DNA of 62,910 bases, filler included, from Bonamia ostreae (taxonomy: Eukaryota), in assembly GCA_040357525.1 (NCBI GenBank). It is 38 parts of 38 records of this genome, joined end to end, with 100 filler letters (N's around TTAATTAATTAA, not from the genome) between each part and the next. Parts side by side here need not be neighbours in the genome. Positions count along the whole stretch, not along the records: positions 1 to 1,572 come from JBDODL010001609.1; positions 1,673 to 3,244 come from JBDODL010001610.1; positions 3,345 to 4,914 come from JBDODL010001611.1; positions 5,015 to 6,582 come from JBDODL010001612.1; positions 6,683 to 8,249 come from JBDODL010001613.1; positions 8,350 to 9,915 come from JBDODL010001614.1; positions 10,016 to 11,580 come from JBDODL010001615.1; positions 11,681 to 13,245 come from JBDODL010001616.1; 30 more parts are not named here. The stretch is one strand, 5' to 3'. The position numbers and the translations under genes are program-made. The notes beneath the pieces were generated by a model. The model ran no database searches. It was not told where the DNA came from and saw nothing but the letters and a program-made list of their open reading frames with translations. Shown here in pieces: positions 1-62,910 of this stretch; the first letter of the stretch is position 1; the number at the start of each line of letters is the position of its first letter.

Positions 1-898
1 ATTATTGGTTTGGGCATTGAAGCAATCAGAGCACAAAGCTTTTCCCATGATTGTATGGTAAGTCTCTGTGAATTGTTTTTTGCAGTGGGAGCAGACGAAG
101 TGTTCTGGGTGGAAATATTTGTCCAGAGCGGTGACATATGTTCCAGATATTTTTTCGTTACAATCTGCACAGATTTTACTTTTTTTATTTCAATATTTAC
201 TGATTTTTCTATTTTAACTCATTTTATTTCAATTTTTAATGATTTTGCAATTTTTGCAGATTTTATTACAATTTTAAATGAATTTTTGCAATATTACTGA
301 TTTTTTATTGCAATTTTTACTGATTTTATTGCAATATTTACTGATATTTTATTGCAATATTTACTGATATTTTATTGCAATATTTACTGATTTTTTTGCA
401 ATTTTAACTTATTTTATTGCAATTTTAACTTATTTTATGCAATTTTTACTTTTTTTTTGCAATTTTTAAACTGATTTTATTAAAATCTGGGAAAACAAAA
501 ACTCATTTTCTTTGGAACAACTTTCGCAAAAAATGTTGTCGTTGTTATTTATATAAGGCAAGCCGATTAGAATTTTTTTACAGCCCGCGCACTCGAAGCA
601 TTTCGTGTGGTAATCTTTTTCATCGGAAGTGATATAATCCTCCTCGATCGTTTTATTGCAAAGATTGCAAGATTTTCCCGACTTGTTTTTTTCTACCGTC
701 TTCAACAAATAAAAATTATCTGATGGAGCCCATCCACATCGTCCTCCTTCTGAAACCACTTGATACGAATTTTCTTCTTGTTTATCAACTGTGTATATCT
801 TTCCAGCTTGCAACATAATCTCGTAGTCTTTCTGAGGCGAATAGTCCTTAATCGCAAAAACTCTGTTAAATGGACAACAAAAACTTGAATGGTTCCAT
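1..898 (-). CDS. Protist SH3 + LIM + LIM domain protein (3' partial)
   Basis: ATG at 898. Removing a 22-nt intron (863-884) and a 324-nt intron (179-502) gives MEPFKVFAIKDYSPQKDYEIML...GWAPSDNF (SH3), then CNLC..YHTKCFECAGC..FCESC and CADC..FHPEHFVCSHC..LCSDC (two LIM domains). Confidence 0.85.
181..465. repeat. Intronic minisatellite, about 20-23 nt unit (ttgcaatatttactgatatttta-like)
   Basis: Tandem degenerate copies fill the second intron of the SH3-LIM gene. Confidence 0.85.
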
Positions 899-1388
899 AA
901 TCCGGAATTTCAGTTTGTGTAATAAATTTATTAGTTTTTCTAATGTTCGCGGTTTGTCATATTATTGCTTTTTGTTATAAAAATTATAAAATTTGTATTT
1001 CGAGTTTAAAACAGAAAATGAAAACTATTTTTGAAAAAAATTATTTTTTGAAATCATTAAAAATAATTTTTTTTCTTCAAAAAATGAACGATGTGAGCCA
1101 CAATTATCTATGATTTCCCTTTAAAATAAAAACAAACAGAAATATAAAGACTGTCATATAAAAACATTTGAAACAGACTCGATTGACCAACAATTTTGAA
1201 CAACTCAAAAATAAAGGTCTATTAAAATTGCCCGTTGAAGGGACCATTTGAAAAATAAAAATTTTAAATTGTGGTTTAAAAATAGAAATCGCTTGTAAAA
1301 AAATGAAACCGTTAACAAGAAGCCAAAACAATCTCGCTTTGTCAATCAAATTAGAGGATGATTTAGTTTTCTTATCAAAATTAAAAGA

Positions 1389-1572
1389 ATTCTCAAAATT
1401 TGAGGAAAAACGATTTTATCTATTGTACAAATGGAGAAATCCTGATAAAGTTTAAAGGGACAGGAAGTCACAGTGAGAAAAAAGTTTTTATCTCAAGTGA
1501 TTTGTCTCGTCTTTGTTGGAAAGATATCAATGGATCAAATTTGAAATCTTTCAGTTTCAGTCATTGTGGATA
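1389..1572 (+). CDS. Exon of a protist protein with a PLC-type PH-like motif (partial)
   Basis: NGEILIKFKG...KKVFISSDLSRLCWK resembles the start of PLC-like PH domains. It is preceded by a 22-nt GTTTT..AAG intron-like segment. Confidence 0.35.
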
Positions 1573-1672
1573 NNNNNNNNNNNNNNNNNNNNNNNNNNNN
1601 NNNNNNNNNNNNNNNNTTAATTAATTAANNNNNNNNNNNNNNNNNNNNNNNNNNNNNNNNNNNNNNNNNNNN
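1573..1672. other. Artificial contig linker (first of 37): 44 N + TTAATTAATTAA + 44 N
   Basis: The same 100-nt spacer recurs about every 1.65 kb. TTAATTAATTAA gives stops in all six frames. Flanking contig lengths fall steadily (1572, 1572, 1570, 1568 ... about 1547), as in a length-sorted concatenation of unplaced contigs. Confidence 0.98.
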
Positions 1673-3344
1673 GCTATGGGAATTGCTGGTGGTGTAATCG
1701 TGCCGTTTATCCTGCTGGGCGTTGTTGGGGTTCTTCTGTTCAAGAGAAGCCGTCACAAACAAGGTTTACATAGAATCATGGTTTTGTAATTATTACTATC
1801 ATTTTATGTACATCTCATTTTAGATCATATAATCTGAATAGAGCTTGGTAAGTAATTTGCTAACAAACATTTATAAGTTACAATTTATGGACCTTGAAAT
1901 TAATTTTGTATTTATCATTACTTACATCCCTTCTCTATAATGCAATCATTTGATCTGAACAGGGATTGGTATATTGTAAGTACTTAATTTGCTAATAATC
2001 ATCTTCTGGTTTTTATATACCCATCTTTAGACAGGGCGTATTATGGTACACTTTACATCAGATTGCAGTTTTTTCTCTTCTATCTAAAAATTAGTCCCCT
2101 GATGAAATCCAAGACCCCTACCTAACTCATCTTAAAATAATGTCCGAAGATTGATTTTACCTATCCTTATATTTTACCTATTCAACATCTGATGTAAAAG
2201 TTGTTTTTCTTTATTAATGTATCAACGCTACTAATATACGAAACTGGTAGGGTTCTTTTTTGTTTTATTCTTTATTTATTTTTTAAATACATGACCCTTG
2301 TCCTCGTTCTTGTAAATGTAAAGAATGTACAACATGTAATCCTGTTACAAATTTTGTCCATAAAGTCACTGTAGACGAAACATTTAGGAAGTTAGAATAT
2401 TTTTGACATGTCTCGTTACTTTTTTAATTTTCATACAATTCTATTTTACTTTATTTCTAACAGATACCAGAAAGAGAGAAACATCAGTTGAGAGGGGTGA
2501 ATGTGAAGTCCTAGTACGTAAGGAAACAAAATATCTGGAGGAAAATGAGCAGAATGACAAACAGCAAAGAGGTGATACATTTGTGTGCGTTTTATATTTG
2601 ACGTTTACTTTCTACTGATTAGGATCTGCTTTTGTTTTCTAATTTGATTATATTCTCCTGATTAGAGCTGGAGCTGTCTGAAGGAAAATTTCCCAAAGTT
2701 CTACATTAGGCAGCTATTGAAACAGTACACCCAGAGAGACAAAGGCAATAGCTTGAAATTACCTGCCAATAAACTAGAAAAAACAAAAAACAAACAAAGC
2801 AAAATTCAATACCTATCAACAGTAACTGTTATAAGTGACCACATAATTAACAAACGTTTGTCAGCGTTGCACTCACTTATTCAAAATAAGCCTTAGACAA
2901 TGATATTCGAATTTAATAGACAATAGATACAAACTATCAACTTATAACAATTACTAGTACTGCTAAACCCCCCACAATTAAGTATGATTAATTGAAGTGA
3001 TTATAGATCAAAGAGCATCCGTAGAAGATAACGAATAATATCCTCTTCTGTCCAGGAATAAAGGTGACAACAAAAATTGTTGTCTGTCGTTGTTAACTTC
3101 AGAATTGCGATAATATTCTAGAACCACTAGGCCATTTCAAGATCAATTTTGCCTCGAAATACATATGGGTCATTTTGATTTTATAAATGAAGTGCTATAC
3201 CTATTTCTAGATAAAGGCAACTGATGATTAGCAATGACGTATGANNNNNNNNNNNNNNNNNNNNNNNNNNNNNNNNNNNNNNNNNNNNTTAATTAATTAA
3301 NNNNNNNNNNNNNNNNNNNNNNNNNNNNNNNNNNNNNNNNNNNN

Positions 3345-4538
3345 GTTGTCGTAGCCACGTTATAAAACGAATACGCGGCTTTAAGCTCTTTATGCTTCGA
3401 GTGATTTAACACCGTCGAAGATAAAATGTAGAAGCTCGCGATATCCGTCACATTCCCAAAACCGTCCTAAATTTTACCAGTCAAAAAATTTGCACAAAGC
3501 TAAAATCGCAAAACTTTTTTGACATAAGTCGAGACAACATTCTCTCTCGGAACAAAAAAGTGCGAAAACTCTTTTTCCGAAAAATAGAATCGCATTTTAA
3601 ATTTTTGCAGATAATCGTTCAGCAATTTCATTGCGCTTTCGGAATCTTCTTCTTTTAGCGGTTCCAACGAAATCGACGTTTTCGCCGGTAATCGGTGGAG
3701 CTTTTCAAACAACTCCATTTTCAATTTTGGGTTTTTGTACGCAAATTGTATTTCAACCAATTTTCGCGGATTTAGTTGTCGGTGGTAATAACTATTTTTT
3801 GCAAATTTTGGAAAACAGGTTTTTGCAAAATGGCTTCGTGACTTCGATTCCGGCGGTGTAAATTGCTTGCCAGATTCCCTTGAGATGGACCCGTCTTGTT
3901 ATCTCTTTTATGAGGACCGGAGCCAATCTTTTCGAACGCAATTTTTTGTGCACGCACAAAAAGTTTATTTCGACCATTTTCAGTTTTCTGGATTGAACGG
4001 AAAAACTTTTTCTCTGCGAAAGCGGTGACCGGTATTCCGGTGATTGAAGCCACCATTTCGCCAGACGGACTCGTTCTGACGCAGACGTGCAAGTCCTTTT
4101 CGAAGCCAGGCGGAGATAACGCCCATTTCAAAAAGTCCTTTTCGTATCGGAACCTAAACGAGTGATCTTCGTCTTCGATGTAGTTCTGTTGGAGCAGTTC
4201 GAAGAACTCGTTTATCTTTGCGATTTTGACCGAAAACCTCTTCTTCGTTCGAGATGTCGAACGTGTCCCAGTAATATTTGTTCGGGAGCTTGAACGGCTT
4301 CAGCGGAATGCTCTGAGAGTCGTTTTTGGCGTCGATCGGTCCGTTTTTGATTTTGGTTTCCTCTAAAATCAAAATCGCAACTTGATTTCGTTACCGGTTG
4401 CGTGTCCCAAAATCGGTGCTGCGGCGATTCCGCCTTTTTGGGAGAACCGCTGCGATTGGACAAATCCAAGTGCTTTATGTCGTCCGCTACTTTTTTCGTG
4501 TCGTTATTAGAGCTAACTGTTTTCGGAGAATTGCTCAT
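3345..4538 (-). CDS. NMT: Glycylpeptide N-myristoyltransferase (3' partial), 5 introns
   Basis: Motifs [68 protein letters not shown] and LKAAYSFYN join in frame after removing introns 4363-4381 (19 nt), 4216-4237 (22), 3988-4006 (19), 3792-3816 (25) and 3467-3514 (48), all GTT..AG. Confidence 0.97.
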
Positions 4539-4572
4539 TTATTATATTAACGTTTCGCAATATCTTTACTTA
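4539..4572. promoter_or_regulatory. 34-bp intergenic region between the divergent NMT and RPN11 start codons (putative bidirectional promoter/UTRs)
   Basis: NMT ATG at 4538 (minus) and RPN11 ATG at 4573 (plus). Confidence 0.7.
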
Positions 4573-4914
4573 ATGGACCTCAAAAACATACAGTCTCTTT
4601 TTCAAAACCAGGTTTGATCCTTTAACGCGTAAAGAGAGAAAACAAAGACAGCGTTCTGCCGGACTCAGTTTTCGACTAATTTTAATTACGAAAAACAATT
4701 TACAAAAAAGTCAGAAACGATTTATATCTCTCCGTTGGCGCTGATCAAAATGCTGAAACACAGCAGAGCGGGAATACCGATGGAAGTGATGGGGTTGATG
4801 CTGGGGGAGTTCGTGGATGACTACACTGTTGTCGTGCAAGATGTGTTCGCGATGCCTCAGAGCGGCACTAGTTTAAAATTTTAACTGAAAGCTGTCAGCG
4901 TCGAGTCCGTCGAC
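4573..4914 (+). CDS. RPN11: 26S proteasome lid deubiquitinase RPN11/PSMD14 (5' part; missed by the ORF track)
   Basis: Removing introns 4612-4634 (23 nt), 4668-4710 (43) and 4871-4891 (21) gives [85 protein letters not shown]. Confidence 0.96.
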
Positions 4915-5546
4915 NNNNNNNNNNNNNNNNNNNNNNNNNNNNNNNNNNNNNNNNNNNNTTAATTAATTAANNNNNNNNNNNNNNNNNNNNNNNNNNNNNN
5001 NNNNNNNNNNNNNNACAATGCCCCCCCCCAAACGTTCTTTTCATAAAACAATGGAAAAAACCCAGATAGGCAAACAAAGAAAAGAAATAGCATTAAATGT
5101 CCTCGATAGATAATGCAGGTAAGTCACAAAACCCATCTATTTTTAGTTGCACTACAGTTAGATTTTCTCTCTCGAATTCTTGCGAGTTCTGGTCCAAGAC
5201 CAGTCCGAGGTAGTGTCGTTGACGTAGTTAGATAGTTAGACCCAATGACCTTCGCTAAGTTACGATAACATTCGACAATTCCAATACGTTTGAATTTTCT
5301 CCTTTACACCAGTTAATATTTTCGTGAATAGCAAAGAACATTCTCACACATTTACATTGTCACCAAATTTTGTTCCAATTTTCAAGGACTTCCTGAACTA
5401 ATCGAAAATCAATTCAGAATTTGACTGATTCACTTTACTAGATATTAACCTGGGCCCACTGAGTTCTTTATCTCACGTTAACATAGACAGTATTTGCAAC
5501 ACACCTATATTGCTTGCAAGATTTTTTCCGATAAGGTTTCAAAATA

Positions 5547-5658
5547 TGAATGATAAAACCAAATGTTATACACACGATACGTGTTTATTACCAATACTAC
5601 ACACTTCTACTAAGTAATGAACACGTATCGTGTGCATAACATCTGGTTTTATCATTCA
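5547..5658. repeat. Near-perfect inverted repeat: 45-bp arms, 22-bp spacer (MITE or foldback remnant)
   Basis: Arm 5547-5591 is the reverse complement of arm 5614-5658 with 3 mismatches. Confidence 0.85.
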
Positions 5659-6840
5659 CAGTCATTTAACCTTTGTCCCGTACCGATGACCTAACAATTT
5701 CTAAAGATTGACTGTCAGCATGATTTTATTCATCCATTCTAAAGGATTGATTAAATCACTATATTGTTTATAATAACATATATACTTGAAATCACCTTAA
5801 GCATTCTGAGTTGTATCATCTGCATATATACATGTTAGCAGGTGATTGTTACATGTATTTGTTGGCGACCTGTACTTCAAGTTAAATGATGTTACATGCT
5901 GTTTCTGTATGTTAACACTAAAACGTGATATTTTCATTTCAATAATTTGTATGTATATGAATTAATTACTCCGTTGTTTCTCAGAAAAGGGAAACTTTTT
6001 CAAAGAAGAATCCGGGAAAGGGGACGGAATTCAAGGATCACCATAATGTGGATTTCCCCCATATCCAGCTAAAACTCATAGACTGGATAACGTATCATTA
6101 GTGCTGGGGGAGATTTGGGACCATCTCAGTGGTGCCGTTTGATCCTTGTTGTGCCAACGACTAGTTTTGGGTTTACTTCTAGGGCAGTTTCACCATGGAA
6201 AGATGATCGAATCAGGACTCCGGGGGGAACAGAAATTTTTCATAGTATGTAGCATTCTAGCATTCATTCTTGACAAGTGGGTACCCAGAGGTTTGTTACC
6301 ACCATAGTTATGTTGAGTTCTGTCAATAAATTGATTTAAGTTCAATTTATTTTCATTTTGCCTGTATTAGTTATGAAATGCATATTGTCATTCGATTGAA
6401 GTTATAAAATATCGTCAAAGAAATTTAAAAGTATTGAATACGATAACATTTACAATTAAAAGTTACCTAAATTATGTAAAGATGGTAAAGGTAGAAAAGA
6501 TGACATTTTTGTTATTATGTCGCATAATCTATGTCGCTATGCTGATAAGCATTAGATAGATGAATTTAGGAATATCTAATATNNNNNNNNNNNNNNNNNN
6601 NNNNNNNNNNNNNNNNNNNNNNNNNNTTAATTAATTAANNNNNNNNNNNNNNNNNNNNNNNNNNNNNNNNNNNNNNNNNNNNTCAACAGAGGATTATCAA
6701 GTAGGTGGTATTTATTCATTTATAAAATAATTCATGTACTTACTCTTTTTAGAAGTGTCATGATTCAATGCAATATAGAATACAAATCAAATTTTCAATT
6801 GTTTTTCGCTGTGTTTGTATTGTTGCTCATTTGTTTATAG

Positions 6841-7609
6841 CTTCGTTGTGACATAACCAAAGCCTTGGTTCTTGCCCTTGGTGTTTGTTACCATGCACGC
6901 CTCTCCGATCGGGAAAAGTTTAGAAATCACATCGTACAGTTTGTCAAGGACGAATTCATGTTAATAAAATCAGGGGAAACTTTCTTAGACATCTTAAGCA
7001 GGTAAGAAAGCAATAGCGTTCACATTATGAATATCCAAATACTTTGACTAGGAAATGGTTGATAAAAATGAACAAGCTACTCTCTTTAAGTTAGAATTAT
7101 AAATTGAATTCAACTTTGATATTTGCAGCTGTCAAGAATTCTTTATGAAAGGAGTTCCTCTTGGAAAAAACATCGCAAAAAACAAAGCGTTGGTCGAAAA
7201 TGTTTTCATGATGGCAATTTGCATAGAACTACAAATTCCTCTCTTTTTGGTGGGAAAGCCTGGAAGTTCAAAATCTTTGGCAAAAACGATTATATCGGAC
7301 GCAATGCAAGGAATGTCGTCACACACAAACGTTTACAAAACCTTGAAAAAAGTAAGTATTCCAGAAAGGATTTAAAATTTCAATGTTCTCTTTGTAAACA
7401 AAATATTAAGAAACACTGTCGGTGTTTTTAATTTCCAGGCTACTTTCGTGTCTTTCCAATGTAGTCACTTGTCTACACCCGAAGGTATTGTTAACACATT
7501 TGCTCAAGCATCAAACTACCAGAAGGACAGAGATTTAAGTAGATTTGTTTCAGTTGTTGTACTAGATGAAGTAGGACTTGCTGAGGACTCTCCGAGGATG
7601 CCCTTGAAG
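6841..7609 (+). CDS. RNF213: Host RNF213/mysterin-like AAA+ E3 ligase, three internal exons
   Basis: Exons 6841-7001, 7129-7351 and 7439-7609 with GTAAG/GTAAG/GTACA donors. Walker A LFLVGKPGSSKSL and Walker B VVVLDEVGLAEDSPRMPLK are characteristic of RNF213. Confidence 0.9.
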
Positions 7610-8372
7610 GTACAATATCGATTCGTCTAAAATATCTTATGCTTTTGGTGGATATTAATATACTAGCTTACGTGATTTATTTGAAATATATTCATAAAAC
7701 TGTGATTTCATGTCAGTGCATGGACGCCTATTAACACGAAAATTCACCAAGACATGGAATTGTGTTCGTATTCCGAAACGTACAAAACTAATGAATTTGA
7801 CTTTGATATAAAGTTAATAAATATATATTAAATGTAACTGGGTATTGATACGTTTTGATTTTCATGTCTCCAATTTTAGACTACATATTTTGCATGGATA
7901 CATATTTGGTATTGCCTATTGCTAATATATAATATGAGTTTTCAATAAGTTTTAGGTTAAGTGATTAGAAAGCAAATGATTTTTAAGAATAGTGACAACA
8001 GGGAATCTGATAATAGATTTCCCCTGCTCGCTTTACGCATAAGTAATAAACGAGCAGTTTATAAATTCAAGGAATGAGTGCATTTTTAGATTGTATCAAT
8101 ATATGATTGTATTGCATCTAGTATTATTAATGATTGTTTTGTAATATCACATATATAATGGATCTACAGTATGTGATCTTTAACTTGGCACCCCAAACTA
8201 ATTATCAAAAATGAGGTTTTCTAATGATACCATGATTACACCATATATANNNNNNNNNNNNNNNNNNNNNNNNNNNNNNNNNNNNNNNNNNNNTTAATTA
8301 ATTAANNNNNNNNNNNNNNNNNNNNNNNNNNNNNNNNNNNNNNNNNNNNATTTTAAAAATACTCAAATCGAT

Positions 8373-9823
8373 TTAACTTCGATCCACTTTTCCTGCTCTA
8401 ATAACCTCGTCAACGACCATTAAATTCTCTGCCATTACAGCTCCCAATTGAAGAAACTGTCTTTTCGCTCTGTAATTGTCCCAAACTCCCTCGTCTTCAG
8501 GCGACATCGGCTCTCCGTCTTCCAAATTCAATCCTACCGCAGATTCTAATTTTAATTGATAGAACTAGTTTTATTCGACGCCTCTTCCAGTTTTCTGACG
8601 CTTTCAATCATGTTCAATCCCGAATTCTGAGCCAAAACTTTTGGAATGGCCATTAAAGCTTCCGCAAACGCTTTTACGCCGTTTGCTGACTTTCCATATT
8701 TTTCGTTTTTGATTTCTGTTTCCAAATGTTTGGCACAAGCTAGTTCGAACGAACCAGCGCCGGGCACAACTTTTCTGTCTAAATTTTTTTATTTGTCAAA
8801 AATTTTAATTTAAAAGCAATTTTCGCTTTAAATTTTATTATTTTTGGTCAAAAATTTTAAATTGAAAAGCAATTTTTGTTCTAAATTTTATTATTTTTGG
8901 TCAAAAATTTTAATTAAAAAGCAATTTTCGCTTTAAATTTTATTATTTTTGGTCAAAAATTTTAAATTGAAAAGCAATTTTTGTTCTAAATTTTATTATT
9001 TTTTGTCAAAAATTTTAAATTGGAAAAGCAATTTTCGCTTTAAATTTTATTATTTTTTTTGTCAAAAATTTTCATTAAAAAGCCATTTTTGTTCTGAATT
9101 ATTATTTTTTGTCAAAATTTCGCTTAAAAATTTAGTCATTTAAACCATCAACCGCAAACTTGACCGCTCTCAATCCATCTCTTAAAGCTTCTTTCGCTTG
9201 CACCAAAATGTGTTTACTGTTCCCGCGTAGCAAAACAGTAACTGAACGAGGTTCTTTTGCGCCCTCGACAAAAGTAAATCTCTCTTCGCCCAAAATCTTT
9301 TCAGTGACTGAGCCAGCGAAGCCAAGACAATCTTCCGACAGATTTTCGGTGCTGTTCATCGCTTTTCCTCCAAATGCCAACGCTTTTTAAGTAAATATTT
9401 TTTGGCTAATTTTTAAAATCGCCATTTTTTCAAATTTCGATTTGGCTAAATTTTTAGTTTTTGAAAGAAAAACAGAGTCGTTCCATATTTCTTCTTTTCG
9501 CTCTTCGAAGAGCTACGATTCCATTTTTGTTCAAACGGTCTAATGAAAGCGGATCAATTCCTTTTTGGTTAATCACGACAAACGACGCTGTTTTGTCTTT
9601 CGAACACACTTTTTGCTAAATTTTTGCAAATTGTTGGAGTTGGAAACTTTTAAAGCGACGATGGTGTCGATGCGAGAATTGACTTTGTTGCGTTCTGCGG
9701 AAACCATTTCGGCGCGTTGATCTGCGTTGTTGAAATAGAATTGCGAATTCACCTCAGTTTTTTCGTATTCCAACGACACATTCAAAATCAACAAATAGCA
9801 ATTTTTGGATATTTTTGCCATTT
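8373..9823 (-). CDS. CCT6: T-complex protein 1 subunit zeta (5' partial)
   Basis: [57 protein letters not shown] and VDEVIRAG, with stop TAA at 8373-8375. Introns 9616-9647 (32 nt), 9383-9473 (91), 8779-9145 (367) and 8546-8565 (20), all GTT..AG. Confidence 0.97.
8790..9130. repeat. Intronic minisatellite, about 53-55 nt unit, about 6 copies
   Basis: Repeated gtcaaaaattttaaattgaaaagcaatttt(cgct/tgttc)taaattttattatttttt inside the 367-nt CCT6 intron. Confidence 0.9.
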
Positions 9824-12051
9824 CTAGTTTTTTTTTCAGATTTTGACAATCAAAAAAAAACAAAAATTGTCTTTTACAAAAAAAATCGAATGAACAAAAA
9901 AATTTGTCTTTTACANNNNNNNNNNNNNNNNNNNNNNNNNNNNNNNNNNNNNNNNNNNNTTAATTAATTAANNNNNNNNNNNNNNNNNNNNNNNNNNNNN
10001 NNNNNNNNNNNNNNNAAATATCTCCAAAAATTGACGATTTCACGATTAATAAATTTACAACATTTTTGTAAACATTTTGAATTGTCTATTCACGAATTTA
10101 TAAAATTCGTCTTTTACAAAAGAAAAATTTAGATTTAAAAATTGATGCCTCGCCATTTTTTAATTTTGAATAAAAATTAATCAAAAACGCCAAATTACAG
10201 TGTATGAAACAAATATAATAAAAAAAGCTTTTAGAAAAGACCAACAAGAAAATAGATCAACAAATAAATTCCCACCAAATAATAAAGCAGCGAAGCTAGA
10301 AGAACGATCCACGAAAGTACAAAAATCGACGAAGACAAAAACCTCCCACAAAAATCGCTAGGGCCCTCGTTTAAAAATATTTCGTAAAAGTTTGGTTCGA
10401 TAAAAACGTTTTCTAATTTATTCTCGTTTAAAACTGATTTTTTGTTTTGCATTTTCAGAATTGTAAAAGCTTATTTTGTTTAAAAAATGTCGATCTTAAA
10501 AATAAAAAATTTATGGCGCAACAAAAAATAGAAAAAATTACAAATTTATTAAAAAATCTAAAGCTTTTTCGATTTTGGCATTTTTAGAACGGTAAAAATT
10601 CCTGAAATCGGAAATTAAGCTTATAAAATCCTTTAAGTAAAATTTTTGTTCGTCTTTTTTTAAAAATCTGTAAGGAGACAGATGATTTTCGATAAAGTTC
10701 CCCAAAATAGCAAACTGAACTTTTTCATAATTTTTGCAGTTTTATAAAATTCAATTTTAAACAATTTTCATCAAAATTTGGTGCAAATATTTGAAATCTG
10801 CAAAATTTGAATTGTAATCGAACTCCATTCGGAAAAACAAAAAAATTGCGCCGACTGAAATTCTCCAATAAGAACTTTTATCATTTAATATTTTATTTTT
10901 CCGCTCTTCAAAATTGACATTTTTCCCTTTTTTCAACTTTGGTCCTAATGATCCACACGAATACAACTTTTTAGTGACATGTTTAAAAAGCTAAAACACA
11001 AAAATATTTTTAACCGTTTGGTCAAAATGTTCAGAATCGGAGGACATTTGGTCATCATCGGAAATTTTAATAACAAATTTCAAGTACTCTTTCAATGTGT
11101 TGATGCATTTAAGTCTACAAGTTCTTTCGTGTACTTTTACTAATTTTGATATTGTGGTCGCAGCATTTTCTTGTAAAGACGGAATTTCTGTAATAGAAAT
11201 TTTATAAAATTCAAATTTTATAATTTTAAAAAACCGTCAATTAAATTAATGAAGAGAAAAAATGACAAATCCTCGGCGATTTTGTTCGAGATATTTTCTT
11301 TTTTAAAATCCAACATATTTTCGAAGGCTAAATTTTAACAAAATTCTTTAAAACCAACGCAAGCTGCACTTCTTACAGTCCAATTGTCGTCTTTTATCAA
11401 AACAAAAAGAATCGAAATCAATTTTGAAAATTGTTTTTCAAGATCATTTTTTTCTATTTTTCTTAACAATTCAGTGATTGAAAAGCACGAAGCCTTTTTT
11501 AATATGTTTAATGCCCATATTCTGTCAATTTAAACAAAAAAAAGACGATATTTTTAATTAAATAAAACGAAAATATTTTTNNNNNNNNNNNNNNNNNNNN
11601 NNNNNNNNNNNNNNNNNNNNNNNNTTAATTAATTAANNNNNNNNNNNNNNNNNNNNNNNNNNNNNNNNNNNNNNNNNNNNTCTTTGTTTTTTCGTGTTTT
11701 TGACTTTTATTTGGTTTTTTGTTGAATTTATTTGTAAAATTTTATCGATTTTTCTATTTATTGTCAATTTTTCTATTTATTGTCAAATTTTCTATTTTTC
11801 CACCAAATTAATATTTACGATTGAAGATTTTGAGATGAAAGACGAAAAATTTATAAATCCCTGCAAAATAAAGCAAATTCCTTTTATGCGAAAGTACAAA
11901 CGCGGGAGAGCCTACAAAATTGCTCTGAAGAGAATAAGCGAACTTGAAGATCATTCTCAATATCAATAAAATGTTTTTAATTGCAAATTTGTTGAACTTG
12001 ATCTCGTCCATTAATTAAAATTTGAAATCAAATTGGAAAAATGACAAAAAT

Positions 12052-12391
12052 TTAATTAAAGAATATTTCATCGACAATTTTATCAGTCCAAAAAATCTTC
12101 GAAGATTTATCTGATCTTTTTCTCAAAGTAGTCGTTCTATAAAGTCTCAAATCTTGGTCTAGATCGCCTTTTTGTAGCAGATCTCTAAAAAGTCTCAAAT
12201 CTCTTTGGAAAAAGGGATTTTTGAATACTGTCTCCAACTTTTTTGTCTCGTTGTCTACATTTGGTAACAAAGAAACCAAAATACTTTTTTCTGTTTCAGT
12301 AAAATTGGACAGACAAAAAGAATTTAGATTTGACAAATCGTATTTTAATAATTTGGAGTTTCGAGAACAAATGTTTCGAACTAATGTTGCT
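12052..12391 (-). CDS. Exon encoding a DEUBAD/ASXH-like domain (ASXL/NFRKB family) of a protist protein
   Basis: NSKLLKYDLSNLN...TETEKSILVSLLPNVD...FKNPFFQRDLRLFRDLLQKGDLD matches the DEUBAD pattern (S.L...DL, E...L..LLP.vD, N.fF...f...L..G.fD). Confidence 0.6.
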
Positions 12392-12407
12392 CTTTTTTGG
12401 AGTTAAT

Positions 12408-12722
12408 TTTTTTACGATTTTTAGTCTTTTTGTCGTTTTTTTGTGTTGAAATTTTGACCATTTTTTTTACGATTTTTAGTTTTTGCCGTTTTTTTGTGTT
12501 GAAATTTTGACCATTTTTTTGTGATTTTTAGTCTTTTTGTCGTTTTTTTTGTGTAGAAATTTTGACCATTTTTTTTTACGATTTTTATTTTTTGTCGTTT
12601 TTTTGTGTAGAAATTTTGACCATTTTTTACGATTTTTAGTTTTTGCCGTTTTTTTTGTGTTGAAATTTTGACCATTTTTTACGATTTTTAGTTTTTTTGT
12701 TGAAATTGACCAATTTTTGTCG
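12408..12722. repeat. Intronic minisatellite, about 55-nt unit
   Basis: Repeated ttacgatttttagtttttgccgttttttgtgttgaaattttgaccatttttt. ORF 12421..12675 is just its translation. Confidence 0.9.
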
Positions 12723-15700
12723 TTTAATTTTCAAATATCATTTTGCAAAAACCAAAGTTTAATTTTAAAAAACAATTTCATTTGAGGTCTTTTACTCTTT
12801 CTTAACATCCGTTTCTATTATTTACAAAACTTGTTAAAAAAACATTATAATCATTTGGCAAAAGATAACAAATATTTATTTTAAGTCCTTTCCGAACTTT
12901 TTTTAAATGAAAGTAATTTATCGTAAATTTTATCTTATCTTCAAATTTCGCGCTGAAAAATTTTTTATCGAAATTTTGATTATCGAAATTTAGTTTTTTC
13001 GTGGAAAATTTTTCATTCGCAAAATTTTTAATTTTGTTTTCTGAAAAGTAATGTTGATTTGTCGAGAGGAACATGTTGTATATCGATAGCCGCATTTTGT
13101 ACTTTCTTAAATTTTTTGATCGTAAAAAATCGAAAAATCAAAATTTTTTTAGACAAAAAAAAACTTCGTTTTATATTTCGAAAAAGTTTTAAAGCTTTGA
13201 TACGGTTGACATTTGTTACATTTGAAATGATAAAATCTATCTCCTNNNNNNNNNNNNNNNNNNNNNNNNNNNNNNNNNNNNNNNNNNNNTTAATTAATTA
13301 ANNNNNNNNNNNNNNNNNNNNNNNNNNNNNNNNNNNNNNNNNNNNGGACAAAATGAAGAGAGCAGATTTTGTGAAACACTTCTTAATCAATGAGAATGAT
13401 GATTACTAGGATGTTCTAGTCCCACGTGATAGAAGCAAGAGGACATTAGAATGGGAATTTATTTTTGTGTTATGGGTGTTCTTGGGCCCTTTTTTATCAA
13501 AGGAACTGTGAGAAATGTGTAGATTATTTTCTATTAAACAAGGCTGAAAATCTGCGTTGATTTAAGTTACATTCTTTATCATTTTACTTTGCTGTGGATG
13601 AAGGTCTTGCTGCATGTATCGAATATAAACTCTGGTTGAAGATCACCAGAGTTGCTCGGTGGATATTGGTGTGTATGTGCAAGGAACAGTACCCAATTAA
13701 ACTTTTTTGAGCTTTTTTGACAAATAGAACAAAGCCATATTATTTTAACCAGTCAGTTCAACACAATATATGTAATGCTAAAAATGATTGCAAATTTGTG
13801 TAACAACTTCCTACTGCACAATATGCTAAACTCACTGTACAGACAGAAAATATAATTTGTTCTGGAAAACATCGGTTTTGCCATTGTAATCCACTACTAT
13901 TAGAATTCGGTTGTTTCAAATATCATTCTGATCTCTCCAGAGAGTGACCGCCGGACAATAGACTCCAGATTTGTCAGACCAAAATATATGCATTGACCGA
14001 TTGTCTTAATTTCATTGGTTAATGCATGATATGTGATGTTTAACTACACTCCTACAGTACATACAATGTTTTTCAACATTCGATGTACTTTGACTATGTA
14101 CATAACTGGCGACTCCAACAGTAACAAGTTTATTGTCTCGCTTTAATAGAAAATGATAGTTAAGTACAACAAAGTTGCAATCTGGCTCTGTAGACAATCA
14201 ACTGTTTTGTTCCTTACTGCTAACTTAGCATCGCTATGCCTTGTGTAGCTATTCCAGTTCTCTCACCATTGAATATCAGTGGCAGATTTGAAGGAGGGGG
14301 TTTACAAGATCTGCAAACACCTCTTTTGTTTGAACAGTTTAACAGAAATTGTCATTTCGGGGTCTGTAAGTTACCTTTTTTGGATAAAAAGGACAAAGTA
14401 GGGTCATACCACCCTCTTTAAACATTTCCTGGATCCACTCCAAGGATATATACCGTGTTCCTTTGATATATTGCCAACTTTTATTCAAGGTCAATTTTGG
14501 CAATATAGAAAGAGTGGCAATATTACTGAGAATTTTGTGAGTAGTCAAAAGAAATTCATTTTAATGATTTACTTGGGCTACATTCTGTATAAAGGTTTGC
14601 TAGATAATCTTCCGTTTTATATAGCAATTACGTGTATTTGTAATTAACCTGACCAGTTGGATACTTTGTCTAGCCCGTCTCACATCACGACAACACTCTC
14701 GAAGTACAGGTGTGATTGCCGATGACAGACAGTTGTTGGAACAATTTTCAGATAGTAATTAGAAAATTCACAATTTATTTCCAGATGTTATGCTACTTTT
14801 AATGGTAATTATATATGGCCCCTTTTTGGTAGCATTAAGGGGTACAAAGTTTGCATACATAATCTAGGTGCTGTAATTACTAGAAATACTCTCTGCATTT
14901 GTTTCATGTNNNNNNNNNNNNNNNNNNNNNNNNNNNNNNNNNNNNNNNNNNNNTTAATTAATTAANNNNNNNNNNNNNNNNNNNNNNNNNNNNNNNNNNN
15001 NNNNNNNNNTTTACTCTGATGTCGAATAATAAAGTAATATCCATGTGAGCTCTTAATGATTATGAAATTGATGTTAATTTATCTTACATTGGACTTTTCC
15101 TGTACATGGCAAATCTTATCAATTAAATGAAGTGTATTATCTGTAAAACTATAATATAATGATAATAAAGATAATCAATATTCTTTGACGAGAACAGAGT
15201 GGTAAATGTTTTTTGCTTTCACTTCTAGTTTCTTTGTCGTTGTTTCGGTCATTTTTGGTTTTGATGTGTTCTTTCTCTGTATCAATTAAATACAGTTGCA
15301 TTTAACATGTGCATTGAATCCTACTTTATTTAAAAGGTGAAGATAGCGAACAGAGAGGTAATTGTCCTAACATATTCAATGTACTCTGTTTATGTATATT
15401 GAAATAGAATGCCTAATTTCCATCACTAATGAATGACTATCTTTCGAAACATTTGATATGGGGATCAAGGGGTATTTCCACAACAAACTGAATAGTCTCC
15501 ATCATTCGCAACTATATAATCAAAACAATTTCTAATATCCTTTGATAACAAATACTTGATTTTATCTGGATTTGAGGTATGCAATGAAAACACTATCACT
15601 GGGTATGGTAAAAGTAATGCCTCCGTGTGTGAAATATTGTAACAATTGACTAGGACTTAAAACTGGTGACATTAATACTTTTGAGAGCAAGAAATTTATT

Positions 15701-18700
15701 TCATACCATGAAGCAACATACGTCGATTATTTTTTAGCATATGTATGGGTATACCACTTTTGGACATTCTATATATTCAGTTCTGTGAAACGCATGCTAC
15801 ATTTTTGAAGAAAATGAATATAAGTTGCTCTTAAGAGACATCTTCAATTCCCACAGACATAGAAGACGCCTCTGATCTGAATTCATTTAGACATTATACA
15901 TGCAAGCAATGAGCCCTTTACAAGAGTGATATGGTATACCTTTCTCACATTCATTCTCCGTCTCTTTTCCCTCGTCCTTGGTGATTCCCGTTACTGGTTT
16001 GTCTGCATTAAAAACAAAACTATATTTAAAGATATGCTCCAAGATTTGGATTATTCACATGTGGCAGGATTTTGGGAAGAATGTTCGATGGAATTCCTAT
16101 TCGTATGTTGAGACGGAATGTTTGTAGTAGATGCAATTATACAAAGCTTAATTTCAGACTCAATTTAGAGAAAAATCATAGATAATATTTCATAGAAACT
16201 GCTAGGAATATGTATTATTATATAGGAAGACGCTCTAGGAAGCATGTTGTACTATAATGCTTTTATGTAACTTTACTGACTGCATTTGGTGGAGAAAATA
16301 TTGCAGAAAACAACTGCCACCCTTTAAGTGATAAAATGACCCCTTCCTGTGATATAGAATGTAGCAACGTTTAACTTTCTTCACCAGGGGTTTTATAGGA
16401 AATAAGTTATCTGCGAAGAATTTATACCCTAACAGTGCAACATTAAAAACAGATAGCCCTTTATTCCAAGAATATCAAATGAAATCGTTTTAACATTCCG
16501 CATAGTATATCAATATTCAGCGAATCTTCCCTTATGCTTTTATTGAAATTGACATTGTTTTCATCTCCCAAAANNNNNNNNNNNNNNNNNNNNNNNNNNN
16601 NNNNNNNNNNNNNNNNNTTAATTAATTAANNNNNNNNNNNNNNNNNNNNNNNNNNNNNNNNNNNNNNNNNNNNCGGATTGATATAGTCACCTATAGTGAT
16701 GAGTAAGTTATTACTTTTTATCAATTTCAGTTTATTATATTTTTTTTTATTCTCTCTTTCTTACACACTATTAAAATATGTTCCTCTCTTTTTTCCCCTA
16801 GTTCACCGACAGAGATCTATCGTTTGCTGAACAGTAGGCACGTATTTAATTTTTTTTTCTATTTCGTAGTCATGCAATTTTTCAATATCATATACATTAC
16901 ATCTTAATTTTAGTTATCTTGGAAAGCTTTTAGTTATCTTGGAAAGTTTACATGTATTACTAATATTATACTATTGTGATAACATTATACGCTCAATACC
17001 CTATTGATAATTATCTTTCAGTGAAAAAACACATTTGTAAGGTAATATTTATATAACATAATTTTAGATGTAAAAATATAATTAAATGAGGAATGAAAAT
17101 ATATTTCTAATTTAAGACGTTTTCTGTCAGTTGTAATATTTATTTTATCGGTTACATGTATTTATTCATCTTTATTAGCGAAAGTGATACTTCATTCACT
17201 CTACCGTAAGTAAAACAAATAATTATGAAAATAAAATAAATAATGATAATTTTACAAAAAATCGAATTCTTTTGATTCATAGTATTTTATTCTTATGTTA
17301 AATTTCTCTGATTTCAGATCCAGGGAGCCACCCAGGGACTCCAAATAATTACATCACCTGAGGAGATTGAACCATTGTATTTTTTAATGTTTTTGTAAAT
17401 TGAATAAATGATGAAAACACAGATGAAAATGTTGATTATTTTTCTCTGATTTGATTGTCTTTACGTGAAAGGATGATGGTGTGAGGGGAAAAAAGGGAGA
17501 TTAATTCTCATTTTGCTGACATAATCACATTATTTACTTGCAATACTGGATACATGCTTTTACAAGGATTGAATTAACATGCTAGGGGAGAGAAAAAAGT
17601 GAAAGGATGACTTCAGTCTATGAAACAGTTTCAATTAAATTGTCAGACTTGAGAGAGGAAAAAGTTTCAGATAAAAATGGCAAAACTTTCACCGCATCAA
17701 CATGTGAAAGACTTGAATGTTTTAATATCAATGAACAGTGTTCCGATTGAATTTATTCCAAAGTCCGGTTTTTCCATGACGTCCTTGGATTTTTTCAAAT
17801 TTTCTTTTCTCCAAAAATATTACTTCAATTAAATTTGGATGTGGTTTTCCAATGACGTCTTTGTATTTCCCAGACTCTCTTTTGTTCACCGCGAACAATA
17901 CTCTTATGGAATTTTTCCAAAGACTGTGACAGGTGTTTCCATCGATACCCTCCAATAATGCAGACTCGGATGCATACCAATACGTTGTTTTTTACACATG
18001 ATTAACTTACACCAATCGTAATTTGGGAAAACCTCTTTTTTTTAAACTAAAAAAATCATTGCATGACGAGTCTCTGTTATTCTGAGATCAACTCTCCAGC
18101 AGCACTAACGTACAAATTACTTGAGAGAATAAAAAATGTTTCAATGTGGATATTGCCACTTAGTGTTTGGATATTTCCAGACGATGTATCAACAGGAATA
18201 AAGTCACGAACAGGAGTATCGTATATCGTACTCAGATNNNNNNNNNNNNNNNNNNNNNNNNNNNNNNNNNNNNNNNNNNNNTTAATTAATTAANNNNNNN
18301 NNNNNNNNNNNNNNNNNNNNNNNNNNNNNNNNNNNNNTATTTTACACTGCAAATTATCTATGAAAAGTAAACGTTCAACAATGTGAAACAATATTCTCTT
18401 AAAGGACCTCTGCTGGATTTTTTCGTTAACTAGCGATTCTTATCAAATCTCAAAATATATCGAGTGTCTGCGTCTGATACTCATTATATTGGTAATGAGA
18501 GATGCAATCGCTAAGTGAATTGAATATCCCTATGATGATTTCAATGTTTACTACATTTTGTGACGGAAGATTCTTTAATCAAGAATACATTTGAATGATT
18601 TTACTATATGTTGCTCGAACATATCGTTGATAACTAATTATATCCCTAGGCGGGTATTTCAGGTTTTGTAATATGTGATACACTTAGTAGATACTTTGAA

Positions 18701-20038
18701 ATAATTCAAATATTGTAAATTCATTAATTTGATTGTTATGCTTTTGTAAACGGAACGTCAATTCTTATAAACATCAACATTGATTTAGTCGTATTTTTGC
18801 ATGGCAACCATTTTGCCAATAATTCAGAAAATCTGATCCATAAGTCCTACTTTCTAAGTTCCGTATTCAATTTTAGGACAATAATTTATGATTTTAGTGT
18901 TTTTAAAAAAAGAAGACAATATCCCCACTATTATCTGTTGAACTCTCAAAAGTTTTCGTATATTAACTACAAAAAAGTCAACATCTATTTCAAATTTATT
19001 GAGCTTTATTTGTTCACATCTTTATTTTTAGAAGGCATGAGTGCGTATTTATTTGATATAATGAGCAATTTATGTGGATTATGTTGTGCTGACACCAACA
19101 GGCAAATTAATTGATTTGATGTGAATACATCTTTAGTAAATATTAAGAGCTAAAAGGTCAGGATTAGCACATTGAAGTTTAATAGCATGCACTATGACCT
19201 TTGTTTTTAAATTTCATAATTATCCTTTAATGTAGAAGTCAATCATATACCTCCGCAAAATTGACATTACTACATAACTCAGGAGCGAACATCCTAATTT
19301 AAAAAAACTCGGAGGTGATGTTTCTCTTGCATGTGAAATGGTGAAATTTTATTTAGTATACGTACATGTACCTATCTCGATACCTATTTACACCTTTTGC
19401 AAACCATTCTTAGTTTTAAGGGCATACAATAATTTGACAAAACAGCGGTACAATTTTGTCCTTAAATGAGGTTGACAGAGATCGTATGCTTTCTAAAATG
19501 TTAGAAGAAATAAAATATCATTTCAGAGCATAGAGGAAAAACAGCACACTACTAATACTGTCTCTAAATTACCACAACTCTAATGTTATTTTATCAAAAA
19601 ACAGTGTTGTTATCAGGTCATGAGAAAATAATTGTTAGATTCTTATGTACCACAACATTAGAACTACCACACTGATAACTTTCATTTACATTTAAAATTC
19701 ATTTACATTTCATTTAAATGTTGGGAGGGGAAATAATTCAACTTTCTCTTTAAACCATCAAATGCATATCGAAACACTGTTTGCAGAATTTTGTATTTCA
19801 TGATGGTTTTAAAGATTGCACTTTTATTATAGATACACTGAGAATTTCATGATTATACGAAATATTTGGGGATTTAGAGATTTAATTCTTGACTGTGTGT
19901 NNNNNNNNNNNNNNNNNNNNNNNNNNNNNNNNNNNNNNNNNNNNTTAATTAATTAANNNNNNNNNNNNNNNNNNNNNNNNNNNNNNNNNNNNNNNNNNNN
20001 TATTCGTTTTTAAGTAGATTAACCAAAATTTGTTAAAC

Positions 20039-21085
20039 ATGGAAAACTTGCAGAACAATAGTCTAAAAAGACCTTCTCTTCCATCCAATAAAATTGAAAC
20101 CTCTCAATCCAAAAAGAACAAATCTGTTCCCGACATTAATAGTATAAAAATTCAAAAAAGCAACCAAGAAATTTCACCACAAAATTCCGTCGAAAACATT
20201 CTATCTTCAATAAAAAAAATAAATTCCGACAGTTCTAATATTGTCACTCTCAACGTCAGCGGGAAAATTTTTCATGTTCACTCCCAAACCTTAGAGAAAC
20301 ATCCCGATTCCACCCTCGGAATTTTAGCTGTCAGTGGCTATTTTGAAGTTTAAAAAATGATTTTTTCTGTGTCGCAAAAATTTGGATATTTTGCGATTTT
20401 CCACTAAATTGCAAAAATTTTTCAAATTCATTTTTCAATTAGAAAAACAAAAAACCTTTATTTCTCGACCGAGACAACACTTTATTTCCTTTGATTCTAT
20501 CATTTTACCGCAACGGAAACATTCGTCTCCCCAAAAATGTTTCGAAAAAAGCACTTTTCGACGAAATAAGTTATTTCAAATTGCCGATAAAGTTCTCGGA
20601 AATCCTCGAAGAAGAAGAAATTTGGACCAAAATCGCAAAAACGATAAAGAAGAACGTCAAAAACGAAGTTTTGCGGAGCATTCTCGTTTCGCTTGCATTT
20701 GAAAAAGATGAGCGAATTCGATTTTTTTACAACATTGAAGAGAAATCGAAGGGGAAAACGGCCTGTTTGGACGCGGCGAGAGTCGAATGCCCTTATTGCA
20801 AACAAATTGTCTATTTTCATACTTCAGATTGGTTTTGTCTAATGCGCAGTCATCCGGGCACTTGGTTGAGAAGTGAGCAAGTTTGGCTCAATTTTGTTAA
20901 TACTTTTTTTTGTAAAATTTTAACATTCTTTCCACATTTTTCAACAAAATTGGCAATTTTCAATTTTGACTTAATAAAATCAAAATTGATAGCAATGGAG
21001 TTGTTGTTCATCAAGAAACATTTTGCTGGACGGTTGCACAAGACAAAAACATTACAACTGCCTCGGTTTCAACGGCGAATTTTAA
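20039..21085 (+). CDS. Protist BTB/POZ (KCTD-type) protein with a C-terminal Btk-like zinc motif
   Basis: IVTLNVSGKIF..TLEKHPDSTL, then intron 20348-20442, then LFLDRD..F..ILSFYRNG. After intron 20881-20992 the frame reads HPGTWLRSEQQWSCCSSRNILLDGCTRQKH, with stop TAA at 21083-21085. Confidence 0.75.
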
Positions 21086-22287
21086 TAAATGAACAATTGA
21101 AAAAAAACTTTAAAACTTGTAATTTACAACATTTCGGTTTAATAATGGCGGCAAAATTATCTATTCTTTCCTTTCTCATCTTTAAAATAACGGCGAACCT
21201 TTTAATGACAACCGAAAATTCGTTAAATCGGTTATTAACTGGCGATTTTGAAAATTGCCAAATAAATACTTTTATGTGCATTTCCTCTTTAAGTTTAAGA
21301 CGGAATGAGACGTTAAATCTTCAATATAAAAATCGGAAAAAAGCTTTTGAAAACAATATAAAAAACGAGTACGAAATAAGGAATTTGCAAACTGTAGAGA
21401 ATGTGGAAAATTGTGTTGAAGAAGCTATAACATTAAAAGAAAATAATTTTTTAGAGAATTTTAGGAATGTTATTTACCTTGAAAACAAAGAGGTCGATTC
21501 TGAAATTGTGGAAAAGGCTGTTAATGCTAAATTTTTGCCTTTGGTTGTTTCTAAAAATGATGNNNNNNNNNNNNNNNNNNNNNNNNNNNNNNNNNNNNNN
21601 NNNNNNTTAATTAATTAANNNNNNNNNNNNNNNNNNNNNNNNNNNNNNNNNNNNNNNNNNNNCAAATCTGTAACAAATTTAAAAAAATGGACGATTGAAC
21701 AATTTAAAAAGATTGTTATATTTTTGAGAACAGCCATTTTGTTTAAATGTTTCGCTTACAAAAATCAGAACACTTATAACCGAAGTCCGTCAATGGTTTT
21801 TACAAATTTTCAAAATTTTACTATAATAGATCGCATTCTGTGTGTGTTTGACGTCCTCTTTTTTCGTAATAACAAAATTAATTTTTCTCGAAAACACGAA
21901 AAACCGCCATTTGTTGCTTTTTGCGCTCATTTTTAATTGGATTTGTCTAATTTTTTATTTTATTTTCAGACGCAAAGACACAATACAGTTTTTTTTCCAA
22001 ACCGACATAAAGATTCAAGAGACTTTACGAAGCAAGCGATTCTTTGGAATTGGCTGAATTTTCAGAAAGTGTTAATTCGATTCCTTTGTTGTCCAAAAAC
22101 GATTTGAATGAATTGCTGAATAAACCCAAAAACAAAATTAGCCACGAAAAAGACAGATTTTTAGTGGCCCAAAAAACAAATTTTGAACAATTTTTAAAAA
22201 TTAATGGCCGAATTTTTTGCTATAAATTGATAAAATCAAGATTTGTGAATAAAAAATTAACCAATTTAGTTTTCATCTGCGGTTTTC

Positions 22288-22740
22288 TTGATTTTCATAA
22301 TAATTGGTTTTTCAACTTTTCGAAAAAATTTAAATTCCAAAAAGCTTAATATTCTCCAAAATTACAAAAGGGACCACATTGCAAAAAAACTCTCATTTAA
22401 TAACAAAACCAAAAAAATAGTCATTTTAAACTTGGTCGCTGAGACAAAACATGGTCAAAACAAAAATTTGATCAACGACCAAAAATTGGGTAAAAACTAT
22501 TTCCAATTATCGAACAAAATTATTAACAAATTGTTCGACGTTTTGAATATCAAAACAGCGATTATTGTGTCGCGATCGATTTTTGCAAAAAACGCTTTAA
22601 GTTTTGCTTTGTCGAATCGAGAGAGAGTTAAAGGACTTTTAATGCTTTCGCCTTGTGATAGGTTGCCGTCTTTTTTGGTTTCGGCGATCAAATCTAAAAT
22701 CGGTAAAATAAAAATTTTATTGATTTTAAGCGATTTTTAA
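22288..22740 (+). CDS. Part of a protist alpha/beta-hydrolase-fold-like protein
   Basis: LFDVLNIKTAIIVSRSIFAKNALSFALSNRERVKGLLMLSP resembles the nucleophile-elbow region, but GxSxG is degenerate. Gene boundaries are unresolved. Confidence 0.35.
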   Translation: MIFIIIGFSTFRKNLNSKKLNILQNYKRDHIAKKLSFNNKTKKIVILNLVAETKHGQNKNLINDQKLGKNYFQLSNKIINKLFDVLNIKTAIIVSRSIFAKNALSFALSNRERVKGLLMLSPCDRLPSFLVSAIKSKIGKIKILLILSDF

Positions 22741-23478
22741 TTACCAAAAAAGGCGAAAAGGAAACAAAAAAACTTGTAAAATCAGAAATAATAAACTTTC
22801 AAAACACAAATCCTCTTTTCACAGACGTCAAAACCTCATCTTTAAAGAACATTTTTGAGCAAAACAAAATTGATAGCTGGTTCGAAAAGTTGAAAGAGAT
22901 TGTTTTCGAAAATGATAAATATGAACACTTTTTTGAAAATGAGAAAGTGAAAAATTTGACCAAATCTGTAAAGAGTGTTGTTATTTGGGAAAGGAGAAGT
23001 GATATTATAAAGTTTAAATTGAAAGAGGTCAAAACGGTTTTGCTGGAAAACGATATTTCTGGAGATTTGAGGAAAAGTGTTGTTTTGGAAAATTTTGAAT
23101 TCTTATTAAATTTGTAATTTTTTCTATTTTGCCAAATTTTCGATATTTTTATAAAAGTGATTTTTTTAATTTGTAAAATTGTGAAAGACAACAAAACTGC
23201 AATTTGTGTTTTTATAAAATATNNNNNNNNNNNNNNNNNNNNNNNNNNNNNNNNNNNNNNNNNNNNTTAATTAATTAANNNNNNNNNNNNNNNNNNNNNN
23301 NNNNNNNNNNNNNNNNNNNNNNATTTTGGCATTTGCCCTGAAACAGTAAATTGGTTTCTTTATAGTTAGTCAGTTTAAATCATTAAAACAAAGATTGCGC
23401 AAATACTATAAAACTAATATTATAACCATTATCATCAAAAAAAAACTATTATCATCATCTCAATCAGCCATTTTTTAA

Positions 23479-24882
23479 ATGCCAAGTTTTGTCATATTTT
23501 TGCTCGCAACAACACAATTAAATCAATCTCAGAGAACATGTCCGCGTCCAACCATCAAATTCCCCGCATACTACACGAACTATTGCGGCGGATTGTTTCC
23601 AGGTCAAACTTGCGGGGTAGGCTGCGTTACAGGATATTCTCTCGTAGGAGCATCTAAGCTAAGATGCAACGAGAACTATTTATTCGATATATTCCATGGA
23701 TGCAACATTTCACCAGTTATTGCGGAGGGGTGTTTGACGCCGCTCATTCAGTTTGGCTGGTGGAATGGTGGCTGCACTAATAAAATGATTAACCAAACCT
23801 GCGAATTGAATTGCTACGACGGACACATTACAACAGCAAAAAACGATGTCGCCATAACAAAGTACACCATTCTGTGCCAAAACGACTTAACATTCAATAA
23901 ATCAATCAATTGCATTCGGCACACAGGTTTTTTTAGCCATTTTAGTTTGTTCGAAGACACCGATTGATCACGGGTCTTGGGGAAAAGATTGTCTGACACA
24001 TTTGGGCGCGAGATGCAGCATATTTTGCGCAAGAATGTTCAAGCCAAACGTCAACTCGGTTACCTGTCTCATTGTAAATTCAACGGAAATAAAATATGAT
24101 CCCGTTCCTGTGTGTTCAAAGTTACAGTGCGATGGTCTGACAAACGCTAGGATGGGCGTGGAACCGAAACAATGTGCCTCAAAAACGGATGTTGGTACCG
24201 ATTGCAATTGGGGTTGTGCGTTTGGATACGTTCCGGTGCAAAGTACACAGTTCCATCACTAATTTAAGATTATCTTGCAATTTCGTGGATGGAAAAAGTA
24301 AAGGAGAATGGGGGTTTGTGCCGGAATGCAGACGATTGGATCCGCAGCCAAGTTTTTAAGTAAACGTTTAGCGTGCAATATCAAGAACGAGTCGAATATA
24401 GCGACTGATAACTGTAAAAATGTATCAAGAAATCAAAACTGTATAGTCACCTGTGAAGACGGAGAGTTGTTTTCGACGACTTGTCTGGCTGTCAAGAGCG
24501 ACGAAACTGAATTTAGACCAGCTATAAAATGCAGTTCATCAACTGTTGTATCATCTCCAAAAAAGAAAAATATTATTCCGATCGTATTGGGATCTTGTGC
24601 AGTGGGACTAGTTTTGATCGTCGGAATTGGAGCAGGGATATTTTGTTTCTGTAGAAAGCGCAAGAACAGAAAAAGAAGAATAAATCTTCGCGATTTAATA
24701 CAACCTGCTCAAGCAAATTCCTCAAAGAACTGTCACAGATCTAATAAACACGACGTTAGCGATAAAAAACATGATTTAAATGGAAATCGCGAAATTTACA
24801 GAAATAAAATATATCAAAATGAAGAGATTATAAAAGACATTACTAACAATAAAAATAGAAAATTTTATAAATATAAAGAGAA
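23479..24882 (+). CDS. Protist type I membrane protein with five 6-Cys sushi/CCP-like modules (3' partial)
   Basis: Hydrophobic N-terminus, five cysteine-patterned repeats, TM IIPIVLGSCAVGLVLIVGIGAGIFCFC and a basic stop-transfer RKRKNRKRR. Four ORF fragments fuse after removing introns 23927-23945 (19 nt), 24250-24268 (19) and 24352-24371 (20). Confidence 0.8.
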
Positions 24883-24982
24883 NNNNNNNNNNNNNNNNNN
24901 NNNNNNNNNNNNNNNNNNNNNNNNNNTTAATTAATTAANNNNNNNNNNNNNNNNNNNNNNNNNNNNNNNNNNNNNNNNNNNN

Positions 24983-25575
24983 CTATAATTTTTTAAGCTT
25001 GAATTTTGATAAACAAAAGAAGTTATTGATAAACAAAAATCCGATTGAGAATTCTATAAAATTCAGATTCCCGAAAAATCTGGACATAATAATGGGGCAA
25101 ACAGAAGAAGGTTCGAAAACAACGGAACTGGTTGAAAAAGTTTTGGAATGGCGAAAAAACCAAAGTTTATTTAATTTTAAAGAAAGAAAACGATCTTTTT
25201 TGGGGGAAAATTTTTGATTGTGTCAAAATTATTTTCCAAAATTTTCAAAAAAATCCAAATTTTGCAAACACAACAAATGAAATAAAGTCTGCGTTTTTGA
25301 AAATGCGGAGCTTATACAAGAAAATGGGGATCCTTAGCGGAGTCGAAATCGAACCGGATAGCCAAACAAAGCTTTTAGACGAGACTGATAAAATTGAGGG
25401 GGTGATTGGTTCTTGTGTGCCGGGCGCAGGAGGGTACGATGCCATCGTCGCCATTATATTAAATGACGTAAATACAAGAAAAAATGTAGAGAAACTTTGG
25501 ACTTCGAATAATATAAAAATTTTAAAAGTTGGGATAGAAAAGTCGGAAGGGATTTCCTTTGACGATATCTGTTAA
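24983..25575 (+). CDS. ERG8: ERG8-type (GHMP family) phosphomevalonate kinase, C-terminal part
   Basis: GSKTTELVEKVLEWRK, then a likely 22-nt intron, then MRSLYKKMG..SGVEIEPDSQTKLLD...GVIGSCVPGAGGYDAI, the C-terminal signature of fungal/plant-type PMK. Confidence 0.85.
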
Positions 25576-26096
25576 TAAACAAATTTTTATTTTTTTTAAT
25601 ATTATTGCTGATATCTCTTCATACACACCATTCCTTACGACCATATTTCAATAATTTCCAATCTCTTCAATGTATTCTTTTCGAATATTATCAATATTTT
25701 TTTATCAAAAATAAAAAAAACGCCAAATTTTATTTGTAGTAAATTGAAATAACAATTGAAAAAATAGAAGAAGGCAAAAACCCTTTTAATTCATAAAAAT
25801 ACTATTTTGTTATAGACTCCATTTTCCGCCTTTAATATCACTTTGAAGTCAAGCGATTTTCCGCCGATGAAAAAACAAAAAAAGAAAATTAGAATAATTA
25901 ACATAGAAAAATATAAAAGATCTTTAATGACATTATTTTAAGACATTTTAAACTGATTAAATAAATTTTGATGACATATTAATTTTCTGATTAAATAAAT
26001 TTTAAACTGACTAAACCGACGCTTTTAAGAGGTTTTGATAGACAGCAAATAAAAGTACCGATTTAAAAAAGATTAAGTAATTTTATCTAAACCAAA

Positions 26097-26542
26097 ATGT
26101 TCTTTTTGAAGCAAAAAACAATTACGAAATTTAATTACCTTTTCCATTTAAAACGTACAAATTTCTCCAGCAAAAATCTAAAGCTTAATTTCGGGCTTTG
26201 CCCCTTCAATATAAAAAACGAGTCTCTCGGTGTCAAAAAGTTAATGACCAAAATAAATCGCGATTCCATCATATCACTGCCACTCAGCAGTTCTCACGAA
26301 GAAGCTGCAAAGAAAATGATCAAACACGACATTGGCTCCATGTTAATAACCGACAATCAGAAGAAAAATGTCGTTGGGTTGTACACTGAAACTGACTTCA
26401 CAAATATGGTTGGTCTTAAAGGTACATCGCCAGACAATTCAATGAAGTACCTAACTTTCGGTCCACTTCCGATTGTCAACGAATCGGACAGTTATCTTGA
26501 AGCAATAAAGTGCTTCTTTAAAATGAAAAAACGATATGCTTT
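26097..26542 (+). CDS. CBS-domain protein with a basic N-terminal presequence-like leader (3' partial)
   Basis: EAAKKMIKHDIGSMLITD....VVGLYTETDF is a CBS motif. The N-terminus is K/R/F-rich and lacks acidic residues. Confidence 0.75.
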
Positions 26543-26642
26543 NNNNNNNNNNNNNNNNNNNNNNNNNNNNNNNNNNNNNNNNNNNNTTAATTAATTAANN
26601 NNNNNNNNNNNNNNNNNNNNNNNNNNNNNNNNNNNNNNNNNN

Positions 26643-27552
26643 AATATTGATCTTTGTCTTTAGAACTGACCAAAATATATCCTTTTTGGCCATTCCGCTC
26701 ATTTTCCGCACAAAATTCCTTTAAAATCTCATAAGCCATTTCTCCGGACTTTCTCACTTTTTCGATCATTTTATCGTCAAATTCTAAAAGCTCTGCATTT
26801 TTCAGAATTTGCCGAATTTTGGTATTGCCGTTGAGACCATTTTTGAGGAGTGAATGATCGATCAAATCAGGATCTGTTTTAAGCAAACGAAGAAGCACTG
26901 TCGTCAACGTGTTCTTAATCTTTGGCCATTTTAAATTAAACTTTTCTTTTTCTTTTGCTGTTTTCGCGTTCATTTTTTAACATTTCCTTCGCTTTCTCTT
27001 CGATATCGCGGCTGTTAAATTGGATTTTTGAACTTATTTATTTTCGTCAAAGGAGCGGTTTCTCTTCGCTCGATAACGTAAGTTTCGCCGACATCAACTT
27101 TGAAACTGCTTGTTTCGTAAGGACGAAGCAACGCCATTATTTTCAAATCGGAATTTAGAAGAATGATATTTCCGCCACTATAAACTTCGAAAATAATGTG
27201 CACCAATTTTTCGCTGTAGCCGAAAGATATCAAAACGGCTCTGTCCATTGGAAGCTGTTTGAAGTCCGAAATCGTTTTTGCTTTTATGTGTTTTCTTAGT
27301 TTCTGGCAGAATCCGTTTGGAGACGGCTTTGTACTGTAAACATGTTTTGTGAAGTGCAATCTGATGCCACTTTCTATAATTAAGACTTTTTTATTCGTAG
27401 ATCTTTCAAGCTTAAAGATGTATTTTTTAGGGTTTAAATCGTATATGTTTTTGACACGAAGTCCGACAGCTTCTTTTCTTTAAGATCGAAAAGAATTTTA
27501 ACTTTGCGTTTGAGCAAATTGCGGATATTTCGAGCATTGTCATTTTCGCCAT
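26643..27552 (-). CDS. NEMF: Ribosome quality control factor NEMF/Rqc2, N-terminal part
   Basis: GLRVKNIYDL, IESGIRLH, PNGFCQKLRKHIK, DRAV, IIFEVYSGGNIIL and IMALLR. Introns of 25 nt (27478-27502), 22 nt and 22 nt. Confidence 0.92.
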
Positions 27553-28424
27553 TTCAAATTATATGTTGTTTTATTGATAATGTTCCAATGCCGATAAGCT
27601 TATAGAACTATTTAAGATTTAATGGCGATCATAATAATTAAATTTGATTTGTTATTAAACTATATTAAAAACGATTAACAGCGAATGCCGGAAGAGCTTA
27701 GTGCTAAGGACAATGATATGATTGAATTGTGTACTGTATATGAACACAAGAAAATCGACGAAACAATAATGACGGAAAAAAGTGATTTTTGGAAGAATAA
27801 TAATCCCTTTTATTTAGCGATGCTCTATGACGAAGAGCCGTTGAGAAGATTTTTTAAAGAGTTTATAAAGAAAACGAAAAAATAAAAACGCAAATTTTTG
27901 TAAGACAAATATTAATCAAAAAATTTTAATCGTCAAAAAAGTGTTGATTTTTGTACGATTTTGTATTCCCGAGAAAGGCATTTTCAGTAACTATCGAACC
28001 TTCTAAAACAGATTTTTCTGGTAAACTTGCGTTGATTTGAATAATTGAATTTCGGATTGTCACACTTGAAATTTTTGATTTTATTGAAAATTTGTTTTTT
28101 TTTCGTTTTTTAAGTTTTTACGACTTTTGTCAATTCCATTTTTTTGAATTTACATTAATTTTTTGAATAATTTTTTTCAACTCTTTTTCGACTTTAAATT
28201 TNNNNNNNNNNNNNNNNNNNNNNNNNNNNNNNNNNNNNNNNNNNNTTAATTAATTAANNNNNNNNNNNNNNNNNNNNNNNNNNNNNNNNNNNNNNNNNNN
28301 NGTTATCTTCACCTTACAAAGTTCTACTCCACCATACTTATAGTGGTACTCCATCAAGCTAAGTTCATTACATCATGATAACCTTTCTTACATCACACTA
28401 ACTTATATTCCATAGCAATTACAT

Positions 28425-28632
28425 GTAGTTCCAGTAGAGGTTTTGCTCTTAACCGGGAAGTTGTGAGTTTGAGTGCCGCCCGTTGCATGACCGCAACAAA
28501 CCTCAAAATCAAACATAGATAGAGACAGCTCCTTCAGTAAGCGCCCGACATTTAAAATGAGAATCATGTGTTTTTCGGATATAACCTCCCGGTTACGAAG
28601 CGAACATCCTACCACAGAGCTGCAGTGGCCGA
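28425..28632. mobile_element. Two convergent, degenerate tRNA-derived SINE heads (host)
   Basis: Plus strand tagttccagtagagg..taaccgggaagttgtgagtttgagtgcc and minus strand gcagctctgtggtaggatgttcgcttcgtaaccgggaggt both resemble A/B-box tRNA-like heads and share taaccggga. Confidence 0.5.
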
Positions 28633-28890
28633 TCTGAATGAATGTAATTCTATACTGTTTCACGTAATGTTTATGATAAATATTTGCTGATAATACGTGT
28701 ATGAATATAGGAAAATTACATACAGATGAGTAACCAATGATAGATATAAGAATAAATCGGGGACTTTTCACCTTAAGCACTATATGTATTCAAAGAAAAC
28801 GAAGATTTTTGTAAGGAATAAAAGAAATCCAAGCAATCAACACCATGCAATCAATTGTATATATGAAAATATCGTCTTTTCACGTCACAG

Positions 28891-29156
28891 GGGATAATTT
28901 GAGAAATGATTATGGATCTGTCAATAAGGTTATCAACGGTATGTAGTTCAGTACATGGGATAATGATAACGATATCGGTCGGTCTGTTGATAATTGTGCA
29001 ACAACTCATTACGGAGGCTGGTGATACAGAAGCTGTCACAGCATCTACTTCAATGGTCCATGGAATTCAAAGCTGTGGTACAACCCATGGAGACCGAAAG
29101 TTGTTTATGAGACCCACGTAAAAGCAACACTAGTGATGATGAGACCGCGCAAGTGA
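28891..29156 (+). pseudogene. Host fibrinogen C-terminal (FReD, ficolin/ryncolin-like) last exon with two nonsense codons
   Basis: NGM*FSTWDNDND...NCATTHYGGW*YRSCHSIYFNG...MMRP. TAG at 28944-28946 and TGA at 29022-29024 interrupt the FST.D.DND and GGWWY motifs. Confidence 0.8.
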
Positions 29157-30699
29157 ATTAATGGAGATGGATGAAAAATATAATAGCACGATGACTTTCT
29201 CAAACTGAAGTCCATCAGAAAAAATGCAAACGTCAAATGTGATATATCCTTTAATATGACAGAAATATCTGATGATTGCAGTATTTGTATAATAAGAATA
29301 TTCATACTTTGATTTATACATGTATATCTATCATAAACTGTAGACAAAAGAAAACTTATTGGTGTTCTTTAATTGACTACATGTACCTAGTTAAATCTTG
29401 AGGAGTTTGATTTAGTGCTGTAAGGACTTTTCATTCCTATTCTTGTAAATATCACTATTGATTGCATTGTTACAATCAGTGATACATCTAACATGTTATT
29501 AATCGCACATTTACTTAATCAATCATCGGTTTTGCTGTGATTTGTGTTGTGTATATTGTGACGACATATCAAAACTTGAAAACTTCTAGAGGGATTGTCG
29601 CGTGCAGGAGGTTTTCTGCAAGAAAGTCTAAATTTTGGAGGTGACTAATATGGACGCATTTTGTAATTTATTGACTATGAAAGTACAGAGAGGCAAAGTG
29701 CAGCTAATATCACGTGACCTTGTCCTTCATGTTGATTCTGGCAAGTCGGAACAGTAAACACAGCACGTTTTATAATGAAATGCGATATAGCGATGGAAAT
29801 AGTCAAAAACTATTAAGCCGAGTCTGTTGTGTACTTATATATATATACAGTACACGACANNNNNNNNNNNNNNNNNNNNNNNNNNNNNNNNNNNNNNNNN
29901 NNNTTAATTAATTAANNNNNNNNNNNNNNNNNNNNNNNNNNNNNNNNNNNNNNNNNNNNGTCTACCAAAAAAGAATTTAATTTCAATGTTTTAATGTATT
30001 TTAATAAAAACTTTAGTTTCAATGTTTTAATCACTGTCAAAAAACTTTAATTTCAATGTTTTAATGTATTTCAATAAAAACTTTAATTTCAATGTTTTAT
30101 TGACTGTCAAAAACCTATTTAATACTAATTTTTAAAAATTTAGAAAGTTTTATCCGCGAAAGAAGAGATTATCCTAACAAATACAGATCATTTGTTCATG
30201 TTTCTAATGGATCTTTCAAAAGTTTTTAATTTATTCTGCGAAGTGTAGAGAAGACGAAAACATAATTTCTCTTAGTAAGTTTTTGTACCAAGCTCATCCT
30301 CCCGATAAGGTTCTGCGACAATTCCAGAAAGATGGTTGTTCGTTGCCAGAAGAGTTTTTATTAACTATTTTAAGCTCCTGCTTGACAAAGAACATAAAAT
30401 TCGAAGCGCGCAGAATCAAAAACAGAAAAATGACGGAAAAACTTGTGTCGACGCTAAAGAACACTAAAAGTGTGCGCGAAAAGATTTGCTTTTTGGCGTT
30501 CACCGTGTTGTTAATATATTTTTTAATTTGAATGTCTTTTTTGATGTACTCAAAAAATTTTAATCGATTTGTTTTTTGATGTCTTCGAAAATTTGTTTTT
30601 TGACTGCTTCCGTGTTATTAAAATTTGTGTCATCGAAGTTTTTCGAGCCATTAAAAGACAGGTTTAGATGGCATAACTTTGTAATGCAACTCTAATAAC

Positions 30700-30900
30700 T
30701 TTAAATTCCACATTATTCGTGTTCTAAACTGATCACCATTGAGTCCAGATATAAACAAGATTGAAAACTTTTGGTCGATAATAAAACAAAACGGCCAAAT
30801 TTAAAACCTTGACGAAATATGGGGAAATATTGAATGTTCCAACAAGAAACAATAGAAAATAACAGATTTAGATCAAAGGGATACAACAAATATTGATAAA
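30700..30900 (+). mobile_element. Decayed Tc1/mariner transposase C-terminal fragment
   Basis: Reads RVLN*SPLSPDINKIENFWSIIKQ, matching the W(P)xxSPDLNPIENxW motif, with stops nearby. Confidence 0.6.
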
Positions 30901-33900
30901 TATGGATTTGAGTAAAAAAATTTTAATTTGTGTTTTATTTTTTAGAAATTGTCTTCTTTTTATCCATAAAATTGAATTTTTTTAGTAATTTGCATAATAT
31001 GTAAGCATTTATTATTTTAGTAAAGCACATTTTCTCTTCTTCTTCTTTTAAAATCTAATCTGAATCTTTTATATCCCTCAATACTTTCTGGTGGATGTTT
31101 TTGAAAAATAACCCACGCTTTTTTCCACATTTCACGAGTTTCATCTTCCTTAAAATAATTCTTTAAAACTTTCATAATCCTATTAATTTTTTCACAAAAA
31201 TCTGTTTTATCATTTAAAAGTTCATCTTTATGCATAATCAATTTCTTTTAATTGAGTTAAATTTTATTTTCCTAGAAATTACATTTTTGACATATTTACT
31301 GTCGATTTTTGACATTTTTGTGGAAATACCAACTCTGGGTATGAACCCATGAGTACACATTTTTAAAGTATGTCTTCTTATCTGATTATATTAAACATTA
31401 AATTCATTATTGTTTAAATCGGTTCAATTGCCAAATTTAAAAACCACAGCTAAGATGTAATAGACGATGTTGAAATCGGTCGAAATAATAAAATCTAAGC
31501 GATGTATTATGTCGTCANNNNNNNNNNNNNNNNNNNNNNNNNNNNNNNNNNNNNNNNNNNNTTAATTAATTAANNNNNNNNNNNNNNNNNNNNNNNNNNN
31601 NNNNNNNNNNNNNNNNNCGCCTGTACAGGAATTAAAAACACGAATGTTATATTTAAAGAAATCTCATTTCACTTGCTGATTATATCTATCTATCTATCTA
31701 TATTCAAAATATATTGATATTTTGACATATCATTTTACATGTAACTGTTATTTGTTTTCATTAATTTTGAAATAAGTAATAATAATAATAATAATAACAA
31801 TGATAACAATAATAATGATAAAACTGACGAATGTTCACACAGTTGTTATCATGGGAATATATCACCGTCACAGGTAGATTTTCACACTTTAATATTGTTT
31901 CAACAATTTTATTTTAACATGTTGGTATCTTTTTAATTTCAATTTTATTATTTTTCATGCTTTCACAATATGCTTTAATAGTGTTGATTTTAATTTCATA
32001 ATGATCTTTTTACAATCTTAAATTACAATTTTGCTTCTATTTTTTATGTTAATTATATAGTTTTGGTTTAACAATTGCATTTTAAATAAAATCTTTGAAT
32101 TTGTTTATAATTTTCATTTGTATTTTTACTTTAACAATTTAATGTAAAAAATTTTTGTCTGTTTATTTTCTGATTTTATATTTTTGTTTTAGCACTTTCA
32201 TTTCAACAATTTTGCTTCTGTTAAAAATTTCTATACTTGTTTCCTATTTTGATTTTTAATAAGTTATTTCAAAAAAAGTTATTTTAAAGTTATTTTGAAG
32301 TCGTAATCCTTATATATAGTCATTTTACAACAGACAGGGGACGACCAAGGCACCACTCGAAAGTTGGTATAAACTGTCACGCACATAGAATATCAAACAC
32401 GTTCAAAGTGAAGGAGGAGAGTCGGAGTGGAATTTGGAAGTAATTTTTGACAAGCGAAATAATTCTTAAATGGGGGTGGAAGTTATGTCTTTATCAGCAA
32501 TAACTCCCTTAAATTTTGCCAGGCTCCAATTTCGTACAGAAAGAGGGAGGGGTATCATTGGCAACATAGGTTCGATTCATAACTTTTCAAGCTTACTATC
32601 TTCTTATTCAGAACTTATATGAATGTATCAAAATGTTGAGAAGGCATTCACTCAACACATCTTTAACTGCATATGAATATAACAGATAGTGATCATTGCC
32701 AAAAAGCCCCCCCCCTTTCCGATATTACGTGCCTGAATATGTATTGCAAACTTCCATCAAGAAATAAGAGCACAGGGAAGGCTGATGAACTAGTTGCTAC
32801 GGCAGGCAGCAGATACCGTATCCAAAGACTACTTATGGGACACGCAGTTACGAGGCAGGGCAACACATTCACACGCCGGGCATTGCGATACTAAGAACCG
32901 GTGTGGACGCTAAGAACCGGGTCAAAGATCTTAAACACCGTTTTGGAATAAACGCATAATTTCACTCGATTTCAGCGATCGCGTGCGATGTTCACGACAT
33001 ACATGAATTATAAACAATCATTTTAGCTATACCCATGCTTGTTCTTACCCAATTTGGAGTGTTGTAAGTGGATATTCAATATCCACGACAGTTTATATCA
33101 ACTGAAGTTTCTGAGAACTAAACGAGTTTACTATTTCCCTACATATATCGAGCGAGATCCAATTTTATTTTATCNNNNNNNNNNNNNNNNNNNNNNNNNN
33201 NNNNNNNNNNNNNNNNNNTTAATTAATTAANNNNNNNNNNNNNNNNNNNNNNNNNNNNNNNNNNNNNNNNNNNNTACTATATTCGTAAATATTATTCAGT
33301 TGGTTTTTTATCAATATATATATATTTTTATTCTTAATGTGGAATTGGAAGAGGTGCTTATCTAAAATGCATGACTTCTTTTATGATAAAGACACAATCA
33401 TCAAATCTTTCACCTTTCATTTATCCCCAAACAAATGCGTTCATTCCCAAACCATTCAGCCTTCGTTCTTTTGAATTCAATATCACCGCAGCAATTCTCG
33501 GGATTCGCCACTCCATTTCAATTCACCAAAAGTATGTTGCCTTTCAAAACATATTAAGTAACAGTCAAGCCGCAAGTACAACAACAAATGTGACAAGGGG
33601 GTTTCATAATTTTAACATTATAATAAAATATTTGTCATAAAGTTCCAGAACGTTTTAGGATCGTCATCCGAAAAAAAACCCACGTCAATTACAACTCCGA
33701 CTAAAATTACTGACTGTATACAAAATAGTGATGAAATAGTTTGCAACACTTCAACTTCTTTATAAAGTATTACAAGTACAGTGAAATAAAATTACAGATG
33801 AGGGAATTCCGAGTTTTAAAAATTACCCCTATTCGTTCTATTGACTTTCTTCATTAAATCCATGTATATTTCATAAAGTGTTCATTTTCACGTTTATCAT

Positions 33901-34554
33901 TTAAATGCCATTAATGATTTTGATATTTCTATAATAGTGAAGAGGGGTGTGGCCATAGATAACACAGAAGAGGAGCAGCAGGTACAGATATACCATGAAC
34001 AAAATTGTGTGCATCTATTTTAAACATCAGCATCAACTCTCTTGTAAAGCTGTAATTTGAACGTTCACTTTAAAACACAGAAGGAAATGAACAATGTATT
34101 GTATTCATATGAATGTCTAAATGAAATATAATGATAAAACAAATTAACTCATAAGTGTGCTTCTTCAAGATTGAAAAATAAATGCAGATTTTTACTTTTA
34201 GGTAATAAAGCGATCAAGGAGAGATATTGATGATGTTATTCAAACAGAGCTAAGAGCAAATCAGCTCGAGACTGGACATCTAGATCGAAAGGGTAACGAC
34301 AGAACCATGCATCCACTTATTCATCATTTACTTCCTGTATGTTTACAACTATATCCAACTATATCCAAATCAGAGCAAGTGAAAATGTTAAACAAAATGC
34401 TAAACAAGATAGAGCCTACTGCATCAGAATTTCGCAAATTCTATGGTTATCAGCACAGACTATCCTTGAGGGAAATGTTGTGTAACGTGTTTCATATTGA
34501 TTGTGAGGTCGTTCTGACATGCTTATTTTGAGTACGGATTACTCCGTTTATATC

Positions 34555-34685
34555 CTCAAAGCATAGGGTTCAAGGCGGGTGTAACCATTTAAAAGGATAT
34601 ACTTACTCCTCCTAGGTACCTGATGCCACCTATCCACCTATGGTTTGTCTAGGGGCCCGTATTTGCCATAACTTTCTATTGTGTG
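34555..34685 (+). repeat. Host dispersed repeat copy (ggcgggtgt...tactcctcctagg.acctgat.ccacct family, recalled from oyster genomes)
   Basis: Homologous to copies at about 42125-42265 and 61755-61855. Short matches also occur at about 15330-15355 (reverse complement) and 28302. The assignment to Ostreidae is from memory, not a search. Confidence 0.65.
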
Positions 34686-35373
34686 TTGCGGACACTTTTA
34701 AGGAAGACGCCACGAATGATGAACCCTATTCCCCGTTTTCAAACGGAGAAGGGCTAAACAATTTGCTTGCCAGTTACGTAAGCCTAATGGAGCTCTTATA
34801 ATAATAATATTAATAATAATAATAATTAAGANNNNNNNNNNNNNNNNNNNNNNNNNNNNNNNNNNNNNNNNNNNNTTAATTAATTAANNNNNNNNNNNNN
34901 NNNNNNNNNNNNNNNNNNNNNNNNNNNNNNNCTTCATCTTTCTTTTGTAATCAACATTAAAGTTGCTATAACATACAAGTATGTGTCTTTAAAGGATACG
35001 TTGAAGATAGAAACATTAATTTCTCACTTTAAACTACAATAAGTGGCGAGAAATTAGTGGCAAAAATTACCATGGATTTGTAAAATGAAAATTTTAGCCT
35101 AAGCAATAGGCATTTCCTATCTCAAAGATATCACTTGAATGTGCATTTGTTTGATACGGATCTGTTTTACTGTTCTTTATTTTCCCTCTTTCATTCAATG
35201 TTTCAGACAAGACTTAACTTTTTTTCATTAACGACATAAATATTTCTAGTTAACTGTCCAATATGTGTTACATACCTTTATTAACTTCGTTTTGTTTAAT
35301 TTGAACAACTACCTGATTCTATGATCAAAGAAAATATTTTCCAAACATATTTACAAATGTTGATATATTACAG

Positions 35374-36460
35374 ATTCTTAACGAACCCATAACTGTTCCA
35401 ATAGGAAAAGAGGGTGTCATCAGAATACAATTAACTGTGCCATTCGGTTGTTATAATACATCTGGGATTGTAGTAAATTGCAAACTGACTATCGAAATGA
35501 AAACCCCTCAAAGTTCAAACTGTGATCAAATACAAGGCCTTGATGGTTGTGGAATAGCAATTAAAAAAAGCAATTGGAGAGAGGTTTACACACTTAGAGT
35601 TCAACATTCAGATGCATCGGTTAACTACAGAAAGACGTTAGTACATCGTGTCCAACTTCACACATTGTCAATGGAGTCTCATCCAGTGTGGAGTGATATC
35701 ACATTGAGAGAAGTACAGGTTAGATATAGGTTAGATATTTTTTCAATAAATATTTTATTGTTGCGTTCAATTCAGGAGCATTTGATACTATGATATTTTA
35801 CAGATTCACATAGAAGATAAAAACATCGCTTGGACTGGGAAATCGTGTTACTCGCACAGCGATCCTCATATGATGACTTTTGACGGAATGTAAGTACAAA
35901 CACTCGAGGAATTCTAGGGGTATAGAAAGATACGCTGCGACAGACAGGAAAGAAACTTCTAGGTCTTAACATAGTCTTCGAAAATCATTATAAACAGTCT
36001 GTATCATCTTATCTTTTTACAAAACACAACTTAAAACTCAATATGCATTCTTTTGTTTTGTTTACATTACACCATATTTACTTTCTTGCAGTACATACGA
36101 TAATCAGAACGCTGGGACATTTATAATGTACGAAAGCAAAGATGGAAGTGGGAATATAATGCAGGTGCGAATGAATGTATATTTAAAAGAATATCGAGTT
36201 ATTTTGTTTACAAGACACATATTAAAGAGATATATGTACATGAATGAATAACAAACATTGTATTCTAGGTTCAAACAAGACTTACCCCATGCAATAAAGA
36301 AACGGGACCTGGGATTTTCTGCAACTGTGGGGTGGCTGTACGCGCTGCTGCTGATATATATATTATAAACCGATGTACAAAAGAAAGTATTTTTTTTGGA
36401 TTCAAAAACTGTATTGACAACGTTCTGGATGTTCGTAAACAGGATGATTTTAATTACATT
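35374..36460 (+). CDS. Host VWD-domain protein (VWDE-like), four internal exons
   Basis: Exons at about 35374-35718, 35804-35888, 36091-36164 and 36269-36460 with GTTAG/GTAAG/GTGCG/GTGAG donors. Motifs CYSHSDPHMMTFDG, GTFIMY and VQTRL..C...CNCGVAVRA. Confidence 0.8.
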
Positions 36461-37056
36461 GTGAGTAAGCCCTGATATATATATATANNNNNNNNNNNNN
36501 NNNNNNNNNNNNNNNNNNNNNNNNNNNNNNNTTAATTAATTAANNNNNNNNNNNNNNNNNNNNNNNNNNNNNNNNNNNNNNNNNNNNATCTCATTAAATG
36601 TTAATTTTACAATTATAATCTGCGAAAATATGGTCGTTTTTATTAAAATTTTAGTCAATTTTGTCAATTAGATAAAATCGTTAGATTTTTGTAATTTTTC
36701 TGTGAGAATAGATATTTCATCTCTTTGATATTTTCTATTTTTACATTCAAATAGATCTTTTTAAATAGTTTGATTAGATTTTAATAAGTCTATTTTTCTC
36801 TTTGATTTTCTCCAGATAAACCACAATATTAAAAAAATTCTGCCCTCCTATTTAAATCGACAATTAACCAAATTTTTGCTGTAAATTTTTTGTTATCTGC
36901 TTTACAATCTGTTGATATGCAAAATTTAAATCTTAGAAGACTTCAACAATCATGAAGTTAATGGAGACCACAATAGAAATTGGTAAATCATGGCGGAAGA
37001 TATTTATCAAAAAAATGTTGTGAAATGATTGAAATTTTAGCTGAAATGCATTTATG

Positions 37057-38063
37057 TCAATTTTCGAACAGAAAAATTTGTTTCTGCAAACGCTCTAATT
37101 TTTCTTCAAAACCTGTTTCCTCTTCTTTCAAATTCTCAGAATTCTCGTTCAAACTGTCGCCATTTTCTTTTTTTACGCTTTTCTCTCTTCTTTCAAACAA
37201 ATCTATCCAATTTCTGTACAAAATCTCGATTTTGTAAGCTTCGAATACCAATTTTGTCGGAACACTCCAAAGATAAAAGATTTTATTGGAAGAAGGCTCT
37301 TGCGGTTTAATGGGGATTTCTCTTAGTCGAACCAACCCGGAATTCATCATCTTGTACAACAACACTCTCGTTTCCTCTTTTGGAATAAGCGCCAAATCTG
37401 AAATTTGGTCGTCTTCAAGTTGTTTTTCTTGAACCAAAAGTGCGAATATTCTCGCCGCGTGTTTGCCAAATTTGATTTTTATCGAATTTTGTAAATAAAG
37501 ACGTTTCATTTCGTTGAAGATCGCTTCGATGTCTTTATGTTTACAAATTTTCTATTTGAACTAGAATTGGTAACTGGAAATAATGACCGACTGCAAAAGA
37601 ATCAAAATCAGTGTTCAGGAGAATCTTTACTTTTCTGTTGTTGCTCAGATTGAACAAGATCGAGTTAATTTTTGATTTTGTGAATTCAAGTTTTAAGTGG
37701 TTAAGTTTTGGATCTTCTGTTATTGTTTTCATAATGAGTTCCGCGTCTATTTTTTCTTTTAATGAATTTTGGAAAACGTTGATTCGCTGCTTCAAGTTTC
37801 TCGCTTTTCTTTCTTTTCTCAGGAAGAAAATTTGGTGTTTCTTCGACATCGTCAAGCGAAGGAAAAGCTGTTAACTCCAAGATCGCCTTAACAACGCAAG
37901 TGCTGTAAATGTCTGTTTCTTTGGCCACAAAGTTGGTCAAATAATCTTTTTTCAACTCTTTCTCAAATTTTTCATGGTTTATCTTAACGATTGTTTCATC
38001 GTCAATTACTTTATCGACAAATCCTTCGTTTATCGCTTTTTCAATTATCTTTTGAAATCGCAA
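37057..38063 (-). CDS. POLR3C: RNA polymerase III subunit RPC3 (RPC62/RPC82), C-terminal part
   Basis: KFGKHAARIFALL..EKQLEDDQI...ALIPKEETRVLLYKM..G..REIP...YLWSV is the C-terminal winged-helix region. Frames are joined by a 22-nt GTTTT..AAG intron and an about 55-nt GTC..AAG intron. The 3' end is uncertain. Confidence 0.85.
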
Positions 38064-38243
38064 ATTTTTAGCCGTTAAAATTTTCGAAAATTTTTGGTTT
38101 GAAAATTTTTTCCAAATGAATAAAATTTTAAATTTTTATTGTTNNNNNNNNNNNNNNNNNNNNNNNNNNNNNNNNNNNNNNNNNNNNTTAATTAATTAAN
38201 NNNNNNNNNNNNNNNNNNNNNNNNNNNNNNNNNNNNNNNNNNN

Positions 38244-39008
38244 CGTTGTATGCCCAAATCAAATTGAACGACGATATGTTTTTCGACGTTTTTACAACTC
38301 ACTTGCAATCGGATGAAAACTTGACTGATATTAAAATGTCACAATTGAATCAATTGAGAGAATTTATTGTCTCAAAAAGCATTTTTGAATTTTAAAATTT
38401 TCAACTTTTTTGCATTTCAGGAAATTTTTGAAGCAATTTTAAAAATTTTTATGCAAAAGATTGATTTTTGCATAAAAACCACTCAAAAAATTTTATAAAA
38501 TTTTGCAGTAATTTTAAAAATTTCGCTTTTAATAAATTTGACGAAAAGCTAAAAATATTAAATTTGCGTTGCTAAAACAGACAACGGCATCGACCCGATC
38601 ATAATAACCGGTGATTTTAATATAAATGCGCTCGACAGTGTCGGCGACATTTACAAGAAATTTGTAAACACGCTCTTCAAAGATTTGCACCATTTCGACA
38701 CCATTCTAAAAAACAGAAATCGACACATTGTTACTGGCGGATATGGAACTGGAAATTTGAAACTAAAAGATGTAGCGGAAAAAAGTTATCTGATAGACGG
38801 AAAAGCTCTCGATTATATTTTTATCGCAACCAAAAATCAAAATATCGACAGTGCGCAATTAGAGAAAATGGTGAAAAGTTCAAAGGTTGAGCCCTTTGTC
38901 GTTGATGCGAATACTTTTAGTCATGTGTCGGATCATTATGGCGTCCATTCTACTATTTTGTTCGATAGAGAAAATATTGAAATTACGACATATAAAAATT
39001 GCATTTAA
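38244..39008 (+). CDS. Endonuclease/exonuclease/phosphatase-family enzyme, sphingomyelinase-like (5' partial)
   Basis: VFTTHLQS, QLNQLREFI, IIITGDFN, LDYIF and SDHYGV catalytic motifs. One intron ends at 38580. Confidence 0.8.
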
Positions 39009-39212
39009 TTTTCACATTTTTTCTAAAATTTTGCAATTTTACGAATTTTAAGCCATTTTAATTACGAATTAAAAAATTTTGCAATTTCCAGTTTTTGGTT
39101 TAATTGCCTTCAATTTACAAAATTTCAGTTATTTTGTCCATTTATCTGAAAATAAGCTTTACTACAAGCTTTAGCGTTAGACGAAGAACATATAATAACT
39201 AACTCAATTCGA

Positions 39213-39799
39213 ATGAGTTATGGCGATTCAAATTTTGAAAGTTTAAATAAAATTAAAAACAAGATAGCTTTGGACTAAAATTAAAAAAGATCGACTGGTC
39301 AAAAGCGGACAGTTCCAGAAACGACTCAAATAACAAATCCTTTCATCAGATTTCCGAAGAAGCTAATCTTATCGATAAAAAAAATGTTTTTCAGATTGCA
39401 AAAATTTGCAAAAAAGCAAATTTTAAATGCACTTTTTGTCAACATTCAAATTTTTGAATGCGACGAAAAAAGGTTAAAGAATTTAGAAATGCTCTAGGAA
39501 TAAAAGTTAGTGAGAAAGACACTCCAAATCCAGTGATCGACTTTCAAATGGCCAACTTCCCGTCGTTTATATTAGAAGCAATGGAGGAGAAGGGGTTTAA
39601 GAAGCCGACGCCGATTCAGTCTCAAACATGGCCGATTGTTTTTGCTGGACGCAATATGATTGGAGTCGCTGAAACAGGTTCTGGAAAAACTTTGGCATTT
39701 GCTCTTCCGGCTATTCGTAATGTCTTATCTCTCGTTTTTTAATTGCAAGAATTTACAGATATTTTGCGTTTTTTGAACATTTGTAAATTTGTGAAGACG
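39213..39799 (+). CDS. DEAD-box RNA helicase DBP2/DDX5-like (5' part)
   Basis: [15 protein letters not shown] motif [14 protein letters not shown] and motif [10 protein letters not shown] 23-nt intron lies at 39241-39263, plus a longer GTTTT..AAG intron. Confidence 0.88.
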
Positions 39800-39899
39800 N
39801 NNNNNNNNNNNNNNNNNNNNNNNNNNNNNNNNNNNNNNNNNNNTTAATTAATTAANNNNNNNNNNNNNNNNNNNNNNNNNNNNNNNNNNNNNNNNNNNN

Positions 39900-41118
39900 A
39901 TTTAACAAATTTAACAAAATTTAAAAACTCTGCGTACCCATTTTCGCAAATTTGACATTTTAACAACTTGTCTTTTCTCTTAAAAACCGTTAAAGGATAA
40001 CAATAGTAATTTTGGATGTCATCTTTAGAGACCATTCTATTTTATAAAATTTTAGCGAAACCTCATTTCTTTAACGACAACAAAATGTTTGCAGTAACCT
40101 TTGTGACAATAATAATAGATCGAATCGATTCTGAGATCGACTTCTTTAATTCGTTTGTCCATTCTTTTCGGAAGCGCGTTGAAAGTAAAGTTTGTTGAGA
40201 CATTTTCGTTGTTTTTCGCCCAATTTCTTATTTCAGCAGAATAAGAGCCGTTTCCATGTTCATAAAAATCTCCTTCGATGAAGAAGTATCCGTTATTTTT
40301 GGTTTCGATGTCTTTTAGAATGTGTTTGTTTTTGTCCAAAAGTTTGTTTTTGATATTGAAGCCATTTATGGATTGCGAGTAGTTCGGGCAGTCGATTGAG
40401 TTTCGTAACGAAGATAATGTGTTGTCTCCCAACATTAGAATTTCCTTTATTAATATTTTATCGAACCAGAAAAGGCGCGTTTTCACCAAAATTTGTAATT
40501 TCTATTCGAAACAATAAGGAATTTGAAGCGATTTGTTTGTATCCTTTGGTGAAGACAGTCTTTTTTAAGAAAGATTCTAGAATTTGGTTAGTAATGGAAT
40601 TGTTTTTGCTTTCTTTGAGATTCTTGTTGCAAGTTTTGTAATTTTGCCGTTTTCTTCAAAATTTTATAAAATCATTTTTACAAATTAAAACATTTTTTCA
40701 ATGGCGTCTTTAAATTTTTTTATGTCTGGAATATTTATCGAATGCGCTTTTGCATACGCCGTTTCCTTGCTTTCTTTGGTCAACCAGTGGTTCCAACCGG
40801 AAATAAAATTTGCATTAGCTCCAATAAAACTTTCTATCTCTTCTTCAAACGACTTTATTTTCAGGTCTTCGATGGAAAAATCGTCTTTATTTTTTTGCAA
40901 AAACCATTTTTTGAATATTTCGAGTATTTTTTCTCCAGTTTTGAGAGATTTGACAATAATTTTGAATACTTTTTAACAAATAAATCGCTTTTGACTATGT
41001 TGTGGTCGCCTGTGCGCAAATATTCAAGGTCGGAATTTGAGATCGTTTTGTTTTTAGATGTTTTGTAGTTGTATTTGCGTTTTAAATTGAGACTTTCGAG
41101 TGCGTTTTTTCTGTGCAT
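39900..41118 (-). CDS. SNAPC3: snRNA-activating protein complex subunit 3 (SNAP50), 3' partial
   Basis: LGDNTLSSLRNSIDC, GYFFIEGDFY, DLRIDSIYYYCHKGYCKH and YPL...CQIC. One continuous frame from ATG 41118 after removing introns of 20 nt (40885-40904), 38, 22 (40445-40466) and 25 (40037-40061). Confidence 0.85.
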
Positions 41119-41191
41119 AACAACAAACAGAAATTTGGACAAAACAGTTATTATATTTAATAAACTAAAATATATTTAGTCGTCGAGAAAA

Positions 41192-41454
41192 ATGGCTGAT
41201 TCTAGATCGCCTAGTTATATAGTTAAGAATGAGAATTTTAGGGACTATTCTAAATTAGCAGAAAAGTACCCCTTTTTCGCGAAGCAGTAACAATATTTAA
41301 TATTTAGCGTCATAAAGGGCAGAAAGGGTTATTTAAAATTAAACTGGAAAAATCCAGAATCAATTTATTGCTTAACTAAAGCCATTCTCGATAACGATTT
41401 TGGACTAAAATTCGAAATTCCCCTCGAAAATCTGTGTCCCCCTGTTCCACAGAG
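41192..41454 (+). CDS. METTL16: U6 snRNA m6A methyltransferase METTL16, N-terminal part (missed by the ORF track)
   Basis: After removing a 21-nt intron (41287-41307): MADSRSPSYIVKNENFRDYSKLAEKYPFFAKHVIKGRKGYLKLNWKNPESIYCLTKAILDNDFGLKFEIPLENLCPPVPQR. This matches the METTL16 N-terminus (LA.KYP.F..H...LT..LL..DFGL..DIP...L.P.VP.R). Confidence 0.88.
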
Positions 41455-42124
41455 NNNNNNNNNNNNNNNNNNNNNNNNNNNNNNNNNNNNNNNNNNNNTT
41501 AATTAATTAANNNNNNNNNNNNNNNNNNNNNNNNNNNNNNNNNNNNNNNNNNNNCCGGCAATTGCAATATCTCCATATGAGTTAGATCTTCTCTAGTGGG
41601 ACGTTAAACATATACAACCGACCAACTTTACTTATATAAAACTTCAGATAAAAAACAAAATTTTCCTCGCCATAACCCTCGGTTTGAAGCTTTAATTATT
41701 GAGAATGATGATCTAATCTAAATCTCATAGCCAATTCAATACATTCCCAATGCCAAATTACTCCCTTCCTAATGCTCATGTTTATTTATGTTTACGGCTT
41801 TGTCTATTCCTTTTCCCACAATATTCAACGTCGCTGGGTAACTAAGTATTATTTCAATTATTCCACAATCATGTCACCCCTCATCATTGTATCGCAAACT
41901 TATAACTAGATATAATTAGATTGGGATGCCACTATCTTTCTGTATATTGATGCAGATAATACAAAGAAATAATATCTCCCTTTGCTTTGATCACTCCAAC
42001 ATGTATTCAACCCTACCCGTTACAGATGAATTGAAGACAACAAACAGTGATGAACATCATACACTCAATAAAGACCAAACATTAAGTACATCGATAACTT
42101 ACCAAACAATTTGCATGTAGATAT

Positions 42125-42265
42125 TACATGGTGGGTGTCACTGGTCAACAGGGGATACGTACTCCTGCTAGGCACTTGGCCTCATCTCTGGTGTATCTAT
42201 GGATCCGTGTTTCATCTTCTTAATAGGAGTGACGAGATTTATCACTGTTGGTTATCTTCACGTTT
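42125..42265 (+). repeat. Host dispersed repeat copy (same family as 34555-34685)
   Basis: ggtgggtgtcactggtcaacaggggatacgtactcctgctaggcacttgg...gagatttatcactgttggttatcttcac. Confidence 0.65.
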
Positions 42266-43247
42266 GCAAAAAGATACAGGGTTCACGACGGGCGAGGAAT
42301 ATTCCGACGAAGAACCTGACTCCATATCTTACTTGTTAACGGGATCATGTTTCCCCTGCTCTTAATGACCCATTCCTTCTAAGATTTATTCAGTGTTCGT
42401 TATCTTTACTTTTCATTTATTTTCTAATCTTAGATATTAATCAATGTTCACTGCTACCGGCGACGAATGTGAAATATATAAATATTCTTGCCTAAATAAT
42501 AAGCCTTCATATTGATACAACATATACAGAAATAAAAATAGATTATACAAGAAATAATTCTGGTATTATATCATATCTAGACTTGATGGTTCCATCTCAC
42601 TGTAGGGTGATACAGTGCATATGTATCATCAATACAAATACACCAAGTGTCCAAAATCACCATAAGATGTGCAAAATACGACAATCAAACAAATATATAC
42701 TCAACCAACTGCATACACTCAAACAGAGCAGGAATGATCCACCATATTAATTTACCCTACCTAAATACTTCCTGGTCGTAAAGTAGGTGTCAAAGGAGTT
42801 GAATAGATATGAATTTGCTTACCAAACACATTACTTTGTTAATTACAGCTTTAACTGGGTTTATCCTTGCCTTTGGATATGGTGTGTATTAATTTTTATC
42901 ATTTTCATCGATAAATGTCTGTTAACTGTCAGCATTTTGCAAATTCAACGTTCCTTATAACGACCTAGTTTCCCCATACAACCCGTCATTCGGTTCAATG
43001 CTGTCTTACATGTTACATACCAATTGTTAGGCTGGTCTTTACACATTGACTTATCCTACTAATTCCTCTGTTTACCTGAACAAGACAGAGGGTCAATACG
43101 GGGTGATTNNNNNNNNNNNNNNNNNNNNNNNNNNNNNNNNNNNNNNNNNNNNTTAATTAATTAANNNNNNNNNNNNNNNNNNNNNNNNNNNNNNNNNNNN
43201 NNNNNNNNATGTAATCTTTACCTTCTGCTCCCACTTTTATCGCAAAG

Positions 43248-43958
43248 TTATCTTCCAATTTTTTGTTTTCTTTGCCATTTTTCTCGCCTTTTTAGTAAAA
43301 TAGAAAAACGTTTAAAGTAAGCCATTTTAACTTTATAATTATGTTCGAAAATAATTTTGGTGGCCCTTGTGATATTATTTTCGCCGATAACCGGCAATAA
43401 CGTCGCGTTTATGTTTATAATTTGTCGTTTGTCGAAATTGGTATAAAAAGCGATTTTTCTGATAAAAGTTTTTACGTCCACAGCGCTCTTACGGAAAATT
43501 TCCATTTTGATGAATTGTGATTTGTTTCTAATTTTCGATTTCATTGAAGTTTCAGGGTAAGTGCAATTTATTGTCACAGGATCTGAATAGTGTCCGTTTA
43601 TTCTCTGCGAAAACGATAATGTTATTTTATCTATTCTTCCGCATTCTTTTTCTTTTTAATTATTTATTTTGCAGTTTTGTGGCATTTTTGCAATTTATTA
43701 AAAATTTCAAATTATAGCAACGAAACCAACAAGAATTTCAGTACTCGTTATTAAAAAAGGATCTTGTAGATCAAAATAGACATGAATTCGATCATAATTT
43801 TTGCCATCGAACATTAATTCCCATTTTTTATCATTTAAAGCGTTAACAACCGAAGACTGATCTTCGTCGCCGAGAGGAAGATATTTAATTGTTGAAATTC
43901 TGTATTTCGAGGAATAGAGATTCAAAAGTGATAATAATGTTATTAAAAAGTGGTTCAT
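43248..43958 (-). CDS. Protist hypothetical protein with a predicted signal peptide
   Basis: Leader MNHFLITLLSLLNLYS. Two ORFs join through an 81-nt GTTT..AAG intron (43646-43726). No family recognised. Confidence 0.55.
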
Positions 43959-44374
43959 TTTATTAAAATTGGTTTGATTGTATTTTATCGAAGTTCGTTT
44001 AAGTTATTTTATTTAACTTTTTTTAATGTTTTATTGCATGGATTCCAGTTTTTAATAGAAATAATAATTTTTGTTTCGTTTTTAATATACAACTTTGTTT
44101 TATTAAAATGTTTTTTTACAAATGCTCTCTTAATTTAAGACAAATTTATTCAGTCAAATTGTATCCACATAATTGTAGAATTTTTGCGTTTTCATAATAA
44201 AAACTAATAATTGTGACTACATAAAAACACTCAAAAACGAGATAATGCAAACTTGCAAAATTATTAACCCGTTCCAAAAATTATTTTCAAAACTATAATT
44301 TTAATTTAAATTAAAAATATACTATTTGCTGCATTTTCAATCAAATTTATAGAACAAAACATTAAATCAAAAAA

Positions 44375-44762
44375 ATGGAACCACAACATGAAACATGTCC
44401 TGCTAAAACATTACGCATATTGGCTACATTAAAAATCTGGCAAATGTCATTAATGGGAATTATCGCTGGATTTGTATTTGGATTTATTGGTAGAGAATTG
44501 AGCCCATCTGGTTTTTTGCTTTATTTTTAGACCATTTTTCAAATTTCTAAAATATTTAAATTTTTCGAACAATTGAATGATTTGAAAATTTTTTCGAATT
44601 GTGACATTTTGTTGGATTTTGAATTATCGAGAATAAATTTTGTTACAAATTTAATAAAAATTAGAGGACATAATAAAAATAATAAAAACTCCCGGGGATC
44701 TTTTTCTGAACAGTTTGAAAGCAATTGTACTAATATTCGTTGTCGTCATTATGCTTAGAACT
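44375..44762 (+). CDS. SLC1/DAACS-family amino acid or dicarboxylate:cation symporter, N-terminal part (missed by the ORF track)
   Basis: After removing intron 44511-44664: GIIAGFVFGFIGRELSPSEDIIKIIKTPGDLFLNSLKAIVLIFVV, which matches the EAAT/GltP TM1-TM2 motif PG.lF...LK.iv. Confidence 0.75.
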
Positions 44763-44862
44763 NNNNNNNNNNNNNNNNNNNNNNNNNNNNNNNNNNNNNN
44801 NNNNNNTTAATTAATTAANNNNNNNNNNNNNNNNNNNNNNNNNNNNNNNNNNNNNNNNNNNN

Positions 44863-45380
44863 CGTTTTTATTTTTGTAGCAATTCTTCATCGATCGCAGA
44901 ATAAGTTTTTTCATTTCGAGAAGATTCTCGTCCTTGTTTCCATCGGTTTCTAAGTTTTTATACACGCTGTCTAATGTCCTCGCAGCCATCTTCCCAACAC
45001 GTTTCTTTTTCCGGTTGAATATCCCGAAGTAAGCTTCCGAAATACTGTAAGCTCTTATCTGTTACAATCAATTAAATTTCCAGTTTAAAAACTTCCGTGC
45101 AAACTCTATTTTTCATCAAACTGATATCCCCGCCATTTTCATGATCGTAAGCGTGGATGAGTTCATGATAAATCGTCGAAGAGGCGGTTAGAATACCGAG
45201 TCTATTTGACAAGAAGATGCGATCGTTTTTGGAATCAAAGACCCCCAACAGAGCCATTGGCGTGGTAGCTATTACTATTTCTAACTCGCCTTTGTTCTTC
45301 TCTTTGCGCAACCGGTTTATTTCTTGGATCAAATCAACGTTTTTCTTATTCGCCAGTGCCATCTTTATCGCAAATTTCAT
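44863..45380 (-). CDS. ATP23: Mitochondrial inner membrane protease ATP23 (peptidase M76), 3' partial
   Basis: HELIHAYD zinc motif, and CTE|IRA joined by a 34-nt GTTTT..CAG intron. The start may extend to about 45454. Confidence 0.85.
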
Positions 45381-46869
45381 TGTCTAAATATCGTTAAAAT
45401 TTGTATACGCTTTTTTGCTAAAATTTTGCTGAATTATGTTAAGCCATTTATTCATTTGACTGCTATTTCGTTTTAAGAGCTTTATCGGTGTCTATACCAT
45501 TCTTTTGATCGGTGTCTATACCAAATCTTCGTTGCTTCGCAGCGTATTTATAGTGATTTAGAGAATCGTCCATCTTTTGATATCTTCATTTTGAGCGAAC
45601 GAGGGATTTTATCGATGATTGTCTTAAAAAAGACGGGCGGATTATTTTTTTACTCGATGACACAATTTTAAAAATTGCAAATCTTTTTTTTCTGGACAAT
45701 TTATTCCATAATGGCCATCTCAAATTAATTTGAATTAAATTTTTAGCAATGGCGTAAAAAACTACCAAAAACCAGTTTAGAGTTTTAACAAAAATTAAAA
45801 CATTGAATTGATAAATATCTGCCGTGGCAACACTTATTGTTTTTACAAATTCTGTAAAACTGCAAAATAACAATTATTGCGACTTAAAATAAACCGATTT
45901 GTAAAAAATAAACCACAAAACTGCTTTTTTCTAGTTTTTGCGGATACCCTTTTTAGCTAAACGTTCAACTAAAATGCAAAATAAACTCAAAGTTTGCTGC
46001 TTAATATCAAAATGCATAAAATCAAAACTCACACTAAAAAGGAGTACAACTGTCTTAAATGTTCAAATATTATAAAGCTATCGGGAGTTAGCAATTTCGA
46101 AAGCCATTATAAAGAAGTTTTGGAAGGAACAAAAAATTTTGAAAAAAGGGAAATCGAGGTTTGTTCTAGGCAAATTCTCAAAACAGCGAGAAAAATAAAA
46201 ACGACGGTCGCGATAGAGGGAAAATCATCGAGTGAAGACCACACTATTTTGTTAAGCGGTTCGTTGAAATCTTACCAGAAAGCTAGAGCTGAAAATAACT
46301 GTTGTGACAAAATCTGTATTTTCAATAACGATAGCGTGGTTGTTTTTTTAACAGCAAAACGGGACATTTTTGTGGAAAGGGCTATTATTTTAAAAAACAA
46401 AGTCAGTTTATTGCNNNNNNNNNNNNNNNNNNNNNNNNNNNNNNNNNNNNNNNNNNNNTTAATTAATTAANNNNNNNNNNNNNNNNNNNNNNNNNNNNNN
46501 NNNNNNNNNNNNNNTGCCATACATACATGTTCATCTAAACAAGTGTTGAAACTATATCACTTTATCAATATCGCATGACAAATTATTACTTCTTGGAAAT
46601 TGATCCTCTATTTAAGGGAATCAAAAATGTTATTATATATAGGTAATCAAATTCAAGGAGTCTAATATGCTAAGTTCAGCACAATTGTTTTAAGATAATC
46701 CAGTATCAACATTTAGAAATTCGAATTGCTGTTACTTTTTGAAAAGGATATGAAGAATCTTAGCCAATCACTTAAAAAGAATACATTGGATTTATGGTCT
46801 GCAAACTTCTACAAATAAGTTCAGCAAGTTAAGCAATTAATGTAATAACAAGCCAAAATTACTTTTGAT

Positions 46870-47720
46870 CAACCCGTTAGCAAGATTCACTGAGGTATCC
46901 TTTTGCAATTTATGGTTGTCCGTTGTCGTTCTTCCGTCGACCGTTAAAACTTGAACATGGTCAACATTTTCAACAGTACATGACCATAATGCATTGTGTC
47001 TTTAAAATATTCTTCTTGACCCCTGAACATCAAACAATCAAACTGAAAATTAGTATAATAATAAAATTATAAGCAAATTCTTGAAATTGGTGATCCCTGA
47101 GTAAGGAGAGCTGGTGCTGGGATTGTAATTTATGGTTCATATAATTAATAGGAGTTATATTAGTTAATAATTCTTCTTGATTCCAAAATATCAGACAACT
47201 AAACTAAGTATGAAATCAGGTGACGATAATGAACATTGATCAATGTCACAAATCCCGTAACGAATACAAAATGGAGAACAGGGCAACTGATAAGAGTTGA
47301 TTATATCTATGTTATGAAATCCATATCCTCTGGGTCTGATGTTTAAGTACCATGATGGAATAAAATGTGTTACTTCTATTAAAAAAAATCTTCTTCTGAA
47401 TTCATGGACATCAAACAACTAATTTAGTACATGACAAAGTAGAGAAAAGAAGCCGCAGCTGTGTAAACTTTAAATTCATGATCCCTCAAGTTAGGGATTA
47501 TGGTAGTAGAGCAGGTTATTATAATGGTTCAGTGGCTTATACAATGAACATGAATTTTCCTTTTTAATTCATTTTCTTAACTCCTGACATGAAACAATAA
47601 AAGTTCTCACACAGCAACAATGACGAGAAAAGTCATTACCATTCATGTCTCCTGGGTTGGGGCTCTGAGATCATGACGTTAAAATCTTCTCAACACCGAA
47701 CAACTAAACTGAACATTTAT
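46870..47720 (+). repeat. Degenerate host tandem array (about 160-220 nt period), satellite or Helentron-associated-like
   Basis: tcttct(t)..ga.atca.acaa(c/t).aaact and atgatccct motifs recur at about 47011, 47171, 47389, 47573 and 47685, after a gtccgt-rich leader. Confidence 0.45.
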
Positions 47721-49819
47721 TCAGAGATTGAAGGTATCTACCGGAACCAAAATATCTTGTCCCAATGCCAAGTTTTAGGCCCCAGAATGGGATAATCTAG
47801 TGGGAAAACATTGAATGTTTATGAATGCTTTCCTTTATTCCCATAAAAGATAATGTAGAGAATAAGTTCATTGCTATAGCCCATGCAACGAATATAGATG
47901 TTACAGAAAAATCACCATTGTTTGTCTTCGCCAATTCCCCCACTTTGCATTTAAGCAACAACGATTTGGTAAAACAGCATTGAAAACTGAAGTTAAAGAC
48001 AAGATACTGTGTGACCATTCATCATTTATTATTATTCATGTACACTTACGCCAAAGAATTTATTCANNNNNNNNNNNNNNNNNNNNNNNNNNNNNNNNNN
48101 NNNNNNNNNNTTAATTAATTAANNNNNNNNNNNNNNNNNNNNNNNNNNNNNNNNNNNNNNNNNNNNATATATACTAAATTTTCATTGAAAATATTTGATA
48201 ATCAAAATAGGACATTGTTTTTATTTACTGACGACCTTGACAATTTTGTTATCAGGTCGGGCCATTACGCACTCAAAAATAAATGTGAGAGTCCTTGCCT
48301 TTACTGAAATTATGCCTCATCATTATATTGAGATGTATAATAAAAGAACTTGTATATTTTATCAATACAACCTACAATTCAGTTCTTGAAATGCACTCAT
48401 TTTGAAACAATATTAAGGTTTACTTCCTTGCAAAATTATCGCACACATTAAAGGTTCCAAAGAGATGGACAAGTCAATTTATATAACCCCCACCCACATT
48501 ATTTTTAACTACTAGGTTTAAAACAAATATTTGCTTCTGCATAGTAGCTGAGACAGTTTATTACACACCTTGCACTCCTCTCTGCTTGTTGCTCATTCAC
48601 CAACCCACTTGAAGTTTCTGTCTCATCTGATGTTTGTTGATCAACTGGAGTGCTGCAAATGAATCTAGTTTTTAAATTCAGTTGATCTGTTTGATTAAAT
48701 TTACATAAAAACTAGGTATAATTGAGATGCTTCTCAATTAATTAAAAGATCCTACCTTTAGAAGGATAAAAATTCTAGGATTAATAAAAATATTATCTCA
48801 GTGTGATTTGGCTAAGATTACTTTTGAAATGATTCTTATTGGATTTAAAAAATAAATAAATATATTTCTCACCAGAAAGAAATAGGCTAAAGATGTTAAA
48901 CAGCAATACATAATTACGACACTAGCAAAATAGGAAATAAAATACTTACATGTCTGAATTGTCAATGTGACTCTCAGCTCTGTTTGAAATATCTCAACAC
49001 ATACATCTTCCTCTTCAGGATCTGGTAGGTCATCACTCATTTTCTGAATAAACAAAGTTCCATTTAATGTACATATATGTACACATATCTAAGTCTACTA
49101 TCTTTCTAATTAGAATGCATGTACATTTTAGTTCCCATTGGAACATATTTACGATTGGTATTTTCATTCTCTTAAGTTTCTATGCTTCACTTTTAAGATA
49201 TTGTTTAAAGCATACCCGACATTCTTTGCCGTGGTCTCTTAAATTTTCAAGATTGATTAGTGAACCACAATTGTGACACTCCTCATAGTCCGACGATACT
49301 AGGGTTTTCTTTGTTTCATCAATGGGTAGTGAACGCTGTATTGGCCGTATATAAATACGACCAGAAGACATTTGTATCAGTTCGTCCACTGCACATGCCC
49401 CAACACTGGCAACATTCAGAAAAACTCTAGAATTTTCCATCGTGCGCATTATTTCGAACCCAACCCCCCCCCCCCCCACCTTTTTCCAGCCTAGGAAATT
49501 CCCTGAAGCACATATAAAGCTGAGTGAACAATACTATACATTAATAATATCATACATACATGTATACTGTATCACACAATTTCAGGAGCATCAAAAACAT
49601 TTCAAGATTAAGAATAAGGTAGCAATATTGGAAAAGGGAAGGGTGTGTGTGTTCCACTTCCCAATGATGAAAAAAGGAGCAAATTTAAAATGCCACTTTT
49701 GTATCTAAATGCAAGGTGNNNNNNNNNNNNNNNNNNNNNNNNNNNNNNNNNNNNNNNNNNNNTTAATTAATTAANNNNNNNNNNNNNNNNNNNNNNNNNN
49801 NNNNNNNNNNNNNNNNNNG

Positions 49820-51369
49820 ATATTATATAAACTGATATATGATGATCAATCGATTCCTCTTACCAAAATCGAGTCAAGAACACAGGTAGCAAAACTGTCG
49901 GCAATACACGATATACTAGAGAAACAATTGGGAGTATCGGAACGAGCAAACACAGGGCTCTCAACAGCATCTTCGGTAGATAACGTGTCAAGATCGCAAC
50001 ATGCCACAGAATTAAAACTGGTATCAGACCTGGTAGATACTATAGTAACAGAAGGAGTCTTACAAGCACATTCGTCAAACCGTATTATAAAGGATCTGAC
50101 CGTAAACGTTGTTGCGGCAATAGGTGATATACAACTGAAACCAGAAAATTACACATTAAACCCATCGACAAATTTGTTAGAGGAAATATCGATACCTCAA
50201 CCAATGTCCACATCAAGACCTATATCAACAGATGCATCGAGGCGAGCATCGAGGCGAGCATTGGAGCGAGCATCGGAGCGAGCATCGGAATCGTCATTAA
50301 GAGACCATTTAGCATCTGTATCAAAATATCTAGCAGAAACTGCAGAAACTGCAGAAACACCTACAATGGGGACATCGTTAGGATCGTCATCAAATGGCCC
50401 TTCGAGAATGCCAACAAACAAATCAACAAGACCCGCATCGATACAGACATTGGATCGATCATTAAAATCATCATCAGCAAATATGCCATCACCAACATTA
50501 CCAAGCTATCCATTCCTATCTACACGATCGCATACATCGTCATCATATGGAGAACCTCCATTAAATTTTTCAATTAAAAATACACAAATACCGACAAATA
50601 GACCATCAACATTGTTATCAAATGGTTCTTCGACAAATCTATCAAACTATCCAACAATGTCCGCATCGATACCTACATTAAGGCAATTAGCAAATGGTTC
50701 ATCAGCAATATCACCGCTATCGCCACTACCTCGCACAGGGGGATTTGGATCGATACCATTTGCATCAGAACGTTCAGCAAATATTTCACCACCACCTGTT
50801 GCACCAAAACGTTCATCAGCAATATCACCGCGATCACAATCACCTCGCACATCAGGGGGAATTGGATCGAAACCATTTGCATCAGAACATTCACCAAAAT
50901 TTTCACCACCACCTGTTATACCAGGACGTTCATCACCATTATTACCACGATCGCCACTACCTCGCACATTAGGGGGATTTGGATCGATGGGATCTACAGC
51001 AGAACGTTCACCAAATATTTCATCGCCAACACGTACACCAACAATTACATCAGGTAATCGATCACGGAGCTCATGTACCAACAGCAATGCAACAGACGGA
51101 AACGGTACGTTTGGTAATCCGAGTCGTATGGTACACGAAGTAGCGGAGAGCGAGTTTGAGACAGAGGAACTTGATGTGAATATACAGGATGCGTCGATGC
51201 GTGAATCGAATAATCGTGGAAGTGCGAATAATACAACCAAATCCTCCCTGGATATGGCGAATAATATGAGGAATGATGAGGAGATGATGAGAGAAGTGAA
51301 TGATATTGAACCGCCGCATGAATCAAGTGTAGATAGTTCTTTAAATACACACAGTAATATTGTTAACTC
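49820..51369 (+). CDS. Intronless S/T/P-rich low-complexity protein fragment, open across the whole contig
   Basis: The frame is open from the contig start (ILYKLIYDDQSIP...) to the end, with a strong bias to A-ending codons (TCA, CCA, ACA, GCA). Confidence 0.75.
50697..51027 (+). repeat. Coding tandem repeat, about 3 units of 114-117 nt (SSAISP..P.PRT.GG.GS.PFASE.S...SPPPV)
   Basis: Units start at 50697, 50811 and 50928, and their lengths are multiples of 3. Confidence 0.9.
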
Positions 51370-54300
51370 NNNNNNNNNNNNNNNNNNNNNNNNNNNNNNN
51401 NNNNNNNNNNNNNTTAATTAATTAANNNNNNNNNNNNNNNNNNNNNNNNNNNNNNNNNNNNNNNNNNNNTTCAAATATTTTAGACTATTTTGTTCTGCGG
51501 TTATTATTTTTATATAAATATTACAACTTTTATAATTTTCCGTTATTGGTTACTACAAATATTTTATAATTTTCTTGTCTTCCTCTAATTAATGGCTCTC
51601 TCAAAAAACTTGAATAATTTCTATAGTTAATGTATAAAGTAGATTTACTCTCCCAAAAATGGTGTGAAAACCTGAGGGTTAACATAGAAGATAGATTTTG
51701 GTCTCTTTGTTAATAGCTTTATATCAGGCGAGTTAAAAGTTTTGTGTCTGTTATTATAACGTGTTGAATTTTTAAGTTTATTTATTCCTAAAATCATTGT
51801 ATTTGTATTTTTGTCTTTTTGGAAGAAATCGGCGACGAATTATTGACTAGATTCAACAGCGATAAAACCTCACTTTTTAACAAATACCTTCTAAAATTCC
51901 AAATAAATTGAACGTGGCAGTAACGAATCAGAAAAATTGCAGTAACGAATATATTCTAAAAACTTTCCTAACGAATCCTAAAAATCTCAATTCTTTTGAT
52001 GTAACTTTCCGACGAAATATTAATAATATGTCGACGCGTCCTGGTTTGCCACGTAATTGAAAAATTTTATTTGAAACATATCGTTTAGTTTGTGAATAGA
52101 AATAAAAAAATAATTTTATTACGATTTCCAAAGAAAAAACAATTTACAAATATTCACATTAATTTTTCTGCCGGAAACATTTTTGCCCAAAATTAACTAA
52201 AAAAATTAAAGCTTTTTAGAAAATTAGCTTTATTATTTAATATTTTTTCATATACAAAATAATCTAAACTAGAAAAAAATCAGAATGTCAGATATGTCAA
52301 ATTGGAACGAAACAGCAAACAACAAAAAATCCAAAAACAACGAAGAACAACTAAAACAGCTCTTTCAAAAGTTTTCACAAAAACTAAATTTCCAATTTAG
52401 ACAATTTGAAAATAAATTGTTTATTCCTTTTTTGTAAAAAGAGCCTTTAATCAGTTCACTTCAGGTTGCGGCAGACTTTTATGCGAAAATAATTATTGCG
52501 CTTCAAATCCAAAATTTGGTCTTTTGTCTCAAAGCGACGCGATCAAAATGGCTCTCATCCAAATAAGAAATCGCAGCAGCGATTTCTACATCTGCGATAT
52601 CATTGAATCGATTAAAGCTCAAGAAATTAGTCAAAATGCCAAATTTGGTGATTTCTCGCAATTCGTCGAACGTTCCTTCAGTTCCGTGGAAATTCTGGAG
52701 ATAAGCTTTCTAACTGTTTCAAATTATCTTTTAAAAAATTGTTTTGGCAAAATTTGAAAATTCGCCCTTTTAACATGAAAACACAAAAGGACAATGGCGC
52801 GAATTGCAAAGAAATTTTATCAAACAAAAAAAGTGCGATAGATTATAAAGGTCTAGAAATCGCGTACGAAATTATTCTGAAAAACGTTTTTATTTTAAAT
52901 TTAGTCTAAAGCAAAATTATCACTCAAAAAATCTATTTCGGTAAGCAGTGAAAAGTTGTTTGAAAAATGCAAAAAAATCAAATTTTACTCCATTTTGCGC
53001 GTTCTGATAATTATTTTAANNNNNNNNNNNNNNNNNNNNNNNNNNNNNNNNNNNNNNNNNNNNTTAATTAATTAANNNNNNNNNNNNNNNNNNNNNNNNN
53101 NNNNNNNNNNNNNNNNNNNCCAAACAAGAATTACTGGTATTGTTTATTATTATTATTATTTGCATTATTATTATCAAATACTGAATTTAGGAATATTGAG
53201 GTAATTAAGTTAAATGTTGTCTGCTGTGTTTCACGTCATTTGTTAGGCCAATTTTTGTTGCGACCTCGTTTGTTCTTTCATTTTTTAAATATATTTTTAT
53301 GATATTAATGTAAATACTTACTTTTCGTGTTCTTCATTTTTTTCATTAAAGCAATTTGGCGAATGAATCTGATAAACGATTATCTTATAAGAATATGTGT
53401 ATATTCTACCTCTTTTAGATATCATTTGCACCCTATATTGTTTCCTCAGATCCAAACATTAACCTAAGATGGCTTAGAAAACTCAGAAAAGGCTTCGGAC
53501 TATCTGCCATCTAAAATCATTAGAAAACATAAGTTAAAAGAAATAGAACGTTCCAGTCTCATTATTTTAAGGGAGTGTTTCGTTTTATGCATTCGTTGTC
53601 TAGCAAAGACTTCCAATTCCATACTCTTCCCTTCCCAGGATATTCCTGTTTTGCACATACTTTACTTTCCACAGGAAAATCGTACTGCAGGTAGGATTTT
53701 CGTTCTTGTTAAAATGTACTATTATGTGTCTGCTATTAAAAAGGTTTCAAGGGCATATACATTATGTCTTTGTCAAAAGTGTGCTCTACAGTGTATTTTT
53801 GAACCAATTTTGCATAATGAATGATCGATGTTTAAAAATACGACATTTTAAATCAACATACCTTTTATCTATCCTTGTTAAGGGTGGAAAATTAACAGGA
53901 AACTTTGGGGGATACCCGTGAAATTGTCAATAAGCATTGGTCGGCAAAACACAAAACACTGTTTAGTTACAGATTGAATTGAATTTACTTTCAACACATT
54001 GATAATCATGATATGCCAAGCATGAAGTGAAATACAAATATAGAATACCTAACCAATCCATTTGCTGCGTACGCGGAAGTTCTCCGAGATAAGCTCTAGC
54101 GATTTGAAAACAGTATTTAGCAGGCACAAGTAGAAAAACCGAAACATTTTAGATCACAGTGATTCATTCATTTTATTTTATGTCATATTATTCTCAGAAA
54201 GATCATATTGACAGACTACGCTTCAATCCTGCAATTATTCATATGATTTTTCTTTCAATTTTAGGTTTCAAATGATCAAATTGATCTACAATTTCAAATG

Positions 54301-54879
54301 AACATACGAATCATGATATTTGTGTCTCTTTTACGTGATTGTTTGTATATTTGTCCATATTGTGTTTTACGTCTTCTTCGCGACTATTCACTACTTTAGA
54401 GATACCATTGTTTGTTAGAATATCAAAGCTATATTGATTCTCATTCATGATACAACATTTTAACTATAATTAAGCAATGTCGTCAATTCATTGTATTGTC
54501 AAATTCGTGATGAGTGATAGGTCTTGTCCCCGTTGTTACCTTTAACAGATATAATGGAATACAGTACTACCCTCAAACTCCTTTTATGTCAAAAACAGTT
54601 TTGCAAAGAGAAAACATTAACGGTTTACAGTTTGTCACTCTTTAGTCTGATGAGCCTACAAATTTGTAANNNNNNNNNNNNNNNNNNNNNNNNNNNNNNN
54701 NNNNNNNNNNNNNTTAATTAATTAANNNNNNNNNNNNNNNNNNNNNNNNNNNNNNNNNNNNNNNNNNNNATACAACTGATGACGTCTCGATATGAGAGAA
54801 ACAATTCCCGACTAGACGTAAAACAAACAACCAACTAATCTTTTTCAAACATGAAATGATAATTGTCACATTTAATTTA

Positions 54880-55060
54880 CTACACACCAATGTTCGAGAA
54901 ATTTTCGTGAAGTTAGCGAAGACCTCACCAACGCGAACATCTCTTGCCACGAACCAGTCTTTCACACCCTCTATATTATCTCCGTCGTGAAAATATGTCA
55001 CCGCTAAGCAGTTCAATGTTATACCGATATAGGGAAATAAAGTCGTCGCGTTTACAGTAC
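54880..55060. mobile_element. Probable host non-autonomous DNA transposon remnant (cgcga-rich, ends tttacagta)
   Basis: Locally CpG-rich segment ending aataaagtcgtcgcgtttacagta, resembling molluscan MITE ends. Recognised from memory only. Confidence 0.35.
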
Positions 55061-56418
55061 ATCACTTGTCGTATATATTGTAGTATGATATGCTTAAAGT
55101 TTCTCCTTCATAGCAGTTGACTTTTAAAAATAGGGGTTTGGTAGAATATTTACTTACAGTCAAGCATTACATCATCGTGTTATTCTTCTTCAAGACCCGA
55201 TAGGAGTTAATGCACTTTGGCCGCTGTTTCTTTCAAAGACCAGAAGTTTTTGTATTACATGTAAAATGGTATCATAGTAACTTGATATTCATAATTGTAC
55301 AAGTCAACCATGACGCCCCCCCCCCCATAATTTGGACGAGAACTTTGTGCTTAGCATATCTGTACAATTTTTGCAGGCCGTGATGCAACAGAATCGCCGC
55401 TGAAATATGTGTAGCTATACCACTTAACACGTTTATATGGAATCTGAAAGCTGACATGAATTCTTTACTATTCAGATATTTCATTTCATCAGCTGTCTTT
55501 CAGATAGCCAGTTTTATACCACCGTTATATGTACGTGATTGTTATACCTGAATCATTTTCTAGACTGACTATACCGGTGCATATAGTGAATTAGAAACAT
55601 GAAATCTCGTTTTAAACCGTCATGCATTGCTCAAAATTACAATACAGCCATTGTATATTCCAAACATTTTAGACGAAAATGTGAAGCGAAGGAGTCTCTT
55701 TATTTGCTTGAACATGTATACAAGTATTTGCAGGAAACATGTCAAGAATCGTTAACAAAGGCGAATAAATCATTTACCAATTTCATATTGATAGAAGTCA
55801 CTGTGCTGAGAATATGAAATTAAATCATTCACTTAATGAAAATTGAAAATGCATAAACAGGGGAATGCATATGCCATGCTCGCCATAAATCGCATTGAAT
55901 TCGGACAACTGTATACCTAACCTATTACAACAGATCGGATATGTGCACTTTTCGAAAACATTCCCTTTTTATTTTAACAAATCCACAATCCAAATTGACA
56001 ACTTCTATTTGTGTCCCTACAGTAAAACATTGTCACCCCATGTACAGACTGCGACACAACTGTGATTTTATCATACAATAAACTGAAAAAAAAGCTCAAT
56101 TTTCAGATTTTTGGAATATTTGAGGTCTTACCGTTATCGAAGATAGATAGTTCTGAAAACAGCAAAACTCTTGTTGTGGCTTATCTGAAGTGTTAAGGAA
56201 TTATGCAGTACTTAAACCTTATATAGTACATGTACCTTGTCATTATCACTGTGAAACGCGTATGCTCTTTTATTTTGCCACACTATAAGACCATTCTTAT
56301 AACCATACTTTTATTTCCNNNNNNNNNNNNNNNNNNNNNNNNNNNNNNNNNNNNNNNNNNNNTTAATTAATTAANNNNNNNNNNNNNNNNNNNNNNNNNN
56401 NNNNNNNNNNNNNNNNNN

Positions 56419-57834
56419 TGTCTCTCCGACGAGGTGCCGTCTTGAGAGATTCTAGTAAAGACCTGACCTGACAAATAATTGACAATCGCCAATTATTGCC
56501 ATAAAAAGTTGTAAACTTTGAAAATTAGCCGAACCTTGCGATTCCCAGTTGTCTCGAGAATTTTTCTGCTGCTTCTTTTCCTTTTAAGTCGTTGTCTGTC
56601 CACAGATATATTTTTTCGAATTGGTCCAATAATGGCAGCAGATCAACCGGAAGAGCATTGCATCCGACCGGAAGAGAGATCGCCGTCATTTTTGTTGCCT
56701 AAATATCAACAAACATTACCTGGTAGACGGCCATCGCATCATATTCGCCTTCGGTAATAACAATCGATTTGTCTTTTTCTTTAATTGTATTTAATCCAAA
56801 AAATCCCCACGATCCCCCACTCGGATATATTGTCTGATCGGATTTTTCTTCAAGTCCTCTTAACTTTTCGATTTTAGCAAAATTTTGATGTCTCAAAAAA
56901 TCATGAAAAAATTGTAAAATTGAAAAAAATGAGGAAAAAAATTGTGAAAAGAACTAAAATTTTAAAATTGCAAAAAATGAGGAAAAAAATTGTGAAAAGA
57001 ACTAAAATTTTAAAATTGCAAAAAAATTGAAAAAATGCGAAAAGAACTAAATTGCAAAATTTGAGAATCGGAAAAACTTTGATTCTCTGTAAAACTTTAG
57101 TCGAGTAATTTGTGTTCGTTACGTACCAAGGGAAAACGATGGCAGGTTTTCTCTTAAAACCGTCATCCGTGTAAAAAGACCAATGTATGACCCCGGAATT
57201 AAACTTCTTTAGAGTTTCTTTAGTGATTCCTCTTTTCTCGAGAATTTGTTCGAAAAAGTTCTTGTTCTTCTCACTCAAACGGGCTTTTTCCAAAATTTGC
57301 AGCATTTTCGGTCGCAATTCTTCGGATTTGCTCTTCATCGCAAATTTCTTCTTTTTCTCGTCCTAAATGCAAATCGGTATGGATTAAAAACTTCGAGCAA
57401 ATTTCTGGTTATTTTTGTGTACGTCGGTTCGCGATCCATCATCGCCCTGAATTTCATGTATCCGCCTTTGTTGTTGCACCGGTGGCAATAGAACCCCCCG
57501 CTTGACTTCCATATAATCAATTTGTACAAATTGGAATTCTTGTCGTTGTGGGGAGGGCAGGTCGGGCAGTATTTGAGCTTGTAGAACAATGGCGTTTCCT
57601 TAACATTTGAACAAAAACTCTGAAATCCTTCTTTTTTTGAAGACACAGATCCACTATCGTTTTCGAGAAATCCTCGAATTGCTCTTCATCGTTTAAATCA
57701 GCTTTTATTTCATCCTCTAAAAAAATCTGCTCAGTGAAATATCTAATTTTTAAAGCTTTTAATTTAGTTTTGCGAGATTTTCTGTAAATTCTTGCACTTC
57801 TTATGCTACACAATGTTTTAATTCCGCGTAGCAT
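56419..57834 (-). CDS. TWNK: Twinkle-type mitochondrial primase-helicase, N-terminal primase part
   Basis: Arg-rich presequence MLRGIKTLCSIRSARIYRK, zinc-binding CPTC...FYCHRC, KRGIT, and TOPRIM IVITEGEYDAMAV...IYLWTDND. Introns of 20, 29, about 214 (with repeats) and 21 nt (56699-56719). Confidence 0.88.
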
Positions 57835-58466
57835 TTAATGTTTTAGCTTTAAGCTCAAGATCTATTATATCACAGATCTTAACGATCGGGGCGTTGTTGA
57901 AAATAGACAATCTTCAACGTTTGCGACTCAAAAGGAACTCACAATCTTTAGAGACCGCGATCGACTANNNNNNNNNNNNNNNNNNNNNNNNNNNNNNNNN
58001 NNNNNNNNNNNTTAATTAATTAANNNNNNNNNNNNNNNNNNNNNNNNNNNNNNNNNNNNNNNNNNNNTCCCACCGCTTCCCAATTTTCGCTTTGGCGCCA
58101 ACTTTTTCTCAGAAACATTATCCGAACTTGAATATTCCTCGTCATATTGCTCTTCTATTCTTCTGATGCCTCTTCTCCTCGTGAAATCTGCATTTGTCCA
58201 ATTCATTGCTTCTTCCACCGAATCCACTGGAGTCAGTTCCGGGAAAAACTTTTGCATCGTTGCATTCCTCGGTTTACTTTATGAAACAAAAGTAATGTCA
58301 CAAAGGATATCATTAAAAATTTTACATTGAACTAAAAAGCTGTAAAGTCGAGAAGATGTAACATTGAACTAAAATGAAAGAAACCAAAAATCGAAATCAA
58401 TTTGATCAATTTCATTTTTGCCGTTTTTCGTCGACGATCGATCACCGGACAATTTGTCGATTGTCT

Positions 58467-59507
58467 TTAACAGCGATTGAACAGATTCTGCGTTTTCGTC
58501 GGAAGGTTTTGGCGAATTAGAGAAATCGCTTTCTTCGTACGAAAAAATATAATCCGTTGAAGACGCTTTGTTGCAATAAAAATTGATAGAAAGAAACAGT
58601 ACTCGTTTTTGTCGTCAAAATCGTTTTCAATCAATTTTTCTTTTTTAATTCTGCTCTTTTCGCGCAGAATCCTTTTTCTTTTTCTGTGGCTGTTCGTTGT
58701 TATTTTAAAAACGGGAGCGATTTGATATCTTTTGCGCGGTTGTCTCTGGCCAATTTTGCCCATTTCTTTTGTTTATTTATTGCTTTTCGGTTGTGCTCCA
58801 AAATCGAGTCGAATTTTTGGATTTTCGAGAATCCCAAAATTCCGTAATTTTTCGCTCTTTTTTCTGTTTTTCTTCTTTTTTCTGCTTTTTGCAAATTAAA
58901 AACTGTTTGATTTTACATTAGAACTCGCTTCGTCTTCGTTTGAAGAACATGAAGAACCGCTGCAATCTGATTTTTCGTCAATAAAATTGTGCATTTTGAC
59001 GTTACGAGCCGCTAAAACATGTCTGATTTTCTCCATCAATTTTCCGTCTTTTTTTCCAGATTCGATGTGCAGCAACAATGATCGATATCTCTCAAAGTTT
59101 AGAAGGCACTAATTTGATCAATTTGTTCAATTTAACATTAATTTCCTTTTCGATTTTGCTTTTCTTAATAAAATCTGTTTTTGTGCGCGGAACAAAATCC
59201 AAAAGAGCTCGACAATCATATTTGTCGATTTTCAATCCGTTCCATTCAACAAAATCTTCTTTCTTTTCTTGTTTTCGAAACTTTGGAGGATTTTGTTCGA
59301 TGCTACAAGATTGACCATTTAATCTCAATATTTGCAGAGGATCTCCGAGCTTTTTTTATTTTTGTTAAATGTTTATGAACGCTTTTAATATCGATTTCTC
59401 TTTGTTTTTCTGAAAGTTTATGGCAAATTTTGCTTTTTCGTCTCAGTTCTTTTTCGTCTTAATGTTTTAAATAGAAAACGATTTTTGCATGAATTGTAAT
59501 ACGACAT
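58467..59507 (-). CDS. CLASRP: DRY_EERY-domain splicing regulator, CLASRP/SFRS16-like
   Basis: MSYYNSCKNHEKELRR, GDPLQILRLNGQSC, IDKYDCRALLDFVP and NFERYRSL assemble after removing 22, 31, 28, 19 and 23 nt GTT..AG introns. The 3' end is approximate. Confidence 0.78.
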
Positions 59508-59715
59508 TTCGGATTATTAAAGCTTATCGTATGTTTATTAAAAATTGAAATTTTGAATATAAAGCCTTCTTATCGACTAGAACGATTTTCAATTTTATAT
59601 CCGTAAAGGAAATCGNNNNNNNNNNNNNNNNNNNNNNNNNNNNNNNNNNNNNNNNNNNNTTAATTAATTAANNNNNNNNNNNNNNNNNNNNNNNNNNNNN
59701 NNNNNNNNNNNNNNN

Positions 59716-60110
59716 AAATTTGGCATTTCGAGCGAACGGTTTTAAATTTTTCGACAACAAAACCATAATTTCTCTAAACTCCAAAACAAGCGATGCCAAA
59801 ATCTCAGTTTCTGCCATTTTCAACAACGTTTTCTTACTAAAATTTTGTTCTTCCAAATCAAAATCGGAAGGGATTTTGAAACCCATTTTCCCAAAAAACA
59901 ATTTGGACAATTTTTCGTCGCTTTCCAAAATTTTGTTTATTTCTTTTAAGCTTTTTTCGCCGATTATTTTCGCAAACGATTTTTTTATTTCTTTTAAACG
60001 GCAATGAGCTATTTTTAGAACAGAAAGACATTTTTTGTAGTCGATTTCAATTCCGTTCTTTTCCAATTCTGATAAAATTTGACTTGTTTTCATTTCGATT
60101 TCTTGGAATG
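59716..60110 (-). CDS. Family A DNA polymerase (theta/nu-like) thumb-region exon; the gene extends upstream
   Basis: EIEMKTSQILSELEKNGIEID...LSKLFFGKMGF...SKKTLLKM...LVLEFREIMVLLS matches the PolA pattern E..L..mE..Gi.vD / iLe.R...Kl.s. Confidence 0.65.
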
Positions 60111-61754
60111 TTCTTAATTTTTAAAATTGACTATTTTAACAATTTTTAATTTCTGTCCTGTTTTAATTTTTAAAATTGAATGTTATTAATTTTCAGCAGC
60201 TTTTTGCTGACGATGTTTTAAATTTAATAAAATTTTGCTCTTTAAAAATGCAAAAGTACTCTAAAAGTGAATGCTTTTGTAAGAGGGCGTCAGTGTAGCG
60301 ACAGAGTTGCCACGTCATCCAACTCTCTCTTCCGTTATTTTGCTCTACGTAAGAAAATTGGGACACTCCGCCAATTATCTTTTTAGTCTCGCTTAGAACA
60401 TTTTTTGATCGATTTATCGAGTGGAGATAAAGATAATGTAAATCTTCCAATTTTAATTTGCCTTGTTCTTTTCCTGTCGATAAAATCCTTTTTCCGATTT
60501 TTATATTTTGCCAATTAACATTTTATTTTGAAAATTTCACATTAATAATTATTTATTTTTGGAAATTTGACATTAAAAATTTGACATTAATAATTATTAA
60601 TGATTATTAATAAATAAATAAAGAAAACCAATGGGCGACCAAAGGATCAGAAAGTTTTTCAATTTTAATAAAATTGGATAAAATTTTGATTTTGTTTTTA
60701 CAATCAAAAATAATCAATTCTTTATTTCCCAAGACTAAATTTTAAAGAAATTACATTTTTTAATCAATTCTGTTTTGTCAAAATTTGTCAATTTTCCAAA
60801 ATTTAAAATGAAAGCTTTTCTGGAAGAAAAGCAAATCGATATTCCTTCAATTTCTTTCTCTTGATCTACTCGTTGCCAAAAATTCAGCGCTATTTTCTAA
60901 AATTTTGGCATTAAAATTTAACAAAAACATCCATTTTGTCGACTTGAGATAGAAAAGATTGATAAATCTTTTCATTTTCGCAGACATCGATCAAATGAGC
61001 TGAAAAGCTCATTGGACTTTTCGCATTTCTGGGAACTTTTGGGGACAGGTTGATAACTGTGTTGGGATTTCTAATCCTTTTTTCCGGAGATAATTTGCTT
61101 TTGCTGTTTAAATTTTAATGTAAACATTCCGCAGATCGAATTTTTAATTCTTCTTTTTAAATAAAGTTGTGCGGTCGCAACTATTTTTTGCCCGAGTTTT
61201 TTGGATATTGTTTTTGGCGCCTTTTTTTGTATTTTCGATAATTTTTTTTCGATATTTTTGGCTNNNNNNNNNNNNNNNNNNNNNNNNNNNNNNNNNNNNN
61301 NNNNNNNTTAATTAATTAANNNNNNNNNNNNNNNNNNNNNNNNNNNNNNNNNNNNNNNNNNNNTACCGTAGCAGGATTTTGTCAACCTCGTAATGAGTTG
61401 TGCATTCATAGGAATTAATGGACAATAAAACATATCAAAACAATTTTCTAAACCGGGGATACTACCCAAATGTGAATATGGGTGACATGCGAGCTCAGTT
61501 CCCACTCTGTTTACATTGATGTAGATATTGATCAAAGGCAACTGTGGATGTCTATATTTTCTAGATCGTGGGTCTTACCGTTTGTTTATTTAACCCCCAA
61601 TATCTTGCCTCTCTTTAAAACGATTATTAGTGTTAGATAATGTAGATCGTTTACAAACATGACAATATTCGTGGTATGATTTCATACGATTCTTCACTGA
61701 ATAGAAATTATGACTATTGTGCACTTCCTCCTACAGTACGTGGTCATAAGTGAG

Positions 61755-61855
61755 GCATCATTTCATTTGTTTACCTCTGATGTGTCCAGTGGTCCGTATT
61801 TCTCTGAATTCTGAATACGATTTATGAGATTATTCACAGTTATTTTCACTTTGCC
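61755..61855 (+). repeat. Degenerate copy of the host dispersed repeat
   Basis: acctctgatgtgtccagtggtccgtatt...tatgagattattcacagttattttcactt. Confidence 0.5.
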
Positions 61856-62910
61856 ATTGTTCCATGAGTTCACATTACTGTTGGTGTCGTTTGTGGTGCA
61901 AACCACGGTGAACTTTCCTTATATAAGTTTTGTTGAGTTAAAGCAGCATCTTTCTGTGGATATAATTGGAATGTACTCATGATTATGTCGGAAAGTAGTG
62001 ACCTAGGAAGTAGATATTCTGTGACTAAAACTGTGTCTCACTGTTCTTTATATTCACCTTTCTTCAAGCTAAAGTGAAGGTTGGAATACTATACAAGTAT
62101 AAATTTGTCTTTATTGATTCTTGATCTGTTGGTAGCCCGTGTACTAGAATATGTATTTCAATTGGTGTATCGTCGGAAGAAGTTAGGGTCATGGGGATTT
62201 TCTATCACAGTCCTGTCACGAGTAGCGTAATACATTGTAAACAATATATATGCATGGAAAATGTATCTTCTTCAAAGTACTATAAATAAGACGAATATGA
62301 CAAACAATCAATTTTTGAAACTGAGAACTGAGAATCATTTCAGTTGGAAGGATGGTCATTTTCACTGGTTTTCTTGTTATATTCAGTGACCCATGGCCAT
62401 ATTTAGGAGTTAATGGTAAAATGCGTATGTAATTCACCACGCTTGNNNNNNNNNNTTAGTCTAACAGAAACACTCACATATGATTTGACATATCAATTGC
62501 TAAATCACAATTCAATGACCATTGGCGTTACAGAATAGGGAGTTGGATTGCGACGTTACCTTAGATACAGGCATACTACGCTGAGGTTCCAATGGGAAAT
62601 TATTGTTTTTAGAAACAGATAGGGAAATTTTGACATTGTGATCCAATATTTAGCAGAACATCTTAGCACGTTATGGTAGTTTCTTAATTTCCTATTTAAG
62701 AAAATTGATCTCAGAGATGTCGTTTTCTACGAGTTTATGATTAGATTGCAGTTCAAATTGTCAGTGTTTTCACTGACTTTGAAGATTTGAAAAATCATAT
62801 TTGTCGTTTGTTGATTATAGTCCTTGCAAATACTTTAAAACGAATGATTTGAAATTGACACAATAATAGTAATTGGATATTAAGAAATAATGTTTGCCAA
62901 TTGCAAAACA

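Follow-up and report, generated by a model that had tools for sequence, protein, structure and literature searches.

A slice of the fragmented Bonamia ostreae assembly holds two classes of contig, very probably the parasite's compact genome and, most likely, carried-over host oyster DNA

The stretch of DNA analysed here (62,910 nt; hereafter, the window) very probably combines two genomes: 20 of its 38 contigs represent the compact nuclear genome of Bonamia ostreae, and the other 18 are animal-like, most likely carry-over from the host oyster. The parasite, a haplosporidian (Ascetosporea, Rhizaria), is resident inside oyster blood cells. The window was cut from a fragmented public assembly in which the proteins bear the name Bonamia ostreae; its contigs are sorted by length, from 1572 down to 1547 bp, and separated by 37 identical artificial spacers (N44-TTAATTAATTAA-N44), and a 10-N scaffold gap lies at 62446-62455 in contig 38. 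The initial annotation had listed 20 gene-dense starts, every one of which is a true contig start, and had described two contig classes. The classes are real, but the gene-poor set comprises 18 contigs and not "about 17". No rRNA or tRNA, including the 18S rDNA that had been suggested as a marker, was found in the window.

Two compositional classes

Unlike host carry-over in general, the two partners are near-identical in GC (31.0% in the 20 dense contigs, 31.2 kb; 33.5% in the 18 poor contigs, 28.0 kb), and it is CpG and TpA bias that separates them cleanly. Dense contigs have a CpG observed/expected ratio (o/e) of 1.02-1.83 (median 1.50) and poor contigs one of 0.41-1.12 (median 0.76), with 17 of the 18 falling below 1, while the TpA o/e ranges (0.42-0.68 and 0.74-0.94, respectively) do not overlap at all (Mann-Whitney p ~2e-7 for each measure). 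Tetranucleotide binning, which the initial annotation had proposed, likewise yielded different profiles. Unsupervised k-means on a tetranucleotide PCA recovered 19/20 dense and 18/18 poor contigs; under Ward clustering, the poor set also took in contigs 3 and 15; and a leave-one-out order-3 Markov log-likelihood ratio (LLR; in bits/kb, as are all LLR values below) put 19 dense contigs at +33 to +130 and every one of the 18 poor contigs at -52 to -121, with contig 15 at -0.2. Pfam matches above the curated cut-off were found in 12 of the 20 dense contigs and in none of the 18 poor contigs, among 165 ORFs of at least 70 aa and a further 146 poor-class ORFs of 45-69 aa.

Genes and introns of the dense class

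The name of the dense class comes from contig 6 (8350..9915), the minus strand of which encodes the C-terminal 313 aa of CCT6 (TCP-1 zeta; CDS 9824..8376). MES1921672.1 (hypothetical protein MHBO_003201, partial [Bonamia ostreae], 313 aa) threads exactly on window 9824..8376(-), with 99% identity to a CCT6 exon, although the Bonamia label is the depositor's and, if the window is from the same assembly, the match is no independent taxonomic proof. Because this protein fits contig 6 exactly, we assign the dense class, on sequence grounds, to B. ostreae; the earlier proposal of an oyster co-sequenced with an ascetosporean, with Bonamia named first, is supported, for the oyster only indirectly. 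The four CCT6 introns, all on the minus strand and all GT-AG with a GTT donor, lie at 9647-9616 (32 nt), 9473-9383 (91 nt), 9145-8779 (367 nt, containing a 53-bp minisatellite), and 8565-8546 (20 nt).

The same signature recurs throughout the class. GTT starts 34 of the 45 predicted introns in dense contigs, as it does all four annotated CCT6 introns, and 27 of the 45 are at most 40 nt long, which upholds the "tiny GTT introns" of the initial annotation. GTT accounts for 0.464 of all GTN trinucleotides in these contigs, and the binomial test of GTT donors gave p = 3e-5 with a baseline of 0.45, slightly below that measured value. The introns span 16 to 367 nt (mode near 19-25 nt, mostly 19-40 nt) and are of the GT-AG type, their donors typically GTT(T) and their acceptor ends rich in A; genes have several of them each, and the exons are readable with the standard genetic code. 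In the poor contigs, GTT starts only 2 of 17 predicted introns, and those predictions are spurious. We found no description of this signature in the literature searched. The text and four text supplements of the draft genome paper give neither intron lengths nor a donor consensus, the PDF supplements lying outside the search (PMC11069148); that text terms the introns 'canonical', whereas those of the dense class are tiny and have GTT donors.

Several other dense contigs carry recognizable genes. Contig 1 (1..1572; CpG o/e 1.02, LLR +47.4) has an exon of an SH3+LIM protein at 469-909 on the minus strand (LIM, 40.4 bits). On contig 3 (3345..4914; Pfam NMT, NMT_C, and JAB), N-myristoyltransferase (3500-4538, minus strand; NMT, NMT_C) stands head to head with the RPN11/JAB N-terminus (4633-4881, plus strand; JAB); introns on this contig, delimited by eye, are 19-32 nt. 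Contig 8 (11681..13245; LLR +115.0) includes an ASXH/DEUBAD exon (12055-12402, minus strand; ASXH, 37.6 bits), and contig 13 (20001..21562; LLR +69.8) a KCTD-like BTB_2 gene on the plus strand (34.5 bits). Contig 17 (26643..28201) holds an NEMF/NFACT_N exon (27018-27479, minus strand; NFACT_N, 71.1 bits), whose top relative is from the foraminiferan Nonionella stella (Rhizaria; EukProt; 50% identity), and an ORF (27685-27882, plus strand) that exactly matches an NCBI/UniRef protein. The minus strand of contig 23 (36588..38143) encodes the RNA polymerase III subunit RPC82/POLR3C (POLR3C_WHD, 73.7 bits; RNA_pol_Rpc82, 26.7 bits), that of contig 25 (39900..41454) encodes SNAPC3 (79 bits), and that of contig 36 (58068..59615) an SFSWAP-like protein (DRY_EERY, 36.7 bits) with seven predicted introns. 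The start of a DEAD-box helicase (39458-39739, plus strand; DEAD, 43.6 bits) is found on contig 24 (38244..39799; LLR +77.0), and an AZUL zinc-binding domain exon (52416-52754, plus strand; 35 bits) on contig 32 (51470..53019; LLR +61.5). No named domain was found on contigs 7 (10016..11580; CpG o/e 1.79, LLR +96.1), 27 (43209..44762; 1.61, +52.1), and 37 (59716..61263; 1.48, +111.4), and no firm one on contig 14 (21663..23222; 1.51, +95.1); contig 19 (29960..31517; 1.21, +32.8) is AT-rich and has a 36/70-bp minisatellite. Contig 15 (23323..24882, plus strand) is ambiguous in composition and bears the dense-class intron signature, with a predicted 19-nt intron at 23927-23945 (donor GTTTTT). 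The apparent product of 23479-24880 is a Cys-rich membrane protein, hydrophobic at its N-terminus and again in a single stretch close to the C-terminus; the only match is weak and Sushi-like (E 0.0011).

Contig 16 (24983..26542, plus strand) carries, at 24984-25572, the C-terminal part of a phosphomevalonate kinase (PMK) and, after it, a CBS-domain gene (26091-26540; CBS, 32.4 bits), both on the plus strand. The kinase was correctly recognized by the initial annotation as being of the ERG8 type, since two exons are colinear on TIGR01219, at positions 245-300 (E 2.1e-06) and 337-448 (E 4.6e-27) of 456. The phosphomevalonate kinase of animals is a different enzyme from the ERG8 type.

This enzyme bears on whether the dense class might instead be a compact animal, for example a dicyemid or an orthonectid-like mesozoan, or another eukaryote with tiny introns (a ciliate, microsporidian, or mikrocytid). 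The 19-32 nt introns would suit such a source, the AZUL, ASXH, SNAPC3, and LIM+SH3 domains are common in animals, and the named CCT6 matches that come next after the Bonamia protein are from animals (60-63% identity over an 84-aa exon). However, the exact match of contig 6 is to a Bonamia-named protein, and the kinase is of the ERG8 type. In addition, a quick CCT6 tree built from 41 of 47 matches, which had been proposed as a check, placed the tiny-intron CCT6 outside the clade (SH-aLRT 100) into which every named animal falls, in a sampling that included no named rhizarian and on a very long Bonamia branch (1.08). The exons also fit the standard code, and mikrocytid introns, in the text of PMC10245619, are all 16-17 nt, versus 16 to 367 nt here. 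We consider either identity extremely unlikely and retain B. ostreae as the source of the dense contigs.

The initial annotation had further read two genes as signs of a mitochondrion with its own genome and ATP synthase. The first, on contig 28 (44863..46414), is a probable ATP23 (Peptidase_M76) exon at 45075-45383 on the minus strand; the HExxH motif is present in the translation, but the 24.8-bit score is under the cut-off of 25.2. The second, on the minus strand of contig 35 (56419..57967), is a phage-T7-type primase resembling the N-terminal half of Twinkle, with a zinc-finger exon (57338-57685; Zn_ribbon_DnaG, E 7e-4), a middle exon (56904-57362), and a TOPRIM exon (56702-56953). It matches phrog_47 colinearly at positions 55-108, 127-190, and 220-249 and the phrog_239 primase/helicase at E 5.7e-08, and motifs are visible in the translation. 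Twinkle is supported for the primase half only; the helicase half falls beyond the end of the contig.

Mikrocytos mackini (from oysters) and Paramikrocytos canceri (from crabs) are, like B. ostreae, ascetosporean parasites of marine invertebrates, and share low GC, a reduced genome, and extremely short introns with the dense class (PMC10245619). According to the same text, however, mikrocytids have 224 introns in 179 genes, fixed at 16-17 nt, and no mitochondrial genome, whereas the dense class has several introns per gene, a mitochondrial primase-helicase gene (Twinkle-like, with the primase half read), and a probable ATP synthase assembly protease. The intron lengths and the mitosome of Mikrocytos both agree with the earlier view that it is disfavoured (PMC10245619).

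Animal-like contigs of the poor class

The poor class is animal-like DNA, as judged from CpG depletion and an RNF213 exon. The latter, on contig 5 (6683..8249), is an RNF213-like AAA exon at 7103-7372 on the plus strand that matches vertebrate RNF213 (PDB RNF213, E 8.1e-29, 81 residues), and an ORF within it (7145-7372, plus strand) exactly matches an NCBI/UniRef protein. It is the one firm animal gene among the 18 contigs, and only 6 of 28 tandem-repeat rows fall in the class (three of them in contig 31), so that the "animal genes and repeats" of the initial annotation were not confirmed in that form. Exact matches to NCBI/UniRef proteins were also obtained for ORFs on contigs 20 (31618..33174; CpG o/e 0.98, LLR -52.4; ORF 32673-32891, plus strand), 22 (34932..36487; LLR -81.1; ORF 35497-35790, plus strand), and 30 (48167..49718; CpG o/e 0.41; ORF 49183-49449, minus strand). 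An ORF on contig 9 (13346..14909; 0.43, -72.3; ORF 14236-14418, plus strand) is present on four Logan contigs, and contig 34 (54770..56318; LLR -85.5) has a weak zf-UBP_var exon (55603-55752, plus strand; 20.6 bits, below the cut-off of 22.6). The class further includes contigs 2 (1673..3244; 0.56, -79.2; no Pfam match), 4 (5015..6582; 0.78, -94.1), 10 (15010..16573; 0.59, -96.7), 11 (16674..18237; 0.82, -54.4), 12 (18338..19900; 0.73, -61.2), 18 (28302..29859; 0.83, -95.9), 21 (33275..34831; 0.75, -78.8), 26 (41555..43108; 0.69, -120.6), 29 (46515..48066; 0.48, -71.5), 33 (53120..54669; 0.84, -69.5), and 38 (61364..62910; 0.73, -90.9). Contig 31 (49819..51369), which we leave unassigned, is counted among the 18 for its host-like k-mers (LLR -66.6). 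It is no clean fit, given its CpG o/e of 1.12 and a sole match, at 44% identity over 80 aa, to a 119-aa protein that bears the B. ostreae name. It has 41.7% GC, an A/C-rich strand, and one 516-codon open frame from end to end, with a 117-bp repeat; no relatives of the frame were found among proteins of near-equal length.

Could the poor contigs nevertheless be a second compartment of one genome, namely Bonamia's own non-coding or repeat-rich DNA? Ascetosporean genomes have been claimed in print to be rich in non-coding sequence, the B. ostreae assembly is only 32.1% coding in Table 1 of its publication (PMC11069148), poor-class ORFs were deposited beside Bonamia proteins, and the one relative of contig 31 bears that name. 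Against this stand the TpA ratios without class overlap and the barely overlapping CpG ratios, the lack of the dense-type intron signature (GTT in 2/17 versus 34/45), and the RNF213 match. Moreover, loci of the poor class vary between public assemblies: Logan contains five variants of the contig 22 ORF (0-4 differences per 98 residues) and two of that on contig 30, in contrast to parasite contig 3, which is invariant, with 0 differences over 1570 b between runs X1 and X2 of two studies. A single genome is, in our judgement, improbable.

The source of the animal-like DNA is most likely the oyster host. Support for this is indirect: besides CpG depletion and the RNF213 exon, there are four runs with the label 'oyster metagenome', each containing 0.09-0.21 of the words sampled from window 1-9915, a region that is not specific to poor contigs. 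Another bivalve, or carry-over in the laboratory or sequencing lane, would be an alternative, and libraries of different organisms did run on common lanes, as stated in the text of PMC11069148. The four runs, and the fact that one of them, X5, is without parasite contig 3, argue weakly against such a source, which we regard as very unlikely. The host species and the cause of carry-over we infer rather than observe.

Carry-over into the public record

Host oyster DNA would have been co-assembled from infected tissue and would then have survived decontamination. Because of the near-equal GC of parasite and host (35.41% in O. edulis), low parasite read depth, and an incomplete host reference at cleaning, filters on GC, coverage, and similarity may have failed to remove short host contigs, on which ORFs would then have been annotated and entered NCBI/UniRef. 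Similar carry-over is met in assemblies of unculturable intracellular parasites, where infected tissue is co-assembled and host ORFs bear the parasite's name.

The text of the draft genome publication (Hiltunen Thoren et al., BMC Biol 2024; PMC11069148) reports an N50 of 1417 bp, 33.3% GC, cleaning against a 219-Mb ABySS host assembly plus transcriptome, and an NCBI contamination screen that flagged 4.7% of genes, which were removed at submission; FCS-GX screening is also cited. The window resembles that draft in the organism name on the matching protein and in its high fragmentation (contigs of ~1.55 kb), and the draft likewise has introns and keeps a mitochondrial genome. Since the publication acknowledges residual host contamination (PMC11069148), the two-genome mix is already known in kind, and the parasite genome is already public. 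In contrast to the published 4.7% (PMC11069148), however, 18 of the 38 contigs here are host-like, at least four of them with deposited ORFs.

The deposited proteins bear the Bonamia name, and therefore the parasite, which the initial annotation had taken for the hidden genome, is the labelled organism in the public record, and the host-like DNA is its unlabelled passenger. What is worth reporting is the large host-like share of this slice (18/38 contigs) and, for the parasite itself, the tiny introns with GTT donors.

Composition and gene content of the two contig classes

The 62,910-nt stretch comprises 38 contigs, strictly ordered by length from 1572 to 1547 bp and separated by 37 identical spacers (N44-TTAATTAATTAA-N44), and represents several loci, not one. 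A 10-N gap inside contig 38, which is host-like (62446-62455), indicates that at least some of the records are scaffolds rather than contigs. An initial annotation, made from the sequence alone, had listed the starts of 20 gene-dense contigs and had estimated "about 17" gene-poor ones. All 20 listed positions proved to be genuine contig starts, and the gene-poor contigs do form a class of their own, although we counted 18 of them.

The existence of two classes was borne out by dinucleotide observed/expected ratios (o/e), tetranucleotide clustering, a Markov score, and Pfam content. The CpG o/e ranged from 1.02 to 1.83 in the dense class (median 1.50, n = 20) and from 0.41 to 1.12 in the poor class (median 0.76, n = 18), whereas the ranges of TpA o/e were disjoint (0.42-0.68, median 0.53, in dense contigs, compared with 0.74-0.94 in poor ones). 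The difference was significant for each ratio (Mann-Whitney p ~2e-7), while GC was nearly alike at 31.0% and 33.5%, respectively. An over-representation of CpG and a strong under-representation of TpA are features of the Bonamia-like DNA in all dense contigs. In a principal component analysis of unlabelled tetranucleotide frequencies, the first axis accounted for 40% of the variance, and k-means, carrying out the binning that had been proposed as a check, assigned 19 of the 20 dense and all 18 poor contigs correctly; Ward clustering placed contigs 3 and 15 on the wrong side. The leave-one-out, order-3 Markov log-likelihood ratio (dense versus poor) lay between +33 and +130 bits/kb in 19 of the dense contigs, and 18/18 poor contigs scored -52 to -121 bits/kb. 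The exception was contig 15 (-0.2), which consists almost wholly of coding sequence and is for that reason ambiguous in its k-mers; a predicted 19-nt intron whose donor reads GTTTTT puts it in the dense class. An apparent membrane protein encoded by the same contig (23479-24880, + strand) begins with a hydrophobic N-terminus; several modules rich in Cys, with a weak Sushi-like match (E 0.0011), a single hydrophobic stretch close to the C-terminus, and a tail of basic character follow. Judged by these sequence features, it is a candidate parasite surface protein.

When 165 ORFs of at least 70 aa, together with 146 poor-class ORFs of 45-69 aa, were compared with Pfam, matches above the curated cut-offs were found on 12 of the 20 dense contigs and on none of the 18 poor ones. 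The families were LIM, JAB, NMT, Cpn60_TCP1, ASXH, BTB_2, CBS, NFACT_N, POLR3C_WHD, DEAD, SNAPC3, AZUL, and DRY_EERY. Codon-usage scoring did not separate the dense class from the poor one, and a scan of the whole window for Rfam families and tRNAs found none, leaving it without an RNA taxonomic marker.

Contig 31 (49819-51369) fits neither class well: its k-mers are host-like, yet its GC is 41.7% and its CpG o/e 1.12. The contig is A/C-rich, with one frame open from end to end (516 codons) and 117-bp repeats that code for Ser/Pro-rich units; the long open frame may partly result from the A/C-rich strand. We found no homologue of near length. A search of 1.84 billion representatives gave a sole relative, a 119-aa protein bearing the B. 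ostreae name (44% over 80 aa, E 3.6e-07).

Genes and introns of the gene-dense contigs

Three genes had been singled out in the initial annotation, namely an ERG8-type phosphomevalonate kinase (PMK), ATP23, and Twinkle. The first was upheld by two successive exons colinear with TIGR01219, at profile positions 245-300 (E 2.1e-06) and 337-448 (E 4.6e-27) of 456; since the contig covers the C-terminal part only, the score stays under the cut-off for the full length. ATP23 is probable, given a Peptidase_M76 match of an exon on contig 28 to profile positions 12-100 of 170, which scored just under the cut-off (24.8 versus 25.2 bits), and an HExxH motif in its translation. As regards Twinkle, the primase half stood (zinc finger, primase, and TOPRIM), while the helicase half lies beyond the end of contig 35. 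Three successive exons on this contig are colinear with phrog_47 at positions 55-108, 127-190, and 220-249, and the gene also matches phrog_239, a primase-helicase (E 5.7e-08), and a CHC2 finger (E 7e-4), with a TOPRIM motif in its translation. A PDB sequence search returned nothing significant for the PMK exon or for two of the primase exons. According to the published description of the genome, a partial mitochondrial genome was obtained from B. ostreae, but is absent in mikrocytids and paramyxids (PMC11069148), and the PMK, ATP23, and Twinkle-like genes agree with its presence in B. ostreae.

The introns of this class are mostly very short. Successive Pfam-colinear exons of the NMT gene on contig 3 (3345-4914) lie in differing frames, with GT..AG stretches of 19-32 nt between them. 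Threading of the deposited 313-aa protein onto contig 6 (8350-9915) revealed four introns in the CCT6 gene, of 32, 91, 367, and 20 nt, each of which starts with GTT. We also predicted introns with a gene finder based on dynamic programming and codon log-odds, which allowed GT..AG introns only, had no splice-site model, and penalized introns of up to 60 nt less than longer ones; it gave back the deposited model of contig 6 exactly. In genes of at least 60 aa on the dense contigs, it predicted 45 introns with a median of 32 nt (range 16-367 nt), 27 of them no longer than 40 nt and 34 no longer than 60 nt, although the length penalty favors short introns and the deposited model backs the four CCT6 introns only. 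The donor was GTT in 34 of the 45 and GTTT in 25. Set against the fraction of GTT among the GTN trinucleotides of the dense contigs, which is 0.464, this is a clear excess (binomial p = 3e-5, with a baseline of 0.45 that is slightly under the observed fraction). The acceptor ends of these predicted introns are A-rich, often AAAG, TTAG, or ACAG. On the poor contigs, the same gene finder called 17 introns, presumably spurious, of which two started with GTT. We did not find this signature of intron length and donor in the literature that we searched, which included four text supplements of PMC11069148.

Minisatellites that are AT-rich and have a unit length of 21-53 bp occupy some of the long introns and other stretches of the Bonamia-like contigs. 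One, with a 53-bp unit, makes up almost the entire 367-nt CCT6 intron (8779-9145), and others are located at 174-481 (contig 1), 12406-12697 (contig 8), 29969-30113 (contig 19), and 56908-57051 (contig 35). Overall, 22 of the 28 tandem-repeat entries fall in the dense class. On contig 3, the starts of NMT (- strand) and RPN11 (+ strand) face each other head to head at 4477-4640 with a gap of about 100 bp or less, a sign of tight gene packing in the parasite.

Origin of the two classes

The initial annotation had postulated a hidden second genome, that of an ascetosporean co-sequenced with an oyster. The ascetosporean and oyster inference was essentially correct; the genome is not hidden, being the known and published one of the parasite B. 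ostreae. An 84-aa CCT6 exon from contig 6 is 99% identical to MES1921672.1 (MHBO_003201, partial [Bonamia ostreae]), whose contig of 1566 bp is as long as contig 6, and the deposited protein threads exactly onto the contig. Such a direct match to a record bearing the B. ostreae name exists for one of the 20 dense contigs; the others are linked to the species by their composition and predicted intron signature. The next named matches of the exon were animals (60-63% identity). In a quick maximum-likelihood tree of 41 of the 47 matches (with four of less than 400 aa omitted, as well as the last two), which had no named rhizarian, the Bonamia sequence fell outside a clade of all named animals with an SH-aLRT of 100, although its placement in this quick tree is otherwise loose. 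Its branch is very long (1.08, compared with a median of 0.091). The closest relative of an NEMF exon on contig 17 was a sequence of the foraminiferan Nonionella stella in EukProt (50% identity), followed by those of a chytrid, a heterolobosean, and cryptophytes, with no mollusc among the named matches.

Introns of 19-32 nt, together with animal-style domains, prompted us to consider a compact animal of the dicyemid or orthonectid type. This reading was overturned by the Bonamia match, the ERG8-type PMK, and the position of CCT6 outside the animal clade. Mikrocytos had already been disfavored, and rightly so. Mikrocytids are described as having few introns, of 16-17 nt (PMC10245619), clearly different from those of the dense class; Mikrocytida (Mikrocytos and Paramikrocytos) are ruled out by the non-uniform introns, of 20, 32, 91, and 367 nt in the deposited model and 16-367 nt as predicted, and by the T7/Twinkle-type primase. 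We assign the dense class to B. ostreae. Contig 3 was recovered whole, with zero differences, in two public sequencing runs from two separate studies (X1 and X2; word depths of 5.27 and 9.39). The runs X4 and X5 did not show it, which is no proof of absence.

The poor class is animal-like, in both gene content and CpG depletion. An exon on contig 5 matches vertebrate RNF213 over 81 residues (E 8.1e-29), and this is the only poor contig with such an animal gene; to our knowledge, RNF213 is confined to animals. In the Atlas, the exon retrieved generic AAA/dynein clusters only. Of the 18 poor contigs, 17 have a CpG o/e under 1, and CpG depletion is typical of methylated invertebrate genomes. ORFs on contigs 22 and 30 fall in 90%-identity clusters with proteins from Logan, which holds assemblies of public runs. 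These variants differ at 0-4 of 98 residues (contig 22) and at 1-3 of 89 (contig 30), so that both loci turn up again in further public runs and, in contrast to contig 3 with its zero differences, are polymorphic. A PDB sequence search with two of the variants yielded nothing significant. Four runs labelled "oyster metagenome" contain 0.09-0.21 of the words of positions 1-9915, a hint only, as both classes are taken together there; the shares in other runs were 0.08-0.25, and we do not take these as evidence of habitat. The run labels, together with Ostrea edulis being described as the host of B. ostreae (PMC11069148), suggest an oyster, most likely this host, as the source of the poor class.

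Probable host DNA in the deposited assembly

That the data are a mixture of Bonamia and oyster is known and is admitted in print: as described in PMC11069148, the parasite sequences were extracted from metagenomes of infected host tissue with filters for GC, coverage, and similarity, and cleaning relied on an O. edulis reference that consisted of a transcriptome and a 219-Mb ABySS assembly. The NCBI contamination screen flagged 4.7% of genes, and their scaffolds were excluded from the submission. The resulting assembly is given as 12.24 Mb in 9705 scaffolds, with an N50 of 1417 bp, a GC content of 33.3%, a coding content of 32.1%, and a mean of two introns per mRNA (PMC11069148); the GC content of O. 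edulis is given as 35.41% (PMC9679249). In the literature as far as our search of it extended, we did not find a host-like share as large as the 18 of 38 contigs in this deposited slice. In this slice, the host remnant is larger than advertised.

The following course of events would account for this. DNA of infected tissue would have been assembled at low parasite depth, giving host contigs of ~1.5 kb with parasite-like GC, a similar depth, and no equivalent in the host reference, which was incomplete. We assume that these contigs got through the filters because GC and depth were alike and there was no match in that reference. ORFs would then have been called on these contigs during annotation, and from there the records would have spread into protein databases. 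ATG-to-stop ORFs identical to NCBI/UniRef proteins are present on four poor contigs, at 7145-7372 (contig 5), 32673-32891 (contig 20), 35497-35790 (contig 22), and 49183-49449 (contig 30), as well as on the dense contig 17. The records with these proteins are 1567, 1557, 1556, 1552, and 1559 bp long, respectively, each equal in length to the corresponding contig here. In this exact look-up, 6 of 10 poor-class and 6 of 7 dense-class ORFs had no match, which means only that the ORF boundaries differ from those of the deposited models. Judged from the shared deposit, the deposited ORFs of both classes presumably carry the Bonamia name, and it is likely that probable host fragments circulate under the organism name of the deposit.

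The host-like share of 47% refers to contigs near 1.55 kb. Since the parasite probably accounts for most of the longer contigs, this figure is not extendable to the assembly as a whole. That much of the public deposit's short contigs is oyster DNA (about half here), taken jointly with the consequences that follow, is a proposal that we make tentatively and would on balance bet against. If it is true, the parasite genome would fall below the published one in size and in its "non-coding" part and exceed it in density. Should host DNA account for close to half of the contigs near the N50, then genome size, coding fraction, and gene counts would be affected, as would inferences of gene-family gain and loss, and host ORFs filed under the parasite name in NCBI/UniRef could mislead diagnostics, taxonomic classifiers, and screens for horizontal transfer. 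B. ostreae is a notifiable pathogen of oysters, and we know of no haplosporidian reference genome other than this draft. As a practical fix, CpG and TpA o/e split parasite from host cleanly where GC fails.

For the parasite itself, the same proposal would place the introns of B. ostreae among the shortest known, with a mode of 19-25 nt, a donor (GTTT) that is unusual, and an acceptor end that is A-rich instead of pyrimidine-rich. This would suggest that intron miniaturization predates the split between haplosporidians and mikrocytids, and the intron signature offers a modest yet real lead on the evolution of splicing in Rhizaria.

Follow-up and report, generated by a model that had tools for sequence, protein, structure and literature searches.

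Conserved genes on a 1570-bp contig of Bonamia ostreae are interrupted by short segments that begin with GTT, which raises the questions of whether these segments are introns and, if so, how a donor with U at position +3 is recognised. The contig (positions 3345-4914, referred to here as the flagged contig) belongs to the stretch of 62,910 nucleotides, filler included, that we analysed (the window), in which N/TTAATTAATTAA spacers separate 39 small draft-assembly contigs.

Eight segments of the NMT/RPN11 contig are missing from an RNA-like contig

The flagged contig carries parts of two genes, N-myristoyltransferase (NMT) and RPN11, that form a divergent pair with the RPN11 ATG (4573, plus strand) 34 nt from the NMT ATG (4538, minus strand). 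We found that a 3295-nt contig of run X3 spans the entire flagged contig with no base changes, yet lacks eight segments of 19-48 nt. Six of these lie at 3792 (25 nt), 3988 (19), 4216 (22), 4363 (19), 4610 (23) and 4871 (21), and the other two are skipped at the joints 3465->3514 (48 nt, CT..AC) and 4667->4711 (43 nt, GT..AG). X3 is labelled 'RNA?', which is an automated guess, and its word depth at the flagged contig is 2399. The DNA run X1 contains the whole flagged stretch ungapped and may itself be the source of the assembled DNA. In a second DNA run, X4, the 48-nt segment is present whole and two pieces extend 10-12 nt into two other segments. A further run, X11, gave no match to the flagged contig. 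After boundary placement, all eight segments are GT..AG on the strand of their own gene (five on the minus strand in NMT, three on the plus strand in RPN11), and they all begin with GTT, seven of them with GTTT. Once the segments are removed, NMT has an open frame of 353 codons, RPN11 is open over 255 nt from its ATG, and the Pfam profile coordinates are contiguous across the exons. In the list below, introns for which no joint is given are absent from X3, present in X1 and placed by their GT..AG boundaries.

3345..4538, minus strand: NMT gene, partial, 6 exons; begins with its ATG at 4538 and is cut off by the contig start; four open frames match Pfam NMT and NMT_C
4363..4381, minus strand: NMT intron 1, 19 nt, GTTGCG...TTTAG
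4216..4237, minus strand: NMT intron 2, 22 nt, GTTTTC...CAAAG
3988..4006, minus strand: NMT intron 3, 19 nt, GTTTTT...TCCAG
3792..3816, minus strand: NMT intron 4, 25 nt, GTTTTC...AATAG, contains the 12-mer AATTTGCAAAAA
3467..3514, minus strand: NMT intron 5, 48 nt, GTTTTG...TTTAG; X3 joint 3465->3514, whole in X1 and X4
4573..4914, plus strand: RPN11 (JAB/MPN) gene, partial; Pfam JAB, ATG at 4573
4612..4634, plus strand: RPN11 intron 1, 23 nt, GTTTGA...TAAAG
4668..4710, plus strand: RPN11 intron 2, 43 nt, GTTTTC...AAAAG; X3 joint 4667->4711
4871..4891, plus strand: RPN11 intron 3, 21 nt, GTTTAA...GAAAG; contains a TAA in frame

The initial annotation had taken such segments to be real ultra-short GT-AG introns, and the RNA-like contig that lacks them, the DNA that keeps them and the restored frames bear this out; the three intron strings that it gave as examples are all among the eight. 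We also considered ciliate-type internal eliminated DNA segments and rejected them, as the segments are kept in the DNA runs X1 and X4 and their boundaries are GT..AG, tracking the gene strand, and not TA.

Gene models of three further genes contain introns with the same donor

Public gene models on three further contigs add 16 introns (four in CCT6, five in SNAPC3 and seven in a CLASRP-like gene), and all of them begin with GTT. The read evidence covers the eight introns of the flagged contig, and these 16 of the 24 rest on models made by predictors trained on B. ostreae, which may favour a common donor; thus, only the eight are free of predictor bias. The CCT6 introns were also recovered by spliced alignment of an Octopus homologue (P0002), with which the gene is collinear. 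As a control for the aligner, GTGAGT and GTAGGT donors were found in an unrelated metagenome CCT6 gene (eukaryote, 58% identity). This gene is one of two loci that a search for relatives in metagenomes gave, the other being a weak 35% match.

8376..9824, minus strand: CCT6 (TCP-1 zeta) gene, partial; 5 frames match Pfam Cpn60_TCP1, public model P0001 (Bonamia ostreae) aligns end to end
9616..9647, minus strand: CCT6 intron, 32 nt, GTTTCC...TTTAG, contains AATTTGCAAAAA; spliced alignment of P0001 and Octopus P0002
9383..9473, minus strand: CCT6 intron, 91 nt, GTTTTT...AAAAG; spliced alignment
8779..9145, minus strand: CCT6 intron, 367 nt, GTTTAA...TTTAG, a 53-nt unit repeated about 6.6 times; spliced alignment
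8546..8565, minus strand: CCT6 intron, 20 nt, GTTCTA...ATTAG; spliced alignment
39931..41064, minus strand: SNAPC3 gene, partial; Pfam SNAPC3, public models P0048 and P0148, MHBO_003220
40885..40904, minus strand: SNAPC3 intron, 20 nt, GTTTTT...TAAAG; gene model, composition-blind predictor agrees
40654..40691, minus strand: SNAPC3 intron, 38 nt, GTTTTA...TGAAG; gene models, composition-blind predictor agrees
40445..40466, minus strand: SNAPC3 intron, 22 nt, GTTCGA...TAAAG; gene models, composition-blind predictor agrees
40037..40061, minus strand: SNAPC3 intron, 25 nt, GTTTCG...AATAG; gene models, unrelated homologue P0051 agrees, Pfam profile 122 to 121 across the intron
39967..39987, minus strand: SNAPC3 segment, 21 nt, GTTTTT...ACAAG; spliced out in P0048, in-frame read-through in P0148
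58069..59507, minus strand: CLASRP-like (DRY_EERY) gene, partial; Pfam DRY_EERY, public model P0149, MHBO_003227; source of the seven introns that follow
59458..59479, minus strand: CLASRP-like intron, 22 nt, GTTTTC...TTAAG
59350..59380, minus strand: CLASRP-like intron, 31 nt, GTTCAT...AAAAG
59109..59136, minus strand: CLASRP-like intron, 28 nt, GTTAAA...ATTAG
58882..58903, minus strand: CLASRP-like intron, 22 nt, GTTTTT...AGCAG, contains AATTTGCAAAAA
58690..58712, minus strand: CLASRP-like intron, 23 nt, GTTTTT...AACAG
58566..58597, minus strand: CLASRP-like intron, 32 nt, GTTTCT...CAAAG
58277..58384, minus strand: CLASRP-like intron, 108 nt, GTTTCT...TAAAG

The pooled introns share a GUUU donor that fades beyond position +4

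Read on the gene strand, all 24 introns start with GT and finish with AG. The donor is GTT in 24/24, GTTT in 19/24 and GTTTT in 12/24, giving the consensus G100 U100 U100 U79 U54 (%), which fades beyond +4 (position +5: T13 C5 A4 G2; position +6: T9 A7 C5 G3). The canonical extended donor GTRAGT is absent, with T at +3 in every intron, T at +4 in 19 and G at +5 in two, and none of the 24 carries the U12-type donor [AG]TATCCTT. For comparison, when both strands are counted across the 21 CpG-rich contigs, GTT makes up 45.6% of 2781 GT dinucleotides and GTTT 21.8%, and in exons GTT accounts for 73/166 GT. Against this background, the eight RNA-backed introns give P(8/8 GTT) = 0.0019 and P(>=7/8 GTTT) = 1.5e-4. 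Acceptors are AAG (13), TAG (8) or CAG (3), and the 3' part of the introns is A-rich rather than pyrimidine-rich. Lengths run from 19 to 367 nt around a median of 24 nt, with 14/24 introns at 19-25 nt and most at 19-32 nt. The introns are dense, with 24 in 4.4 kb of coding sequence (about 5.4 per kb) and three to seven in each gene examined. These values agree with the initial annotation, which had described a non-standard donor consensus with a large majority of GTT, usually GTTT, a length of mostly 19-25 nt, and frequent AAG acceptors after A-rich sequence with no polypyrimidine tract.

Several short motifs recur inside the introns. When we looked for a branch-point adenosine in a recognisable motif, A-runs were enriched among 21 short introns (AAAAT occurs in 12 as compared to 4.5 in shuffles) and TGCAA occurs in six as compared to 0.23, with no fixed position. 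A recurrent UUUGCAAAAA element sits 4-5 nt ahead of the AG. The 12-mer AATTTGCAAAAA is found in three introns, one each in NMT, CCT6 and the CLASRP-like gene (see lists above). Taken together, these data leave us highly confident that the segments described above are real GT-AG introns of the spliceosomal type, with a GUUU(U) donor, no preference for G at +5, and a 3' end of AAG or TAG preceded by A-rich sequence.

Ab initio prediction gives further candidate introns, mostly GTT

When we used a composition-blind predictor that considers only GT..AG and codon usage, we obtained 29 short candidate introns, 22 of them GTT. On the reversed sequence the same predictor called five introns (one GTT), and on three shuffles it called 0-4. 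At penalty 6 it recovered 9/12 of the introns then known, and it misplaced several CLASRP-like introns relative to the gene model; because known introns were missed or misplaced, its non-GTT calls are untrustworthy either way. One such call, at 56699-56719 in the Twinkle-like gene, is a 21-nt candidate that begins GTAATG and suggests that donors are not all GTT. The initial annotation had counted about 40 introns. Our analysis confirmed 24, in NMT, RPN11, CCT6, SNAPC3 and the CLASRP-like gene. The introns of NEMF, Twinkle, DBP2 and the sushi gene, whose domains are present by Pfam, are ab initio calls. When the Twinkle-like ORF was compared with longer proteins, none scored. Chaining by coding potential with GTT-only or non-GTT-only donors ranked 'no introns' highest, and the summed score was unusable as a measure.

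The intron-bearing contigs come from a CpG-rich eukaryote labelled Bonamia ostreae

Bonamia ostreae belongs to Haplosporida, within Ascetosporea and Rhizaria. The species assignment here follows the label of the public record, in which proteins from three contigs of the window are named Bonamia ostreae and carry MHBO locus tags. In a CCT6 single-gene tree, the window sequence is a very long branch outside a 100/100 animal clade, and this one gene shows only that. After the self match, the best named CCT6 matches are animals at 60-63% identity. Domains with an animal flavour also occur in the window (ASXH, AZUL, Sushi, LIM+SH3; Pfam). This domain set initially suggested a dicyemid or other animal origin, which we dropped in view of the public label, the CCT6 tree and the GTa donors of Dicyema and myxozoans. 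The intron-bearing contigs are very probably those of a gene-dense, CpG-rich eukaryote publicly labelled Bonamia ostreae. The initial annotation had named host contigs with ordinary GTAAG/GTGAG donors as an internal control. On the low-CpG contigs, none of 150 scanned ORFs (of 176) had a Pfam match at E<=1e-4, which left no supported host gene for a donor reading.

A matching change in an snRNA may explain how the donor is read

GTT makes up 24/24 intron donors as compared to 44-46% of other GT sites, from which we infer that the U's at +3 and +4 were selected for recognition and are not a mere by-product of T-rich introns. A spliceosomal snRNA with a correspondingly altered pairing segment might recognise this signal through base pairing, a step that we put slightly below an even chance. 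The likeliest candidate would be U1, its 5' end bearing A's that face +3 to +5, as in Entamoeba, and pairing of the U6 ACAGAGA box with +4U would assist later. Exons hold 21 GTTT, of which 13 have [AT]AG 19-50 nt downstream; therefore, the donor alone cannot define introns and further intronic information is needed. This information would comprise A/T richness, A-runs and UUUGCAAAAA just ahead of the AG. The whole chain of real introns, a selected donor and a matching snRNA change is to us nearly, but not quite, an even proposition. That the haplosporidian re-coded its donor to GUUU(U) across an intron-dense genome, with U1 (perhaps U6/U2) co-evolving and UUUGCAAAAA becoming a new branch or 3' signal, is a tentative and rather unlikely extension of it. 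In the window, no Rfam match reached the gathering threshold and the only three matches at E<=5 were at chance level, none of them an snRNA; a scan with short motifs for the U1 5' end and the U6 box returned nothing beyond splice donors read in antisense and a single chance match.

The initial annotation had proposed altered U1/U6 sequences as one option, and Entamoeba, absent from the precedents that it listed, is a worked example of such snRNA compensation. According to the available text of bioRxiv 10.1101/2022.06.08.495308, its donors are GUUUGU(U) and its co-evolved U1 carries AACAAAC. Both genomes are A/T-rich parasite genomes and both have U at +3 and +4 (24/24 and 19/24 here). However, as described in that text, Entamoeba is intron-poor and has a strict 7-nt motif, 88-90% of its introns having G at +5 and U at +6, whereas Bonamia has about 5 introns per kb of coding sequence, +5 G in 2/24 and a consensus that fades past +4, and its 24 introns do not show G at +5 followed by U at +6 and +7. 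The same text, as far as available, makes no statement of ultra-short length for Entamoeba introns. The two lineages are unrelated, as Entamoeba is an amoebozoan and Bonamia, by its public label, a rhizarian.

The decay of the donor after +4 (+5 U 13/24, +6 mixed) is explained by weak pairing, or by the lack of any extended pairing, no less well than by a changed snRNA. The introns could be as described and the snRNAs standard, with little beyond GU needed and the U-run either bound by a protein or aiding the later U6 contact (+4U with an A of ACAGAGA). Introns would then be picked mainly by A/T-rich composition and the AG, with the protein being a U-rich-element binder near the donor. This is a serious possibility, which we nonetheless judge unlikely. 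The rapid decay and the exonic GTTT decoys with a usable [AT]AG, which mean that other information must be read, speak for standard snRNAs. Precedents do as well: several lineages with atypical donors retain a standard U1, among them yeasts, Giardia and Trichomonas, and lineages with a +4 pyrimidine usually keep it (available text of bioRxiv 10.1101/2022.06.08.495308), while myxobolids and Dicyema combine reduced donors with conventional U2 and U2AF (available text of PMC13644364). In contrast, +3 U is invariant here and mismatches standard U1, and the reduced animal donors keep 'GTa', not GTT (same parts of PMC13644364). The sole lineage for which we found a published description of +3 U, together with +4 U, is Entamoeba, whose U1 has changed (same parts of bioRxiv 10.1101/2022.06.08.495308).

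Donor choice could also be independent of U1, with the U1 snRNP lost or unrecognisable and GUUU(U) read directly by U6/U5 and Prp8-type proteins, and this we consider improbable. The +5 G, elsewhere the strongest U1 contact, is nearly absent. The available text of PMC10245619 reports that U2, U4 and U6 were the only snRNAs found in mikrocytids, which like Bonamia belong to Ascetosporea, along with 17-19 spliceosomal proteins. It adds that the 224 introns of Mikrocytos, whose spliceosome is reduced in this way, are without exception 16 or 17 nt long and highly conserved in sequence. However, the available text of PMC11069148 assigns the loss of splicing genes to the paramyxid and mikrocytid ancestor, a branch that excludes haplosporidians by name, and the dense introns of 19-367 nt seen here are unlike the uniform ones of Mikrocytos. 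The window also encodes a SNAPc subunit (SNAPC3) and an SR-type splicing regulator (CLASRP-like) by Pfam, which argues in the same direction.

The initial annotation had offered definition mainly by length, which would make GTT a passenger of T-rich sequence. Although 14/24 introns fall within 19-25 nt, this is unsupported because introns from 19 to 367 nt share the same donor; the long intron, made by tandem expansion of the 53-nt unit, is still in the gene model, and GTT is universal even though T reaches just 44% in the 5' halves of short introns. We regard a length rule as very improbable. Least credible of all, and barely worth entertaining, is that the segments are strain indels, assembly artefacts or contigs of another organism (e.g. 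an animal contaminant): the RNA kind of X3 is a guess and the CCT6 matches and domain set have an animal flavour, but the eight deletions are precise, frame-restoring and free of any other difference, three contigs carry the MHBO tags, CCT6 branches outside the animals, and animals known for such short introns have GTa donors (available text of PMC13644364).

Bonamia introns differ from those of other lineages with very short introns

The mikrocytids Mikrocytos mackini and Paramikrocytos canceri resemble Bonamia in class, in having introns at the short extreme, and in combining parasitism with a divergent spliceosome. In contrast, Bonamia has many introns per gene, 19-367 nt long and conserved only over the first 4-5 bases, a comparison of number, length and extent of conservation on the available text of PMC10245619. 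The same source, in its available parts, gives 18-21 nt for chlorarachniophyte nucleomorph introns and 15-16 nt for those of heterotrich ciliates. These too are ultra-short GT-AG introns, compared here by length, and they occupy narrow length windows as compared to the broad spread in Bonamia, whose introns do not form a length-constrained class with nearly all members in a 1-4 nt window. The shortest animal introns, those of myxobolid myxozoans and Dicyema japonicum, have a donor reduced to 'GTa' (available text of PMC13644364; for dicyemids also PMC6543705 and PMC6736024). They share with Bonamia a parasitic way of life, a median of 22-27 nt, the lack of a polypyrimidine tract and weak A's before the AG, and differ in belonging to animals and in GTa as compared to GTT.

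U at +3 has a published precedent in Entamoeba

To our knowledge, U at +3 is the rarest donor choice in eukaryotes. The Entamoeba precedent for +3U/+4U means that the feature is not unique among them. In a search of openly available article text, we found no published description of GTT-donor introns in Bonamia or haplosporidians. Standard aligners and gene finders, with their minimum intron lengths and GTRAG models, miss such introns. The genes examined here have three to seven introns each, whereas the Bonamia genome paper, in its available text, describes introns as 'canonical' and 2 per mRNA (PMC11069148). Given this difference and the limits of the tools, the protein sets of Bonamia ostreae, a notifiable oyster pathogen, likely contain frame errors.

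If the re-coding reading is true, Bonamia would be the first intron-rich eukaryote with +3 U and a second, independent case of co-evolution between snRNA and splice site, as well as an intermediate toward the introns of 16-17 nt seen in the related mikrocytids. With another lineage that is intron-dense and unrelated to Entamoeba, it could be tested whether splice-site drift forces snRNA change and whether introns can be retained alongside a strong atypical motif. With the introns described here, a second ascetosporean order also has very short introns, in an architecture unlike the mikrocytid one.

Segments missing from X3 are introns of NMT and RPN11

The region 3345-4914 is exactly one contig (42% G+C, CpG observed/expected 1.63) that encodes NMT (minus strand) and RPN11 (plus strand). 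The public run X3, whose kind ('RNA?') is the tool's guess and not taken from the record, contains 69% of the sampled words of this contig and matches it through a single 3295-nt contig with a word depth of 2399 and 0 base differences. We found that eight segments are absent from the X3 contig, the RNA nature of X3 again being guessed.

Segments of contig 3345-4914 absent from the X3 contig
3792 (alignment position), 25 nt
3988 (alignment position), 19 nt
4216 (alignment position), 22 nt
4363 (alignment position), 19 nt
4610 (alignment position), 23 nt
4871 (alignment position), 21 nt
Joint 3465->3514, CT..AC, 48 nt
Joint 4667->4711, GT..AG, 43 nt

After shifting within the alignment ambiguity, all eight are GT..AG on the strand of the host gene (five minus, in NMT; three plus, in RPN11). 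The public DNA run X1 is gapless over the contig and may itself be the source of the assembly; in a second DNA run, X4, the 48-nt segment is intact, and two X4 pieces end 10-12 nt within two other segments. With the segments removed, the NMT frame is open for 353 codons and runs off the contig, RPN11 has an open frame from an ATG at 4573, and the positions matched in the Pfam profiles NMT and NMT_C run on from exon to exon. Because the spliced frames are open, RPN11 from ATG 4573, two segments that look like UTR lie inside coding sequence, and we rejected a 5'-UTR placement for them. The initial annotation had reconstructed ultra-short introns from sequence alone; the three strings it quoted are all present among the eight segments, and the flagged segments are real introns: GT..AG, absent in X3, kept in DNA and restoring the frames.

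Two classes of contig and the species label

The 62,910 bases comprise 39 contigs of about 1.55 kb each, set between N runs and TTAATTAATTAA spacers. We divided them by CpG observed/expected, with the boundary set by eye, into 21 gene-dense CpG-rich contigs (1.02-1.83) and 18 low-CpG contigs (0.41-0.98; for example 1673-3244, 5015-6582 and 13346-14909). A Pfam scan of 290 open frames of at least 45 aa in the CpG-rich group returned NMT, JAB/RPN11, TCP-1, NFACT_N, SNAPC3, DRY_EERY, Toprim with a CHC2 zinc ribbon, DEAD, RPC82, LIM/SH3, ASXH, AZUL and a weak Sushi match, which agrees with the genes named in the initial annotation. In the low-CpG group, 0 of 150 scanned ORFs (of 176) had a Pfam match at E<=1e-4; their sequence resembles non-coding DNA from a CpG-depleted genome, and they are perhaps leftover host sequence inside the parasite assembly. 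The initial annotation had used host contigs with GTAAG/GTGAG donors as its internal control; the scan of these ORFs yielded no supported gene in which such donors could be read. One contig, 49819-51369 (41.7% G+C), differs from its neighbours: an open frame of 516 codons spans its full length, the other strand is open for up to 240 codons, and no frame of at least 45 aa has a Pfam match below E = 0.001.

A CCT6 exon is 99% identical to the public protein MHBO_003201, partial [Bonamia ostreae], and the SNAPC3 and CLASRP-like contigs match MHBO_003220 and MHBO_003227. The available part of the draft genome paper gives 12.24 Mb in 9705 scaffolds, an N50 of 1417 bp and 33.3% G+C, annotated with funannotate and previously published transcriptome reads (PMC11069148). 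In a CCT6 tree of 42 rows, the window sequence falls outside the 100/100 animal clade, on a very long branch (1.06; median 0.089). A dicyemid origin, suggested by animal-looking domains and by Octopus as the best foreign CCT6 match, was dropped in view of this tree and of the 'GTa' donors given for Dicyema and myxozoans in the accessible text of PMC13644364. The species name comes mainly from the public label, because the tree is of a single gene with a long branch.

Introns of three further genes

For three other contigs, we aligned proteins from public gene models and from homologues to the DNA with a spliced aligner written for this analysis, which allows an intron at any GT..AG. As a control, the aligner recovered GTGAGT and GTAGGT donors in an unrelated CCT6 gene from a metagenome (contig L001, 2802 bp; a complete-looking gene of an unrelated eukaryote, 58% identity to the window protein, introns of 145-257 nt).

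Introns outside the NMT/RPN11 contig
CCT6: 32, 91, 367 and 20 nt (public model and Octopus protein)
SNAPC3: 20, 38, 22 and 25 nt, plus a 21-nt segment (public models)
CLASRP-like: 22, 31, 28, 22, 23, 32 and 108 nt (public model)

Together with the eight read-backed introns of NMT and RPN11, these bring the total to 24 (5.4 per kb over 4436 nt of coding sequence), with a median length of 24 nt, a range of 19-367 nt and 14 of 24 at 19-25 nt. A 53-nt unit repeated in tandem about 6.6 times (8771-9117) makes up the 367-nt CCT6 intron, thus tandem expansion of short introns can yield long ones. Two public protein models of the same locus differ over the 21-nt SNAPC3 segment (39967-39987, minus; GTTTTT...ACAAG, without a stop codon): P0048 splices it out and P0148 keeps it in frame. 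It may be an in-frame alternative intron.

The donor is mostly GTTT and the acceptor mostly AAG or TAG

The introns are of the GT-AG spliceosomal type; their GUUU(U) donor is lineage-specific, and their acceptors read AAG/TAG. Among the read-backed introns, GTT is found in 8/8 and GTTT in 7/8; over all 24, GTT is found in 24, GTTT in 19 and GTTTT in 12. Position +5 is T13 C5 A4 G2, the last exon base A8 G8 T5 C3, and the acceptors are AAG (13), TAG (8) and CAG (3). Across the 21 CpG-rich contigs, with both strands counted, 45.6% of 2781 GT are GTT and 21.8% are GTTT, and in exons of the five genes GTT accounts for 73 of 166 GT. Against this background, the read-backed introns give P = 0.0019 for 8/8 GTT and 1.5e-4 for at least 7/8 GTTT. 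The values for all 24 (~7e-9 for GTT, ~4e-9 for GTTT) are overstated because 16 introns come from species-trained predictors, which may favour the common donor. A predictor using only GT..AG and codon usage proposed 29 introns of <=60 nt in the CpG-rich contigs, of which 22 begin GTT, as compared to 5 (1 GTT) in reversed sequences and 0-4 in three shuffles.

One candidate exception lies at 56699-56719 (minus) in a Twinkle-like gene with weak Pfam matches to the CHC2 primase zinc ribbon and Toprim; a search for a matching gene model gave nothing. Two same-phase open frames are split here by one TAG, and the sole GT..AG that excises it is a 21-nt GTAATG...TTTAG, which may be a real non-GTT donor, rare and standard-looking.

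Signals inside the introns

The 5' halves of short introns are 44% T and the 3' halves 44% A, with no pyrimidine tract ahead of AG. AAAAT is present in 12 of 21 short introns (shuffle expectation 4.5) and TGCAA in 6 (0.23). The 12-mer AATTTGCAAAAA is common to three introns in three genes, ending 4-5 nt ahead of AG, and none of 500 shuffle sets had a 12-mer common to three introns.

Introns bearing AATTTGCAAAAA
3792-3816, minus, NMT
9616-9647, minus, CCT6
58882-58903, minus, CLASRP-like

TTTGCAAA is about 10x denser in the 24 introns than in CpG-rich contigs overall, on small counts (4 vs 20), and other copies (such as those near 12742 and 39405) lie within intron-like GTTT...AAAG contexts. 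AATTTGCAAAAA may act as a branch or 3' element, or may be left over from intron spread.

How the donor might be read

At the U1 5' end, two uridine-derived bases lie opposite donor positions +3 and +4; the ACA in the U6 ACAGAGA box pairs later on with +4 to +6. GUUU would therefore mismatch a standard U1 at two neighbouring positions, while U at +4 suits U6. We infer that U at +3/+4 is under selection. No snRNA was found within the 62,910 bases of the window. A compensating change in U1 would read the GUUU(U) donor, and this is our best guess, held tentatively. It is ranked first because of a precedent: the donors here resemble those of Entamoeba, in the available part of a preprint the only described lineage with +3U/+4U, whose U1 AACAAAC pairs perfectly with GUUUGUU (bioRxiv 10.1101/2022.06.08.495308).

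Somewhat less probable are standard snRNAs, with a weak donor aided by composition or proteins. Exons hold 21 GTTT, 13 with [AT]AG 19-50 nt downstream, so the donor alone is insufficient to define introns. Recognition of the 5' splice site independently of U1 is unlikely here; it may hold in mikrocytids, which yielded only U2, U4 and U6 (PMC10245619). The initial annotation's observation and its divergent donor, with frequent AAG acceptors lacking a polypyrimidine tract, stood, but its proposal that introns are defined mainly by length is very improbable, since lengths of 19-367 nt share one donor type.

The portion of the Bonamia ostreae transcriptome paper available to us contains neither 'intron' nor 'splic' (PMC9329632), and a search covering main texts, apart from supplements, figures and older haplosporidian papers in subscription journals, found no published ultra-short or GTT-type introns for Bonamia or haplosporidians. 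Public gene models already include the introns, which makes the data public even if no one has described the pattern. Ultra-short introns and Entamoeba-like +3U/+4U donors are each of a known kind; what is new is that they occur together, in this lineage and in intron-dense genes, a combination for which we found no description.

Transcripts of NMT and RPN11 probably overlap

The ATGs of NMT (4538, minus) and RPN11 (4573, plus) have 34 nt between them. One RNA-like X3 contig traverses the two genes and lacks the introns of each, thus the transcripts of this divergent pair probably overlap. The transcriptome paper, in the part available, puzzles over 'polycistronic' transcripts (PMC9329632), and overlapping transcripts of this kind may lie behind them.
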